Source: an uncultured Opitutales bacterium
GTDB lineage: Bacteria; Verrucomicrobiota; Verrucomicrobiia; Opitutales; CAYWEO01
Length of the DNA stretch: 64,000 nucleotides
Assembly (NCBI GenBank): GCA_964457855.1
Contig: CAYWEO010000001.1
Span: 81,747-145,746, forward strand
Direction of reading: 5' to 3'
Shown one piece after another: positions 1 to 64,000 of this stretch. A program made the translations under genes and the position numbers. Within the stretch, counting starts at the first letter, position 1. The number at the start of each line of letters is the position of its first letter. Under the pieces are notes generated by a model that did no database searches, was not told the origin of the DNA, and saw only the letters and a list, made by a program, of their open reading frames with translations.

Positions 1-224
1 TCGAGCTTGTTGATGCAAAAAACGGGATCCATGGCATGGCCTTGTTTGCCGTCATCGAAGTTGATGATGAGTCGGTTATTGATTTCATCGTAATCGACAA
101 TTTGTCCAAACCCCCAGCTGTTATGGATACAGAAACTTCCCTTCTCCATGGCTTCCAATTTTTCCCTAAACTCTTTGAGTTCAGGTTTTTTTTCTAAGAT
201 GAGATCAATAAACGCTTTATTCAT
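1..224 (-). CDS. 5' end of an unidentified protein gene running off the window start
   Basis: ATG at 224 (minus strand), open to base 1. Translation: MNKAFIDLILEKKPELKEFREKLEAMEKGSFCIHNSWGFGQIVDYDEINNRLIINFDDGKQGHAMDPVFCINKL... Absent from the track because there is no stop in the window. No family recognised with confidence. Confidence 0.45.
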   Translation of the reverse strand, partial: MNKAFIDLILEKKPELKEFREKLEAMEKGSFCIHNSWGFGQIVDYDEINNRLIINFDDGKQGHAMDPVFCINKL

Positions 225-390
225 AGAAAAACTTGTGTTAAATGCATATGAATCATGAAATTGAAAATAAGACAATCAAATAGTAAAAAAACAAAAAAAA
301 GTACTCATGATACACTTTTTTCTTGGCATAAGAAAAAAAAGGCACTTTAATGCAGAAACATACCGGAAATACTGGTTGTTGCCTGCTTTT

Positions 391-1071
391 ATGTTTTGTG
401 TCGTTGCTGTTGACGGAGGTGCGAGTTCGGGGAAAAGTACCGCCAGCCGTCTGTTAGTGAATCATCTCCCAGGGGGATTGCTTTTGGATACGGGGATGCA
501 CTACCGAAGTCTTACGCATTGGATCCTTAAGGAGGGGATTCGCGTGGATGATATCGAGAGAATTTCTCGATGGGTCGGACATTTGGAGTTCGGCACGTGG
601 ATTGAAAACAAGCAATCCATGATCGTGGTTAATGATCGTTTAGTCAGATCATCGGCTTTAAAATCGGCGGAAATTAATGCCAATGTTTCCAAAGTTGCCG
701 CCGTTCCCGCCGTGCGTCAGTCTTTGGGAGCCTATCAGAAGCATCAGAAAGTCGTTGCGCGATCGAACGGATACAATTACTTGATCGTGGAGGGGCGTGA
801 TATCGGGACGGTGATTTTCCCGGATGCAGACCATAAATTCTTTTTAGAGGCTGACGATGTGATTCGCCAAAAACGCAGGAATGAGGAAGGCTTGACTGAT
901 TCCGTTCATGAGCGAGATTTGGCAGATAGTGCGCGGAATGTGGCGCCTTTAGCGTGTGCGAAAGATGCCATCAGAATTGACACGACCCATCAATCTCCCG
1001 AGGAAGTCCTTGAAATCATGGTGCAGAAAGTCTTCAACGTAGATGAAATCGAGTTTGATAAGTCATTTTGA
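391..1071 (+). CDS. cmk: cytidylate kinase
   Basis: Track ORF 307-1071. Start moved to ATG 391, just before the P-loop VAVDGGASSGKST. DTGMHYRSLT and EGRDIGTV motifs are typical of Cmk. Confidence 0.85.
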   Translation: MFCVVAVDGGASSGKSTASRLLVNHLPGGLLLDTGMHYRSLTHWILKEGIRVDDIERISRWVGHLEFGTWIENKQSMIVVNDRLVRSSALKSAEINANVSKVAAVPAVRQSLGAYQKHQKVVARSNGYNYLIVEGRDIGTVIFPDADHKFFLEADDVIRQKRRNEEGLTDSVHERDLADSARNVAPLACAKDAIRIDTTHQSPEEVLEIMVQKVFNVDEIEFDKSF

Positions 1072-1147
1072 AGGTCAAAGCCGCGAGGCTGAATTTTTGC
1101 GAAATAAAGCATTGCCTTGGTCGTGGAATTTTTGTTAAAATGCCTTC

Positions 1148-2128
1148 ATGAAGGTTCGTTTTTTCGGCACGAGGGGTTCCCTGCCGGCCTCTTGCAATCA
1201 AGGTGTTTTTCATGATAAGTTAAAAGCGATTTTGAAAGAGGCGCGTAGCTGTATCCTCGAAACGGATGCCTCCGTAGAGGAATTTATTAGAACTCACAAC
1301 ACGGGCGATTTGTGTAAAACCTTTGGGACGAATACCTGTTGCGTGGAACTGGAAACTGGCTGCGCGGATCAATATTTGCTGTTGGATGCCGGAACTGGAG
1401 TGCGTGATTTTTCAGAAGATTACGTGAAAAAAGGTTTAATGAACAAGCCCGCAACGTTTCACTTTTTTATTTCGCATTTGCACTGGGATCACATTCAGGG
1501 ATTTCCGTTTTTTATGCCGCTTTACGACAGCAAACAGACGATTGTCATCCACGGATGCCATTCCGAAATGGAGGCTGCGTTTAGTCGGCAAATGATGTCT
1601 CCTCACTTCCCTGTTTCGTGGGATACCGTTAAGGGCAATGTTCATTTTGAACTACATTCCGAGGAAAAATCGTTTGACGTGTGTGGGTTTCACGTGTCGG
1701 CTATTCAGCAAAATCATCCAGGCGTATCCTATGGGTACCGCTTTGAAAAGGCCGGGAAAACGATTGTTTACTCAACGGATTGCGAACACACGGAGGACAA
1801 TGCCGACGAGCAGGCAGCGTTCATTCATTTTTTTCGGTACGCAGATTTGTTGATCTTCGACGCTATGTATTCGTCGTTGGATGCGAGCACGCTGAAAATG
1901 CATTGGGGACATTCGGATAATCTTTTTGCCGTGCGATTTGCTTGTGAGGCGCGCGTGAAGCAACTCGCTCTGTACCATCATGAAGCAACGCACTCGGATG
2001 CGATGTTAGAGAAATTTTATCACGATACTGTGCAGTACGCGAATTTGTACCAAGAAGAGCATTCTGTGGAGCATTTTTACTTGCCGAAAATTGCCGTTTC
2101 GTACGATGGGATGATTTTAGACGTTTAA
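1148..2128 (+). CDS. MBL-fold metallo-hydrolase, specific function unknown
   Basis: HxHxDH metal-binding motif (FISHLHWDHIQG) in a 326-aa ORF. Confidence 0.7.
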   Translation: MKVRFFGTRGSLPASCNQGVFHDKLKAILKEARSCILETDASVEEFIRTHNTGDLCKTFGTNTCCVELETGCADQYLLLDAGTGVRDFSEDYVKKGLMNKPATFHFFISHLHWDHIQGFPFFMPLYDSKQTIVIHGCHSEMEAAFSRQMMSPHFPVSWDTVKGNVHFELHSEEKSFDVCGFHVSAIQQNHPGVSYGYRFEKAGKTIVYSTDCEHTEDNADEQAAFIHFFRYADLLIFDAMYSSLDASTLKMHWGHSDNLFAVRFACEARVKQLALYHHEATHSDAMLEKFYHDTVQYANLYQEEHSVEHFYLPKIAVSYDGMILDV

Positions 2129-2194
2129 CTGTTTTTGGAGGTTGACAATCGCGATAGCAAAAGAGATCTTTAGTAAATATCAACTATTTAAGCT

Positions 2195-2353
2195 ATGGAA
2201 TCAACGTATCGTCAGCCGTCGAATTTGAAAAGAAGGCGCAAATGTGGGTTTAGAGGGCGTATGAAAACGCGTGGTGGTAGAGCCATTCTCAGGAGACGTC
2301 GTCAGATTGGCAGGAAGTCCTTGTGTCATCAAAGAAAGTTACGTCGCGTTTAG
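2195..2353 (+). CDS. rpmH: 50S ribosomal protein L34
   Basis: 52-codon ORF below the track cut-off: [43 protein letters not shown]... This fits the L34 pattern and is followed by rnpA, as in most bacteria. Confidence 0.9.
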
Positions 2354-2363
2354 TTATTTCCGG

Positions 2364-2717
2364 ATGAGAGAACGTATTCGGTCTTTGAGTCAACAAAGCG
2401 AGTTTGATCGTCTTTATAAAAAAGGCAAGCGCTTGCACGGCAATTGCTTGACGATGCGTTTTTTGAAGACTCCGGAACCTCCTGAAGATGTGGCGCAAGG
2501 CATTCGGTGGTCGGTCGTTGTTTCAAGAAAAATTGGAATGGCTGTTGAGCGTAATCGCGTTAAACGTCGCGTTAGGGCATTGATCCGTACACATCGGGAT
2601 GTTGTTCCGCCAGTTTGCCGCTTTCTCTTAATCGCAAAGAAACCTTTCAATGAATCCTCTTACGGGGCTTTGGAGGCGGACGTTTGCCAATTCCTGGAGA
2701 AGGTGTCTCATGCGTAA
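2364..2717 (+). CDS. rnpA: RNase P protein component
   Basis: Track ORF 2271-2717 (GTG start) trimmed to ATG 2364, 11 nt after the rpmH stop. Basic protein with [16 protein letters not shown] (RNR-type motif). Confidence 0.8.
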
Positions 2718-3012
2718 TCAACGTCAGCGAGGGGTTTTAGACTTGTTAAACCGTTGTCTAAGAATGATTTGGCGGCTGCTTGTGGAGGTGTGTTTCAAGA
2801 CCTATCGCTGGGGAATTTCGCCGCTTTTGAGGGCCGTCATTGGAACGAGCGGGGAATGCCGATTTTATCCCACGTGTTCTCATTATGCGAGAGAAGCCTT
2901 GAAGCGTTACGGGCCGTTAAGGGGGACCTATTTAGCGTTCAACCGGATTTTGCGTTGCCATCCCTTTGCTGCAGGGGGATATGATCCCTTACCCCATTTT
3001 AACAAACAATAA
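2710..3012 (+). CDS. yidD: membrane protein insertion efficiency factor YidD
   Basis: Signature [15 protein letters not shown]...[20 protein letters not shown] 2710 overlaps the rnpA stop. Confidence 0.8.
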
Positions 3013-3019
3013 AATTTTT

Positions 3020-4798
3020 ATGGAAAAAAAAGATCTCTTATTAGGAAGTGTGTGCTTAATCGCCGCGATGGCCTTGATTTTCAAGCAAGGAAATGATGCG
3101 CGGACGACGTCAGGGGTGGAGCCTCGCGATGCGCAATCCATTGTCGCGCAACAAAAACAAGGGGGGCCGCTGACAAAAGAACCCATACCCCCCCCTATCT
3201 CAGTGGATGCTTTAACGACAACGCAATCCATGTTTAAAAAGGTCGCTCCGGAGCAGATTTTGAAGGCGAAAGAGAAGGTGCAAAAAGTCATTCAGGAGCA
3301 ATTTGTTACGTTGGAAAATGACTGCATTCGCGTGCGTTTTACAAACCTTGGGGGTGCGATCAAAGACGTTGAGCTGAAACGTTATCCGGCGGCTATCGAC
3401 AGCAAGGAGCCTTACATTTTCAACACGCAAGGGAACGATCCCGCGTTGGCGATCAGCGTTGCCTCAGGCGATTCTCAACTAACGACTTACGCGCCAAAAT
3501 ACACATTGGTGCAAAAGACTGACACCTCTCTGCAGTTTCTTTACGAAACCCCTGAAGGTATTCGCATTATTCGCGGATATCGATTGCAAAATGACAGCAA
3601 AAACCACGATGCGTACGTCATTGTTCATGAGACGAAATTCGTGAATCAAAGCTCAAATGCCTTTGATTTAAGCCGTATTTGCGTCAATTTGGGAACCATT
3701 CCTGCGACAAAAGGCGATCGTTATGGGGATTATTTAAATTTTGGTTGCTATAATGGGAAAAAAGGTCATTTCATTAAAGTAAGAGACTTTCATGGAAGCA
3801 GTGGTTTTCTCGGTTTCGGGGTTCGCGCATCCAGTGAGTTTCTTCAGGAATCGAAAAAGTACTTTACTTGGGGTGCCATAAAAAATCAGTTTTTTACGGC
3901 CGTTTTAACCCCGGAAGTTCCTGCGACAGGCTATTTTGTTCAACCAGTGCCCATTGATTCGGGGAAAGAAGAGGGAATTAATGGGCATCTGGAAATGAGT
4001 TTAGGCGTTTTGGAACCAAAAAAGGAAGGCCTCCTGCAAATGAATTATTACGTCGGTCCGAAGGAATATTTACGTCTTTCCAAATTAGGCCAAAATCAAG
4101 ATCAAGTGATGGAATTCGGCTTTTTCGGCGCCGTCAGTAAGTTGTTGCTCTTGTTGATGTTAGGCATCCATAAGGTGATTCCAAGCTGGGGTCTTACCAT
4201 CATTGTCATTACGGCAATCATTAAGCTCCTTCTGTGGCCGCTCACCAACTCTCAGGTCCGTTCCGCAAAACGCATGAACGAGATTCAAAAGCCGCTCAAA
4301 GACTTGAAGGCAAAGCACACCGGGAACCCCCAAAAGCTGCAGTCGGAGACCATGAAATTGTTCAAGGAGCATAAAATTAATCCCGCGGCTGGTTGTTTGC
4401 CGTTAATCATTCAATTGCCGCTTTTCATTGGTTTCTATTTCATGTTGCGGACGTGTTCGGAGATTCGCTTCCAGAAATTCCTATGGATCAGCGACTTATC
4501 GGTTTCTGACACCGTTTTCTACATCGCTAGCTTTCCGATCAACATCATGCCTCTCATCATGGCTGTTACGATGTTCATCCAGATGCGCATGACGCCCACC
4601 CCAACGACGGATGCCGTTCAGCAAAAGATGATGCAGTTCATGCCCTTACTGTTCGTGATTTTCTGCTACCACCTGCCATCCGCGTTGACCCTTTATTGGA
4701 CTGCGCAAAATATTTTTACGATCGTACAACAACTGTTGACCTCAAGAAAGAGCTTAGCCGGCGAAGTCGTCGTGCCGAAAAAACATCACAAGCGTTAA
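3020..4798 (+). CDS. yidC: membrane protein insertase YidC
   Basis: N-terminal TM segment, large periplasmic domain and C-terminal insertase core (WPLTNSQVRSAKRMNEIQ, GCLPLIIQLPLFIGFY). Start set at ATG 3020 within track ORF 2966-4798. Confidence 0.9.
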   Translation: MEKKDLLLGSVCLIAAMALIFKQGNDARTTSGVEPRDAQSIVAQQKQGGPLTKEPIPPPISVDALTTTQSMFKKVAPEQILKAKEKVQKVIQEQFVTLENDCIRVRFTNLGGAIKDVELKRYPAAIDSKEPYIFNTQGNDPALAISVASGDSQLTTYAPKYTLVQKTDTSLQFLYETPEGIRIIRGYRLQNDSKNHDAYVIVHETKFVNQSSNAFDLSRICVNLGTIPATKGDRYGDYLNFGCYNGKKGHFIKVRDFHGSSGFLGFGVRASSEFLQESKKYFTWGAIKNQFFTAVLTPEVPATGYFVQPVPIDSGKEEGINGHLEMSLGVLEPKKEGLLQMNYYVGPKEYLRLSKLGQNQDQVMEFGFFGAVSKLLLLLMLGIHKVIPSWGLTIIVITAIIKLLLWPLTNSQVRSAKRMNEIQKPLKDLKAKHTGNPQKLQSETMKLFKEHKINPAAGCLPLIIQLPLFIGFYFMLRTCSEIRFQKFLWISDLSVSDTVFYIASFPINIMPLIMAVTMFIQMRMTPTPTTDAVQQKMMQFMPLLFVIFCYHLPSALTLYWTAQNIFTIVQQLLTSRKSLAGEVVVPKKHHKR

Positions 4799-4825
4799 TA
4801 CCTCTCGCAACTAAAGGAGTCTGTC

Positions 4826-5548
4826 ATGTCAGGACATAGCAAATGGGCCACCACCAAGCGACATAAGGCGGTTATCGATTCAAAGCGCGGAAAAATCTTT
4901 AGTATCCTCGGCAAGGAACTCACCCTAGCGGCGCGCGACGGAGGCGGCAACCCGGAGTTCAATACACGCCTAAGGATGTTGATGGCCAAGGCAAAAGAGT
5001 CCAATATGCCCAACGATAACATCGATCGCGCGATCAAAAAAGGGACTGGCGAGTTGGAAGGCTTCACGATCGAACAAATTGTTTACGAAGGCTATGCCCC
5101 AGGTGGAGTTGGTGTCATCATCGAGGTCACCACTGACAACAAAAACCGCGCAGCTTCCGAGGTTCGCAGCACTTTGACGAAATTCGGCGGCACTCTCGCC
5201 GGCGCTGGCGCTCTCGCCTTCAATTTTCAAAAGAAAGGACAGTTTCTCATCGATGCCGAAGGTGTTTCCGAGGACGCTTTGATGGAACTCGCCCTCGAAC
5301 ATGGCGCCGAAGACGTCAAAAACAACGACGACCACTTCGAAGTCCTCTGCCCCGTCAAAGACTTCTACGCCCTCTCGAAAGCCTTCGAAGAGAAGAAAAT
5401 CGCCGTCGAATCCGCAGAACTTACCTACATCCCAAGTACCCAAACCGCTGTTACTGACCCCGAAATTGCCCAAAAAATCCTCAAACTCGTCGAAAAACTC
5501 GAAGAGCTTGAAGACGTCAAGGCCGTCTTCACTAATTTGGCGCCGTAG
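4826..5548 (+). CDS. yebC: YebC/PmpR family DNA-binding regulator
   Basis: Full-length match to the family pattern (MSGHSKWATTKRHKA...NIDRAIKKG). Confidence 0.9.
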   Translation: MSGHSKWATTKRHKAVIDSKRGKIFSILGKELTLAARDGGGNPEFNTRLRMLMAKAKESNMPNDNIDRAIKKGTGELEGFTIEQIVYEGYAPGGVGVIIEVTTDNKNRAASEVRSTLTKFGGTLAGAGALAFNFQKKGQFLIDAEGVSEDALMELALEHGAEDVKNNDDHFEVLCPVKDFYALSKAFEEKKIAVESAELTYIPSTQTAVTDPEIAQKILKLVEKLEELEDVKAVFTNLAP

Positions 5549-5551
5549 AAA

Positions 5552-5668
5552 CCGCGTCGCTTTTGAGCGGCGAGTTCGTTGCGCATTGTTCTCAATGCCA
5601 TCACGTACTACAGTACGCTCAGGCATCTCGGCCTCGCGCGCCTGCTCGTCATCTCAAAATCGAAGCGG
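5552..5668 (+). repeat. F2 long-hairpin repeat, subtype a
   Basis: Left end CCGCGTCGCTTTTGAG and right end CTCAAAATCGAAGCGG are complementary at 14/16 positions. Apex TCACGTAC-TACA-GTACGCTC. Starts 3 nt after the yebC stop. Confidence 0.85.
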
Positions 5669-5683
5669 TTTCTGCTCAGACAA

Positions 5684-5822
5684 GGGACTTCCGAACCTTT
5701 CAAAGAAAAGTCATATCGGAAGGCATTTTTGTGGCACAGAGTGCCAAAAAATGCCTTTCGAATTAAGAGTTTTTTTGGAAAGGGTACGGGAAAACCTATT
5801 TTTGCAAAAAATGGTTTTCCCG
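5684..5822 (+). repeat. F1 triple-hairpin mosaic repeat (A truncated; B, C intact)
   Basis: Right half of A only (about 5684-5710). B 5717-5760 (apical stem GTGGCAC/GTGCCAA). C 5787-5822. Confidence 0.85.
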
Positions 5823-5871
5823 TATAAAAATAGTTGATTCTCGTGAAAAAATATCTACTTTAGTCAGGATC

Positions 5872-6549
5872 ATGGGGAAGCATTTTTGGAATTTGTTGAT
5901 GGGGTGCGTGTTGGCGGTGTTGATTTCTGGGTGTGGGAGCACGACGGGGTTGAGTCCGAAAGATACGATTACGAAGGATGGGTATCAAGAGGGGCCCGAT
6001 TTTGTGGCGCCTGGGACTGCAGGAGGGGCTGGAGGAGCTCAGGGCGTGAATGGGGATTCCGCGACAATGCAGACGACAGGAGGTATGCCGGCGGAGCGTG
6101 ATGAGGCGTTTTTGAAGGGTTTGCAGGGGGATGTTTACGATTTAGTGAAGGGGAAAGAGGCGCAAGTAACGGTTTATTTTGAGTTTGACCAATCGGCGAT
6201 TCGGCCGAGCGATCGCGAGAAATTGCGCCAGTTTGCGGAGAGTTCCCATGGGGATGGGCGGTTTATTATCGTGGGTTGTTGCGACTGGTTTGGGCCGCGC
6301 GAGTACAATTTGGGTTTGGGCGAGAGACGGGCGAACGCTGTTATGAATTACTTAAAAATGATTGGCTTCATAAGTCCAATTGAAGTGTTGTCACGCAGCA
6401 ATTTAGATGCCGTTCAGGGATTATCCCGCGAGGATGCTTGGCGGGATCGCAATGGGGGCGTTTATAAGCTTCCTGGAAGTTCATCATCGAATGCGGGTGC
6501 TTCGACGAGTGCCACGGCGCCAGAAAATACTACAGATGTTGCTCAATAA
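5872..6549 (+). CDS. pal: peptidoglycan-associated lipoprotein (OmpA-C domain)
   Basis: Lipobox LISGC near the N-terminus. OmpA-like C-terminal domain (YFEFDQSAIRP, NLGLGERRANAV). Confidence 0.8.
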   Translation: MGKHFWNLLMGCVLAVLISGCGSTTGLSPKDTITKDGYQEGPDFVAPGTAGGAGGAQGVNGDSATMQTTGGMPAERDEAFLKGLQGDVYDLVKGKEAQVTVYFEFDQSAIRPSDREKLRQFAESSHGDGRFIIVGCCDWFGPREYNLGLGERRANAVMNYLKMIGFISPIEVLSRSNLDAVQGLSREDAWRDRNGGVYKLPGSSSSNAGASTSATAPENTTDVAQ

Positions 6550-6560
6550 GAACCGTTTGA

Positions 6561-7751
6561 ATGGGATTTTGTCGAGAGTTTTTCAAGAAAACTTCCGAAT
6601 CCTTCGAGCGGTTGATTGTGGATGTCATTTATGATCGAAAGACGGAGGGGTTGGGCGTTTGTTTATTGAGGTTGTTGCTGAGAGGCCTATCGTTGATTTT
6701 TACGCTCATTGTTCAAATTCGGTTGTTACTGTACAAAAACGGTCTTTTTAAGGCGCAACCCCTTGGGTGCCTAGTGATTGTTGTGGGGAATTTGACCGTT
6801 GGTGGGACTGGGAAGACGCCCGTTGTGGAGCAATTGGCGAAGGCTTTAACGCGGAAGGGGCGAAAGGTGGCGATTTTGAGCCGTGGCTACAAAAGCAAAG
6901 GAATTTCTCTTGGACGGCGGGCGCTTAATTGGCTGATTCACGCACCTGCATCGCCTCCGAAGGTGGTTAGCGACGGGAAAACGATCTTTTTGAACTCGGA
7001 ATATGCGGGTGATGAGCCCTACATGTTGGCGAAAAATCTGCAGGATGTTGTTGTCATTGTAGACAAGGATCGCGTGAAGGCAGGAAGGTACGCGATTCGG
7101 CATTTTGGTGCGGATACGTTGATTTTGGATGATGGTTTTCAGTATTTATCGCTCAAAGGGGTGCTCAATCTCGTTTTGGTCGACAAGACAAACCCTTTTG
7201 GGAACGGCAAGTTGTTGCCTTGCGGAATTTTACGTGAGCCCTTGAGCCGATTGAAGGACGCTTCGTATGTGTTGCTGACGAAATCCGATGGCGTCCGCGA
7301 TCTTCCCTTGGAAGCGATCATTCGCAAACACAATCAGGATGCGCAGCTCATCGAATGTCGTTATAAGCCAAAGTGTTTGAATGAAATTGGCGGCGAAATG
7401 ATTTTGACGTTATCGGAATTGGCTGGCCTAAAAGTCGCAAGTTTGGTGGGCATTGCGGTTCCGGAAAGTTTTGAGCAGTTTTTAGTGGAAAAAGGCGCTA
7501 AAATTGTTTACAGTAAGTGGTTTATGGACCATCATCGTTTTGACAAAGCGGATTTAAGGGAGTTTTTTCAGGCTGCCGTGGATGCGGGGGCTGAGCTCGT
7601 GCTGACGACGGAGAAGGATGCTGTCAGAATCGAGGAAAATTTTCAAAGCCAGCTGCCGTTTTACTATTTGAAGCTCGAAGTGGAGATTTTGTTGGGGAAA
7701 AATCTCGAGGATACCGTGTCGCGGATCTGCTTCCCCAAAAGCGTTCTTTAA
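6561..7751 (+). CDS. lpxK: tetraacyldisaccharide 4'-kinase
   Basis: Walker A context [13 protein letters not shown]. Length and architecture are typical of LpxK. Confidence 0.85.
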
Positions 7752-7762
7752 ACCATCCGGCA

Positions 7763-10132
7763 GTGCGAAAAGTCAATTATACCGTTGAAGCGATTGAATT
7801 TTGGCTGAAGCAGTTAGCCACTGACTGGGAGCCTTTGCTGAAGCCGGAATGGATTTTGCGTGGTCGGTCCGCGTACCGCCAAAATCTTGTGAGCACGTTG
7901 GAATTGCACGTGGGGTATGCGATTGTCCAGTCGGCTTCGAAGGAGTCCACCGTGATTGAGTGGAACAAAAATGTCCTTGAGCTGCAAACATCTTCCGAGG
8001 ATCGCGAGGCTGGAATGACCCTCGGTGTTGCGGGAATTTATGAAATCGAGGCCATCGTTGCCGAGGTAGCTTCTCCGTTTCCATTTGAGGGAGCTATTGC
8101 GGAGCCGAAGCGCGAAATCGTGCCTATAAAGCCGCAATCGCTGCCCGTAAAGAAGAATTTGGTGCTGGAATTTTTCCTAAAACCGCCGAAATTTGGGTTT
8201 CGCGTCTTTTGGAACGAGGCGAATATTACGGCATCGCTGCAAGACGTTCTGAGGCAGCGTTCTCATTTTCAAGTGATTGATCGTGAACAAATCGTTCGGC
8301 TCATGTATCTCGCTAAGCAGCAATGGTTTGCGTTGAAGGATAATGCCTTTGTTTTGGAAAATTTGGCGGCAATTCCGGACTTTTTGAACCGCGTTGTGCC
8401 CAAATGGAAAAAGTACTTCGTTATCAAGATTTCAGACGACATTTTGCCGCTGAAGCAGGGTGTACGGGAGTTGTCGATGACGATGCGTGCGTTTCTAGAA
8501 AAAGACGGAAGTCTTTCCCTAAAAGCAACTTTTGACGATGGCGTTGAGGTTCCCGAGGAGTGGTTACGGCATGCGAATAAGACGCAATTGATGGAGGGAG
8601 GACGTCTTATTGCCTTGCGTCCCAAGAATTTAGAGTCGTTTAAGCGTTTCCGCGAGGTGTTGAAAAATGGGCATGGGAAGCCGTATTTGCTGTTTTCATT
8701 GGTCAATGCCGAAAATCTCGTGCTCGATGAACCTCTCGCGCAATGGAAAGAGGCGTTGTTAAAGACTCCACAAGAGCTTCCAGGGCAAACGTGTTTACGT
8801 CCGTATCAACGTGATGGGGTTGCCTGGATGCGGCATTTATTGAAGCAAGGCTGTAGCCCTTTGCTTGCTGACGAGATGGGGCTTGGGAAAACGCTTCAGG
8901 TGCTTGCGCTCCTTGATCTTGAGACAGAAACAGAGCAGGAGCTTCCCGATTTGGTCGTTTGTCCCGCGAGCGTTGTGTCGGTTTGGGAGGCAGAAATCCG
9001 GCGGTTTTTCCCGAATCGGCGTGTGCAGAAATTCTCTCAAGCGATTGACCAAACCTCTTTATGGATCGCGAGTTACAGTCAGTTACGGTACCACAGAGAG
9101 ATTCTAAAGACGCAGAAATTCCGGTATGCGATCTTGGATGAGGCGCAAATGATGAAAAATCCCCTGTCAAAGACTGCGCAGGCGTGTTTCGCGATTGACG
9201 CTCAGAATCGTTTGGCCCTCACCGGAACGCCCATTGAGAACAAGGATTTGGATTTTTGGTCCATTATGCACTTTTTGATGCCAGGGTTGCTCGGTTCGCG
9301 GTCGCAATTCCAGGAAATCGTCAAGACCCTCCCTCTATCCGCCATTCGCGCGCAACTGGCCCCCTTCTTCCTGCGGCGCACAAAGGCCGCCGTTGCAAAG
9401 GAATTGCCTCCAAAGATCGAAATGGAGCTGCCTTGCCCCCTCCTCGAAGAGCAGGCCAATCTCTACCACTACTGGAGTGAACGGGCGTTCGCGGATTTCA
9501 AAGAAAAAGGTCTTTCATCTCACGAGCGTTTCCACTTTCTCGCCCTCCTGATGAAATTGCGCCTCATTTGCTGCGACCCCGACCTCCTCAGGCCACAACT
9601 CTCCCACGAGCCCAAAAGCGGAAAAATCGTCGTTCTACTCGAAAAATTGGCCGCCTGTTTCGCGAATCAAAGCAAGGTCGTGATTTTCAGCCAATTTGTT
9701 AAACTGCTTAAAAACATCGAATTTTGGATCAAAAAGCAGTGGCCCGACCGCCCAATCCTCCTCCTAACGGGCGAAAGTCGCCAACGCGGCCGCCTCGTCG
9801 AACAGTTTCAGTCGACAGAACAGGCTATCATGCTCGTTAGCCTCCGCGCCGGCGGAACCGGCATCACTCTCCACTCCGCCGATACCGTTTTCATCGTCGA
9901 CCCCTGGTGGAATCCCGCCGTTGAGGACCAGGCTATCGACCGCGTCCACAGAATCGGCCAAAGCAACCCCGTTTCTGTCTACCGCCTCATCGCCTCCCAA
10001 ACCGTCGAAGAAGCTATCCAATCCCTCAAATCCAAGAAAAAAGCCCTCTTCCACTGCCTCATCTCCGGCGACTCATCCGTCAATTTCGGCGATAAGTTGC
10101 AAGAACTTTTAAGTTGGGTCGGGAAGAGGTGA
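7763..10132 (+). CDS. SNF2-family DNA/RNA helicase
   Basis: DEMGLGKTLQ (motif I), LDEAQMMKN (motif II), LVSLRAGGTGITL and QAIDRVHRIGQ (C-terminal helicase motifs). GTG start as in the track. Confidence 0.85.
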   Translation: MRKVNYTVEAIEFWLKQLATDWEPLLKPEWILRGRSAYRQNLVSTLELHVGYAIVQSASKESTVIEWNKNVLELQTSSEDREAGMTLGVAGIYEIEAIVAEVASPFPFEGAIAEPKREIVPIKPQSLPVKKNLVLEFFLKPPKFGFRVFWNEANITASLQDVLRQRSHFQVIDREQIVRLMYLAKQQWFALKDNAFVLENLAAIPDFLNRVVPKWKKYFVIKISDDILPLKQGVRELSMTMRAFLEKDGSLSLKATFDDGVEVPEEWLRHANKTQLMEGGRLIALRPKNLESFKRFREVLKNGHGKPYLLFSLVNAENLVLDEPLAQWKEALLKTPQELPGQTCLRPYQRDGVAWMRHLLKQGCSPLLADEMGLGKTLQVLALLDLETETEQELPDLVVCPASVVSVWEAEIRRFFPNRRVQKFSQAIDQTSLWIASYSQLRYHREILKTQKFRYAILDEAQMMKNPLSKTAQACFAIDAQNRLALTGTPIENKDLDFWSIMHFLMPGLLGSRSQFQEIVKTLPLSAIRAQLAPFFLRRTKAAVAKELPPKIEMELPCPLLEEQANLYHYWSERAFADFKEKGLSSHERFHFLALLMKLRLICCDPDLLRPQLSHEPKSGKIVVLLEKLAACFANQSKVVIFSQFVKLLKNIEFWIKKQWPDRPILLLTGESRQRGRLVEQFQSTEQAIMLVSLRAGGTGITLHSADTVFIVDPWWNPAVEDQAIDRVHRIGQSNPVSVYRLIASQTVEEAIQSLKSKKKALFHCLISGDSSVNFGDKLQELLSWVGKR

Positions 10133-10138
10133 ATAGAG

Positions 10139-10309
10139 CCGGGAAAACCATTTTTTACAAAAATAGGTTTTCCCGGACCCTTTCCAAAAAAATCTTTGTT
10201 CGGAAGGCATTTTAGTTCGGCCTGTAAGGCCGAACTAAAATGCCTTCCGATATCGCTTTTCTTTGGAGGGTTCGGGAACCTTTCTGTTCTTGGAACAGAA
10301 AGGTTCCCG
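10139..10309 (-). repeat. F1 triple-hairpin mosaic repeat, full copy (C-B-A on top strand)
   Basis: C 10139-10176. B 10201-10249 (apical stem AGTTCGGCC/GGCCGAACT). A 10273-10309. C starts 6 nt after the helicase stop. Confidence 0.9.
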
Positions 10310-10368
10310 AAAGAAAAGTTTCCGAATGCCATTGACAGCTTTGACAGAAACGGGTCATATAGATAGTC

Positions 10369-10494
10369 ATGAAGGTAGTGAATTCATTAAAGTGTTTGAA
10401 ATTGCGGCATGCGGACTGCAAGGTGGTGCGTCGCAAGGGGCGGGTATATATTATCAACAAGAAGAATCCTCGTTACAAGTGTCGTCAGGGGTAG
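10369..10494 (+). CDS. rpmJ: 50S ribosomal protein L36, YkgO-like (type 2)
   Basis: 41-codon ORF below the track cut-off: [41 protein letters not shown]. Confidence 0.85.
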
Positions 10495-10504
10495 GAGTTA
10501 GTTT

Positions 10505-10762
10505 ATGAAAAAGGAAGGTCATCCAAAGCTTAACGCGGTTTGTTTTAAAGATGTTTCCACTGGGAAGCGGTTTCTGGTGCGTTCGGCGATGCGTTCGAAG
10601 CAGACAGAAGTCATTGATGGAGAGGAGCATTTCCTAGTGATTCGTGATGTTACGTCGGATTCGCATCCTGCGTACACGGGAGAGAAGAGGTTTGTGGATA
10701 CTGCGGGCAGAGTCGAAAGCTTCAACCGTAGGTATAAACGCCGTGGCGATTTTGAGCGCTAG
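10505..10762 (+). CDS. rpmE: 50S ribosomal protein L31, type B
   Basis: MKKEGHPKLNAVCFKD...DVTSDSHPAYTG with no CxxC pair. The last codons and the stop lie inside the first F2 unit. Confidence 0.85.
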   Translation: MKKEGHPKLNAVCFKDVSTGKRFLVRSAMRSKQTEVIDGEEHFLVIRDVTSDSHPAYTGEKRFVDTAGRVESFNRRYKRRGDFER

Positions 10763-11063
10763 GGTTCCGTTACAAGAAAACTTCAACCCCGTCACGTATT
10801 TCAATACGCTCGGGGGTTAAAATTTTCTTGTAGCCGTCCCTATCATCTCAAACTTACCACGGCGTCTCCGTTAGGCTAGGGTATTTCGTGCGCCTGCTCG
10901 TCATCTTAAATTTAGAGCAGTAACTGTCGCGTGAGTGCATAAATTTTCTTGCAGCCGTTCCTATCATCTCGAACTGACTACGGTGTCATGCGTCTGGTCG
11001 GCGTAAGTGCGCTCAGAGGTTAAGGTATTTCGCGCGCCTGCTCGTCATCCTAAGATCGAGGCC
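10739..11063 (+). repeat. F2 subtype-b copy (10739-10864) followed by a patchwork of F2 arm fragments
   Basis: Unit 1 is flanked by CGCCGTGG/CCACGGCG. Downstream are fragments such as GTGCGCCTGCTCGTCATCTTAAAT, TTTTCTTGCAGCCGTTCCTATCATCTCGAAC and CGCGCGCCTGCTCGTCATCCTAAGATCG. Confidence 0.8.
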
Positions 11064-11122
11064 GTCCTTGTCGAACACCTTCTGAACAAAAATAGGCTCT
11101 AGACCATCAGAGAGTTAAGAAT

Positions 11123-12337
11123 TCATTCCGTGAAAATACCGCGAGCTTCAAAGTACAGAGCAAGCGCGAAAAGGATGAAAAGGGCTAAGCTCAATGCTGT
11201 GTTAACTAAGGATTTCCCCCTTAAGGAGTCTTTTAGCCAAGCGAAGCAGGGTAGTAAGCCGAAAAGGATGCCGCAAATCACTCCGACCCAAACGATAGCT
11301 TGCACAAAAGAAGTTTTGGCTGTGAACAGCAAACACAAAACGATGGATAAAGTAACGATGAGAATCGTGTTCCTTTTGATGGGAATCGATGGTTTTTTTG
11401 AGATGTTGTTGGAGAAGCCATCTTTTATGAATTGAACGAGTCCTTCGGAAACTCCAATAAACGAAGTTGCCATTGCTAGGATCGAAATTCCGAGACCAAT
11501 GAATGAAAACAAGGTCGTGTTTTTAAGGATGTTACCCAGTACAACAGTCACAGGGAATCCATTTTTGAAGGCGTAGTCGATCGATATTCTATCGCCATGC
11601 CGTGGGATGACGCCTAAGGTGCAAATCAAGAATATGGCGTAAATGAGGCAGGTCGTTCCGGTACCCAATAGGAGGGACCACAAGAGAACTTTTTTGTCGT
11701 TATTGCACTGCTTGCATATCGCGGGAATGGATCCTTGAAACGCGAAACTACCCACAAAAACAGGGAATAACGTTGGAAGTAGGTTCCAATTCATCAGAGC
11801 GACGTGTGTGTATTGAAATTTCTTAAAACAGGGAATCGTTAAAAAAGCGAACAAGCCAATCATTAAAATAACGCAAACGCTGTTAAAAATAGAGATCAAG
11901 CGGATTTCGCAAAGCAAAAGTAGGGTCAGCAACAGCCAAGTGAGTACGAAAGTGACGTTTTGACCAAAATTTTGTAAAGAAAGTGCCTCAGATAGGCAAT
12001 TCCCAATTCCCTTTATGTAAGCAATCAGCAGAAGTGTCCCGAAAAGAAGGAACAAGAGGCTGGTGATTTTTTTCCCCCATTTCCCTAAAATTTCCTCATA
12101 AAATTGCTGCAATGATTGTTGTTTCGCGTTTTCTATGTACTTTTTCCCCATAATCCAGCCTGTTGTGGTCGTCATGAGGCAAGTGATGAGGCACATAACA
12201 AGGCTTGGGATGAGACCAACTGTCCCCGATAAGATGGGTAAAGCAAGCACACCCCCACCGATTGCAGTGCCGGCAATCAGCATGCCTGTGTGGAAGATGG
12301 TTGAGCTTATATTTGAGTTTGTAGAGTTTGTTTTCAT
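11123..12337 (-). CDS. aromatic/hydroxy amino-acid permease (HAAAP family, TyrP/Mtr-like)
   Basis: Polytopic membrane protein. N-terminal GTAIGGGVLALP motif is typical of TyrP/Mtr/TnaB transporters. Confidence 0.7.
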   Translation of the reverse strand: MKTNSTNSNISSTIFHTGMLIAGTAIGGGVLALPILSGTVGLIPSLVMCLITCLMTTTTGWIMGKKYIENAKQQSLQQFYEEILGKWGKKITSLLFLLFGTLLLIAYIKGIGNCLSEALSLQNFGQNVTFVLTWLLLTLLLLCEIRLISIFNSVCVILMIGLFAFLTIPCFKKFQYTHVALMNWNLLPTLFPVFVGSFAFQGSIPAICKQCNNDKKVLLWSLLLGTGTTCLIYAIFLICTLGVIPRHGDRISIDYAFKNGFPVTVVLGNILKNTTLFSFIGLGISILAMATSFIGVSEGLVQFIKDGFSNNISKKPSIPIKRNTILIVTLSIVLCLLFTAKTSFVQAIVWVGVICGILFGLLPCFAWLKDSLRGKSLVNTALSLALFILFALALYFEARGIFTE

Positions 12338-12408
12338 ATAGATTGTTTGATTGGTTGAATGCCTATGGATGAATTCACGGGCACCGTTTGGTTATAGAGT
12401 TTTTGAAA

Positions 12409-12444
12409 ATAAAAAAAACGGCGGAAAGACTCCGCCGTTTTTTT
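12409..12444. promoter_or_regulatory. symmetrical terminator-like hairpin in the divergent region upstream of the permease gene
   Basis: A-run + ACGGCGG-AAAGACT-CCGCCGT + T-run. It reads as an intrinsic terminator on both strands and lies about 75-105 nt upstream of the permease ATG. Confidence 0.5.
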
Positions 12445-12616
12445 GTGACATTGATTTTGTTTTAGAAAACAACACCCCCTGGCGGATCTTTGACCTCACC
12501 GCTATAATAATAAGCACTAGAGAATTGCTTTAAAAACATGAAAAATAAATGTACGTATGCAATGAGATTTGTCAATAGGGAAAAATGTATTCTTAGTCTA
12601 GGGCCTTATAAAAATT

Positions 12617-12782
12617 CCGGGAACCCTTCTTTTCGAAGAAAAGAAGGGTTCCCGGGCCCTCCTAAGAAAAGCATATCGAAAGGCATTTTTGTGGCACGAA
12701 GTGCCAAAAAATGCCTTCCGAACGAGAGTTTTTTTGGAAAGGGTCCGGGAAAACCTATTTTTGCAAAAAATGGTTTTCCTGG
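12617..12782 (+). repeat. F1 triple-hairpin mosaic repeat, full copy (A-B-C)
   Basis: A 12617-12655. B 12677-12720. C 12745-12782. Sits in a divergent promoter region. Confidence 0.9.
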
Positions 12783-12869
12783 AAAATACCCTCCTTTCCC
12801 GAAAAACTTTTCTACAAAGCAACAATTTTGGTTGCAATTTTCGTCTAACGGGGGAATAATTCAAGGATT

Positions 12870-13724
12870 ATGATTAAGCGTATTCTTGTTTGTATTGACG
12901 GGTCGATGCCCTATACGGAGTCTGTTTGCCAGGACGCTATGTGGATGGCGCAGAAGACGAAAGCGTCGCTCGTTGTGTTGTATGTCTCTGATATCAGGCA
13001 ATTTGAGATATCGATGGTCACGGATTTCAGTGGCAGTTTAGGGGTGCAGCCTTATCAGAATTTGTACATGCAGCTGCAGGAGATGGAGCGTGAGAAGACG
13101 CGGATTATTCAGCAGCAGGTGGAGAAAATCTTTGCGCCGATGAGAGATCGCGTGACGTTTTACCAGCGCACGGGGATCATGGTGGACATTCTGAACGAAT
13201 TTGAGTCCAGCGAAATGGGAGTGGATTTAATTGTCCTTGGAAAGCGTGGGGAAAACGTCAATTTTGCGACGGAGCACCTAGGTTCGACGATGGAGCGGAT
13301 CGTGAGATCGAGCACGAAGCCGTGTTTGGTAAGTTCGCGGGATCATCGAGAGATTAAGAGGATTTTGATTGCCTATGATGCGAGTCCGAGTGTGCACAAG
13401 GCTATCCAATTTCTTGCGCGTTCGGAGGATTTTAGGGATTTGGAGGTCCATTTAGTGACGGCTGTGCACGATCTCGAGAATACGGAGATGGTTGGCCACA
13501 TTCAACGCACGGAAGCCATCTTGCAGAATGCTGGCTACAATGTGCACCACAAAGTGGTCAATGGAGAGCCGGAAGAGGTTGTATCGGAATATGTTGAGCG
13601 TCATGGAATCCACATGGTTGTCATGGGAGCCTACGGACACAGCGCCATTCGGCATCTGTTGATTGGCAGCACGACGACGAATCTCGTCCGCCGTTGCCAC
13701 ATCCCCATTTTGATGTTTAGGTAG
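12870..13724 (+). CDS. tandem universal stress protein (2 x UspA domain)
   Basis: Two UspA-like halves (ILVCIDGS... and ILIAYDAS...), each ending in a G..GHS...GS-type motif. Confidence 0.8.
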   Translation: MIKRILVCIDGSMPYTESVCQDAMWMAQKTKASLVVLYVSDIRQFEISMVTDFSGSLGVQPYQNLYMQLQEMEREKTRIIQQQVEKIFAPMRDRVTFYQRTGIMVDILNEFESSEMGVDLIVLGKRGENVNFATEHLGSTMERIVRSSTKPCLVSSRDHREIKRILIAYDASPSVHKAIQFLARSEDFRDLEVHLVTAVHDLENTEMVGHIQRTEAILQNAGYNVHHKVVNGEPEEVVSEYVERHGIHMVVMGAYGHSAIRHLLIGSTTTNLVRRCHIPILMFR

Positions 13725-15182
<1,458 letters not shown>

Positions 15183-15231
15183 TATTTCGGTTCTTTTTTT
15201 GCTTGGCTGCGTTGTGCCCCTTTGTTCAAAG

Positions 15232-15377
15232 ATGGACTGCTTCGATTTTGAGATCACGGGCAGGCGCGCGAGGTCGATTGGAGTGAGTGCCTCTGCTCCA
15301 CTCCAATCCCCTAATGCCTGAGATGGCATTGAGACAGATGCGCAACGAACCCGCCGCTCAAAATCGAAGCAGTCCAT
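15232..15377 (-). repeat. F2 long-hairpin repeat, subtype a with substituted apex
   Basis: Perfect 21-bp terminal inverted repeat ATGGACTGCTTCGATTTTGAG / CTCAAAATCGAAGCAGTCCAT. The centre carries a different 10-bp hairpin (GATTGGAGTG...CACTCCAATC). Confidence 0.9.
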
Positions 15378-15423
15378 ACTTTTCTGCTTTACATTTAACA
15401 CTTATTTTAGACAATATTTAACC

Positions 15424-15594
15424 ATGGCAAGAGAAACGATTATTTTGGAGTGTACGGAGGCGAGGAAGGAAGGGAGGCCGCCATCTCGTTACATGAGCAC
15501 GCGCAACAAGAAACTTCAGACCGAGAAGGTTGAGAAGAGGAAGTATAATTGGTTTTTGCGGAGGCATACCCTCCATCGTGAAATCAAGGACTAA
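15424..15594 (+). CDS. rpmG: 50S ribosomal protein L33 (Cys-poor form)
   Basis: 56-codon ORF below the track cut-off: MARETIILECTEARKEGRPPSRYMSTRNKKLQTEKVEKRKYNWFLRRHTLHREIKD. Only one of the four Zn-ribbon Cys positions is retained. Confidence 0.85.
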   Translation: MARETIILECTEARKEGRPPSRYMSTRNKKLQTEKVEKRKYNWFLRRHTLHREIKD

Positions 15595-15598
15595 AAAG

Positions 15599-15718
15599 AA
15601 GGGCTCCTGTTTGAGCGGCAAGTGCGTTGCGCATCGGATCTCGCTGCCATCACGTACGTTAGTACGCTCAGGCATCTTGTCCTCGCGCGCCTGCTTGTCA
15701 TCTCAAACGGGAGCCCTT
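15599..15718 (+). repeat. F2 long-hairpin repeat, subtype a
   Basis: Flanks AAGGGCTCCTGTTTGAG / CTCAAACGGGAGCCCTT match at 16/17 positions. Apex TCACGTAC-GTTA-GTACGCTC. Starts 4 nt after the rpmG stop. Confidence 0.9.
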
Positions 15719-15765
15719 CTTTGGTCTTTTGCTCTTTGGAGGAAAGACAGTCAGAGTTTATAGAA

Positions 15766-15935
15766 CCGAAAAAACCATTTTTTATAAAAATAGGTTTTCC
15801 AGGACCATTTCCAAAAAAATCTTCATTCGGAAGGCATTTTTCAGGCAGTATAATGCCTGAAAAATGCCTTCCGATATCGCTTTTCTTTTGAAGGTTCGGA
15901 AATTTATTCTTTTCTCTGGAAAAGAAAAGTTTCCG
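15766..15935 (-). repeat. F1 triple-hairpin mosaic repeat, full copy (C-B-A)
   Basis: C 15766-15803. B 15828-15873 (apical stem CAGGCA/TGCCTG). A 15897-15935. Confidence 0.9.
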
Positions 15936-15948
15936 AAATATTTCTCCT

Positions 15949-15965
15949 CTCGCCGCTCAAAATCG
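15949..15965 (-). repeat. solo F2 terminal fragment
   Basis: CTCGCCGCTCAAAATCG is the reverse complement of the F2a left end CGATTTTGAGCGGCGAG. It lies 5 nt from the stop of the 15971-16624 gene. Confidence 0.7.
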
Positions 15966-15970
15966 AGGCC

Positions 15971-16624
15971 TTACTTCTTTGGGATGCGGAGTTTCAGGGT
16001 ATAATCCTGATCTTTATAGAAGGTTTCCATCTTTGAGAAGTCGCTATTTGTGGGGAGCTGGAAGCGTTTGGTAAGTTTGCCTTCTTCTACTTTTCGGCTG
16101 ACGATTTTCCCGAGGACGTCTTTTTGGATCGATTCTTCGCGGAAGCTGCCGTCGATTTGGAGTTCGTGGGTTTTGGCGTAGGTGGTGATACGGATGCTAT
16201 CTTTTAGGATATTGGGGAGAAATTTGATTTTAATGGTGTAGGCTTTTTGATCGGCGCTTTTTTGGATTTTTCTGAGCCAGGTGATGGAATTGGGGTCGAG
16301 GTTGTCGAAATCTTGGATTTTCCTCAAAAATTCTTTCATTTGTTGGAAAGTGACCTGCATTTGGGAGGTATCCGTATGGATGTTTGGGGCGCGATTAGAT
16401 CTAAAGTGCTTAATTTTCGTGCCTTTGCAGGCCCGTTTTTTGCCTTTTGGTTTTTCTTTGGTTGCGGCCTTAACTGCCGTGTCTTTTGCCTTAGGCGTGA
16501 GGGTTTCTTGGCCATTTTGGCCATCTGGGGCGATCGGCTGGTCGGCGGCGTAGGAAGGCGCTTGGAAGCCGAGAATGAGGGCGGCGGAAAGGGCCTTGAC
16601 GGCGAGTTTTAAATGGGGGTTCAT
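15971..16624 (-). CDS. exported protein, possible Hsp20/alpha-crystallin-like C-terminal domain
   Basis: Signal-peptide-like N-terminus (KLAVKALSAALILGFQAPSYA), then a Lys-rich linker. The C-terminal ~100 aa has a pattern reminiscent of the ACD fold (...IRITTYAKTHELQIDGSFREE...FQLP...YTLKLRIPKK). The family call is tentative. Confidence 0.5.
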   Translation of the reverse strand: MNPHLKLAVKALSAALILGFQAPSYAADQPIAPDGQNGQETLTPKAKDTAVKAATKEKPKGKKRACKGTKIKHFRSNRAPNIHTDTSQMQVTFQQMKEFLRKIQDFDNLDPNSITWLRKIQKSADQKAYTIKIKFLPNILKDSIRITTYAKTHELQIDGSFREESIQKDVLGKIVSRKVEEGKLTKRFQLPTNSDFSKMETFYKDQDYTLKLRIPKK

Positions 16625-16921
16625 AGGGGAGTCTCCTGTTAAAGGTTATCACGCATCATCATAGAGCAGAGCGGTGGGAAAGTAAAGCGCAAATTGGCGT
16701 TTTTGCTGGTGAATTCTCTTTTATGCAAAATCGTTCTTGCGTTTTTCTTGAAAATAGTTTCTTATAGAGCGATGTTCTATTGAATATTACCTTTTTGGTA
16801 AAATTCAATGAAATAATTTTCTTGCTTTTTTTCAAAAAAGCATCATTTAATAAACTCAGTCACTAGGGGTTCTCTTTTATGAACGTAAGAGGGAACTTTA
16901 ATCATTTATTATTATTATCGT

Positions 16922-18454
16922 ATGAGTACGTTTACAAAGCCGGCAGAAAATCATCAATTTTCTAAGTTACGTTCTATCTTCTTTCCGATACATACCTATG
17001 AGTTAAAGAAAGCGCTTCCAATGGGGATGATTTTTTTCTTTATCTTGTTCAACTACACATGTTTACGTAACGTGAAGGATGCCCTCGTGGTTACGCATAC
17101 GGGCGCAGAGGCATTGTCATTTTTGAAACTCTTTTGCGTGATGCCATCGGCTATTATCTTCATGTTGATGTATGCAGGCGCCAGTAACATTTTGAGCAAC
17201 GAAAAGTTGTTTTATTTTACGCTAACGCCCTTTATCGTGTTTTTCGGCCTATTCGCCTTCTGGATTTACCCCAATCGTGTGATGCTGCATCCGGCTCCCG
17301 AAACGATTGTGGCCTTGCAGACCGCTTACCCCTCATTGCACTGGTTTTTCGCGATTTTTGGCGTGTGGAGCTACGGAATGTTCTACGTTTTGGCAGAAAT
17401 TTGGGGAAGTGCTATCCTTTCACTGTCTTTCTGGCAGTTTGCGAACCAGATCACGCACATGAAAGAAGCCAAGCGCATGTACGCGTTTTTCGCCATTATG
17501 GCGCAATTTTCGTTGATTCTTTCGGGTATGTGGGGAGAGCATTTCTCAGATATTCGTTCGACGGTCTCATCCGGAATGGATCCCTGGCAGATTTCCCTTA
17601 ACTGGTTAATGGGCGCAGTCGTTGTGTGCGGTGTTCTGACGATGTTGATTTATCGCTGGATCTATCGCTGCGTCCTCACCGACAAGCGTTTTTACGATAA
17701 GCCAGAAATGCCCGGCGTTACCAAGAAAAAGAAAAAAGCAAGCCTCATTGAGAGCATGAAAGTCATCTTTTCCTCCCCATACCTTGGTCTCATCGTAGCC
17801 CTCGTTGTCGCCTACGGAATTACTGTAAACCTCATTGAAGGCCTCTGGAAGAGCCAATTGGAGGTCAAGTACCCGAATCCCAACGATTATAACACGTTTA
17901 TGAACCAGTACAGTCAATGGACTGGGTACGCGTCGATCGTCATTATGATCGTTGGTAGCAACATATTACGTCTCTTCCGTTGGTTTACGGCGGCCGTCAT
18001 CACGCCTCTCGTTTTCCTCGTTGGCGGTATCCTTTTCTTCACTTTCATTCTCTTTAGGACAGAACTCGGCAACATAATTGCTGGATTCGGCTCCAATCCC
18101 GTCACAATCGCTGTGTTTTTGGGTGTCACTGTTCTCGTTATCGCGAAATCCACTAAGTACGCCTTGTTCGACCTAACGAAGGAGATGGCTTACATCCCCC
18201 TCGACGAGGAAATGAAGGTCAAAGGTAAGGCCGTTGTTGACGTCGTTGGCGGACGCCTCGGCAAGTCCGGTGGCGCAGGATTCCAAGTCTTCCTCTTCCA
18301 ACTCGGTGGCTGGATCCTCAGCGCAAAGGTCACGTACACCCAAATTGCCCCCTACGCTTTCGGTTGCTTCCTCGTCATTACCGTCATTTGGATCGTCGCC
18401 GTGAAGTCCCTAAGTAAGCGTGTGGATGCCGCCAGCCAAGTCGCTGGCGAGTGA
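16922..18454 (+). CDS. ATP/ADP (nucleotide) translocase, TLC/NTT family
   Basis: 510-aa polytopic protein with the characteristic N-terminus (...FFPIHTYELKKALPMGMIFFFILFNYTCLRNVKDALVV...), as in the nucleotide transporters of Chlamydiae and Rickettsiales. Confidence 0.9.
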   Translation: MSTFTKPAENHQFSKLRSIFFPIHTYELKKALPMGMIFFFILFNYTCLRNVKDALVVTHTGAEALSFLKLFCVMPSAIIFMLMYAGASNILSNEKLFYFTLTPFIVFFGLFAFWIYPNRVMLHPAPETIVALQTAYPSLHWFFAIFGVWSYGMFYVLAEIWGSAILSLSFWQFANQITHMKEAKRMYAFFAIMAQFSLILSGMWGEHFSDIRSTVSSGMDPWQISLNWLMGAVVVCGVLTMLIYRWIYRCVLTDKRFYDKPEMPGVTKKKKKASLIESMKVIFSSPYLGLIVALVVAYGITVNLIEGLWKSQLEVKYPNPNDYNTFMNQYSQWTGYASIVIMIVGSNILRLFRWFTAAVITPLVFLVGGILFFTFILFRTELGNIIAGFGSNPVTIAVFLGVTVLVIAKSTKYALFDLTKEMAYIPLDEEMKVKGKAVVDVVGGRLGKSGGAGFQVFLFQLGGWILSAKVTYTQIAPYAFGCFLVITVIWIVAVKSLSKRVDAASQVAGE

Positions 18455-18455
18455 T

Positions 18456-18573
18456 ACAGGGCGATTTTGAGCGGCGAGTTCGTTGCGCATCAGTCTCAAT
18501 GCCATCACGTACGTTAGTACGCTCAGGCATCTCGTCCTCGCGCGCCTGCTCGTCATCTCAAAATCGCCCCTGT
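18456..18573 (+). repeat. F2 long-hairpin repeat, subtype a (best-preserved copy)
   Basis: Flanks ACAGGGCGATTTTGAG / CTCAAAATCGCCCCTGT. Apex TCACGTAC-GTTA-GTACGCTC. Starts 1 nt after the translocase stop. Confidence 0.9.
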
Positions 18574-18602
18574 CTCACGCGTTGGCTTTAGCGGTCAGTA
18601 AA

Positions 18603-18775
18603 CCGGAGGAGGTGTTTTTTGCAAAAAGCACCCCCTCCGGACCTCTCCCTTAAAAACTCTTAATTCGAAGGGCATTTTCATTCGGCCTGTAAGGCCAAAT
18701 GAAAATGCCCTTCGATATGCTTTTCTTTGAAGGGTTCGGGAAACATTTCTTTTCTTCGAAAAGAAAGTTTCCCGG
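18603..18775 (-). repeat. F1 triple-hairpin mosaic repeat, full copy (C-B-A)
   Basis: C 18603-18640 (stem variant CCGGAGGAGGTG/GCACCCCCTCCGG). B 18666-18714. A 18737-18774. Confidence 0.9.
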
Positions 18776-18790
18776 ATATTCCCTTTCTTC

Positions 18791-19774
18791 CTACCCGATC
18801 TTTGATTGATAAATATCATGCAACCGTAGCAGGCCTATGCAATTACTCCCTTCGTTGACGACGGGGAGGACGAGGATTTGTTTGGGGCGTTCTTCCATAA
18901 TACGGAGGGCGTCGGAGAGGGAGGTGTTGGGGGAGATGGTGATGGGGGAGGCGTTCATGATGGAGGAGGCATGGACGTCGTTAATGGAGTCAAATTTTTG
19001 GAGCGCGCGGCGGATGTCGCCGTCAGTGATGATGCCGATGAGGTGGTTGTTTTGGTCGATGACGAGGGTGGCGCCGAGGGGTTTTTCGGTCATGCTGATG
19101 ACAACGTGCTTGAGGGAGTCGTTGGGGAGGGCCTGCGCGACGGTTTTGAGGGGATGCATGACGTCGCCAACGGTGAGGAGGAGACTGCGGCCGAGTTGGC
19201 CGGAGGGGTGGAAGATGGCGAAGTCTTGGGCGGTAAATTGGCGCAGTTTGACGAGAGCGGACGCGATGGCGTCGCCGATGGCCATGGCAACGATGGCGCT
19301 GGTTGTGGGGATGAAACCGAGGGGGTCGGCTTCGCGTTCGATGGAGGCATCGAGGACAAAATCGGCATGTTTCGCGATGGGGCCGCTGGGGTTTCCGAGA
19401 ATCGCGATGATGGGGGATTCAAACCGCTTTAAAATGGGGATGAGCTGCAGGATTTCCTGTGTAGCGCCGCTTTTGGAGATGAGGATCGTGGGGTCGCGGG
19501 GTTGGTAGATACCGAGATCGCCGTGAACGCCTTCAGTTGGGTGGAGGAAAACGGCCTGGACGCCAACGCTATTGAGGGTGGCGACGATTTTTTGAGCGAC
19601 GTAGCCGGATTTCCCAACGCCGCAAACGATCACCTTTTGGTTGCTTTTAGCGAGAAGGGAAACCGACTGAAGGAAAGCGTCGCCGAGACGTCCGGCGGTG
19701 GCCACGAGGGCCTTGGATTCTGTTATAAGGACGCCCTTAGCGAGTTCGAGGATTTCTTGAGAATTCATTAACAA
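18791..19774 (-). CDS. kpsF: arabinose-5-phosphate isomerase (KpsF/GutQ)
   Basis: SIS domain (CGVGKSGYVAQKIVATL) followed by two CBS domains. Confidence 0.9.
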   Translation of the reverse strand: MLMNSQEILELAKGVLITESKALVATAGRLGDAFLQSVSLLAKSNQKVIVCGVGKSGYVAQKIVATLNSVGVQAVFLHPTEGVHGDLGIYQPRDPTILISKSGATQEILQLIPILKRFESPIIAILGNPSGPIAKHADFVLDASIEREADPLGFIPTTSAIVAMAIGDAIASALVKLRQFTAQDFAIFHPSGQLGRSLLLTVGDVMHPLKTVAQALPNDSLKHVVISMTEKPLGATLVIDQNNHLIGIITDGDIRRALQKFDSINDVHASSIMNASPITISPNTSLSDALRIMEERPKQILVLPVVNEGSNCIGLLRLHDIYQSKIG

Positions 19775-19810
19775 GGATTATCGGATCCTTGGAGCGTTTG
19801 TAAACTATTT

Positions 19811-20425
19811 TTATGCGGTTTTTGCGAAAGATTCTGGCGTAATAATGGCGTCCGCGAGGCCGTACGCAATGGCTTCTTTGGCATTCATGTAGAAGTCGCG
19901 GTCGGTATCGGTTTGGATTTTCGACAGCGGTTGGCCGGAGGATTTTGCGAGAATGTGGTTGAGTTCGTCGCGTGTTTTTTCCATTTCCATCGCCTGAATG
20001 TGGATATCGATCGCTGGGGCAACGATGCGGCCCATAATGAGGGGTTGGTGGATGAGCACACGTGCGTGCGGATAGAGGAGGCGGTGGCCCTTTTTCGCGC
20101 CGCAGAGGAGGATCGAGCCCATGCTGGCAGCGAGACCCGTGACGGCGACCGTGATGGGCGACGAAATCAGCTTCATCGTGTCATAAATGGCCATTCCTGC
20201 GGTAATCGAACCGCCAGGAGTGTTGATGTAGAACAAGATAGGTTGGCCTGGAGCGACGAATTCCAAGTACAGAAGTTTTTCCGTAATATCCTTGGCGGAT
20301 TCGTCATTCACTTCTCCCCAGAGGAAAATTTTGCGTCCTTCGAGGAATTTTTTGTTAATAAATGTTTCAATCGTGATGGGAGCTAGCGTACTAGCCTCTG
20401 GATGTTGGTCGGGTAGTCTGGTCAT
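19811..20425 (-). CDS. clpP: ATP-dependent Clp protease proteolytic subunit
   Basis: Catalytic-triad contexts GLAASMGS, LIHQP and DTDRDFYM. Confidence 0.9.
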   Translation of the reverse strand: MTRLPDQHPEASTLAPITIETFINKKFLEGRKIFLWGEVNDESAKDITEKLLYLEFVAPGQPILFYINTPGGSITAGMAIYDTMKLISSPITVAVTGLAASMGSILLCGAKKGHRLLYPHARVLIHQPLIMGRIVAPAIDIHIQAMEMEKTRDELNHILAKSSGQPLSKIQTDTDRDFYMNAKEAIAYGLADAIITPESFAKTA

Positions 20426-20470
20426 AAGCTCTATATTGCCTGAAAAATCTTGTTTTGTCTAGGAAAAAAG

Positions 20471-20800
20471 CTAAAGAATGCCCAGCATCATTCTGCCTTC
20501 TTCGGAAATTTTGTGCTTGGTCCATGGGGGATCCCAAACAATCTCGATGAAAGCGCGATCGACTCCCGGAATGGATTCCGCCGTTTGCTTGATTTGCTGG
20601 GCGATAAAGGGGCCAAGCGTGCACGCGGGATTTGTGAGTGTCATGGAAATTATTGCATCCCAAGAAGTTCCGCTATCGTTGGGCTTCAGGCGAATCGCAT
20701 AAATGAGGCCGAGATTGACGATATCGATGGGCATTTCTGGGTCCTGAATCTCTTTCAACGCTTCCCAAATTTCGTTTTTGATGGTGTTTTCTTGGTTCAT
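20471..20800 (-). CDS. DUF59/SufT-like Fe-S assembly protein
   Basis: 109-aa MIP18/DUF59 pattern (ALKEIQDPEMPIDIVNLGLIY). Its start overlaps the sufD stop by 4 nt. Confidence 0.75.
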   Translation of the reverse strand: MNQENTIKNEIWEALKEIQDPEMPIDIVNLGLIYAIRLKPNDSGTSWDAIISMTLTNPACTLGPFIAQQIKQTAESIPGVDRAFIEIVWDPPWTKHKISEEGRMMLGIL

Positions 20801-21789
20801 AGAACGTGTAGGATGTCCTCTGTAAGGGATTGCTGAAGAGAGGGTTGTGGGATTTTGTCGAGAATGGTCTGTGCAAATCCGAGAGCGAGGAGCTTCCGCG
20901 CATCGTCTTTGGAAAGGCCTCGGGTTTGTGCGTAAAAAAGATCTTCGGGATTCACGTGGCCGACGGTGGTGCCGTGCGTGCAGGTGACGTTGTCAGTTTT
21001 GATGTAAATCGCTGGGGATGAAGTGGCTTTTGCGGTTTCCGAGAGGAGTTGGTTGTCATTCCGCTGAGAGGCCGAACAGAGCGGGAAAGGCATGTTGACG
21101 GAGCCTGAAAAGTGCGTGCCGGCGTCGTCGGTTGCGATGGTTTTTTGCAGACAAACGGATGTCGTCTCAGGCGCGTTGTGGTTCTGAACCACTTGCCAAT
21201 GAGTCACTTCCGAGGCGTTTGCAACCGCAAGACCGTAAGCCTCCGCATGGGCGGCTTTTGCATTGAGATGGAGGTGATTGTCCACATTGACCAAGCGGCC
21301 GCCGACGGAAATCATTGTGTGCGTGAGGGATGCGTCTTCAAGGACGTTGTGGAAAGTCACGTGACTCGTGCACTGGGGATTGAGGGATTGTGCAAACGTA
21401 TAGTTTAAACTAGATCCAGAACGTAAGTGTGTGTAGATGAGAGAGTTAAAGCTATTTTGCGCGGAATTTTGGACAACTTTGACGTTTTGAATCACTTGAC
21501 AGTGTGCATTATTTTCTAGAATGATGAGCGTGATCGGAAATGCTTCTGTCGGATCGGTTTGTAGCACATGCGAGAGGATAATCGGCTCTGAGAGGGTCGT
21601 GTTTTGCGGAATCCAAACGAGAAAGCCTGTTGGTGCGCAATTAAGCTTCAGTAAGTTTTGAGCCGATGGAGACATTTTAAGCGCTTCTGCCAGAGCTTCT
21701 TGTGCGATGGTGAGGCCGCAGGAATCCTCTAAACGTTTTACGAAGGCGTTGTCAGTGTTTTTTGAATGGAAATTCTCTGGTGTTTGCAT
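20797..21789 (-). CDS. sufD: Fe-S cluster assembly protein SufD
   Basis: C-terminal SufB/D beta-helix region (TCTHGTTVGHVNPEDLFYAQTRGLS). Position is downstream of sufB. Confidence 0.85.
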   Translation of the reverse strand: MQTPENFHSKNTDNAFVKRLEDSCGLTIAQEALAEALKMSPSAQNLLKLNCAPTGFLVWIPQNTTLSEPIILSHVLQTDPTEAFPITLIILENNAHCQVIQNVKVVQNSAQNSFNSLIYTHLRSGSSLNYTFAQSLNPQCTSHVTFHNVLEDASLTHTMISVGGRLVNVDNHLHLNAKAAHAEAYGLAVANASEVTHWQVVQNHNAPETTSVCLQKTIATDDAGTHFSGSVNMPFPLCSASQRNDNQLLSETAKATSSPAIYIKTDNVTCTHGTTVGHVNPEDLFYAQTRGLSKDDARKLLALGFAQTILDKIPQPSLQQSLTEDILHVL

Positions 21790-21794
21790 GATTT

Positions 21795-23186
21795 TTAACC
21801 GGTCGCCTGTTTCATTTCGATTTCGATCAAACGTTTGAGCTCAACGCTGTACTCGAGAGGGAATTCTGCAATCAATTCGTTCACAAAGCCGTTGACGCTG
21901 AGGCTCATAGCCTCATATTCCGACAGCCCTCGTTGGCGCATATAAAAGAGCTGTTCTTCGTGGATTTTTGATACGCTCGCCTCGTGCTGAACGCTGTTTT
22001 GGTTGCCAGTGACGGAAATCGTTGGCATCGTTGCAGTTGCGTTGTTTGGATGCAGCAACAGAGAGTGGCATTGCGTGAAATTATGGCATTTTTTAAGGTT
22101 TTTTGGGATCGCAACGAGACTTCTGTAGCGATTATCTCCGCTGTTGAGTGTGATGGACTTAGCTGTGATTGTAGACGTTGTTTCGTCGGCGAGATGGATC
22201 ATTTTCGCGCCTGTGTCCTGAATTTGCCCCGTATTCGCGAGCGAAATTGACAAAACTTCCCCTTTTGCGCGCTGGCCTTTTAGCAAAAGTGCGGGGTATT
22301 TTAGAGTGATTTGCGACCCAATGTTACAGTCGATCCAGCGAATTTGCGCATTTTCGTGGACAATTCCCCGTTTTGTAACGAGATTGAAGACGTTGTGGGC
22401 CCAATTTTGGACCGTCACGTATTGAATCTTCGCATCCTTCAATGCAACGAGCTCGACGACGCCCGAATGCAGCGTTTGCGAAGAAAATTTCGGGGCAGTA
22501 CACCCTTCTAGATAAAGGACTTCCGATCCTTCGTCCGCGATGATCAGCGTGCGCTCAAATTGCCCAAAATTTTCCGCATTGATGCGAAAATAGGCCTGCA
22601 GAGGTTGCTGAACCTTAACGCCTGGAGGAATATAAATGAAACTTCCGCCGCTGAAAACGGCACTGTTGAGGGCACTGAACGTATTATCGCCGGGCGGAAT
22701 GACGGTGGCGAAATATTTTTTGAAAATTTCCGGATATTTGATCAAACCCTGCGTAGAATCGGTAAAAACCACGCCGAGAGCCTGCAATTTTTCGCACATC
22801 TTTGAATACGCGAACTCGCTATCAAATTGCGCTTCAACGCCAGCGAGAAACTGCTTTTCTTGCTGCGGAATACCGAGGCGCTGGAAGGTTTCCTTGACGT
22901 CCGCATGCACGTGATCCCACGATTTTGCCGGCGTTTGGCCCTTCGACAAATAATAGCGGATTTTGCTGAGATCTAGCGTCGAAACTTCTTTCGGAACCCA
23001 CGACGGAAGTTCTTTTCTATAAAAGGTTTGCAGCGCTTTTAGCCGAAATTCGCGGATCCAATCAGGCTCCTGCTTCACGTCCGAAATGTAACGCACCGTC
23101 GCCTCATTCAGCCCAACTCCCGCATCAAAGTCGTATGCGGTGTTGTAATTAAAGCAACCTTTTGTCGTATCGGGAATTTCTGGCAT
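21795..23186 (-). CDS. sufB: Fe-S cluster assembly protein SufB
   Basis: Full-length SufB ([49 protein letters not shown]). Confidence 0.95.
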
Positions 23187-23189
23187 GTT

Positions 23190-23945
23190 TTACGTTTTGC
23201 TTGGAACTTTTAGCCACTCGTACCCCTTACTCTCAAGTTCTTGTACAAGAGAGCTTTTCCCCGAACGCACAATCGCCCCGTCGTAAAGAATATGGACAAA
23301 ATCGGGCTCCAAAATGTCGAGAATCCGCTGATAGTGTGTGATGACCAAAATGCCCGTCTGATGGGAATTTTTTAGAGCTTGAATCCCTTGAACGACAATC
23401 TTTAACGCATCGATGTCGAGGCCGCTATCAATCTCATCCAGAATCACAAACGACGGCTCCAGCATCAACATTTGCAAGATTTCACACCGCTTCTTCTCCC
23501 CGCCCGAAAAACCATCGTTTAACGCCCTCGATGTGAACGATTTATCGATCTTTAGCAGCTCCATCTTCTGGTAGAGCGTTTTATAAAATTGCGTCGGGGA
23601 AAACGGCATCGAAGGATTTTTCGCGCAAATCGCCGCTCGGATGAAGTTTGCCACGCTGATTCCCAGCAACGCCGATGGATGCTGGAACGCCAAAAAAAGG
23701 CCCCGTTTCGCGATCACGTCAGGATCCATTCCAACGATATTCTCTTGATTAAGAAGGACTTCTCCCTGAGTAATCACATAATCCGGATGCCCCGCAAGCG
23801 CCTTCGCCAGAGAACTCTTCCCCATCCCGTTCGGCCCCATCAACGCGTGCACTTCCCCCTTCGGAACCGCTAACGAAAGATCCCGCAAAACCCCCTTGTC
23901 CCCAATTCTAACCGATAAATCTCGAATCTCTAAGCACTCCGGCAT
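23190..23945 (-). CDS. sufC: Fe-S cluster assembly ATPase SufC
   Basis: ABC ATPase motifs (GPNGMGKSSL, FSGGEKKRCEILQ, ILDEIDSGLD). The track start 23957 is a TTG. ATG 23945 (MPECLEIRDLSV) is preferred. Confidence 0.9.
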   Translation of the reverse strand: MPECLEIRDLSVRIGDKGVLRDLSLAVPKGEVHALMGPNGMGKSSLAKALAGHPDYVITQGEVLLNQENIVGMDPDVIAKRGLFLAFQHPSALLGISVANFIRAAICAKNPSMPFSPTQFYKTLYQKMELLKIDKSFTSRALNDGFSGGEKKRCEILQMLMLEPSFVILDEIDSGLDIDALKIVVQGIQALKNSHQTGILVITHYQRILDILEPDFVHILYDGAIVRSGKSSLVQELESKGYEWLKVPSKT

Positions 23946-24011
23946 GAACAAAGACAATTGCGCGACGTTAACGCAAAGTCAATGTCTTTTGGTGGGAAGG
24001 AGAGGTGGGAA

Positions 24012-24186
24012 CCGGAAACTTTTCTGTTCCAGAACAGAAAAAGTTTCCGGACCTTCAAAAGAAAAGCGATATCGGAAGGCATTTTTGCGCGGCCTATAAG
24101 GCCGCACAAAAATGCCTTCCGAATTAAGAGTTTTTTGGGTGAGGAAGCCGGGAAAACCAATTTTTGCAAAAAATGGTTTTCCCGGC
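24012..24186 (+). repeat. F1 triple-hairpin mosaic repeat, full copy (A-B-C)
   Basis: A 24012-24050. B 24073-24121 (apical stem GCGCGGCC/GGCCGCAC). C 24147-24186. C ends 3 nt from the proS stop. Confidence 0.9.
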
Positions 24187-24189
24187 TTC

Positions 24190-25698
24190 CTAATACGCCT
24201 TCGCGAAAATGACCTGCTGTGTTGTCGCCTGTCCCGTAAACGGGCAGACGCCCTGGGTTTTTGGGGCGTCGAAGGGGATGCAGCGGATGGTGACCTTGAG
24301 GTCGTGTTTGAGTTGCTCTTCGAGCTGGGGGGTTCCGGCCCAGTGGGTGAGGGCAAAACCGCCATGGATCTCGGGTTTTGCGGTGTTTTTTGGTGTAAAG
24401 AAGTCGTAAAAGGCCTGTTTAGAGGAGATCGTGACAGTGTGGGCGTCACGGAAGGCGGTGGCGCGTGCAAGGAGGATGTCCTGAATGGATTGGAGAATGC
24501 TGGGCAGCGTCGCGAGAAAGTCGTTCTGGGAGAGGGATGTGCGCAACTTTGGGGATTGGGTCCGTTGGATATAGGAAATGGCGTTTGCGGCGACTTCTTT
24601 TGGCCCGATTTCAAGGAGGATCGGAACGCCTTTTTTGGTCCAGTGCCAGAGTTTGTCGCCGCCCCGCATGTCACGGTCGTCGATGGAGACCTGGATGGGT
24701 TTGCCGTCGAACGTGAGGCGCTGGATAGCGCTCTGTAGGGTCTTGCAATACGCGAGGACGGACTCCGGATCCTTCTGCAGCATCGGCAGTATCACCACGT
24801 GCACGGGAGCAATTTTCGGCGGAAGCACGAGGCCGTTGTCGTCGGAATGGACCATAATCAGCCCCCCGATGATGCGTGTCGAAACTCCCCACGATGTCGT
24901 CCAGGCGTGCTCCGTTTTCCCCGACTGGCTTGCAAATTGGATGCCTATCGATTTCGAGAAATTCTGTCCCAAAAAGTGCGAAGTTCCCGACTGTAAGGCC
25001 TTCCGGTCCTGCATCATCGTCTCGATGCAATACGTGTTCACAGCCCCGGGAAAGCGTTCACTCTCCGTCTTTTCGCCGCAAATCACCGGAATCGCAAGCG
25101 TGTTTTTAGCGAAATCGGCATAAACCTGCAACATTTGCAACGTCTCGTCAATCGCCTCTTGCTCAGTTGCATGCGCCGTATGTCCTTCCTGCCAAAGAAA
25201 TTCCATTGTTCTTAAGAAAAGTCGCGTGCGCATTTCCCATCGGACGATGTTTGCCCATTGGTTAATCTTCAACGGCAGGTCGCGATACGACTGGATCCAA
25301 CGCGCAAACATCTCCCCGATAATGGTTTCCGATGTCGGCCGCACCACCAGCGGCTCCTCTAACGGCGACGTCGGCACAAGCTTCCCCTCAGCGTTCGCCT
25401 CAAGCCTCGAATGCGTTACCACCGCGCACTCCTTCGCGAACCCCTCCACGTGCTTCGCCTCCTTCTCCAGATAACTCAACGGAATTAGCAACGGAAAATA
25501 GGCGTTTTGATGCCCCGTCCGCTTGAATTCCTTATCCAAAATCGCCTGAATGTTCTCCCAAATCGCGTACCCCCACGGCTTGATCACCATGCACCCCCGT
25601 ACAGGCGAATTCTCCGCCAAATCCGCCGCCTTAATCACTTCTTGATACCACTCCGAATAATTTTCTGCCCGCGTCGGTGTTATCGCTGTCTTTTCCAT
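24190..25698 (-). CDS. proS: prolyl-tRNA synthetase, short (archaeal/eukaryote-like) architecture
   Basis: 502-aa class II aaRS with N-terminus EWYQEVIKAADLAENSPVRGCMVIKPWGYAIWE, no insertion domain, and a C-terminal domain ending ...FAKAY. Confidence 0.9.
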   Translation of the reverse strand: MEKTAITPTRAENYSEWYQEVIKAADLAENSPVRGCMVIKPWGYAIWENIQAILDKEFKRTGHQNAYFPLLIPLSYLEKEAKHVEGFAKECAVVTHSRLEANAEGKLVPTSPLEEPLVVRPTSETIIGEMFARWIQSYRDLPLKINQWANIVRWEMRTRLFLRTMEFLWQEGHTAHATEQEAIDETLQMLQVYADFAKNTLAIPVICGEKTESERFPGAVNTYCIETMMQDRKALQSGTSHFLGQNFSKSIGIQFASQSGKTEHAWTTSWGVSTRIIGGLIMVHSDDNGLVLPPKIAPVHVVILPMLQKDPESVLAYCKTLQSAIQRLTFDGKPIQVSIDDRDMRGGDKLWHWTKKGVPILLEIGPKEVAANAISYIQRTQSPKLRTSLSQNDFLATLPSILQSIQDILLARATAFRDAHTVTISSKQAFYDFFTPKNTAKPEIHGGFALTHWAGTPQLEEQLKHDLKVTIRCIPFDAPKTQGVCPFTGQATTQQVIFAKAY

Positions 25699-25761
25699 AA
25701 ACGTTAATCATTATAAGGCCGTAAGAAAATAGCTAGCTTTTTTTGGGGGAGGGGGTGTTTT

Positions 25762-25929
25762 CCGGAGAACCATTTTTTTGCAAAAAATTGGTTCTCCGGA
25801 CCTCTCCAAAAAAAACTCTCGTTCGAAGCGAATTTTTGAGGCACGTAGTGCCACAAAAATTCGCTTCGATACCGCTTTTCTTTTGAAGGTTCGGAAACTT
25901 CTTCTTTTCTTCGAAAAGAAAAGTTTCCG
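25762..25929 (-). repeat. F1 triple-hairpin mosaic repeat, full copy (C-B-A)
   Basis: C 25762-25799 (stem CCGGAGAACC). B 25824-25868, with basal stem CGAAGCGAATTTTT/AAAAATTCGCTTCG changed on both arms. A 25892-25929. Confidence 0.9.
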
Positions 25930-25949
25930 AAATTATTTTCTTCAACCCC

Positions 25950-28367
25950 CTACTCCACATCGACAATGACGAATGATCGCAGATCATTCGTCATTGTCGA
26001 TGTGCGTTGGATGGTAGCGTGGAAGAGGGTGGTTTGTGGGGCGACGGGGGACGTGTCGGCGTAGATCCAGAGTTTCAGGGTATCGGAGCGTGGGGAGACG
26101 TAGGGGGAGAGGATTGCAAGGAGGTCCGATTGGGAGAGTGAGTTACCGTCGAGGAAGGGGGAATTGGTTTGCACAATTTCTTGTTTTGTGAGGTCGATGG
26201 CCGCTTGGAGGGCCCCTATTTTGCTGAGGCCATTGGGATCATTGGCGGTTTCGAGGATTCTCCGATTGACGAAATCGGCGAGGGACATCCAGGGGGCGCG
26301 GAGGGAGGCCTGTTTGGCGATGTGTTTGGCGAGTATTTTGATGGTTTTTTCGTCGAAGGAGAGGGTTTGGTTGAGGACATTTTTAACGTCTTTTTTGAGT
26401 AAGTGTTTCTTTAGAAAGCGATTCCAGGCATCGGCGGACGTTGTGTTAATGTTAAAACTGCCCGGTTGGGTCTTTTTTTTGGTTGGTTCTTTTTCGGGCT
26501 GGACGAAGAAGCAATCCCAGAGGTGTTCGTTGAGAAGGAAGGGGATGTCGTACAAAAATTTCTTTTCAGACTTAATCTCTTCTCGTGGAATGCCTTGCAA
26601 GTAATAACTATTTCCAATAGCGTACGTAGGAACAGTTCCCATGGGGGAAGCGAAATGCCGCAGATCGGCGAGGGACTTCAGCTTCGGGAAATGAAACAGT
26701 GGAAGTTGTTGGGCGCTAAAGATATCGTTCCGACCCTGTAAATCTTCGTAGGTGAGCGGCTGTTGGTTGGTGGTATCGCGTAGAAAGCCTTCGGGGGTAT
26801 TGCCGAGAACGCCCTTCCATTTCCAATAACTCTTGGGTGATAGGGAGTTGCAAACAAGCATTCCTCGGGGATTTTGCGACTCAAGGCCTTCAGAAAGCTT
26901 GTCTTCCGGCGGGATGGTCAATACCAATGAAGTGGTTAATTTGGGGGCTTTGGGGGCCTGATCGTTCAAAGTGAACGTCCCGGATTCCGTTTTTGCACCG
27001 TTCGTTTCGATGGGGATATCGATGATGTTTTGCAGAACGGAAACTGTCTTGTCACAGACTATAGAAAACTCCAAATTCGCTTTCGTCCAATCGGAGTTGA
27101 GTTTGATGGCTGCGTACGGCGTTTTTTGGGTTACGGAATTGTCGACAACGACCGTTTTTATGGGAAACGTGAAGAACTGGACCTCTCCGGGAGCAAAAGC
27201 GGTCTCGAAAGTGCCGGAAATTCCTGAGGTTTTTTCAAAAAGTTTACTGGGTGCAACTTCGATGTGCTGCATGCGACTGCTTTTGGGGAATGAAATGCGG
27301 AGGGTTTGATTTTTGTTGAAAACGTAGCGGATTTGGTACTTTTCGGATTCCATTGTTCTGTCGTAGGGGTTCCAGACGGCGACACCAAAATAGCCGTGGA
27401 GGAGGATGGAATTCCCCGCCTTTGAGCAATGATAACCGATCGCGCACTGAATGGGAATGGGATAGATGCCGCACGTTGCTTGCGTATCGTCATCGACCGT
27501 GTTGTTGGCGATCAATTTCCCCCAATCCCCCTCAAAAGTGTCGTTAGTTTTGGGGAAAAGGAAGGGGTGCGGCGTTAAATTATCGGTGTTGAGCGACTTT
27601 CCGAGCTGGTAGAATTCGTTGAGCTGTCCCCATGTACCGCCGATGGACGCAACGAGCTTGGCGTCCGGAACGTCCTTCAAGATGGGCGTATTTTTGTGCT
27701 CCGGTTTCGCGATGAACGCAAGAAGATCCTCTTTGTCGCCTCCCTGCATGCCGTCGGACAGAACCCCTTCGTGCGCATCGGTTTGACCAAGGTCTTCGAT
27801 CCAATACGCATAATGGCCGATCACGTCTTGCGTATTGGCGCTAAAAATGGGGATTTTTTCGGCAAAAACGGCGTCTTTTCGGCCTGTTATTTCGGGCGGA
27901 AAACTCACGCGTTCGGGCTCAGCCATTTTGACCGTAGACGCAAAATCGTCTTTAAGAACGGCATCCAGGTGGTCGTTGGTAACGGACACTAGCCATTTGA
28001 CGAACGTCCGCTCGTGGGGTTTTCGTGAATTCCAATCGCTTCCCGACTTCCAAACGCCGAGCCAACCCAAGTGTTCTTTGCAGAGTGGGCTAAGTTGCTT
28101 ATCATCTTCTTTTGCAAGTAGTTCTGCGGAGCCCGTCACTCTGCAGTCGGGACCCAACGTTTTCTGAACATCAGCAATCACTTTTTGCAGGCCGAAAAAG
28201 GCAATTTGTTCGCACTGGAGCTGCATTTTGCGTTGATAGGAAGCCGCCATATGCCCCCCAACGAAACCCACCGAGAGCATCATCATGAGGGAGAGCCAGC
28301 CGAACAGTAAGAGGGTCCAAATCAACGCGATCCCACTGGTTTTGTGACGTAAATGACTTGCTCGCAT
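25950..28367 (-). CDS. large membrane-anchored protein, GspK/minor-pseudopilin-like N- and C-termini
   Basis: Start trimmed to ATG 28367 (MRASHLRHKTSGIALIWTLLLFGWL...), which removes the overlap with lpxI. C-terminus: FNINTTSADAWNRFL...PWMSLADFVNR...LSPYVSPRSDTLKLWI, resembling the GspK helix-hairpin-helix region. The family call is tentative. Confidence 0.45.
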   Translation of the reverse strand: MRASHLRHKTSGIALIWTLLLFGWLSLMMMLSVGFVGGHMAASYQRKMQLQCEQIAFFGLQKVIADVQKTLGPDCRVTGSAELLAKEDDKQLSPLCKEHLGWLGVWKSGSDWNSRKPHERTFVKWLVSVTNDHLDAVLKDDFASTVKMAEPERVSFPPEITGRKDAVFAEKIPIFSANTQDVIGHYAYWIEDLGQTDAHEGVLSDGMQGGDKEDLLAFIAKPEHKNTPILKDVPDAKLVASIGGTWGQLNEFYQLGKSLNTDNLTPHPFLFPKTNDTFEGDWGKLIANNTVDDDTQATCGIYPIPIQCAIGYHCSKAGNSILLHGYFGVAVWNPYDRTMESEKYQIRYVFNKNQTLRISFPKSSRMQHIEVAPSKLFEKTSGISGTFETAFAPGEVQFFTFPIKTVVVDNSVTQKTPYAAIKLNSDWTKANLEFSIVCDKTVSVLQNIIDIPIETNGAKTESGTFTLNDQAPKAPKLTTSLVLTIPPEDKLSEGLESQNPRGMLVCNSLSPKSYWKWKGVLGNTPEGFLRDTTNQQPLTYEDLQGRNDIFSAQQLPLFHFPKLKSLADLRHFASPMGTVPTYAIGNSYYLQGIPREEIKSEKKFLYDIPFLLNEHLWDCFFVQPEKEPTKKKTQPGSFNINTTSADAWNRFLKKHLLKKDVKNVLNQTLSFDEKTIKILAKHIAKQASLRAPWMSLADFVNRRILETANDPNGLSKIGALQAAIDLTKQEIVQTNSPFLDGNSLSQSDLLAILSPYVSPRSDTLKLWIYADTSPVAPQTTLFHATIQRTSTMTNDLRSFVIVDVE
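25957..26003. repeat. perfect 22-bp inverted repeat with 3-nt loop inside the last 17 codons of the 25950-28367 gene
   Basis: ACATCGACAATGACGAATGATC-GCA-GATCATTCGTCATTGTCGATGT. It encodes ...TSTMTNDLRSFVIVDV and sits just before the final Glu codon and the stop. Confidence 0.85.
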
Positions 28368-28371
28368 AGGC

Positions 28372-29259
28372 TTAGCTTTCAAGCGCAACGGCAGTATCGG
28401 CATCAAACCCCAGTAATGTAATGCGGAGCTCCTTTGCACGGGCCAAAACACGTTCTTTTTCCAAAATCAGGACCTTTTTGGCCTCGAGCGCGGCGTATTC
28501 GATACCGGATGCGTGCAAAAGTTCGAGGGTTTTCATGCCAAAAACGGGGACATCGAAGCGAAAATCGTGGTTTTGATGGCTGGCTTTGACGAAAATGGGA
28601 GACGGCGCGTGGAAATCCTTAATGCGCGAAATCAAGCCATCGGTCCCGTCAAAACCTTCAACGCCAAGGACGGTTCCCTTGCTGACAACGACACTCTGCC
28701 CGATTTTCAATGTTGCGACTTTTTTCGCTAAATCAATTCCGTGCTGAATCCACTCTTGTTTGAGTTTCCCAAAAGGTCCAGCCATCATCCCGAGATCGGC
28801 CAAATGCACGTCCATAAAGCTCCTCGCGTCCAACAAAACCACGCCGCAGTGCTCAATTTCAGTCACAATTGCGCCAAAAATCGTTTCCGCGTTGCGCTCC
28901 TTCAGTTTCGCAAGCATCAAAATAGCCTTCATATCCAGATGCAAGTCGTGAAATAAGCGACGCGGGGTGATTTGCCCGGCCATAACGGCGTAGGGAGTCG
29001 CAAAATTCTTCAACGCTTTCAATAATTTCCCAATCTGCCCGACTTTGAGCACAACCCGTTGCCCCTCATCCACTTTTGCGAGTAAACTCTCCGATGTTTC
29101 CCCCTCAAAACCAATCACAAAAGCCTTCACGCCGGAACGCTTCATACCGTCGAACAAGAGTTCCGGATAAAATCCCTGTCCAGCAATCAAGCAAACGGCA
29201 TTTCCTTCAGGCGTTAACCCTTTCTCCGTGAATCCTTTATGGAGGAATTGCGATTGCAT
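28372..29259 (-). CDS. lpxI: UDP-2,3-diacylglucosamine diphosphatase LpxI (DUF1009)
   Basis: CLIAGQGFYPELL near the N-terminus and IGQSVVVSKGTVLGVEGFDGTDGLISR in the C-terminal domain. Confidence 0.75.
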   Translation of the reverse strand: MQSQFLHKGFTEKGLTPEGNAVCLIAGQGFYPELLFDGMKRSGVKAFVIGFEGETSESLLAKVDEGQRVVLKVGQIGKLLKALKNFATPYAVMAGQITPRRLFHDLHLDMKAILMLAKLKERNAETIFGAIVTEIEHCGVVLLDARSFMDVHLADLGMMAGPFGKLKQEWIQHGIDLAKKVATLKIGQSVVVSKGTVLGVEGFDGTDGLISRIKDFHAPSPIFVKASHQNHDFRFDVPVFGMKTLELLHASGIEYAALEAKKVLILEKERVLARAKELRITLLGFDADTAVALES

Positions 29260-29264
29260 AAAGG

Positions 29265-47500: not shown

Positions 47501-48238
47501 ATGGTTTTAGACAACAATGCCCTTTTAATGTACGACCGAGCACTGTGCGCGGATGCTGGCCTAGTCGGTGTTGATGAAGCCGGCAGGGGGGCTCTGGCGG
47601 GACCGGTTGTTGCTGCTGCTGCTTGGGTAAAACAAGATTTTTACGACAAAGAACCCGAGGAATGCAAAAAAGTGCGCGATTCCAAAACCCTTCCCGCGCT
47701 TACCCGCGAAAAATTGTTCAATCAGTTTGTTTCCTGGGAGCAAGAAGGGCTTATTGCCTTTAGTTGGGCCCAGGCAAGCGTCGTCGAGATAGACGTCTGT
47801 AACATCTTAGGCGCCACACACTTAGCAATGAGGCGGGCTCTAGACGTTCTTGCTAGCAAACTCCCCAAATCCCTCTGCCTCGAACCCCAAATCAATGCCG
47901 ATCTTGACGACAACGACGCTGCAGAATGGCTCGGAACCCGTACCCCCCTCCGCATTCTCGTCGATGGACCTCCCGTCAAACCCTTTGACTACAAACACGA
48001 AGGCGTTATTTCCGGCGACAAAAAAAGCTTCGCTATCGCCCTGGCCTCGATCGTCGCCAAAGTCTCCCGCGACTGCCTCATGCTCGAACTCGACTCCCTC
48101 TACCCCGCCTACGGATTTGCCAAACACAAAGGCTACGGGACCCCCGAACACTCCGCCGCCATCCTCAAGCACGGCCAAACGGACGAACATAGGTCCCTAT
48201 TTTTGACGAAACTTTTCTCAAGGAGAGGGAAAGAGTAG
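47501..48238 (+). CDS. rnhB: ribonuclease HII
   Basis: VGVDEAGRGALAGPVVAAA and the ...DSKTLP... motifs. Confidence 0.9.
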   Translation: MVLDNNALLMYDRALCADAGLVGVDEAGRGALAGPVVAAAAWVKQDFYDKEPEECKKVRDSKTLPALTREKLFNQFVSWEQEGLIAFSWAQASVVEIDVCNILGATHLAMRRALDVLASKLPKSLCLEPQINADLDDNDAAEWLGTRTPLRILVDGPPVKPFDYKHEGVISGDKKSFAIALASIVAKVSRDCLMLELDSLYPAYGFAKHKGYGTPEHSAAILKHGQTDEHRSLFLTKLFSRRGKE

Positions 48239-48245
48239 GTTTTTT

Positions 48246-48411
48246 CCGGAGGGGGTGTTTTTTGCAAAAAGCACCCCCTCCGGACCTCCCCCTTAAAAAC
48301 TCTCGTTCGGAAGGCATTTTTTGGCACTTCGTGCCTAAAAAATGCCTTCCGATGCCGCTTTTCTTTTGAAGGTTCGGAAACGTTTTCTGTTCTGGAACAG
48401 AAAAGTTTCCG
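48246..48411 (-). repeat. F1 triple-hairpin mosaic repeat, full copy (C-B-A)
   Basis: C 48246-48283. B 48308-48351 (apical stem GGCAC/GTGCC). A 48375-48411. C starts 7 nt after the rnhB stop. Confidence 0.9.
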
Positions 48412-48433
48412 AGTCTCACCAACCAAAAACAAT

Positions 48434-49681
48434 ATGCATAAAATCAAAAATTCCCTTGGGGCGATGGTGGGGACGGCATTGGAGTTGTATGACAAGTCGT
48501 TATATGGTTTTTTAGCGCCGACGTTGGTGGGGGTATTTTTGCCGTCGATCGAGAGGGTTGACGCGTTAATTTTGGCATTTGGGATGTATCCGTTGTCGTT
48601 GTTAGCGACGCCGTGGGGGGCCTTGTTTTTCGGGAGAATTGGGGACAAGTTTGGTCGAAAGAAGGCATTGAGTTTGTCGATATTGGGGATGGCCTTTGCG
48701 ACGGGGGTCGTTGGGTTATTACCGACGTACGCGTCGATAGGTTGGTTAGCGCCGATAAGTTTCGTTTTATTGAGGCTGTTGCAGTGTTTTTTTGCGGCTG
48801 GCGAATATAATGGTGGGGCGATTTTCGCGTTAGAACATGTGAGAAAATCTAACAGGGGGATCGCGAGTGGGTGGTACTGTTTTTTTGCGGTTTTAGGGAT
48901 TTGTGCGGCGTCGTTGGTCGTGGCGATTTTGGCGTATTTTTCGATCGAGCGTTATTGGAGAATCGCGTATCTTTTGGCATTTTTAACGGCGGTTGTGGGC
49001 TTTTTTTTAAGACGAAACGCAAGCGAAACGCCGGAGTTTTTGGAAGCAGCTTCCCCAAAGTCTGGCGGAATCCAAACGGCCGTTATGAGCAAAAAAATCT
49101 TGATTATAAACGGTTTGTGCATGATCGGAGGGGCGGGGTTTTTTAGTGCGTTGTATACAACTGGGGCCTTATTTCTGACGGCCTACGTCCCGATTGTATC
49201 GTCCATAAGCAGTCCTGAGATGTTGGAAATCAACACGATCGGGATGTGGGTTTACGTTGTGATGCTTGTGCTTGGAGGATGGTTAGCGGATCGGTTTGGG
49301 ATGCAACAATCGATGAAGTGGGCGGCATTTGTGACAATTTTGGCGAGTTTACCGCTTTTTTGGTACCTGATAACGCCAACTGTGCCGATTGTATACGCAA
49401 TTCGGATCATTTTTGGGCTCCTCTGTGGTTGGTTCGTAGGCCCTTTCCACGCTTGGGCTCAGGGGTTGTTTCCGGTCAACTACCGATACCGCTCCATATC
49501 TCTTTGCTACGCAATTGGTTCACGCTTTTTAGCCAATTTAATGCCCTCCCTATCATTTATTTTATGGAAGCAGACGCATATTGTTTGGTTGCCGGGCATT
49601 TTGTTGGTGGTTTGGGGAGTTATCGGGTGGATTTCGATACATTTTTCAAAAGAATATGAAAAAAGCGCAACAAAAACTTGA
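48434..49681 (+). CDS. MFS transporter (metabolite:H+ symporter-like)
   Basis: 12-TM profile. Motifs ELYDKSLYGFLAP and GRIGDKFGRKKAL are typical of the MHS subfamily. Confidence 0.8.
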   Translation: MHKIKNSLGAMVGTALELYDKSLYGFLAPTLVGVFLPSIERVDALILAFGMYPLSLLATPWGALFFGRIGDKFGRKKALSLSILGMAFATGVVGLLPTYASIGWLAPISFVLLRLLQCFFAAGEYNGGAIFALEHVRKSNRGIASGWYCFFAVLGICAASLVVAILAYFSIERYWRIAYLLAFLTAVVGFFLRRNASETPEFLEAASPKSGGIQTAVMSKKILIINGLCMIGGAGFFSALYTTGALFLTAYVPIVSSISSPEMLEINTIGMWVYVVMLVLGGWLADRFGMQQSMKWAAFVTILASLPLFWYLITPTVPIVYAIRIIFGLLCGWFVGPFHAWAQGLFPVNYRYRSISLCYAIGSRFLANLMPSLSFILWKQTHIVWLPGILLVVWGVIGWISIHFSKEYEKSATKT

Positions 49682-49733
49682 CAATTCGGTATATGAGAAG
49701 ACAATTTGATCTTAATTTAAATCAATAAATTAA

Positions 49734-50276
49734 ATGGCAAATATAGCGTCGGCGAAGAAAAGCATCCGTAAAACAATTAAGCAAACTGCTCGCAATCGTT
49801 CAGCTCGTTCTCACCTCAGGACTCTCTACAAGAGAGTGACTGATGGGATTTCAGAGAAGAAAGAGGACATCAAGCAAGTGGTTATCGATTACATTTCTGC
49901 GTTAGACAAGGCCGCAAAGCGTGGAATTGTTCATGAAAACAAGGCTCGGCGTCATAAATCAGCGCTATCCCAATACATTTTCCCAGAGACTTGCAAGCTG
50001 AAGCCTACCGTGAACCCGCAACAGTTAGAGATCGCGCGTCCGAAGGCGAAAGCCATTTCTGCGAAGGCCAAAAAGGCAGCTGCTGTCGAAAAGGCGAAGA
50101 AAACGGCTGGAAGTAAAGGAAAGGCGACGGAAGGCAATAAAGTGAGTGAGGAAAAATCTCCGACAAAGGCGAAGCTTGCCAAACCGAAGGCGAAAGTTAC
50201 AAAGACGACAGTTACGGCCGCGGCGCGTGTGAAAAAGGAATCCGTTCCTCACGAAAAGCCAGCAAAGAAGGCATAA
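49734..50276 (+). CDS. rpsT: 30S ribosomal protein S20 with Lys/Ala-rich C-terminal extension
   Basis: The N-terminal ~85 aa form the S20 domain (MANIASAKKSIRKTIKQTARNRSARSHLRT...). The remaining ~95 aa are a K/A/T/E-rich tail. Confidence 0.85.
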   Translation: MANIASAKKSIRKTIKQTARNRSARSHLRTLYKRVTDGISEKKEDIKQVVIDYISALDKAAKRGIVHENKARRHKSALSQYIFPETCKLKPTVNPQQLEIARPKAKAISAKAKKAAAVEKAKKTAGSKGKATEGNKVSEEKSPTKAKLAKPKAKVTKTTVTAAARVKKESVPHEKPAKKA

Positions 50277-50316
50277 GTCGCTGTTACCGAAAGATTTTGA
50301 GATCATCCCATCTCCA

Positions 50317-50350
50317 CCCCCCGGACGCAAGTTCGCGGGGGTTGTTTTTT
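50317..50350 (+). terminator. candidate intrinsic terminator after rpsT
   Basis: CCCCCG-(12-nt loop)-CGGGGG followed by TTGTTTTTT. Confidence 0.45.
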
Positions 50351-50508
50351 GTTCTGTGAAATTGTCGATTACGTGAAGTTGGCGACTATATAAATGTCGT
50401 TGTCGCTCAATGCTTTAGTTGGAGATTTGCGCTTTTGAAGTCTCAATTTACTTGACAACTCACGCTCCATAGGTTTCTTTTAGTGCCCTAATAATCAACT
50501 GATTCTCT

Positions 50509-51414
50509 ATGCATATAAAAACAAAATTCTTAAAATGTATTTCGGCCGTTGCCTTACTTGCAGTGTGCTTGCACGCACCGGCTGCAGACCCAAAGATTAC
50601 GTGGAAATTTGATGATGAGATGAATAAAAAAGGACTCCATGCGTCCATTGAAACTGATCGCTTATTCATGCGCGGTGCGAGCCAGCAGGATTTGAATGAT
50701 TTCATGAATTTGTATCAGGATGGCGACAATTTGAAATTCTTGAATGCGGGGGTCAAGTTGTCGCCAGGTGCGATCCAGCAGAAACTCAAGGTGGCCTGTG
50801 AACGTTGGTTAAACAACGATGTTCGGGGCTTAATTTCTATATTTGTAAAAGAGGGCGAAAAGCTCACTTTCATCGGTGTTTGGGGTTTGCAGCAGGCCTC
50901 TTTTGCCGGAGGAGGCGAGTGGTCTATCCTATTAGACAAAGGCTATTGGAAGAAAGGTTATGGCTCGGAAGTTGCATCAGTTCTAAAGCCATGGGCATTC
51001 GACGTTGTTACAAAAGACTATAAATTTCTCAATAAAAAATTGGATACGGTCTATGCAACGGCTAGCCCAGAAAACGTCGCTTCAGTTCTCTTATTGGAGA
51101 AAATGGGCTTTGGACCGTTTGACACAAAAAGCGAGCCGATTGAAGAAAACAGCGTCTTTTCGAACGATTCCTCCGCCCTTAAAGATTCCTACAATATCCT
51201 CACCAAAGACAAAAACGGCGTAGAGAGAATACGCACGGTTATTGTCAAAGACTGCGGTGGCGTTAAGGTCAAAAAATGGGCCTTCTGCGTAAAAGTGGGG
51301 GATCTTTTGGAGGTAAAAACGGTCTCCAAAGACGTTAAGGAAGTCAAAGACATCAAAGAAGAGGAAATTAACAAGAAAGAAGATAGGCCAATGGGCGGTT
51401 GCAGATGGATTTGA
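50509..51414 (+). CDS. exported GNAT-family N-acetyltransferase (RimJ/L-like)
   Basis: Signal-peptide-like N-terminus (KCISAVALLAVCLHAPAADP). GNAT core with DKGYWKKGYGSEVASV. Confidence 0.65.
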   Translation: MHIKTKFLKCISAVALLAVCLHAPAADPKITWKFDDEMNKKGLHASIETDRLFMRGASQQDLNDFMNLYQDGDNLKFLNAGVKLSPGAIQQKLKVACERWLNNDVRGLISIFVKEGEKLTFIGVWGLQQASFAGGGEWSILLDKGYWKKGYGSEVASVLKPWAFDVVTKDYKFLNKKLDTVYATASPENVASVLLLEKMGFGPFDTKSEPIEENSVFSNDSSALKDSYNILTKDKNGVERIRTVIVKDCGGVKVKKWAFCVKVGDLLEVKTVSKDVKEVKDIKEEEINKKEDRPMGGCRWI

Positions 51415-51626
51415 TGAAGCCGTAACGGATTGGATTAAAGTAAAGATTAGCTCAGACATCTAAGCGGCGACATCAGCAAAAAGGCTCAGGAAGGGGCTTT
51501 TTTCACTTGCTAATGTCGTGATGAGTTTGGATTTAAAAGCGTACGATTTTCTTGAAAGTTTATTGAGAAGAATTCTTGACTCTTTTTCCGAATTACGATG
51601 CATTACTTTCCATCACCCTACGTATC

Positions 51627-52532
51627 ATGTTTACCTTTCGTAAAATTGTCTATTCCAGTTTGTCGTTACTTGCGCTTTGCGCCTCTTTGAGTGCCGCCCC
51701 AAAGGAGTCTCAAGGGATCTTGCTTTGCGGCAATACTTTAAGCGAGTGCCGCATTGATGTCAATAACGCCAAAATACAGGTGAAATGCGTGAAGGGCGTT
51801 CAGCCAAAACTCACTTATCATCCTTGCACTTGCGGTCAGTGTCGGTTCACGGCTCATGTTTCCGGAAACACGTTAGTCGTTAAGCATCAGGCGAAAAAGG
51901 AATCCCCATGTTCCGTAGATTTGGACCTCATTGTGCCGCCTTCCTGCAATTTTGAGATCGAGGCAAAAAGCCAATTGCAGCTGACAACGAGCGGAGATGT
52001 GCTTGGCGACGTGACGATTGCCGCGAATAGGGGCACAATCGCGATCAATACGGAGTGCAAAAATTGTAGGATCGATTCGAATAGATGCTCCTTTGAATGC
52101 ACGCAAAAGATTCAGGGAAATTTGAAAATTGATGGCAATCGCGCTGACATCAAGGTTACGAATGTGGGGGGCAATGTTGACATAGACACGAACAGGGGCT
52201 CGTTTAAATGCACGCAAAAGATTCAAGGGAGCTTAAATATCGATAGCAATAGAACCGACGTTAACGTCGCAGACGTGGGAGGCAATGTCGAACTGGATGC
52301 CAATAAAGGAACGCTGTTATTGACGTATTTAACTATTCCAGCGCAACCTGTTAAGATTGACATCAAGGTGAACGAAGCTGCGATTACACTCTCGCTCCCT
52401 AAAAATGCGCATGTGCTGACAGACATTAAGGTGGATGAAGCAACGATCCAGGACCATTCGGAGGCGACCGGACCCGTTCATTTTAGCATCAAAGCGTCAT
52501 TGAAAGCCGGCAATCTCTCCATCAATCATTAA
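51627..52532 (+). CDS. exported repeat protein (DUF4097/beta-helix-like)
   Basis: Start set at ATG 51627 (MFTFRKIVYSSLSLLALCASLSAAP). Contains an internal 37-aa tandem repeat CTQKIQG.L.ID.NR.D..V..VGGNV..D.N(R/K)G. Confidence 0.5.
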   Translation: MFTFRKIVYSSLSLLALCASLSAAPKESQGILLCGNTLSECRIDVNNAKIQVKCVKGVQPKLTYHPCTCGQCRFTAHVSGNTLVVKHQAKKESPCSVDLDLIVPPSCNFEIEAKSQLQLTTSGDVLGDVTIAANRGTIAINTECKNCRIDSNRCSFECTQKIQGNLKIDGNRADIKVTNVGGNVDIDTNRGSFKCTQKIQGSLNIDSNRTDVNVADVGGNVELDANKGTLLLTYLTIPAQPVKIDIKVNEAAITLSLPKNAHVLTDIKVDEATIQDHSEATGPVHFSIKASLKAGNLSINH

Positions 52533-52632
52533 TATCAATTCCTGCGACCGATTTTTGTTGCAAGGTGTTTTGCTTATTTGCTTTAGTTGTTAGCGGTTTT
52601 GGAAATCAAAATTAACCAACGGGAGAATTTTT

Positions 52633-53700
52633 ATGGCTCAAGAAAAAGTGAAAAAAGAGGACGCATCATCGGCGGCGAATACGCTTGATTTTGCGATGGC
52701 GTCGATTAATAAAGAATACGGCGAAGGTACCGTCATGCGCATGGGAAACGCCACAAAGATGAACGTTGCGGTTGTGTCGAGCGGATCTGTGGCGATTGAT
52801 TTGGCTCTCGGAGGTGGTTTCCCGAGGGGTCGCATCATTGAAATTTTTGGGCCAGAATCGTCTGGGAAAACGACGCTTTGCTTGAGCGTGATTGCGGAAA
52901 TTCAGCGGAATGGCGGGAAGGCGGCGTTTATCGACGTTGAGCATGCATTGGATCCGCGCTATACGAAGATTGTAGGCGTCAATCTTGACGATCTGATCAT
53001 TTCGCAGCCGGAGTGCGGGGAAGATGCTTTGAATGTTGCTGAGGCGTTGATTCGTTCGGGCGGCATCGAAGTCATTGTTGTGGACTCGGTTGCAGCGCTA
53101 GTCTCAAAGGCGGAACTGAATGGGCAAATCGGCGACACCAATATCGGTTTGCAGGCGCGCATGATGAGTCAGGCGATGCGTCGGTTGGCGTCGGTGGTGA
53201 GTCGTTCGCAATGCCTGTGTATTTTTACGAACCAAATTCGCGAAAAAATCGGCGTCATGTTCGGCAATCCCGAAGTCACTCCTGGCGGACGCGCGTTGAA
53301 ATTCTTCGCATCTGCACGGCTTGACGTCCGTCGTATTGGCCAAATCAAAGACCCTACTGGACGTGTTGTTGGCAATCGCACGCGTCTAAAAATCGTCAAA
53401 AACAAAATCGCTCCTCCCTTTACGGAATGCGAGTTCGACATCATGTACACTGAGGGAATTTCGCAGACGGGATCCGTTTTGGACATCGGAATCGAGCAAA
53501 AAATCCTCGAGAAAAAGGGTGCTTGGATCGCTTACAAAGGGAATTTACTCGGGCAAGGTCGGGAGGCAGCAAAAGCATTCCTAATGGCCAATCCCGCAAC
53601 GCTGAAAGAACTCATTCAGGAGATTAAGCAGAAAGTACAAGTCTCTGGTGGAACGATGCTTGCGGAAAGCGGTGACATTTCAGAAGAGGCGAACGGGTAA
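52633..53700 (+). CDS. recA: recombinase RecA
   Basis: Full-length RecA (GPESSGKTTL, L1/L2 loop regions). Confidence 0.97.
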   Translation: MAQEKVKKEDASSAANTLDFAMASINKEYGEGTVMRMGNATKMNVAVVSSGSVAIDLALGGGFPRGRIIEIFGPESSGKTTLCLSVIAEIQRNGGKAAFIDVEHALDPRYTKIVGVNLDDLIISQPECGEDALNVAEALIRSGGIEVIVVDSVAALVSKAELNGQIGDTNIGLQARMMSQAMRRLASVVSRSQCLCIFTNQIREKIGVMFGNPEVTPGGRALKFFASARLDVRRIGQIKDPTGRVVGNRTRLKIVKNKIAPPFTECEFDIMYTEGISQTGSVLDIGIEQKILEKKGAWIAYKGNLLGQGREAAKAFLMANPATLKELIQEIKQKVQVSGGTMLAESGDISEEANG

Positions 53701-53830
53701 AAAAGAGGCCGTTGGGCGGCCGGGGAAACGCCGGTTTTTGGGCTATTGAAACGCGACGGATTAGCGGCTCTATCCTAAAATCGGGTAGTTAATTTTACTT
53801 TTTGATGGGATTGAGCCAAATTTTTATATT

Positions 53831-53908
53831 CGGAAGGCATTTTTCTGGCACATAGTACCAGAAAAATGCCTTCCGATATGCTTTTCTTTGAAAGGTTCGG
53901 AAAAAATC
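53831..53908 (-). repeat. F1 mosaic repeat, partial (B + half of A)
   Basis: B 53831-53875 (apical stem CTGGCAC/GTACCAG). The spacer and left half of A extend to about 53908. Confidence 0.8.
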
Positions 53909-53942
53909 ACGGCGTTTGAGCAGTTTTTGAAAAACCGCCTTT

Positions 53943-54045
53943 GTTTTAAGATGACGGGTAGGCGCGCGAGAATTTTAACCCTCGAGCGTACTAACGTACG
54001 TGAGCGGGGTTGAAATTTGAGCGCAACACCCCCGCCGCTTAAAAC
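53943..54045 (-). repeat. F2 long-hairpin repeat, chimeric a/b copy
   Basis: Termini GTTTTAAG/CTTAAAAC. Apex CGTAC-TAAC-GTACG. The outer arm is F2a-like (GACGGGTAGGCGCGCGAG) and the inner arm is F2b-like (GGGGTTGAAATTT). It overlaps the tsaC stop codon. Confidence 0.8.
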
Positions 54046-55049
54046 AAACGCGGGGTTTCAAAAACTTGCGCGCGCGAGATGCGGTCATTGATGGCCATAC
54101 CAATGCCGGCGTTGGGGGCTTTTTGCATGAAGATGGCGTGGAAGTTTTGCTGATCGAGGGTTTGGAGGAGGTGGAAGAGATTGGAGGCGGCGAGCTCGAA
54201 GGTATCGGAGGGTTCTGCAAGCCAAAAGGTATCGATATGGGGGGCTTTTTGGATCGATTTTGGGCGAAAGTAGTGGACGACGGCTATTTTTTGGTGGGTA
54301 GCGATAGGAATGTCGTAGGCATCGGCGATGTTGGGGAGGAGCTTGAACGTTGTGGAGGGGCTGTAATGTTTTTTCATGAGGCCTGGCGCGATGTAACCAT
54401 ATTCAGGGGAACTACTTACGTGTCGATGGATAGTGTGACCCAGGATGGCTTCGATGGCTTCTTGTGTGATGGGACCTGGGCGAAGGATGGTGATGGGAGC
54501 GTTTTGACGCACATCGACGATTGTGGATTCAAGTCCAAAGGCACAAGGGCCTCCGTCAACGATAACACTAACGCGTTCCCCCAGAGAGACTTGCACGTGT
54601 TCTGCGCGTGTGGGGCTGATGTAGCCAAAGGGGTTCGCGCTTGGGGCGGCAATGGGTTCACCGAAGGCTGCCAAAATTTCGCGAAAAATGGGATGTTTTG
54701 GGCAACGGATCGCAACACTGGGCTTTCCCGCCGTAACGATGTCCGGGACAACGCCGATTGTTTTGTCCATCACGAGCGTGAGGGGACCCGGCCAGAAGGC
54801 ATCGATGAGGATAGACGCACTTTCGGAAATGCTAGTGACAAGGGGTTCAATCCAGCCAACATCCAAAACGTGGACGATGAGGGGGTCAATCAACGGACGT
54901 CCTTTAACCGCAAAGATTTTTCTGACGGCTTCTTCCCTCAGGGCGCCACCAGCCAATCCGTAAACAGTTTCCGTCGGCAACGCAACAACATCGCCACGCT
55001 TCAAGGCTCCAACGGCCAATGCAATGCCTTCTTGAGGTGGGAGAATCAT
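54039..55049 (-). CDS. tsaC: L-threonylcarbamoyladenylate synthase (Sua5/TsaC, two-domain form)
   Basis: YrdC-domain motifs (VALPTETVYGLAG, KGRPLIDPLIVHV) plus the Sua5 C-terminal domain. Confidence 0.85.
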   Translation of the reverse strand: MILPPQEGIALAVGALKRGDVVALPTETVYGLAGGALREEAVRKIFAVKGRPLIDPLIVHVLDVGWIEPLVTSISESASILIDAFWPGPLTLVMDKTIGVVPDIVTAGKPSVAIRCPKHPIFREILAAFGEPIAAPSANPFGYISPTRAEHVQVSLGERVSVIVDGGPCAFGLESTIVDVRQNAPITILRPGPITQEAIEAILGHTIHRHVSSSPEYGYIAPGLMKKHYSPSTTFKLLPNIADAYDIPIATHQKIAVVHYFRPKSIQKAPHIDTFWLAEPSDTFELAASNLFHLLQTLDQQNFHAIFMQKAPNAGIGMAINDRISRAQVFETPRLF

Positions 55050-55080
55050 GGGGAGGGTGGAGGAAGGAGGAGGAATTATT

Positions 55081-55249
55081 CGGAAACTTTTCTGTTCCAG
55101 AACAGAAAACGTTTCCGAACCTTCAAAAGAAAAGCGGTATCGGAAGGCATTTTTGTGGCACGGAGTGCCAAAAAATGCATTCCGAATAAAAATTTTTAGG
55201 GGGAAGGGTCCGGGAAACCCCCTTTTTTATAAAAAAGGGGGTTTCCCGG
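55081..55249 (+). repeat. F1 triple-hairpin mosaic repeat, full copy (A-B-C)
   Basis: A 55081-55117. B 55141-55184. C 55210-55249 (stem CCGGGAAACCCCC). C ends 4 nt from the lpdA stop. Confidence 0.9.
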
Positions 55250-55253
55250 AAAA

Positions 55254-56651
55254 TCAAATGACATTCATTGTAGAGACGCATTCAGTAATGGCCTCGGCGG
55301 CGGATGGGTGAGCGCGGATGGTGGAGAGGAGGTCATGGAGGGATGCCTTTAGTTGCATGGCGAGGACGCATTCACTGATCATTTCTGACGCGTGGGTACC
55401 GATGATATGGACACCGAGAATGTGTTTGCCGTCGGGGCTTGAGAGGATCTTCACGAAGCCTTCCGTTTCGCTCGTAGCGACCGTTTTCCCGAGGAACGCG
55501 AAGGGAAATTTCCCGGCTTTATAGGGAATATTGCGTGATTGCAGGGCTGCTTCCGTGAGTCCAACGCTGGCAACTTGCGGCTGTGAATAGACACACTGAG
55601 GGAAGATTTCTATGGGATTTGAGGCACCCTTACCGAAGAGAGTTTCGACGACCTGCGCGCTTTGATGCATGGCAACGTGTGCCAACGCCGCCCCGCCGAT
55701 GACATCTCCAACGGCGTAAATACCCTTTTCGCTGGTTTCAAAATTTTCGTCAACGGCAATACAGTTCTTTGCATCCAATTTCACCGAAAGGTCCTTAAAT
55801 AACCCCTGGACGTTGGGTTCGATACCGGTTGCGATAAAAACGCATTCCGTCTGGATGGATTTCTTAGCCAATGCTTCTTGCCATTCGACGTAAACGCCGC
55901 GGTCATTTTTCTCTACTTTTTTGACGTCTGAATCGATATGAATGTCGATACCCTTTTGCCTAAGAATCATTTCCAGCGCAAGGGCGACTTCGTGATCTTC
56001 CCTAGGCAAAATTCTTGGAAGATATTCCAAAAGAGTGACTCTGACGCCAAACGCATGCAAAAGGTACGCAAATTCAACGCCAATCGGTCCTCCGCCGACA
56101 ATCACAATGGATTTTGGTAGAAATTTCTTTTTCAAAAACTCTTGTGTCGTAACGATCGTTTCTCCATCAACGGGAATTCCCGGAGCGACTCGTGCCCGCC
56201 CACCCGTTGCGATCAGGATGTGCTTCCCAATCAGCTCCTTGTTGCTATCGGGATGAGAAACGAGAACGCGGTGACCTTTGACAATCTGTGCGTGTCCCAT
56301 AACCACTTCCACGCCATGTGATTTCATTGCAAATCGTAGGCCGCCACCTAGTTTTCCCAAAATGCCTTGGGTATAGGCGTGCGTTTCCTCGTAGCGGAAC
56401 GTCACTTTGTCAGCATGAACGCCGAATGTGCCCGCGTTTTGAACAGCTTCCAGGCGTTCTGCGCAGTGGATGAGGGTTTTTGTCGGCATACAACCCCAGT
56501 TCAAACATGCCCCCCCAAGTTGATCTTTTTCCACGCAAACGACACGCTTGCCCATCTTTGCCGCCTTTAGGGCAGCCGTGAATCCCCCCGGACCGCTTCC
56601 GACCACAATTAAATCATAAGACTCCATACATTGATTTGTAGCGCATTCCAT
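55254..56651 (-). CDS. lpdA: dihydrolipoyl dehydrogenase
   Basis: GSGPGG FAD motif, redox-active CLNWGC, and the C-terminal dimerisation domain HAHPSAAE. Confidence 0.9.
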   Translation of the reverse strand: MECATNQCMESYDLIVVGSGPGGFTAALKAAKMGKRVVCVEKDQLGGACLNWGCMPTKTLIHCAERLEAVQNAGTFGVHADKVTFRYEETHAYTQGILGKLGGGLRFAMKSHGVEVVMGHAQIVKGHRVLVSHPDSNKELIGKHILIATGGRARVAPGIPVDGETIVTTQEFLKKKFLPKSIVIVGGGPIGVEFAYLLHAFGVRVTLLEYLPRILPREDHEVALALEMILRQKGIDIHIDSDVKKVEKNDRGVYVEWQEALAKKSIQTECVFIATGIEPNVQGLFKDLSVKLDAKNCIAVDENFETSEKGIYAVGDVIGGAALAHVAMHQSAQVVETLFGKGASNPIEIFPQCVYSQPQVASVGLTEAALQSRNIPYKAGKFPFAFLGKTVATSETEGFVKILSSPDGKHILGVHIIGTHASEMISECVLAMQLKASLHDLLSTIRAHPSAAEAITECVSTMNVI

Positions 56652-56731
56652 CGTTGTATGGCAACTGTTTTGTGCAAAAAACGACAGTCATCGGGTCGTT
56701 AAGCGCTTTTTTTATACGATATTTCAAGACA

Positions 56732-56768
56732 CAAAAAAACTGTGCGCAATGCTATCCACTGCGGCACA
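56732..56768 (-). terminator. candidate intrinsic terminator after rpsR
   Basis: On the minus strand: a TGTGCCGCA...TGCGCACA stem with one bulge, followed by a 7-nt T-run. Confidence 0.45.
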
Positions 56769-56800
56769 ATGACTTTATGCTCTCGCAAACGAAAAGGAAT

Positions 56801-64000: not shown

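Follow-up and report, generated by a model that had tools for sequence, protein, structure and literature searches.

The F2 repeat is best explained as a palindromic repeat of the REP/REPIN/ERIC/MITE-like type that is lineage-specific and non-autonomous and is probably co-transcribed in the 3' UTR; intrastrand template switching would maintain the complementarity of its arms and lengthen them. We give this explanation a little better than an even chance. Copies were located in the window, by which we mean the whole 64-kb stretch of DNA analysed, with an nhmmer profile built from the copies listed earlier and with a covariance model. Both models recovered the same seven full copies, and the profile also detected at least four fragments (three 3' halves and one 5' end), so that the family proposed in the earlier note, with its best copy at 18456–18573, is indeed real and hairpin-shaped; the earlier note had named a lack of copies outside the window as undercutting the family, and the related contigs, on which this was checked, do carry copies. 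The core measures 97–102 nt, from TTTGAGCG to ATCTCAAA. Its ends, TTTGAGCG and TCATCTCAAA, are inverted and conserved, the middle stem varies with compensation and differs as a complete block from subtype a to subtype b, having been exchanged whole, and the apex (UCA-CGUAY-NNNN-RUACG-CUC) is conserved too. The sequence GATTTTGAG occurs 12 times on the two strands of the window, against 1.5 expected. The pair GATTTTGAG/CTCAAAATC had been taken as the termini of the element, yet it is neither a boundary nor universal: the 5' end varies (GCTTTTGAG, TGTTTGAG or TGTTTTAAG in three copies), the 3' end is CTCAAAC in three copies, and copy-specific complementary flanks prolong the hairpin by 10–22 further base pairs beyond GATTTTGAG. 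Cores at unlinked loci are up to 92% identical (direct-repeat family D9), and the alignments and profile search contain chimeric and truncated copies; the a and b subtypes and the chimeric nature of the copy at 53943, both claimed beforehand, are visible in the alignments. Logan contigs with the same genes all stop approximately 26–70 nt into the repeat, and such breaks of short-read contigs inside F2 count as support for a real, repeated family and as indirect support for its being multi-copy across the genome; the presence of F2 repeats at gene ends explains why short-read assemblies of the organism are interrupted there. Concatenated six-frame F2 translations, used in a protein search for spurious ORFs on other copies, matched no protein, in agreement with the claim that the element is without coding capacity.

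The neighbours of F2 are housekeeping genes (yebC, the L31 and L33 genes, enolase, NTT and sua5). On the forward strand, and detected in each case by profile, covariance model and folding, subtype a follows yebC (4826–5548) at 5545–5675 (models 5547–5674; core 5562–5658), where flank pairing takes the outer stem from the G of GTAG, which holds the TAG stop, to 5675; it follows the L33 gene (15424–15594) at 15595–15722 (models 15595–15723; core 15610–15707) and the ATP/ADP translocase (NTT) gene (16922–18454) at 18451–18578 (models 18454–18577; core 18466–18562), the last copy having the TGA stop within its stem and an identical counterpart in JGI contigs L093 and L097. By the same three methods and on the same strand, subtype b is found after enolase (13773–15050) at 15045–15184 (models 15049–15181; core 15064–15165), where the stem takes in the TAA stop and the bases preceding it and where Logan contigs of the enolase gene break inside the copy, and at the end of the L31 gene (10505–10762) at 10738–10865 (models 10736–10868; core 10751–10852). 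Here the core encloses the L31 stop, TAG at 10760–10762, and the element covers the last L31 codons (GDFER). On the forward strand, 10871–11072 is taken up by three 3'-half fragments in tandem, a-type, b-type and a-type in turn (nhmmer; direct-repeat families D12 and D18), and two of the three represent a duplicated unit of a b-half and an a-half. On the reverse strand, an inverted subtype a copy at 15228–15381 (models 15231–15377; profile, covariance model and inverted pair I14), referred to below as copy 15232, has its apex replaced by an extra GGAGTGAG...CTCACTCC hairpin, possesses a perfect 21-bp terminal stem and is the sole full copy not co-oriented with its upstream gene. Also on the reverse strand are a 5'-terminal fragment, GGCCTCGATTTTGAGCGGCGAG, at 15949–15977 (nhmmer), which begins directly after the stop of ORF 15971–16624 (reverse strand), ends where an F1 repeat starts and is present as well in the relative L098 and in Logan contig L096, and the chimeric a/b copy at the end of sua5 (54039–55049, reverse strand), which spans 53922–54066 (models 53930–54057; covariance model, folding and inverted pair I2). 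The outer stem of the sua5 copy, AGTTTTTGAAAccCCGCgTTTG/CAAAgGCGGttTTTCAAAAACT, contains the ancestral end of sua5, its outer arm holds the last seven Sua5 codons, and the present TAA stop falls within a TTTTAAG terminus that is the F2 terminal inverted repeat.

Seven of eight F2 elements start no more than 15 nt past a co-oriented stop codon or overlap it (P about 5 × 10⁻⁹). The earlier statement that copies begin within a few nucleotides of a stop thus stands for these seven and fails for copy 15232, and the statement that all copies are intergenic is not strictly right, since F2 supplies the stop or C-terminal codons of L31 and Sua5. Orientation follows the upstream gene in 7/8 (P = 0.035), while the elements are split by window strand only 5 to 3. 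F2 copies usually precede an F1 repeat with terminator-like hairpins, and a promoter/terminator scan was uninformative, its counts being near those of shuffles. Lying at the start of the 3' UTR, co-oriented and ahead of F1, F2 is most likely transcribed, to judge from its placement, as a hairpin of approximately 43–58 bp at the mRNA 3' end. The RNA hairpin may then serve as a putative 3'-end stabiliser or processing site, and a 3'-end RNA role of this kind is what we propose as the reason for the orientation bias and for the purifying selection considered next.

Related metagenome contigs (84–93% nucleotide identity) carry F2 orthologues after YebC and L33, and none after Sua5. The earlier note had recommended comparing strains for presence/absence; among the related genomes F2 differs at sua5 and is kept at yebC and L33. 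At the sua5 site the window has F2 and the relative L092 (84% nucleotide identity) lacks it, a MITE-like presence/absence at an orthologous site that could reflect loss as well as gain. The yebC copy has an orthologue in L094 with one difference in the 97-nt core; this pair differs by a clustered 2-nt change, and the stem is perfect in L094. The L33 copy and its orthologue in L098 differ at 10 of 119 nt, including three double compensatory pairs, where about 0.2 would be expected (P about 0.0015). Core differences between orthologues (7/195) were compared with those at third codon positions (60/458; Fisher P = 1 × 10⁻⁴), the core figure coming from the two orthologous pairs available (yebC and L33). 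The core thus evolves below the synonymous rate, and we propose that it is under purifying selection. A core slower than third codon positions, together with the excess of co-orientation with the upstream gene (7/8) over the strand split, the invariant unpaired nucleotides and the covarying stems, would also suit the view that F2 is mainly a functional structured RNA, either a cis-acting 3'-UTR motif or a 3'-derived sRNA whose apex and internal loops bind a protein or RNase, and that it is a module of several housekeeping mRNAs and not mobile DNA. We think this unlikely, because F2 shows the dynamics of a repeat (unrelated loci share almost the same core, some copies are chimeric or truncated, halves stand in tandem, and sua5 has a presence/absence difference), because one copy is inverted with a replaced apex, and because the element has neither a fold asymmetry between strands nor a relative in Rfam.

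Each of the seven copies folds as one long hairpin (z –4.7 to –11.6; 0/200 shuffles fold as well), and compensatory changes were found at 22/43 consensus pairs. The unpaired nucleotides, UCA/CUC around the apical stem and C/AU in the internal loop, are invariant across the subtypes, while the stems covary. The two strands were compared for an asymmetry of folding, for example G-U pairs confined to the sense strand, and sense and antisense proved equal in fold quality, so that the structure itself favours neither RNA nor DNA. This equality is one of three observations in keeping with F2 as a palindromic binding or recombination site at the DNA level (for a nucleoid protein, gyrase, or a recombinase of Xer-like or integron-like type) that would act as a hairpin or cruciform of DNA; the others are the F2/F1 mosaics within the same spacers and the precedent of REP/BIME elements, which are known protein-binding sites (PMC2817692). 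A symmetric site would not be expected to show an orientation bias relative to transcription, the neighbours of F2 are housekeeping genes and not cassettes, and no integrase or recombinase is encoded nearby, all of which makes a DNA-level site very improbable. The attC sites of integrons are imperfect palindromes that follow a cassette ORF, carry core sites RYYYAAC ... GTTRRRY and have an integron integrase nearby. The F2 termini, (GA)TTTTGAG ... CTCAAAA(TC), are unlike these core sites, and with housekeeping neighbours and a window without an integrase the attC identification was rejected. Identification as a dif-like site was dropped as well, since termini, gene context and absence of an integrase do not fit, as was that as a retron a1/a2 sequence, for which termini, gene context and absence of a reverse transcriptase do not fit.

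The outer stems reach into the upstream gene and include its stop or final codons (YebC, L31, enolase, L33, NTT and Sua5). Between the 5' and 3' flanks of the same copy, 12.9 of 16 positions match on average, as against 8.1 for flanks compared across copies. In the sua5 copy, AGTTTTTGAAA is contained as its reverse complement in the distal arm; it is an ancestral gene end common to L092, and the homology between window and L092 ends exactly at AGTTTTTGAAA. The proposed course of events is that replication template switching within a strand (quasipalindrome correction) would keep the F2 arms complementary and would also push the palindrome outward into unique flank; with the gene-side arm constrained, the distal arm would be the one overwritten, and the stop and last codons would come to lie inside the stem because the palindrome would grow outward with the gene-side arm as its template. 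Template switching is an established route to perfect inverted repeats, with clustered changes and arms that evolve in concert (PMC5941160). F2 resembles quasipalindrome correction under the Ripley model in the 2-nt cluster of YebC and the three double changes of L33; quasipalindrome correction is a mutational process, however, and not an element family, and the outward growth of the stem over a gene end is our own deduction.

Outer stems that are copy-specific and symmetric about the core could arise differently, if a mobile F2 element inserted into the loop of pre-existing gene-end hairpins such as terminators, the outer stems being the split host hairpins. IS1397 and ISKpn1 insert into REP loops in this way. 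The 3' end of ORF 25950–28451 has a bare palindrome, a perfect 23 bp with a 3-nt loop, that could be a vacant target; it is counted also among the signs of arm-to-arm correction. T-rich sequence lies past the 3' arm in the L33 and sua5 copies. Ordinary terminator-like hairpins of the window, however, have stems of 6–11 bp, the clearest of them lying tens of nucleotides past the stop, and are thus unlike F2 outer stems of 15–25 bp that cover the stop and last codons; moreover, L092 has no such hairpin after sua5, and the double compensatory changes between orthologues indicate arms that are actively co-corrected. Some outer arms also recur at other loci, AAGGACGSCGTCGA in the enolase copy of the window and in L098, and GCTTCGA in the YebC copy of the relative L094 and in copy 15232, which indicates that part of the 'copy-specific' stem travels with the element and is not copied from the local gene, a point that also weighs against our own explanation. 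We therefore regard insertion into hairpin loops as distinctly unlikely, and prefer the palindromic repeat extended by template switching.

How such a repeat would spread is a separate matter. F2 copies may have dispersed by some form of transposition or recombination, and the neighbouring genes encode no enzyme for it: Pfam searches gave no transposase or RAYT family match among 50 window ORFs and no integrase or recombinase in the window. In none of the seven copies was a direct repeat of 2–10 nt present at the core boundary or at the hairpin foot as a target-site duplication, and without such duplications or a transposase in the window a mobility mechanism for F2 is unsupported. Searches for relatives of the element itself were likewise negative. 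Rfam 15 gave no match at gathering score across the whole window, and in E-value mode only generic hairpin matches to eukaryotic miRNA precursors were returned (20–35 bits, against gathering scores of 70–150); the match to a described sRNA that, according to the earlier note, would remove the novelty is accordingly lacking for F2 in Rfam. A 24-nt degenerate F2 pattern, which matches seven window sites, had no hits in the GTDB representative genomes and three in JGI metagenome contigs, a scanned collection evidently without samples of this organism: JGI contigs L093 and L097, which have an exact copy, were reached through protein look-ups alone. The three pattern matches were dropped as due to chance, because the contigs are of 60–69% GC and lack wider F2 homology. 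A locus search based on enolase found distant relatives alone (identity at most 71%), in whose loci F2 was not detected by nhmmer, nor by covariance model in ten verrucomicrobial loci; the second-best enolase match, P0002 ('Candidatus Kuenenia sp.'), was discarded as a duplicated-domain enolase from an unrelated genome. A literature search identified no earlier description of the F2 repeat.

REPINs are mobilised by RAYT/TnpA-REP (Y1/HUH) transposases, the RAYT gene being usually flanked by REPs. They are REP doublets, with two inverted, highly conserved REP-containing ends on either side of a less conserved spacer, that fold into long hairpins, often with compensatory changes, and they occur as many extragenic copies, in clusters and as remnants, with no target duplication (PMC3116915); REPs often adjoin ORFs or supply stop codons (PMC3733652). 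Like REPINs, F2 is a non-coding long hairpin (approximately 70–110 nt or more) that is extragenic and multi-copy, has conserved ends and stem compensation, occurs in clusters and as remnants and shows no target duplication, and like REPs it adjoins or provides stop codons. It departs from REPINs in that the apex is as conserved as the ends, in the lack of a clear GTAG/CGTC-tagged REP unit, and in a hairpin prolonged by copy-specific flank that holds the upstream gene end. To our knowledge, extension of the hairpin into such flank has not been described for REPINs. Of the REP-head tags, GTAG is present only at the foot of the YebC copy, where it holds the TAG stop, other copies starting differently, and CGTC lies within the F2 3' arm (CTCGTCATC) and not at a REP head; the only sign of a short REP palindrome within an F2 end is a weak G-T-containing stem, GCGGCGAGTTCGTTGC. 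The ERIC/IRU, Correia, RUP and BOX repeats are imperfect palindromes of approximately 100–150 nt in transcribed intergenic regions, in either orientation. In these families the terminal inverted repeats are well defined and a target duplication, of TA or the like, is usual; an influence on the stability or processing of mRNA is ascribed to them when they are co-transcribed. F2 shares with these families the imperfect palindrome and a similar size, but in all seven copies it lacks a duplication and its flanks are inverted complements and not direct repeats, and it is almost exclusively found no more than 15 nt from a co-oriented stop. The element had been put forward as one that was not recognised; this holds in so far as Rfam has no match, whereas its kind is familiar, as it behaves like palindromic repeats of the REP/REPIN/ERIC type. 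F2 is thus a further example of the familiar REP/MITE-type bacterial repeats, and its unusual trait is the outward extension over the end of the upstream gene.

A bolder suggestion, which we advance tentatively and think possible though doubtful, is that F2, and perhaps F1, is a 'self-extending' palindrome, in which, after arrival next to a gene, template switching repeatedly copies the constrained gene-side flank, with its stop and last codons, into the distal arm, so that the hairpin overgrows the gene end, can rewrite the C-termini and stops of essential genes (L31 and Sua5) and links the formation of the stem to the termination of translation. If true, this mechanism, not described before, would be a general means for repeats to form long 3' hairpins. 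The host is an uncultured Puniceicoccales-like verrucomicrobium, probably intracellular to judge from its nucleotide transporter, an ATP/ADP translocase. This poorly known lineage thereby gains a well-defined family of repeats for which subtypes, orthologues and a covariance model are at hand. The orthologue comparisons appear to offer unusually direct evidence for templated co-evolution of the hairpin arms of a bacterial repeat, and they indicate that a stem can incorporate the adjoining gene's stop and final codons. Should this prove to be genome-wide, selfish or structural repeats would have a concrete means of remodelling the 3' ends of genes and of giving rise to long hairpins in 3' UTRs.

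The F2 sequence quoted in the earlier note was found at 18456-18573 of the window, and a search profile made from the copies listed there and run over the window gave exactly seven full copies, at 5547-5674, 10736-10868, 15049-15181, 15595-15723 and 18454-18577 (forward strand) and at 15231-15377 and 53930-54057 (reverse strand), together with three 3'-half fragments within 10871-11072 and a 5'-end fragment at 15949-15977 (reverse strand). A covariance model also returned these seven. The fold of each is a single long hairpin (z-scores -4.7 to -11.6; 0 of 200 shuffles folded as well), and in an alignment of eight copies both sides have changed with pairing kept at 22 of the 43 consensus pairs. 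That the family is real, as are its subtypes a and b and the chimeric copy near 54 kb, follows from the profile and covariance-model recovery, the hairpin z-scores and the compensated pairs; the earlier observation holds, although its description was right only in part and the element is less exotic than the note implied. The sense and antisense strands fold equally well, and structure alone therefore cannot separate RNA from DNA. The material comprises seven copies and only two orthologous pairs. The motif GATTTTGAG occurs 12 times in the window, on both strands, against 1.5 expected; one occurrence, at 50285-50310 (+), lies 17 nt past the co-oriented S20 stop codon, is followed by ATCATCCCATCTC, and may be either an F2 terminus remnant or a chance match. 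The 3' arm of subtype b carries an outward-facing, promoter-like hexamer pair (TTGAAA or TTAAAA, 18 nt, TATCAT) at 15130-15159 and 10817-10846 (+), the promoter count around these pairs being overall not above that of shuffles.

The genes flanking F2 are housekeeping genes, namely yebC, the L31 and L33 ribosomal protein genes, and those for enolase, a TLC-family ATP/ADP translocase (NTT) and sua5. With the 15949 fragment included, seven of eight elements overlap a co-oriented stop codon or start no more than 15 nt after one (P ~5e-9 under random placement in 8.2 kb of spacer), and the orientation agrees with that of the upstream gene in seven of eight (P = 0.035); counted by window strand, they divide only 5 to 3. 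Four times the gene is followed by F2 and then by a repeat of another family, F1, whose hairpins are terminator-like; given this arrangement, F2 probably belongs to the 3' untranslated region. Among named organisms, YebC and enolase are most similar to those of Puniceicoccaceae, Opitutia and other Verrucomicrobiota (66-73% identity), and to judge by them the host is an uncultured Puniceicoccales-like verrucomicrobium; closer relatives are limited to a handful of short contigs from metagenomes and Logan, and the organism was not among the GTDB representative genomes scanned. The translocase gene (16922-18454, +) in a Puniceicoccales-related genome suggests an energy-parasitic, intracellular lifestyle, and on this basis the host is probably intracellular.

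The F2 core runs from TTTGAGCG to ATCTCAAA over 97-102 nt (116 nt in the inverted copy at 15232), and the termini that had been taken as the ends of the structure are not so, because pairing goes on beyond the core. The sequence immediately outside is different in every copy, yet within a copy the two flanks, 5' and 3', pair with each other for a further 10-22 bp; across the 16 nt adjoining the core, the mean number of matching positions is 12.9 between the flanks of one copy and 8.1 between those of different copies. On its 5' side this outer stem is formed by the upstream gene's own end. The stem includes the stop codons of the yebC, enolase and NTT genes and, in the L33 copy, begins at the final base of the L33 stop; the L31 stop with its final five codons lies within the core itself. 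At sua5 the final seven codons are within the outer arm and the stop within the TTTTAAG terminus of F2; the distal arm here has TTTCAAAAACT, which reverse-complements AGTTTTTGAAA, the gene end common to the window and to the related contig L092. Outer-arm sequences recur at other loci: AAGGACGSCGTCGA in the window enolase copy and in a fragment in a second related contig, L098; GCTTCGA in the YebC copy of a third, L094, and in window copy 15232; and AAACGCCGTG at the L31 gene and near sua5. Two short 5'-end fragments carry AAACGCCGTGATTTT, resembling the arm of the L31 copy (53905-53921, reverse strand), and AAGGACGCCGTCGATTTTGAG, near-identical to that of the window enolase copy (L098, 875-900). 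Such recurrence indicates that part of the outer stem can travel with F2.

Pattern scans of public collections for F2 gave nothing or chance matches only, and a search with translations of F2 gave no match; short contigs from the same organism and from relatives were reached via exact-protein and cluster look-ups. The JGI contigs L093 and L097 show no difference from the window over the NTT copy. L094, with 92.6% identity to the window across 5.7 kb, has an orthologous copy behind yebC that differs at one position in the 97-nt core, versus 36 of 241 third codon positions; its outer stem is perfect, and the window 5' arm has two mismatches 4 nt apart. L098, with 91% identity in the neighbouring ORF, has the window's truncated 5' fragment as well as an ortholog of the L33 copy, in which 10 differences in 119 nt include three double changes that keep pairing (C-G to T-A, T-G to A-T and A-T to G-C); if sites changed independently at the synonymous rate, ~0.2 would be expected (P ~0.0015). 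Pooled over the two ortholog pairs, 7 of 195 core sites differ versus 60 of 458 third positions (P = 1e-4). In L092, which shares its metagenome of origin with L098 and has 84% identity over sua5, F2 is absent behind that gene; homology to the window stops exactly at TGAAA, and an F1 repeat directly follows the stop instead. F2 is also absent from the 55 nt between the YebC stop and the contig end in a more distant relative (76% amino-acid identity in YebC).

The Rfam search named in the earlier note gave no match. Of the known families REPINs come closest, being likewise long hairpins with conserved inverted ends, frequent compensatory changes, remnants and clusters (PMC3116915); F2, however, lacks the GTAG/CGTC tag of REPs. 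A reading as a classical MITE fails on target duplication, none having been found at the seven copies, and one as attC fails on core sites, gene context and integrase. No mobilising enzyme was found in the window, whose ORFs gave no match to transposase, integrase or reverse transcriptase families. F2 is a lineage-specific, palindromic repeat of intergenic DNA, and several features place it with dispersed repeats of the REP/REPIN/ERIC/MITE kind: near-identical cores occur in number at unlinked loci; there are chimeric and truncated copies, tandem half-copies and mosaics with the F1 family; related genomes differ in its presence; and short-read contigs stop inside it.

The F1 unit of ~190 nt comprises three hairpins, CCGGRRRR..TTTTTTGCAAAAA..CCGG, TCGGAAGGCATTTT..AAAATGCCTTCCGA and CGGAAACTTTTCT..AGAAAAGTTTCCG, with variable yet complementary stems. 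Copies lie at 5689-5822, 10133-10311, 12611-12806, 15760-15945, 18600-18780, 23990-24191, 25755-25940, 31917-32115, 45677-45769, 48241-48421, 53830-53907, 55058-55250 and 61356-61559, in both orientations and often starting 4-9 nt past a stop codon; F1 is also present in L092, L094 and L098, and together with F2 it forms BIME-like mosaics. Elsewhere in the window, six adjacent ORFs of 283-350 aa without Pfam match (32863-38771, -), whose coding and upstream parts repeat one another (direct-repeat families D7, D15, D19 and D20), are probably a lineage-specific paralogous family; ORF 51576-52532 (DUF4097 family) contains a 110-nt tandem duplication of 73% identity (52071-52291, +); and two neighbouring genes (46373-48238, +; 369 and 245 aa) each match the RNase HII family.

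Templated correction from one arm to the other best accounts for the rapid double compensatory changes and for the clustered change that perfects the palindrome. The arms of F2 would be kept matched during replication by the quasipalindrome template-switch mechanism, which keeps bacterial inverted repeats perfect (PMC5941160). Where correction ran beyond the core, the constrained gene-side flank would be copied into the free distal flank, and such copying would place stop codons in stems and, at sua5, the ancestral gene end. A perfect 23-bp palindrome with a 3-nt loop at 25956-26004 (-), CACATCGACAATGACGAATGATC tgc GATCATTCGTCATTGTCGATGTG, lies inside the final 17 codons of the 833-aa ORF 25950-28451, so that the preceding codons, copied in inverted form, encode the C-terminal RSFVIVDV; the gene end, beside an F1 repeat, seems to have undergone a recent inverted duplication, which suggests that inverted copying occurs at gene ends here even without F2. 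The F1 hairpin at 24142-24191, behind the prolyl-tRNA synthetase gene, points in the same direction: its stem is extended by AGGAAG/CTTCCT, which brings the AG of the TAG stop into the stem, as in F2.

The low divergence relative to third positions, the invariant unpaired bases flanking the apex and the orientation bias together suggest that F2 is not neutral. Most economically, it would act as a co-transcribed 3' hairpin protecting or processing the mRNA end. We infer this role, as we do the way in which copies spread; a role at the mRNA end has been proposed for REP and ERIC elements (placement and transcription: PMC3733652). What is noteworthy, and possibly general, is that the F2 stem reaches over the stop codon of the upstream gene.

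Follow-up and report, generated by a model that had tools for sequence, protein, structure and literature searches.

A gene-end hairpin repeat with copy-specific complementary flanks in an uncultured Opitutales bacterium

F2 copies and their gene context

The window, i.e. the whole 64-kb stretch of DNA analysed, encodes housekeeping genes of a PVC-type bacterium, including those for a TLC ATP/ADP transporter, sigma-54, DciA, Suf and Clp proteins. It contains seven full copies (A to G) of F2, a hairpin-forming, imperfectly palindromic and non-coding repeat with a core of ~100 nt that is typically located directly 3' of stop codons; six of these had been listed earlier, and copy G is added here. 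The genes upstream are those for YebC (A), TLC (B), L33 (C), L31 (E), enolase (F) and Sua5 (G), and a gene at 15971-16624 precedes a truncated copy. F2 has the orientation of the upstream gene in all of these, its 5' end being placed between -10 and +15 nt relative to the stop codon, and copy D is the exception. In copies A, B and F the stop codon forms part of the hairpin base, as does coding sequence in E and G, and in three window or Bacteroides genes the stop codon is supplied by the element itself.

F2 is characterized by conserved ends, (GA)TTTTGAGCG at the 5' side and ATCTCAAAA(TC) at the 3' side, a conserved apical stem-loop TCAC-GTAC-N4/5-GTAC-GCTC (apex TCACGTAC-N4/5-GTACGCTC), and the conserved unpaired motifs CGTTR on the 5' arm and GCC(T) on the 3' arm. 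The helices between these motifs differ in sequence by subfamily with pairing kept; A, B, C and D constitute subfamily 1, E and F subfamily 2, and copy G is a mosaic that combines a subfamily 1 base and apex with a subfamily 2 mid-stem. The sequence GATTTTGAG occurs 12 times in the window versus 1.5 expected. Conservation fades gradually outwards, GCYTCGA-TTTTGAG being common to A, D, the truncated copy and a fragment at 11035.

Copy A (5547-5673, + strand; core 5561-5659) has arms of 21 nt that are 90% complementary (5547-5567 and 5653-5673; AGAAACCGCGTCGC/TCGAAGCGGTTTCT) and start within the TAG stop codon (5546-5548) of the YebC-family gene. Copy E of subfamily 2 (10738-10865, + strand; core 10750-10853) carries the arms CGCCGTGG (10739-10746) and CCACGGCG (10857-10864), a pair seen by sequence reading and in the fold and overlooked by the inverted-repeat finder. 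Its left arm is L31 coding sequence; the L31 gene (10505-10762, + strand) ends inside F2, with its TAG stop codon (10760-10762) in GAGCGCTAG. Three degenerate F2 3' halves (repeat families D12 and D13) lie downstream of copy E (10866-11062, + strand), one of which repeats the right flank of copy E (ACTGACTACGGTG).

Copies F and D form a tandem. Copy F (15045-15184, + strand; core 15063-15166) is framed by CTAAGGACGG (15047-15056) and CCTTCCTTAG (15173-15182), which pair with one mismatch, and its left arm includes the TAA stop codon of the enolase gene (15048-15050) together with the last base of the final codon. Copy D follows in second place and is reversed (15232-15377, - strand; core 15246-15363). 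Its copy-specific arms are ATGGACTGCTTC (15232-15243) and GAAGCAGTCCAT (15366-15377), its apex motif is deleted, and it contains an extra hairpin at 15276-15308 that is unique within the window. The perfect 21-bp inverted repeat reported here by the original prediction is exact, as the inverted-repeat finder recovered ATGGACTGCTTCGATTTTGAG (15232-15252) and CTCAAAATCGAAGCAGTCCAT (15357-15377) with 100% complementarity over 21 nt.

The arms of copy C (15595-15722, + strand; core 15609-15708) begin at the base right after the L33 stop codon (15592-15594), extend over 15595-15615 and 15702-15722 (21 nt, 95%), and lie in flanks that consist of an A-tract, a GGGCTCC stem and a T-rich tail. Copy B (18448-18581, + strand; core 18465-18563) has fully complementary arms of 13 nt (18459-18471 and 18557-18569) and additional outer arms (18448-18461 and 18568-18581, 86%), which together span the TGA stop codon (18452-18454) of the gene for the TLC ATP/ADP transporter and extend into its coding end. 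Copy G (53922-54066, - strand; core 53944-54044) has 22-nt arms with three mismatches. Its left arm is formed by the last seven codons of the Sua5/TsaC gene (54039-55049, - strand), whose TAA stop codon (54039-54041) falls in the F2 5' terminus TTTTAAG. As the L31 and Sua5/TsaC stop codons are inside F2, the last residues of both proteins are encoded by flank arm and repeat. The truncated F2 5' end (GATTTTGAGCGGCGAG, 15944-15964, - strand) is positioned 8 nt past the stop codon of the gene at 15971-16624 (- strand) and adjoins a copy of the second repeat family of the window. A 13-nt fragment of an F2 end, reversed (GATTTTGAGATCA), was also noticed within 50293-50340 beside a plain GC hairpin with a T-run; the S20 ORF upstream of it has an unusual length of 180 aa, the S20 domain occupying residues 2-81 only.

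Among the ORFs of the 64-kb window scanned against Pfam, none encodes a transposase, a REP-associated tyrosine transposase (RAYT) or a reverse transcriptase, and no longer element bounded by F2 ends was found in the window or in the fetched loci. Neither a sharp terminus nor a direct target-site duplication was detected at the F2 copies, whose flanks are inverted complements, and no common sequence lies immediately beside them. The cores of copies A and B are identical at all but 5 of 99 positions, and their flanks have nothing in common. Since mobility enzymes are missing from the window and target-site duplications from the copies, it is this multi-copy near-identity that suggests F2 may be mobile.

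The second, more abundant repeat family comprises three hairpins, CCGG-N7-TTTTTTGCAAAAA-N7-CCGG, TCGGAAGGCATTTT...AAAATGCCTTCCGA and GGAAACTTTTCTTTTC..., and is found at 5680-5825, 10133-10310, 12600-12810, 15760-15940, 18600-18780, 23990-24185, 25755-25940, 31917-32115, 45650-45770, 48246-48420, 53830-53907, 55058-55245 and 61364-61560. It starts 3-8 nt past stop codons, and its inner arms vary between copies with complementarity kept, like the F2 flanks. The window also encodes seven tandem paralogous ORFs of 230-350 aa without Pfam match (32118-38771, - strand), several of which have near-identical start regions (repeat family D17). Furthermore, the adjacent genes 46373-47482 and 47501-48238 both encode an RNase HII domain, and the former has an added DUF3378 domain and hence looks like RNase HIII.

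Flank pairing and relatives in other bacteria

Every full copy of F2 folds into a single long hairpin that continues into its copy-specific flanks, with minimum free energies (MFE) of -53 to -81 kcal/mol and z-scores of -5.6 to -12.4 compared with dinucleotide shuffles (copy F: MFE -75.3, z -12.4). That the flanks differ between copies yet pair within each copy, as originally proposed, was confirmed for all six copies listed earlier and for copy G. Copy-specific flank pairing is real and general across the family. Pairing of the first 10 flank positions was tested in 15 independent copies, seven from the window and eight relatives elsewhere, with a null in which the left flank of one copy was matched to the right flank of another (210 pairings). 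On average 7.7 Watson-Crick pairs were observed versus 2.9 in the mismatched null, and at least 7 of the 10 positions were paired in 13 of the 15 copies (the exceptions being loci L010 and L011) versus 7 of the 210 mismatched pairings (3%). In six of the seven window copies pairing begins at the element junction without unpaired loop remnants, which is not predicted by simple insertion into a loop of 3-8 nt.

The T-rich stretch said to follow the flanks often is clear 3' of copies C, D, F and G, weak at A and missing at B and E. The flanks of C, G, F and D resemble terminators composed of A-tract, GC-stem and T-tract, and the long composite F2 hairpins were not called by a terminator consensus scan. 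The composite hairpin probably still acts as a putative terminator or as a structure protecting the transcript 3' end. A plain bidirectional intrinsic terminator was noted at 12412-12444 (AAAAAAACGGCGGA-GTCTT-TCCGCCGTTTTTTT) and another plain one after the S20 gene, indicating that the genome uses simple hairpins styled like several of the F2 flanks.

A pattern composed of the F2 base and apex matched at least four genome loci, in Bacteroides, Bacteroidales metagenome-assembled genomes (MAGs) and a Polyangiaceae MAG, and at least four metagenome contigs. The CGTT and GCC(T)TG motifs, which are absent from the search pattern, are also conserved in the matches (alignments A2 and A3), arguing that these are homologous and not due to chance. 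Copy-specific complementary flanks are present in the relatives (e.g. GTAAACTTA/TAAGTTTAC, stop codon included) except for L010, L011 and two Polyangiaceae copies, the latter simply having a longer shared stem. Bacteroides arms are AT-rich, unlike terminator stems. An earlier scan of viral sequences by pattern gave no match; a search with the apex only identified long hairpins in viral contigs, several of them after a HK97-type major capsid gene in alphaproteobacterial prophage or gene transfer agent (GTA)-like clusters. Relatives of this alpha type also follow ordinary genes on replicons of Allorhizobium, Sphingobium, Phyllobacterium and Shinella in a plasmid collection, and in five of five copies of the alpha family examined the element starts with the stop codon of the gene. 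One Klebsiella plasmid carries an F2 variant with a covaried apex stem, and the E. coli genomes searched yielded no match to the F2 family.

No Rfam model reached its gathering score over the window, where only generic miRNA-hairpin models appeared far below threshold, and Rfam likewise gave no match for alpha-type copies. No F2-like family was found in the literature searched by sequence words. The FopS small RNAs of Bacteroides were considered and set aside as unrelated, being 65-70 nt long with a single-stranded seed. Judged from the matches, F2 is a member of a widespread superfamily absent from the catalogues searched.

Among the relatives, L009c arose by recombination between types a and b, and the arms of L123 and L124 extend over 27-35 nt, far beyond ordinary terminator stems. 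Comparison of L131 with L130 revealed variable yet complementary shells between conserved shells, which goes beyond what target-derived stems explain. As a separate observation, the gap between ybeY and gidA in Bacteroidales (L134-L139, ~1260-1700) contains a tandem array of a ~85-nt palindromic unit (GTCCGTGAAGGTATAT...ATATACCTTTACGGAC), whose copy number appears to range from ~2 to 6 among metagenome strains with identical YbeY.

Element-free gene ends and co-evolving arms

Because the collections contain nothing closely related to the window organism, element-free sites were compared for homologous elements in other genomes. The nearest real relative of the window enolase is 73% identical, and the enolase is closest, at ~72%, to Verrucomicrobia and Lentisphaerae. 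Exact matches to the protein are same-strain contigs only, which end inside F2, and an exact look-up of the L33 protein returned no record. An 893-bit match was rejected as a close relative, being a Kuenenia enolase with a duplicated domain.

In element-free orthologous gene ends a hairpin at the same place is usual, as observed for ybeY, dmpG and the capsid gene. The expectation that empty sites in relatives carry hairpins was borne out at these three gene ends and failed at a promoter-side site in Bacteroides, where element-free L024 has the left arm GAAAACTG and lacks its complement, so that no hairpin is present. Element-bearing Bacteroidales (L009, L022 and L023) show the arrangement GAAAAAATGG-element-CCATTTTTTC at the ybeY gene end. 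An element-free lineage has a perfect 14-bp hairpin instead (AAGACCTGTTTTTA-GTTTTTG-TAAAAACAGGTCTT, z -6.5), the left arm of which consists of the same last codons and stop codon as in the element-bearing genomes, and element-free L024 has a weak hairpin only, with the stop codon in the loop. The C-terminus of YbeY reads KKWF* with the element versus K/A-T/A-CF without it and matches the right arm, so the coding arm has changed along with its partner.

Three element-free Sphingobium strains (88-90% identity) possess a simple GC hairpin 7-8 nt past the dmpG stop codon. This hairpin is gone in the filled allele, where the arms of the element abut the stop codon and are common to Shinella copies at other loci. 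At this site the pre-existing hairpin is replaced and not split, and it is not made of the flanks of the element. An initial assignment of the outer stem of L124 as homologous to the Sphingobium terminator stem was withdrawn, as the same arms occur in Shinella copies elsewhere.

The HK97-type capsid locus was compared across 80 related contigs; plain terminators are found in the distant relatives, and closer relatives have either an F2-type element or a different palindromic family. The last two to three capsid codons switch between synonymous sets with the element (GCT TCG TGA versus GCG AGC TGA/TAA), indicating that the intergenic module, including the stem codons, is exchanged as a unit. 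The different palindromic family (CCCCCACCTAGCCTCCCCCTG...AGGGGGAGG...) was seen just past the capsid stop codon in L045, L049, L052, L053, L061, L066, L076, L083, L084 and others, and in these alphaproteobacterial GTA-like and prophage contigs the slot downstream of the capsid gene acts like a swap site for hairpin elements.

Several further candidates for informative sites were discarded. The apex-less hairpins of capsid loci L057, L059 and L113 differ by the exact segment between direct repeats GCTCCGGTGCTC; these were rejected as a target duplication because they fit apex deletion as well as insertion, and the repeat is itself nearly palindromic. The region upstream of a 1172-aa gene in L023 versus L009 was not retained as a clean empty site, since a deletion between two direct 5' ends suffices to explain it, and the zinc-peptidase locus of L007 was uninformative because the downstream region of the 97% relative is unrelated.

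The hairpin arms co-evolve, coding arms included. In the alignment of eight copies from the capsid locus (A4, 152 columns), 92% of cells are paired, versus 30-40% once the partner column is shifted by 1-3 positions, and 22 of 51 pairs have undergone double changes, a number reached by none of 500 shuffles. Stop codons covary with their partners (TGA with TCA, TAG with CTA), as do the preceding codons, where GGCGC/GCGCC versus GCCGC/GCGGC entails a change from Gly to Ala; one-sided G.U-type intermediates are rare. Compensatory change at the hairpin base, which had been named earlier as the alternative to insertion into a hairpin, is thus seen in relatives of F2. Oppositions of the G.U and A.C types are equally frequent (31 each) in F2 and the relatives nearest to it, and the folding energies of the sense and antisense strands show no consistent bias. 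The symmetry therefore looks like a DNA-level property, although the orientation of the element tracks transcription, and selection of the structure at the RNA level was dropped as an explanation.

Known systems and the origin of the flanks

F2 is placed here among the small palindromic repeats and outside the named families compared, of which RIME is set beside it by description only. REP, REPIN and BIME palindromes are mobilised by RAYT (Y1) transposases, whose genes usually have REPs on either side, a REPIN being a ~100-nt hairpin of two inverted halves. F2 resembles them in being short, multi-copy, hairpin-forming, extragenic and located right after genes. However, it lacks a GTAG or CGTC head, the conserved tetranucleotide that marks the foot of the 20-40-bp REP palindrome, has the termini (GA)TTTTGAG and CTCAAAA(TC), and possesses a conserved apical motif and internal loops, and no RAYT is encoded in the window. 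To our knowledge, copy-specific complementary flanks are not a described feature of REPs. REP families are tagged GTAG or CGTC, and their termini often overlap coding regions and donate stop codons (PMC3733652). Alpha-type relatives of F2 start with TAGG and end with CCTA, a mere resemblance to the GTAG head.

With miniature inverted-repeat elements (MITEs), F2 shares a similar size, inverted termini and a long hairpin. MITEs such as Correia/NEMIS and ERIC are non-autonomous elements of 100-150 nt with terminal inverted repeats that form long transcript hairpins in transcribed intergenic regions. F2 differs in that its flanks are inverted and not direct repeats, a direct target-site duplication is missing, its ends are fuzzy, and no related autonomous element was found in the window or the fetched loci. 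Insertion sequences such as IS1397 and ISKpn1, and members of the IS110 family, insert into REP hairpins and thereby provide a precedent for mobile DNA targeting the loop or tip of an extragenic hairpin. However, they are protein-coding, 1-1.5 kb long and target one repeat family, whereas F2 is non-coding, ~100 nt long and found in hairpins of unrelated sequence.

The analogies drawn earlier with class C group II introns and the IS200/IS605 family proved loose, as neither architecture is present in F2. Both systems rely on stem-loops in DNA, or on single-stranded DNA, to recognise targets or ends. The class C introns are six-domain ribozymes of at least 600 nt that insert after, not in, terminator stems, whereas F2 is a single hairpin of ~100 nt inside a stem and has no Rfam intron match. 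IS200/IS605 elements carry tnpA/tnpB genes or separate subterminal hairpins at their left and right ends, recognise hairpins in their own ends and target tetra- or pentanucleotide motifs, not hairpins, whereas F2 consists of one hairpin without an ORF and without common adjacent sequence. Integron attC sites are imperfect palindromes of 57-141 nt located after or overlapping the stop codon in one orientation, with conserved unpaired bases and variable helices. F2 is likewise found at or over stop codons in gene orientation and has conserved unpaired motifs and variable helices, but it lacks the RYYYAAC/GTTRRRY core sites, no integrase gene is nearby, and its neighbours are housekeeping genes (enolase, L31, L33, YebC, TLC and Sua5), not cassettes. 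The Rhizobium-specific intergenic mosaic elements (RIME) are palindromic intergenic repeats of Rhizobiaceae (Osteras et al., 1995, as cited in PMC2873474). By that description they are comparable in that Rhizobiaceae also host alpha-type F2 relatives.

We hypothesize a combined model, to which we give an even chance of being correct, in which the element is lodged at the tip of a hairpin at a gene end and co-evolution of the hairpin base continues. Each copy would take the tip of a local, terminator-like hairpin at a gene end, and its flanks would be the stem of that hairpin. Insertion, by entry or by tip replacement, would be directed by structure, with a putative enzyme, probably supplied in trans, acting on folded single-stranded DNA. 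The composite hairpin might be symmetrised afterwards by removal of small mismatches beside long perfect stems; quasipalindrome correction is known to favour small internal mismatches between long perfect stems. Such ongoing symmetrisation would account for the missing loop remnants, and compensatory or hairpin-templated change may let the arms co-evolve even if one of them codes. The proposal that F2 sits in the loop of a pre-existing terminator-like hairpin thus survives in part. It is favoured by the hairpins at element-free ybeY, dmpG and capsid sites and by the terminator-like flanks of C, G, F and D, and it is weakened by the dmpG hairpin, which is not made of the flanks, by the L024 site without complement and by the missing loop remnants.

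The long arms of L123 and L124, the missing loop remnants, the variable shells of L131 and L130 and the L024 site favour two other origins. The first, which we consider possible but unlikely, is that F2 lands near a stop codon in ordinary sequence and the hairpin base is made at or after insertion, either by inverted copying of one flank through fold-back priming or intramolecular template switching at the long hairpin, or by selection and hairpin-templated correction that lengthen the stem outwards up to coding sequence. Pairing that starts at the junction, the left arm of L024 without a complement and arms that exceed ordinary terminator stems or, in Bacteroides, are AT-rich unlike such stems would all fit this origin. 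The same applies to the coding left arms of E, G and L009b, the pairing of copy B up to the coding end, the strong arm covariation in orthologous copies, and the variable complementary inner shells in F2 relatives and in the second repeat family of the window. However, a base made after insertion is at odds with the hairpins at the same place in element-free orthologues, and it does not by itself explain the T-run ends of several right arms or the landing within 15 nt of stop codons. Template switching that extends the stem outwards would also lack homology to steer the return step.

The second, which we regard as improbable, is that F2 is an old gene-end resident, a cis-acting 3'-end structure without recent transposition or hairpin targeting, whose outer stems drift slowly by compensatory change while gene conversion keeps the cores similar. 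The gradual outward decay (GCYTCGA-TTTTGAG in A, D, the truncated copy and the fragment at 11035), the mosaic copies (G and L009c), the strong covariation and the occurrence of the same kind of element after the capsid gene of diverged phages are consistent with such a resident. Against it, copies A and B have nearly identical cores with flanks that share nothing, element similarity departs from the capsid phylogeny, as L040 and L042 have a base in common that is absent in L029, presence and absence differ among closely related strains, and truncation and tandem arrangement characterise mobile or recombining repeats. That the pairing arises by chance or from base composition in short GC-rich sequence beside a palindrome, as the short single arms of 7-8 nt (E, and B as first listed) might suggest, is refuted by the excess of paired flanks in 13 of the 15 copies over 3% of mismatched pairings and by the fold z-scores.

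Returning to the combined model, F2 and its relatives could, tentatively and with more doubt than confidence, represent a new class of structure-targeting mobile hairpin distributed over at least three phyla. A putative trans-acting enzyme would recognise the invariant apex and the unpaired motifs, and gene-end hairpins of any sequence would receive the element at their tip or have the tip replaced by it, with stop codons and C-termini being reshaped; in a variant, insertion itself would make the inverted duplication of the target. If hairpin tips are targeted, small non-coding repeats could spread without gene disruption, landing where a hairpin is already tolerated and leaving a longer one each time, and they would rewrite the stop codons and last residues of housekeeping proteins, as the ends of L31, Sua5 and YbeY lie within the element. 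The apex common to PVC bacteria, Bacteroidota and Alphaproteobacteria, with the Klebsiella plasmid variant, points to a putative protein partner or to a shared host function at mRNA 3' ends. Being missing from Rfam, the F2 family goes unannotated, and it breaks short-read assemblies, as Logan contigs stop inside F2.

One further complementarity was noted within copy F. Its left flank ATGCTAAGGACGGC (15044-15057, with the enolase stop codon) is complementary at 12 of 14 positions to the inner 3' arm of F2 (15146-15159), for which ~0.05 chance matches were estimated, and which could hint at an older F2-like hairpin source.

What the first reader, a model, noticed from the sequence alone, without database searches (positions are those of the whole stretch)
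24012..24186. All three F1 hairpins share the same basal clamp CGG(A/G)A...T(C/T)CCG
A is CCGGAAAC...GTTTCCGG. B is CGGAAGGC...GCCTTCCG. C is CCGGGAAAACC...GGTTTTCCCGG or CCGGAGGGGG...CCCCCTCCGG. So three otherwise unrelated helices open with the same 5-6 nt. This is what one expects if a single protein (nuclease, transposase, nucleoid or RNA-binding protein) recognises the base of each hairpin. C is additionally a full palindrome through its centre (TTTTTGCAAAAA), so it is cruciform-capable.
Basis: partly seen in the sequence, partly recalled or inferred. Interest (0 to 1): 0.55.

Follow-up and report, generated by a model that had tools for sequence, protein, structure and literature searches.

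The report
Three-hairpin intergenic repeat element copy
The three hairpins are one copy of a ~175-215-nt palindromic repeat that fills about one intergenic spacer in every 5 kb of this uncultured PVC-group bacterium. Their shared CGG-purine "clamp" is best explained by mirror duplication plus G:C stem closure, not by a protein-recognition site.

Summary
Window 24012-24191 holds three very stable hairpins (A, B, C), and each opens with YCGGRA and closes with TYCCGR.

They are not a local curiosity. They form one copy of a dispersed repeat with 14 loci in 64 kb, in both orientations and always intergenic. Assemblies break at these repeats. Pairing is strongly supported: 94% of cells are paired, and 25 of 63 pairs show compensatory double changes against 14.4±2.1 in shuffles.

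The helices are not "otherwise unrelated". The element is one long imperfect palindrome centred on B, and A plus its linker is the mirror homologue of C plus its linker.

The 5-mer clamp is no better conserved than neighbouring stem positions in A and B. In B its third base covaries (G-C to A-T). Only C keeps CCGG while its interior varies.

Diverged copies with the same C-B-A architecture occur in two related metagenomic species. There the A and C bases read TAAGGGAA and TTGRGAGA, and B lacks the CGGAAGG block altogether.

The element is therefore a new REP/BIME/MITE-like family. Its clamp is lineage-specific, and no protein partner is in evidence. Mobilisation and any 3'-end RNA role are inferred, not shown.

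The parts
23990..24011 (+). Purine-rich outer flank of the element (TGGTGGGAAGGAGAGGTGGGAA). It is the mirror of the pyrimidine-rich flank found beyond hairpin C in other copies, so it looks like a terminal inverted repeat.
   Evidence: reading outward, both flanks follow AAWAYW-CCYCYYYCCC in most copies. (D17): 23990-24087 is 86% identical to 55058-55155.
24012..24050 (+). Hairpin A (CCGGAAACTTTTCTGTTC-CA-GAACAGAAAAAGTTTCCGG), with one bulged A in the 3' arm.
   Evidence: -15 kcal/mol, z -6.6; logo; covariation, helix 1.
24051..24071 (+). Linker 1 (ACCTTCAAAAGAAAAGCGATA), conserved in sequence and complementary to linker 2.
   Evidence: pairs 73-76/166-169 and 82-86/153-157.
24072..24122 (+). 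Hairpin B, the centre of the dyad. The basal 14 bp (TCGGAAGGCATTTT) are conserved. The apical 7-10 bp and the loop vary with compensation.
   Evidence: (-27.7 kcal/mol, z -11.8), and 61 (helices 4 and 5).
24123..24141 (+). Linker 2 (ATTAAGAGTTTTTTGGGTG), the mirror of linker 1.
24142..24191 (+). Hairpin C. The core is 24148-24185 and the palindromic apex TTTTTGCAAAAA is at 24161-24172. In this copy the stem is extended by GGAAGC/GCTTCC and overlaps the TAG stop of proS (24190-24192, minus strand) by 2 nt.
   Evidence: -24.1 kcal/mol, z -8.7; proS.
5687..5824 (+). Copy c1 (A degenerate; B and C intact).
10139..10310 (-). Copy c2. The TGA stop of the SNF2-helicase gene lies inside the element's outer flank.
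12617..12782 (+). Copy c3, in a divergent promoter region.
15766..15936 (-). Copy c4, between convergent genes.
18603..18775 (-). Copy c5, downstream of the ATP/ADP translocase gene.
25762..25930 (-). Copy c7, upstream of proS.
31939..32112 (+). Copy c8.
43404..43477 (-). Copy c14, a degenerate solo C hairpin.
45634..45770 (-). Copy c13 (A intact, B decayed, C lost), in a divergent region.
48246..48412 (-). Copy c9. The TAG stop of the RNase HII gene lies inside the element's flank.
53830..53905 (-). Copy c10 (B plus a remnant of A).
55080..55249 (+). Copy c11. A gene stop lies 4 nt from C (TGATTTTCCGG on the gene strand).
61364..61537 (-). Copy c12. The rpoN stop lies 4 nt from C (TGATTTTCCGG).

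Best explanation
Window 24012-24191 is one copy of a lineage-restricted, high-copy, non-coding repeat. The core is about 175 nt, or about 215 nt with its flanks. Its architecture is one long imperfect palindrome: purine-rich flank, hairpin A, linker, hairpin B at the dyad centre, mirror linker, hairpin C, pyrimidine-rich flank. It belongs to the same kind of element as REP/BIME/REPIN, Correia, ERIC and BOX: small, hairpin-forming, non-autonomous intergenic repeats.

Shown:
- multi-copy dispersal in both orientations;
- truncated and decayed copies;
- reassortment of A, B and C subtypes among copies;
- strong selection or maintenance of base pairing;
- presence of diverged versions with the same architecture in two related species.

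Inferred:
- Copies spread by a trans-acting enzyme, or by recombination, that needs the folded single-stranded or TIR-like structure.
- Once inserted just after stop codons, the hairpins sit in 3' UTRs. There they probably act as 3'-end barriers or weak terminators, as REP elements do.

The shared YCGGRA/TYCCGR clamp has three likely causes:
- A and C are mirror homologues.
- Three G:C pairs are needed to close stems that are otherwise A/T-run-rich, in a 47.5% GC genome.
- B acquired a symmetric 7-bp basal block (GGAAGGC/GCCTTCC) in this lineage, possibly by conversion from the A/C base.
For: Copy number and distribution:
- 12 copies by eye plus 2 by profile search, 14 loci covering 4.1% of 64 kb.
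- All copies are intergenic. All 4 convergent gene pairs identified by eye (c4, c5, c10, c12) carry one, and two copies lie in divergent regions.
- Short-read assemblies of the same organism break inside the hairpins.
- A 96%-identical copy sits at a contig end in a JGI metagenome.

Pairing:
- 63 pairs with 94.1% of cells paired.
- 25 pairs have changes on both sides, against 14.4±2.1 in shuffles (0/500) and 5-10 in the slid controls.

Dyad symmetry:
- The left half matches the reverse complement of the right half with P<0.001 in c2 and c3 and P=0.004 in c7.
- The two flanks are mirror images.
- Reverse-strand profile hits reach about 1e-20.

Other points:
- Subtype combinations include all four 'gametes' for A-B and for B-C (sequences).
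- Relatives L124 and L126 have 3-4 copies per 21 kb. They share the C-B-A order, homologous linkers (CCCCTCTCAAAACTTTTA; TTTTGAGGGTT) and GGAAAC in A, but have different hairpin bases and no CGGAAGG block in B.
- There is no Rfam family at gathering score.
Against: - No transposase or RAYT is present among the 43 window proteins scanned, nor in the gene tables of the relatives' loci.
- No target-site duplication was detectable.
- No empty-site or filled-site polymorphism could be obtained, so mobility is inferred from distribution only.
- Orientation relative to the upstream gene is not significantly biased: C comes first in 5 of 7 co-directional copies here and in 8 of 12 when the relatives are included.
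- G.T and A.C mismatches give no strand preference (about 6 vs 4 events), so RNA-level and DNA-level function cannot be separated.
- Only 14 copies from one 64-kb window, plus 6-7 copies in relatives, were available.
Confidence: 0.6

Rival explanations
1. Host-functional 3'-end module. The three hairpins would be a (bidirectional) transcription terminator or mRNA 3'-end stabiliser cassette kept by selection at operon ends. High copy number would then reflect the need for many such modules rather than mobility.
For: - Most copies sit within 3-35 nt of stop codons, and all 4 convergent gene pairs identified by eye (c4, c5, c10, c12) carry one.
- In the C-to-B-to-A direction, B and A are followed by T-rich tails (TATCGCTTTTCTTTT; ATATTCTTTCTTCTTTT).
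- B is flanked by an A-tract and a T-tract, as in bidirectional terminators.
- Stem covariation is strong, and the architecture is conserved in two other species.
Against: - Only 3 element hairpins pass a canonical stem-plus-U-tract scan, and terminator-like sites are not enriched over shuffles (24 vs 28.9; 21 vs 27.7).
- U-tracts start 6-8 nt after the B stem.
- Copies also lie in divergent promoter regions (c3, c13).
- In relatives the element lies downstream of a separate canonical terminator after the NTT gene.
- This genome has ordinary terminators of its own (12412-12444).
- There is no significant orientation bias.
Confidence: 0.25
2. One reading: a single sequence-specific protein (nuclease, transposase, nucleoid or RNA-binding protein) recognises CGGRA/TYCCG at the foot of each hairpin. 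The analogy is RAYT recognising the GTAG foot of REP hairpins.
For: - CGG/CCG is invariant in A (12/12) and nearly so in C, while the next 8 bp of C vary with compensation.
- RAYT-REP and IS200/IS605 TnpA-hairpin recognition are precedents (PMC3733652).
- A conserved bulge in many A copies resembles the imperfect hairpins used by HUH enzymes.
Against: - In B the clamp is less conserved than the rest of the stem, and its third base covaries.
- The A/C identity follows from mirror homology.
- The homologous elements in two related species have different bases, and B there lacks the block.
- CGGRA occurs about 160 times outside the elements at the expected frequency.
- There is no candidate protein in the window.
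Confidence: 0.15
3. A multi-copy structured small-RNA gene family, in which each copy is its own transcription unit.
For: - The three-stem structure covaries.
- There are sub-threshold Rfam matches to IhtA (38.7 bits) and FuFi-1 (32.2 bits) on this copy.
Against: - Both Rfam scores are about half the gathering scores (76 and 59.6).
- In the whole-window E-value scan only FuFi-1 re-appeared, and only at this copy; IhtA did not re-appear. No other copy gave a match to either family.
- The IhtA match rests on a stem extension unique to c6.
- No promoter-like site is associated with the element.
- There is no strand asymmetry in wobble pairs, and copies occur in both orientations abutting coding sequence.
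Confidence: 0.05

Closest known systems
REP / BIME / REPIN elements of Proteobacteria (mobilised by RAYT tyrosine transposases)
   Same: - High-copy extragenic palindromes that form stable hairpins.
- Clustered into mosaic units with conserved linkers (BIME-like).
- Often within a few nt of stop codons.
- Compensatory changes keep the hairpins paired.
- The foot of the hairpin is conserved.
   Different: - There is no GTAG or CGTC tag; the feet read YCGG...CCGR.
- The unit is three different hairpins within one 175-215-nt palindrome, not 20-40-nt REPs.
- No RAYT was seen in the DNA available.
- The host is a PVC-group bacterium.
Correia (CREE/NEMIS) elements of Neisseria and ERIC/IRU elements of enterobacteria (MITE-like imperfect palindromes)
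   Same: - Intergenic elements of 100-200 nt with overall dyad symmetry and terminal inverted repeats.
- Present in both orientations and co-transcribed with neighbouring genes.
- Full-length and truncated forms both occur.
   Different: - There is no sequence resemblance. This rests on my own knowledge of their consensus sequences, not on an alignment made here.
- No TA or other target duplication was found.
- The three internally palindromic modules are not a feature of those families.
BOX elements of Streptococcus pneumoniae (modular boxA-boxB-boxC)
   Same: A modular three-part intergenic repeat that forms stable secondary structure, shows module-level variation and has no transposase of its own.
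   Different: - BOX modules are not three separate perfect hairpins arranged around a dyad.
- boxB varies in copy number, whereas each module occurs once here.
- The sequences and host phylum are unrelated.
Intrinsic (Rho-independent) terminators, including bidirectional ones
   Same: Hairpins at gene 3' ends, an A-tract and T-tract flanking B, and a T-rich tail after A.
   Different: - The stems are long and rich in A/T runs.
- The U-tracts are displaced by 6-8 nt.
- Most hairpins fail a canonical scan.
- The 175-nt unit is repeated as a whole.

Membership tests
REP (GTAG/CGTC-tagged) elements | Short (20-40 nt) extragenic palindromes in high copy number | tested here: inconclusive
   The copies are high-copy and extragenic. 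However, the hairpins are 39-51 nt and always form part of a 175-nt composite.
REP (GTAG/CGTC-tagged) elements | Conserved GTAG or CGTC tetranucleotide at one end of the palindrome (PMC3733652) | tested here: not met
   The hairpin ends are YCGG...CCGR in all copies. No GTAG or CGTC lies at either foot.
REP (GTAG/CGTC-tagged) elements | A cognate RAYT (IS200/IS605-type Y1 transposase) gene flanked by the repeats | not testable with these tools
   None of the 43 window proteins hits a transposase family.
[quoted passage not shown] | Terminal inverted repeats | tested here: inconclusive
   The flanks are mirror images (purine-rich on the left, pyrimidine-rich on the right) and the A/C homology is significant. 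The exact termini are undefined, and gene-proximal copies lack one flank.
[quoted passage not shown] | Target-site duplication flanking each copy | tested here: not met
   No consistent direct repeat was found at the boundaries of 10 full copies.
[quoted passage not shown] | A parent autonomous IS with the same ends | not testable with these tools
   No IS was found in the window or in the relatives' loci. The whole genome was unavailable.
Intrinsic terminator | G+C-rich stem-loop immediately followed by a U-tract | tested here: not met
   Only 3 element hairpins pass the scan (B of c4, A of c3, B of c12). Region counts do not exceed shuffles.
Rfam IhtA (RF02569) / FuFi-1 (RF02986) | Covariance-model score at or above the family's gathering threshold | tested here: not met
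   Scores are 38.7 vs 76 bits and 32.2 vs 59.6 bits, both at this copy. In the whole-window E-value scan only FuFi-1 re-appeared, again only at this copy, and IhtA did not.
Correia / ERIC / BOX families | Sequence similarity to the family consensus | not tested
   No reference sequences were in the accessible collections. The judgement of no resemblance rests on my own knowledge of their consensus sequences.

The most novel reading that the evidence does not exclude
The element is an undescribed, clade-wide family of structured mobile DNA in host-dependent PVC bacteria (NTT-encoding lineages labelled Puniceicoccales/Opitutales). Its three-hairpin palindrome would be the substrate of a hairpin-foot-recognising enzyme that co-evolves with it, with the CGG foot here and the AGG/TTG foot in relatives. 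The same element would double as a portable 3'-end or terminator cassette. This would give a REP-RAYT-like system with a different recognition code in a phylum where none is characterised.
Probability: 0.15. Interest if true: 0.55.

Novelty: new member of a known kind. Interest (0 to 1): 0.3.

Why it matters
The element takes up about 4% of this window and breaks short-read assemblies at nearly every operon boundary. Recognising it therefore explains the fragmentation of MAGs from this clade and prevents mis-annotation of gene 3' ends, because several stop codons lie inside the element.

It offers a natural data set for asking how selfish palindromic repeats keep their structure. That data set has three hairpins, reassorting subtypes and versions in three species.

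If a cognate enzyme exists, it would extend REP/RAYT-type biology to the PVC superphylum.

The specific 'shared clamp' is of minor importance. It is lineage-specific and is largely accounted for by mirror homology and G:C closure.

Tried and rejected
- **Genome-collection scan.** The 16-mer TATCGRARGGCATTTT was too short.
- **Metagenome scan.** A 25-nt pattern gave one true hit, L122, at a contig end. A viral-contig scan gave none.
- **Exact-protein look-ups.** These returned only 1.6-1.8-kb Logan contigs ending in the repeats, so no extra genome and no empty sites were obtained.
- **Loci around ProRS homologues at 67-68% identity (L117-L121).** They contain no element. They are probably not close relatives.
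- **Rfam.** There was nothing at gathering score. The sub-threshold IhtA and FuFi-1 hits were rejected as chance.
- **Restriction-modification idea (CCGG or TCCGGA as a methylase or restriction site).** CCGG has an observed/expected ratio of 0.81 and TCCGGA 0.98 outside the elements, so there is no signal.
- **Sigma-54 promoter idea for the B apex (TGGCAC-N5-GCC).** The spacing to GC is wrong by 2 nt. Rejected by inspection.
- **Paralogy of all three arms beyond the clamp.** Not significant under composition-preserving shuffles. Only the A/C mirror homology stands.
- **Strand test by G.T versus A.C mismatches.** About 6 vs 4 independent events in the hairpins, which is uninformative.
- **Literature.** No paper in the library holds the repeat sequence or describes MITE or REP families in Chlamydiae or in Puniceicoccales-type Verrucomicrobia.

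Full report
**Observation.** The region 23946-24189 is the spacer between two minus-strand genes: proS (24190-25698) and sufC (23190-23945). It contains three inverted repeats:
- A: 24012-24050.
- B: 24072-24122, with 24-nt arms that are 96% complementary.
- C: 24142-24191, with 25-nt arms, 96% complementary and no spacer.

As single-stranded DNA they fold at -15, -27.7 and -24.1 kcal/mol, with z-scores of -6.6, -11.8 and -8.7. The apex of C is the palindrome TTTTTGCAAAAA (24161-24172). The extended C stem overlaps the TAG stop of proS by two bases.

**It is a repeat family.** A window-wide search for inverted repeats, followed by inspection, gave 12 loci with the same three-hairpin unit. An nhmmer profile added two degenerate loci: c13, with A plus a decayed B, and c14, a solo C. 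The 14 loci cover 2,604 nt, or 4.1% of the window. They lie in both orientations and are all intergenic.

Seven sit between co-directional genes. Four occupy every convergent gene pair I identified (c4, c5, c10, c12). Two lie in divergent regions. In six copies a stop codon lies 3-6 nt from hairpin C or inside the element's outer flank. Examples are TGATTTTCCGG at c11 and c12, and GGGAAGAGGTGA at c2. Short-read (Logan) assemblies of the same organism end inside the hairpins.

**Structure is maintained.**
- RNAalifold on the 12 copies predicts 63 pairs, 25 of them with compensatory double changes.
- Counting on that structure gives 94.1% of cells paired, against 85.4±0.7 in shuffles.
- Pairs with changes on both sides number 25, against 14.4±2.1 in shuffles (0/500) and 5-10 when partners are slid by 1-3 columns.
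- Variation is modular. The apex of B has at least four versions: GTGGCAC/GTGCCA, a version built on CGGCC/GGCCG, GGTGGGCGC/GCGCCCACC, and CAGGCA/TGCCTG.
- The middle of C has at least four versions: GGGAAAACC, GAGGGGGTG, GAGAACCA and GGAAACCCCC.
- All four pairwise combinations occur for A-B and for B-C, so modules reassort among copies.

**Anatomy of the whole unit.** MFE folds pair linker 1 (CCTTCAAAAGAAAAGC) with linker 2 (GAGTTTTTTTGGAAAGG). The profile hits the reverse strand of every copy at E values down to about 1e-20.

Aligning the left half against the reverse complement of the right half is significant in c2 and c3 (P<0.001) and in c7 (P=0.004). In c3 the alignment runs through A/C and both linkers at about 75% identity.

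Reading outward from A and from C, both flanks follow the same pattern, AAWAYW followed by a pyrimidine-rich CCYCYYYCCC. The element is therefore one long imperfect palindrome of about 215 nt centred on the loop of B, and A and C are its mirror halves. The A/C part of the 'shared clamp' is thus one event, not two.

**The clamp itself.**
- In A, CGG is invariant (12/12), the R position is A or G with a compensating T or C, and AA is invariant. Later positions such as TT are equally invariant.
- In B, TCG is invariant but the third clamp base is G in 8 copies and A in 4. The pairs are G-C 7, A-T 3, G.T 1 and A.C 1. GGCATTTT is at least as conserved as the clamp.
- In C, CCGG is nearly invariant while the following eight pairs switch between A-T and G-C.
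- Mean information for clamp positions 2-6 versus positions 7-12 of the 5' arm is 1.84 vs 1.73 bits in A, 1.69 vs 1.80 in B, and 1.52 vs 0.77 in C.

**Relatives.** The window encodes an ATP/ADP translocase (TLC, E=3e-175), both RNase HII and HIII, a TyrP-type permease, LpxK/LpxI and RpoN. The best named homologues of the translocase are MAGs labelled Puniceicoccales or Opitutales, at 54-69% identity. I therefore call the host a probably host-dependent bacterium of the PVC superphylum and leave the phylum unresolved.

Loci around translocase homologues at 68-70% identity were fetched. A hairpin scan and a new profile found the same architecture in two of these species: three copies in L124 (35% GC) and three to four in L126 (42% GC), each in about 21 kb. 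What is shared with the window element, and what differs:
- The order C-linker-B-linker-A is the same.
- The linkers are recognisably homologous. CCCCTCTCAAAACTTTTA corresponds to CCTCCCCCTTAAAAACTCTTAAT, and TTTTGAGGGTT to CTTTTGAAGGTT.
- A keeps GGAAAC-TTTT, and C keeps its T-run/A-run apex.
- The relatives' profile weakly re-finds window copies c11, c12 and c8 in the correct orientation (E 0.01-0.09).
- The hairpin feet differ. A is TAAGGGAA...TTCCCTTA or TAAAGGAA. C is TTGRGAGA...TCTCYCAA.
- B is only TCATTTTGCAAC...GTTGCAAAATGA, without the 7-bp GGAAGGC/GCCTTCC block.

The outer C-G pairs of the clamp are thus replaced by compensated A-T or T-A pairs in AT-richer relatives, and the B clamp is specific to the window's lineage. 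Four other translocase-homologue loci (L123, L129-L131) and the loci around ProRS homologues (L117-L121) lack the element. In both relatives the copy downstream of the translocase gene lies after a separate canonical terminator.

**Function.** No Rfam family reaches its gathering score. IhtA (38.7 vs 76 bits) and FuFi-1 (32.2 vs 59.6) matched this copy in the local scan; the whole-window scan returned only FuFi-1, again at this copy, and no match at any other copy. Both rest on generic stems.

A canonical terminator scan passes only three element hairpins and finds no enrichment over shuffles. The genome does have ordinary terminators, for example at 12412-12444. T-rich tails follow B and A in the C-to-B-to-A direction, but orientation relative to the upstream gene is not significantly biased (5 of 7 here; 8 of 12 with relatives).

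Wobble versus A.C mismatches give no strand preference. No transposase is encoded in the window. No target duplication is visible. CCGG, TCCGGA and CGGRA occur outside the elements at about the expected frequency.

**Conclusion.** The finding is one copy of a new family of hairpin-forming, dyad-symmetric intergenic repeats of the REP/BIME/MITE kind, shared by a small clade of PVC bacteria.

The hairpins are real and are kept paired. The shared clamp is real in this genome. It is best explained by three things: mirror homology of A and C, the need for G:C closure of A/T-run stems, and a lineage-specific symmetric extension of B.

A single clamp-reading protein is not excluded, but it has no positive support and is weakened by the covariation in B and by the cross-species comparison. 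How the element spreads, and whether it acts as a 3'-end barrier, remain inferences. The closest precedent for hairpin-foot recognition, RAYT acting on GTAG-tagged REPs (PMC3733652), fails here on the defining tag.

Noticed in passing
window 5558-5662, 15607-15711, 18462-18566 (+), 53930-54045 (rc); partial copies at 10747-10909, 11017-11053 and 15060-15168: A second dispersed repeat family of about 105 nt (TTTTGAGCGGCGAG...CACGTACGTTAGTACG...CTCGCGCGCCTGCTCGTCATCTCAAAA). It folds as one long imperfect hairpin (z -4.9 and -5.5 for the 18462 copy). It sits directly beside three-hairpin copies c1, c4, c5 and c10, and in tandem after rpmE.
   Followed up: partly
window 25956-26004: A perfect 23-bp palindrome with a 3-nt loop (CACATCGACAATGACGAATGATC-GCA-...). 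It lies inside the last codons of the Pfam-less 833-aa ORF (25950-28451, minus strand), immediately next to copy c7.
   Followed up: no
window 12412-12444: A textbook bidirectional intrinsic terminator (A7-CGGCGGAG-TCT-TTCCGCCG-T7). It shows that the organism uses ordinary terminators alongside the repeat.
   Followed up: no
window 32118-38771 (minus strand); motif at 35882, 37004, 37749 and 38770: A run of Pfam-less genes. Some are paralogous (34731-34938 vs 35640-35847, 74% identical). Four of them are preceded by a conserved 37-nt upstream motif, ATTCTCTTAAAAAAnnACgCCcATgGCAAGCcTGAAG.
   Followed up: no
window 16922-18454; 46373-48238: The window encodes an ATP/ADP (NTP/NDP) translocase and adjacent RNase HIII-like and RNase HII genes. 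This points to an energy-parasitic, host-dependent lifestyle. The best named translocase homologues are MAGs labelled Puniceicoccales or Opitutales, not Chlamydiae.
   Followed up: partly
L124 12935-12965: In one relative's copy, an extra G+C-rich mini-hairpin (GCAGGG-GTGCTG-CCCTGC) is inserted between B and the B-A linker. This shows that modules can be added to the scaffold.
   Followed up: no
window 52071-52291: A tandem duplication of about 111 nt (73% identical) inside the DUF4097 'toastrack' gene (51576-52532).
   Followed up: no
window 10305-10325: An extra half of hairpin A (AAGAAAAGTTTCCGAA) abuts copy c2. It suggests a partial duplication or a nested remnant at the A end.
   Followed up: no
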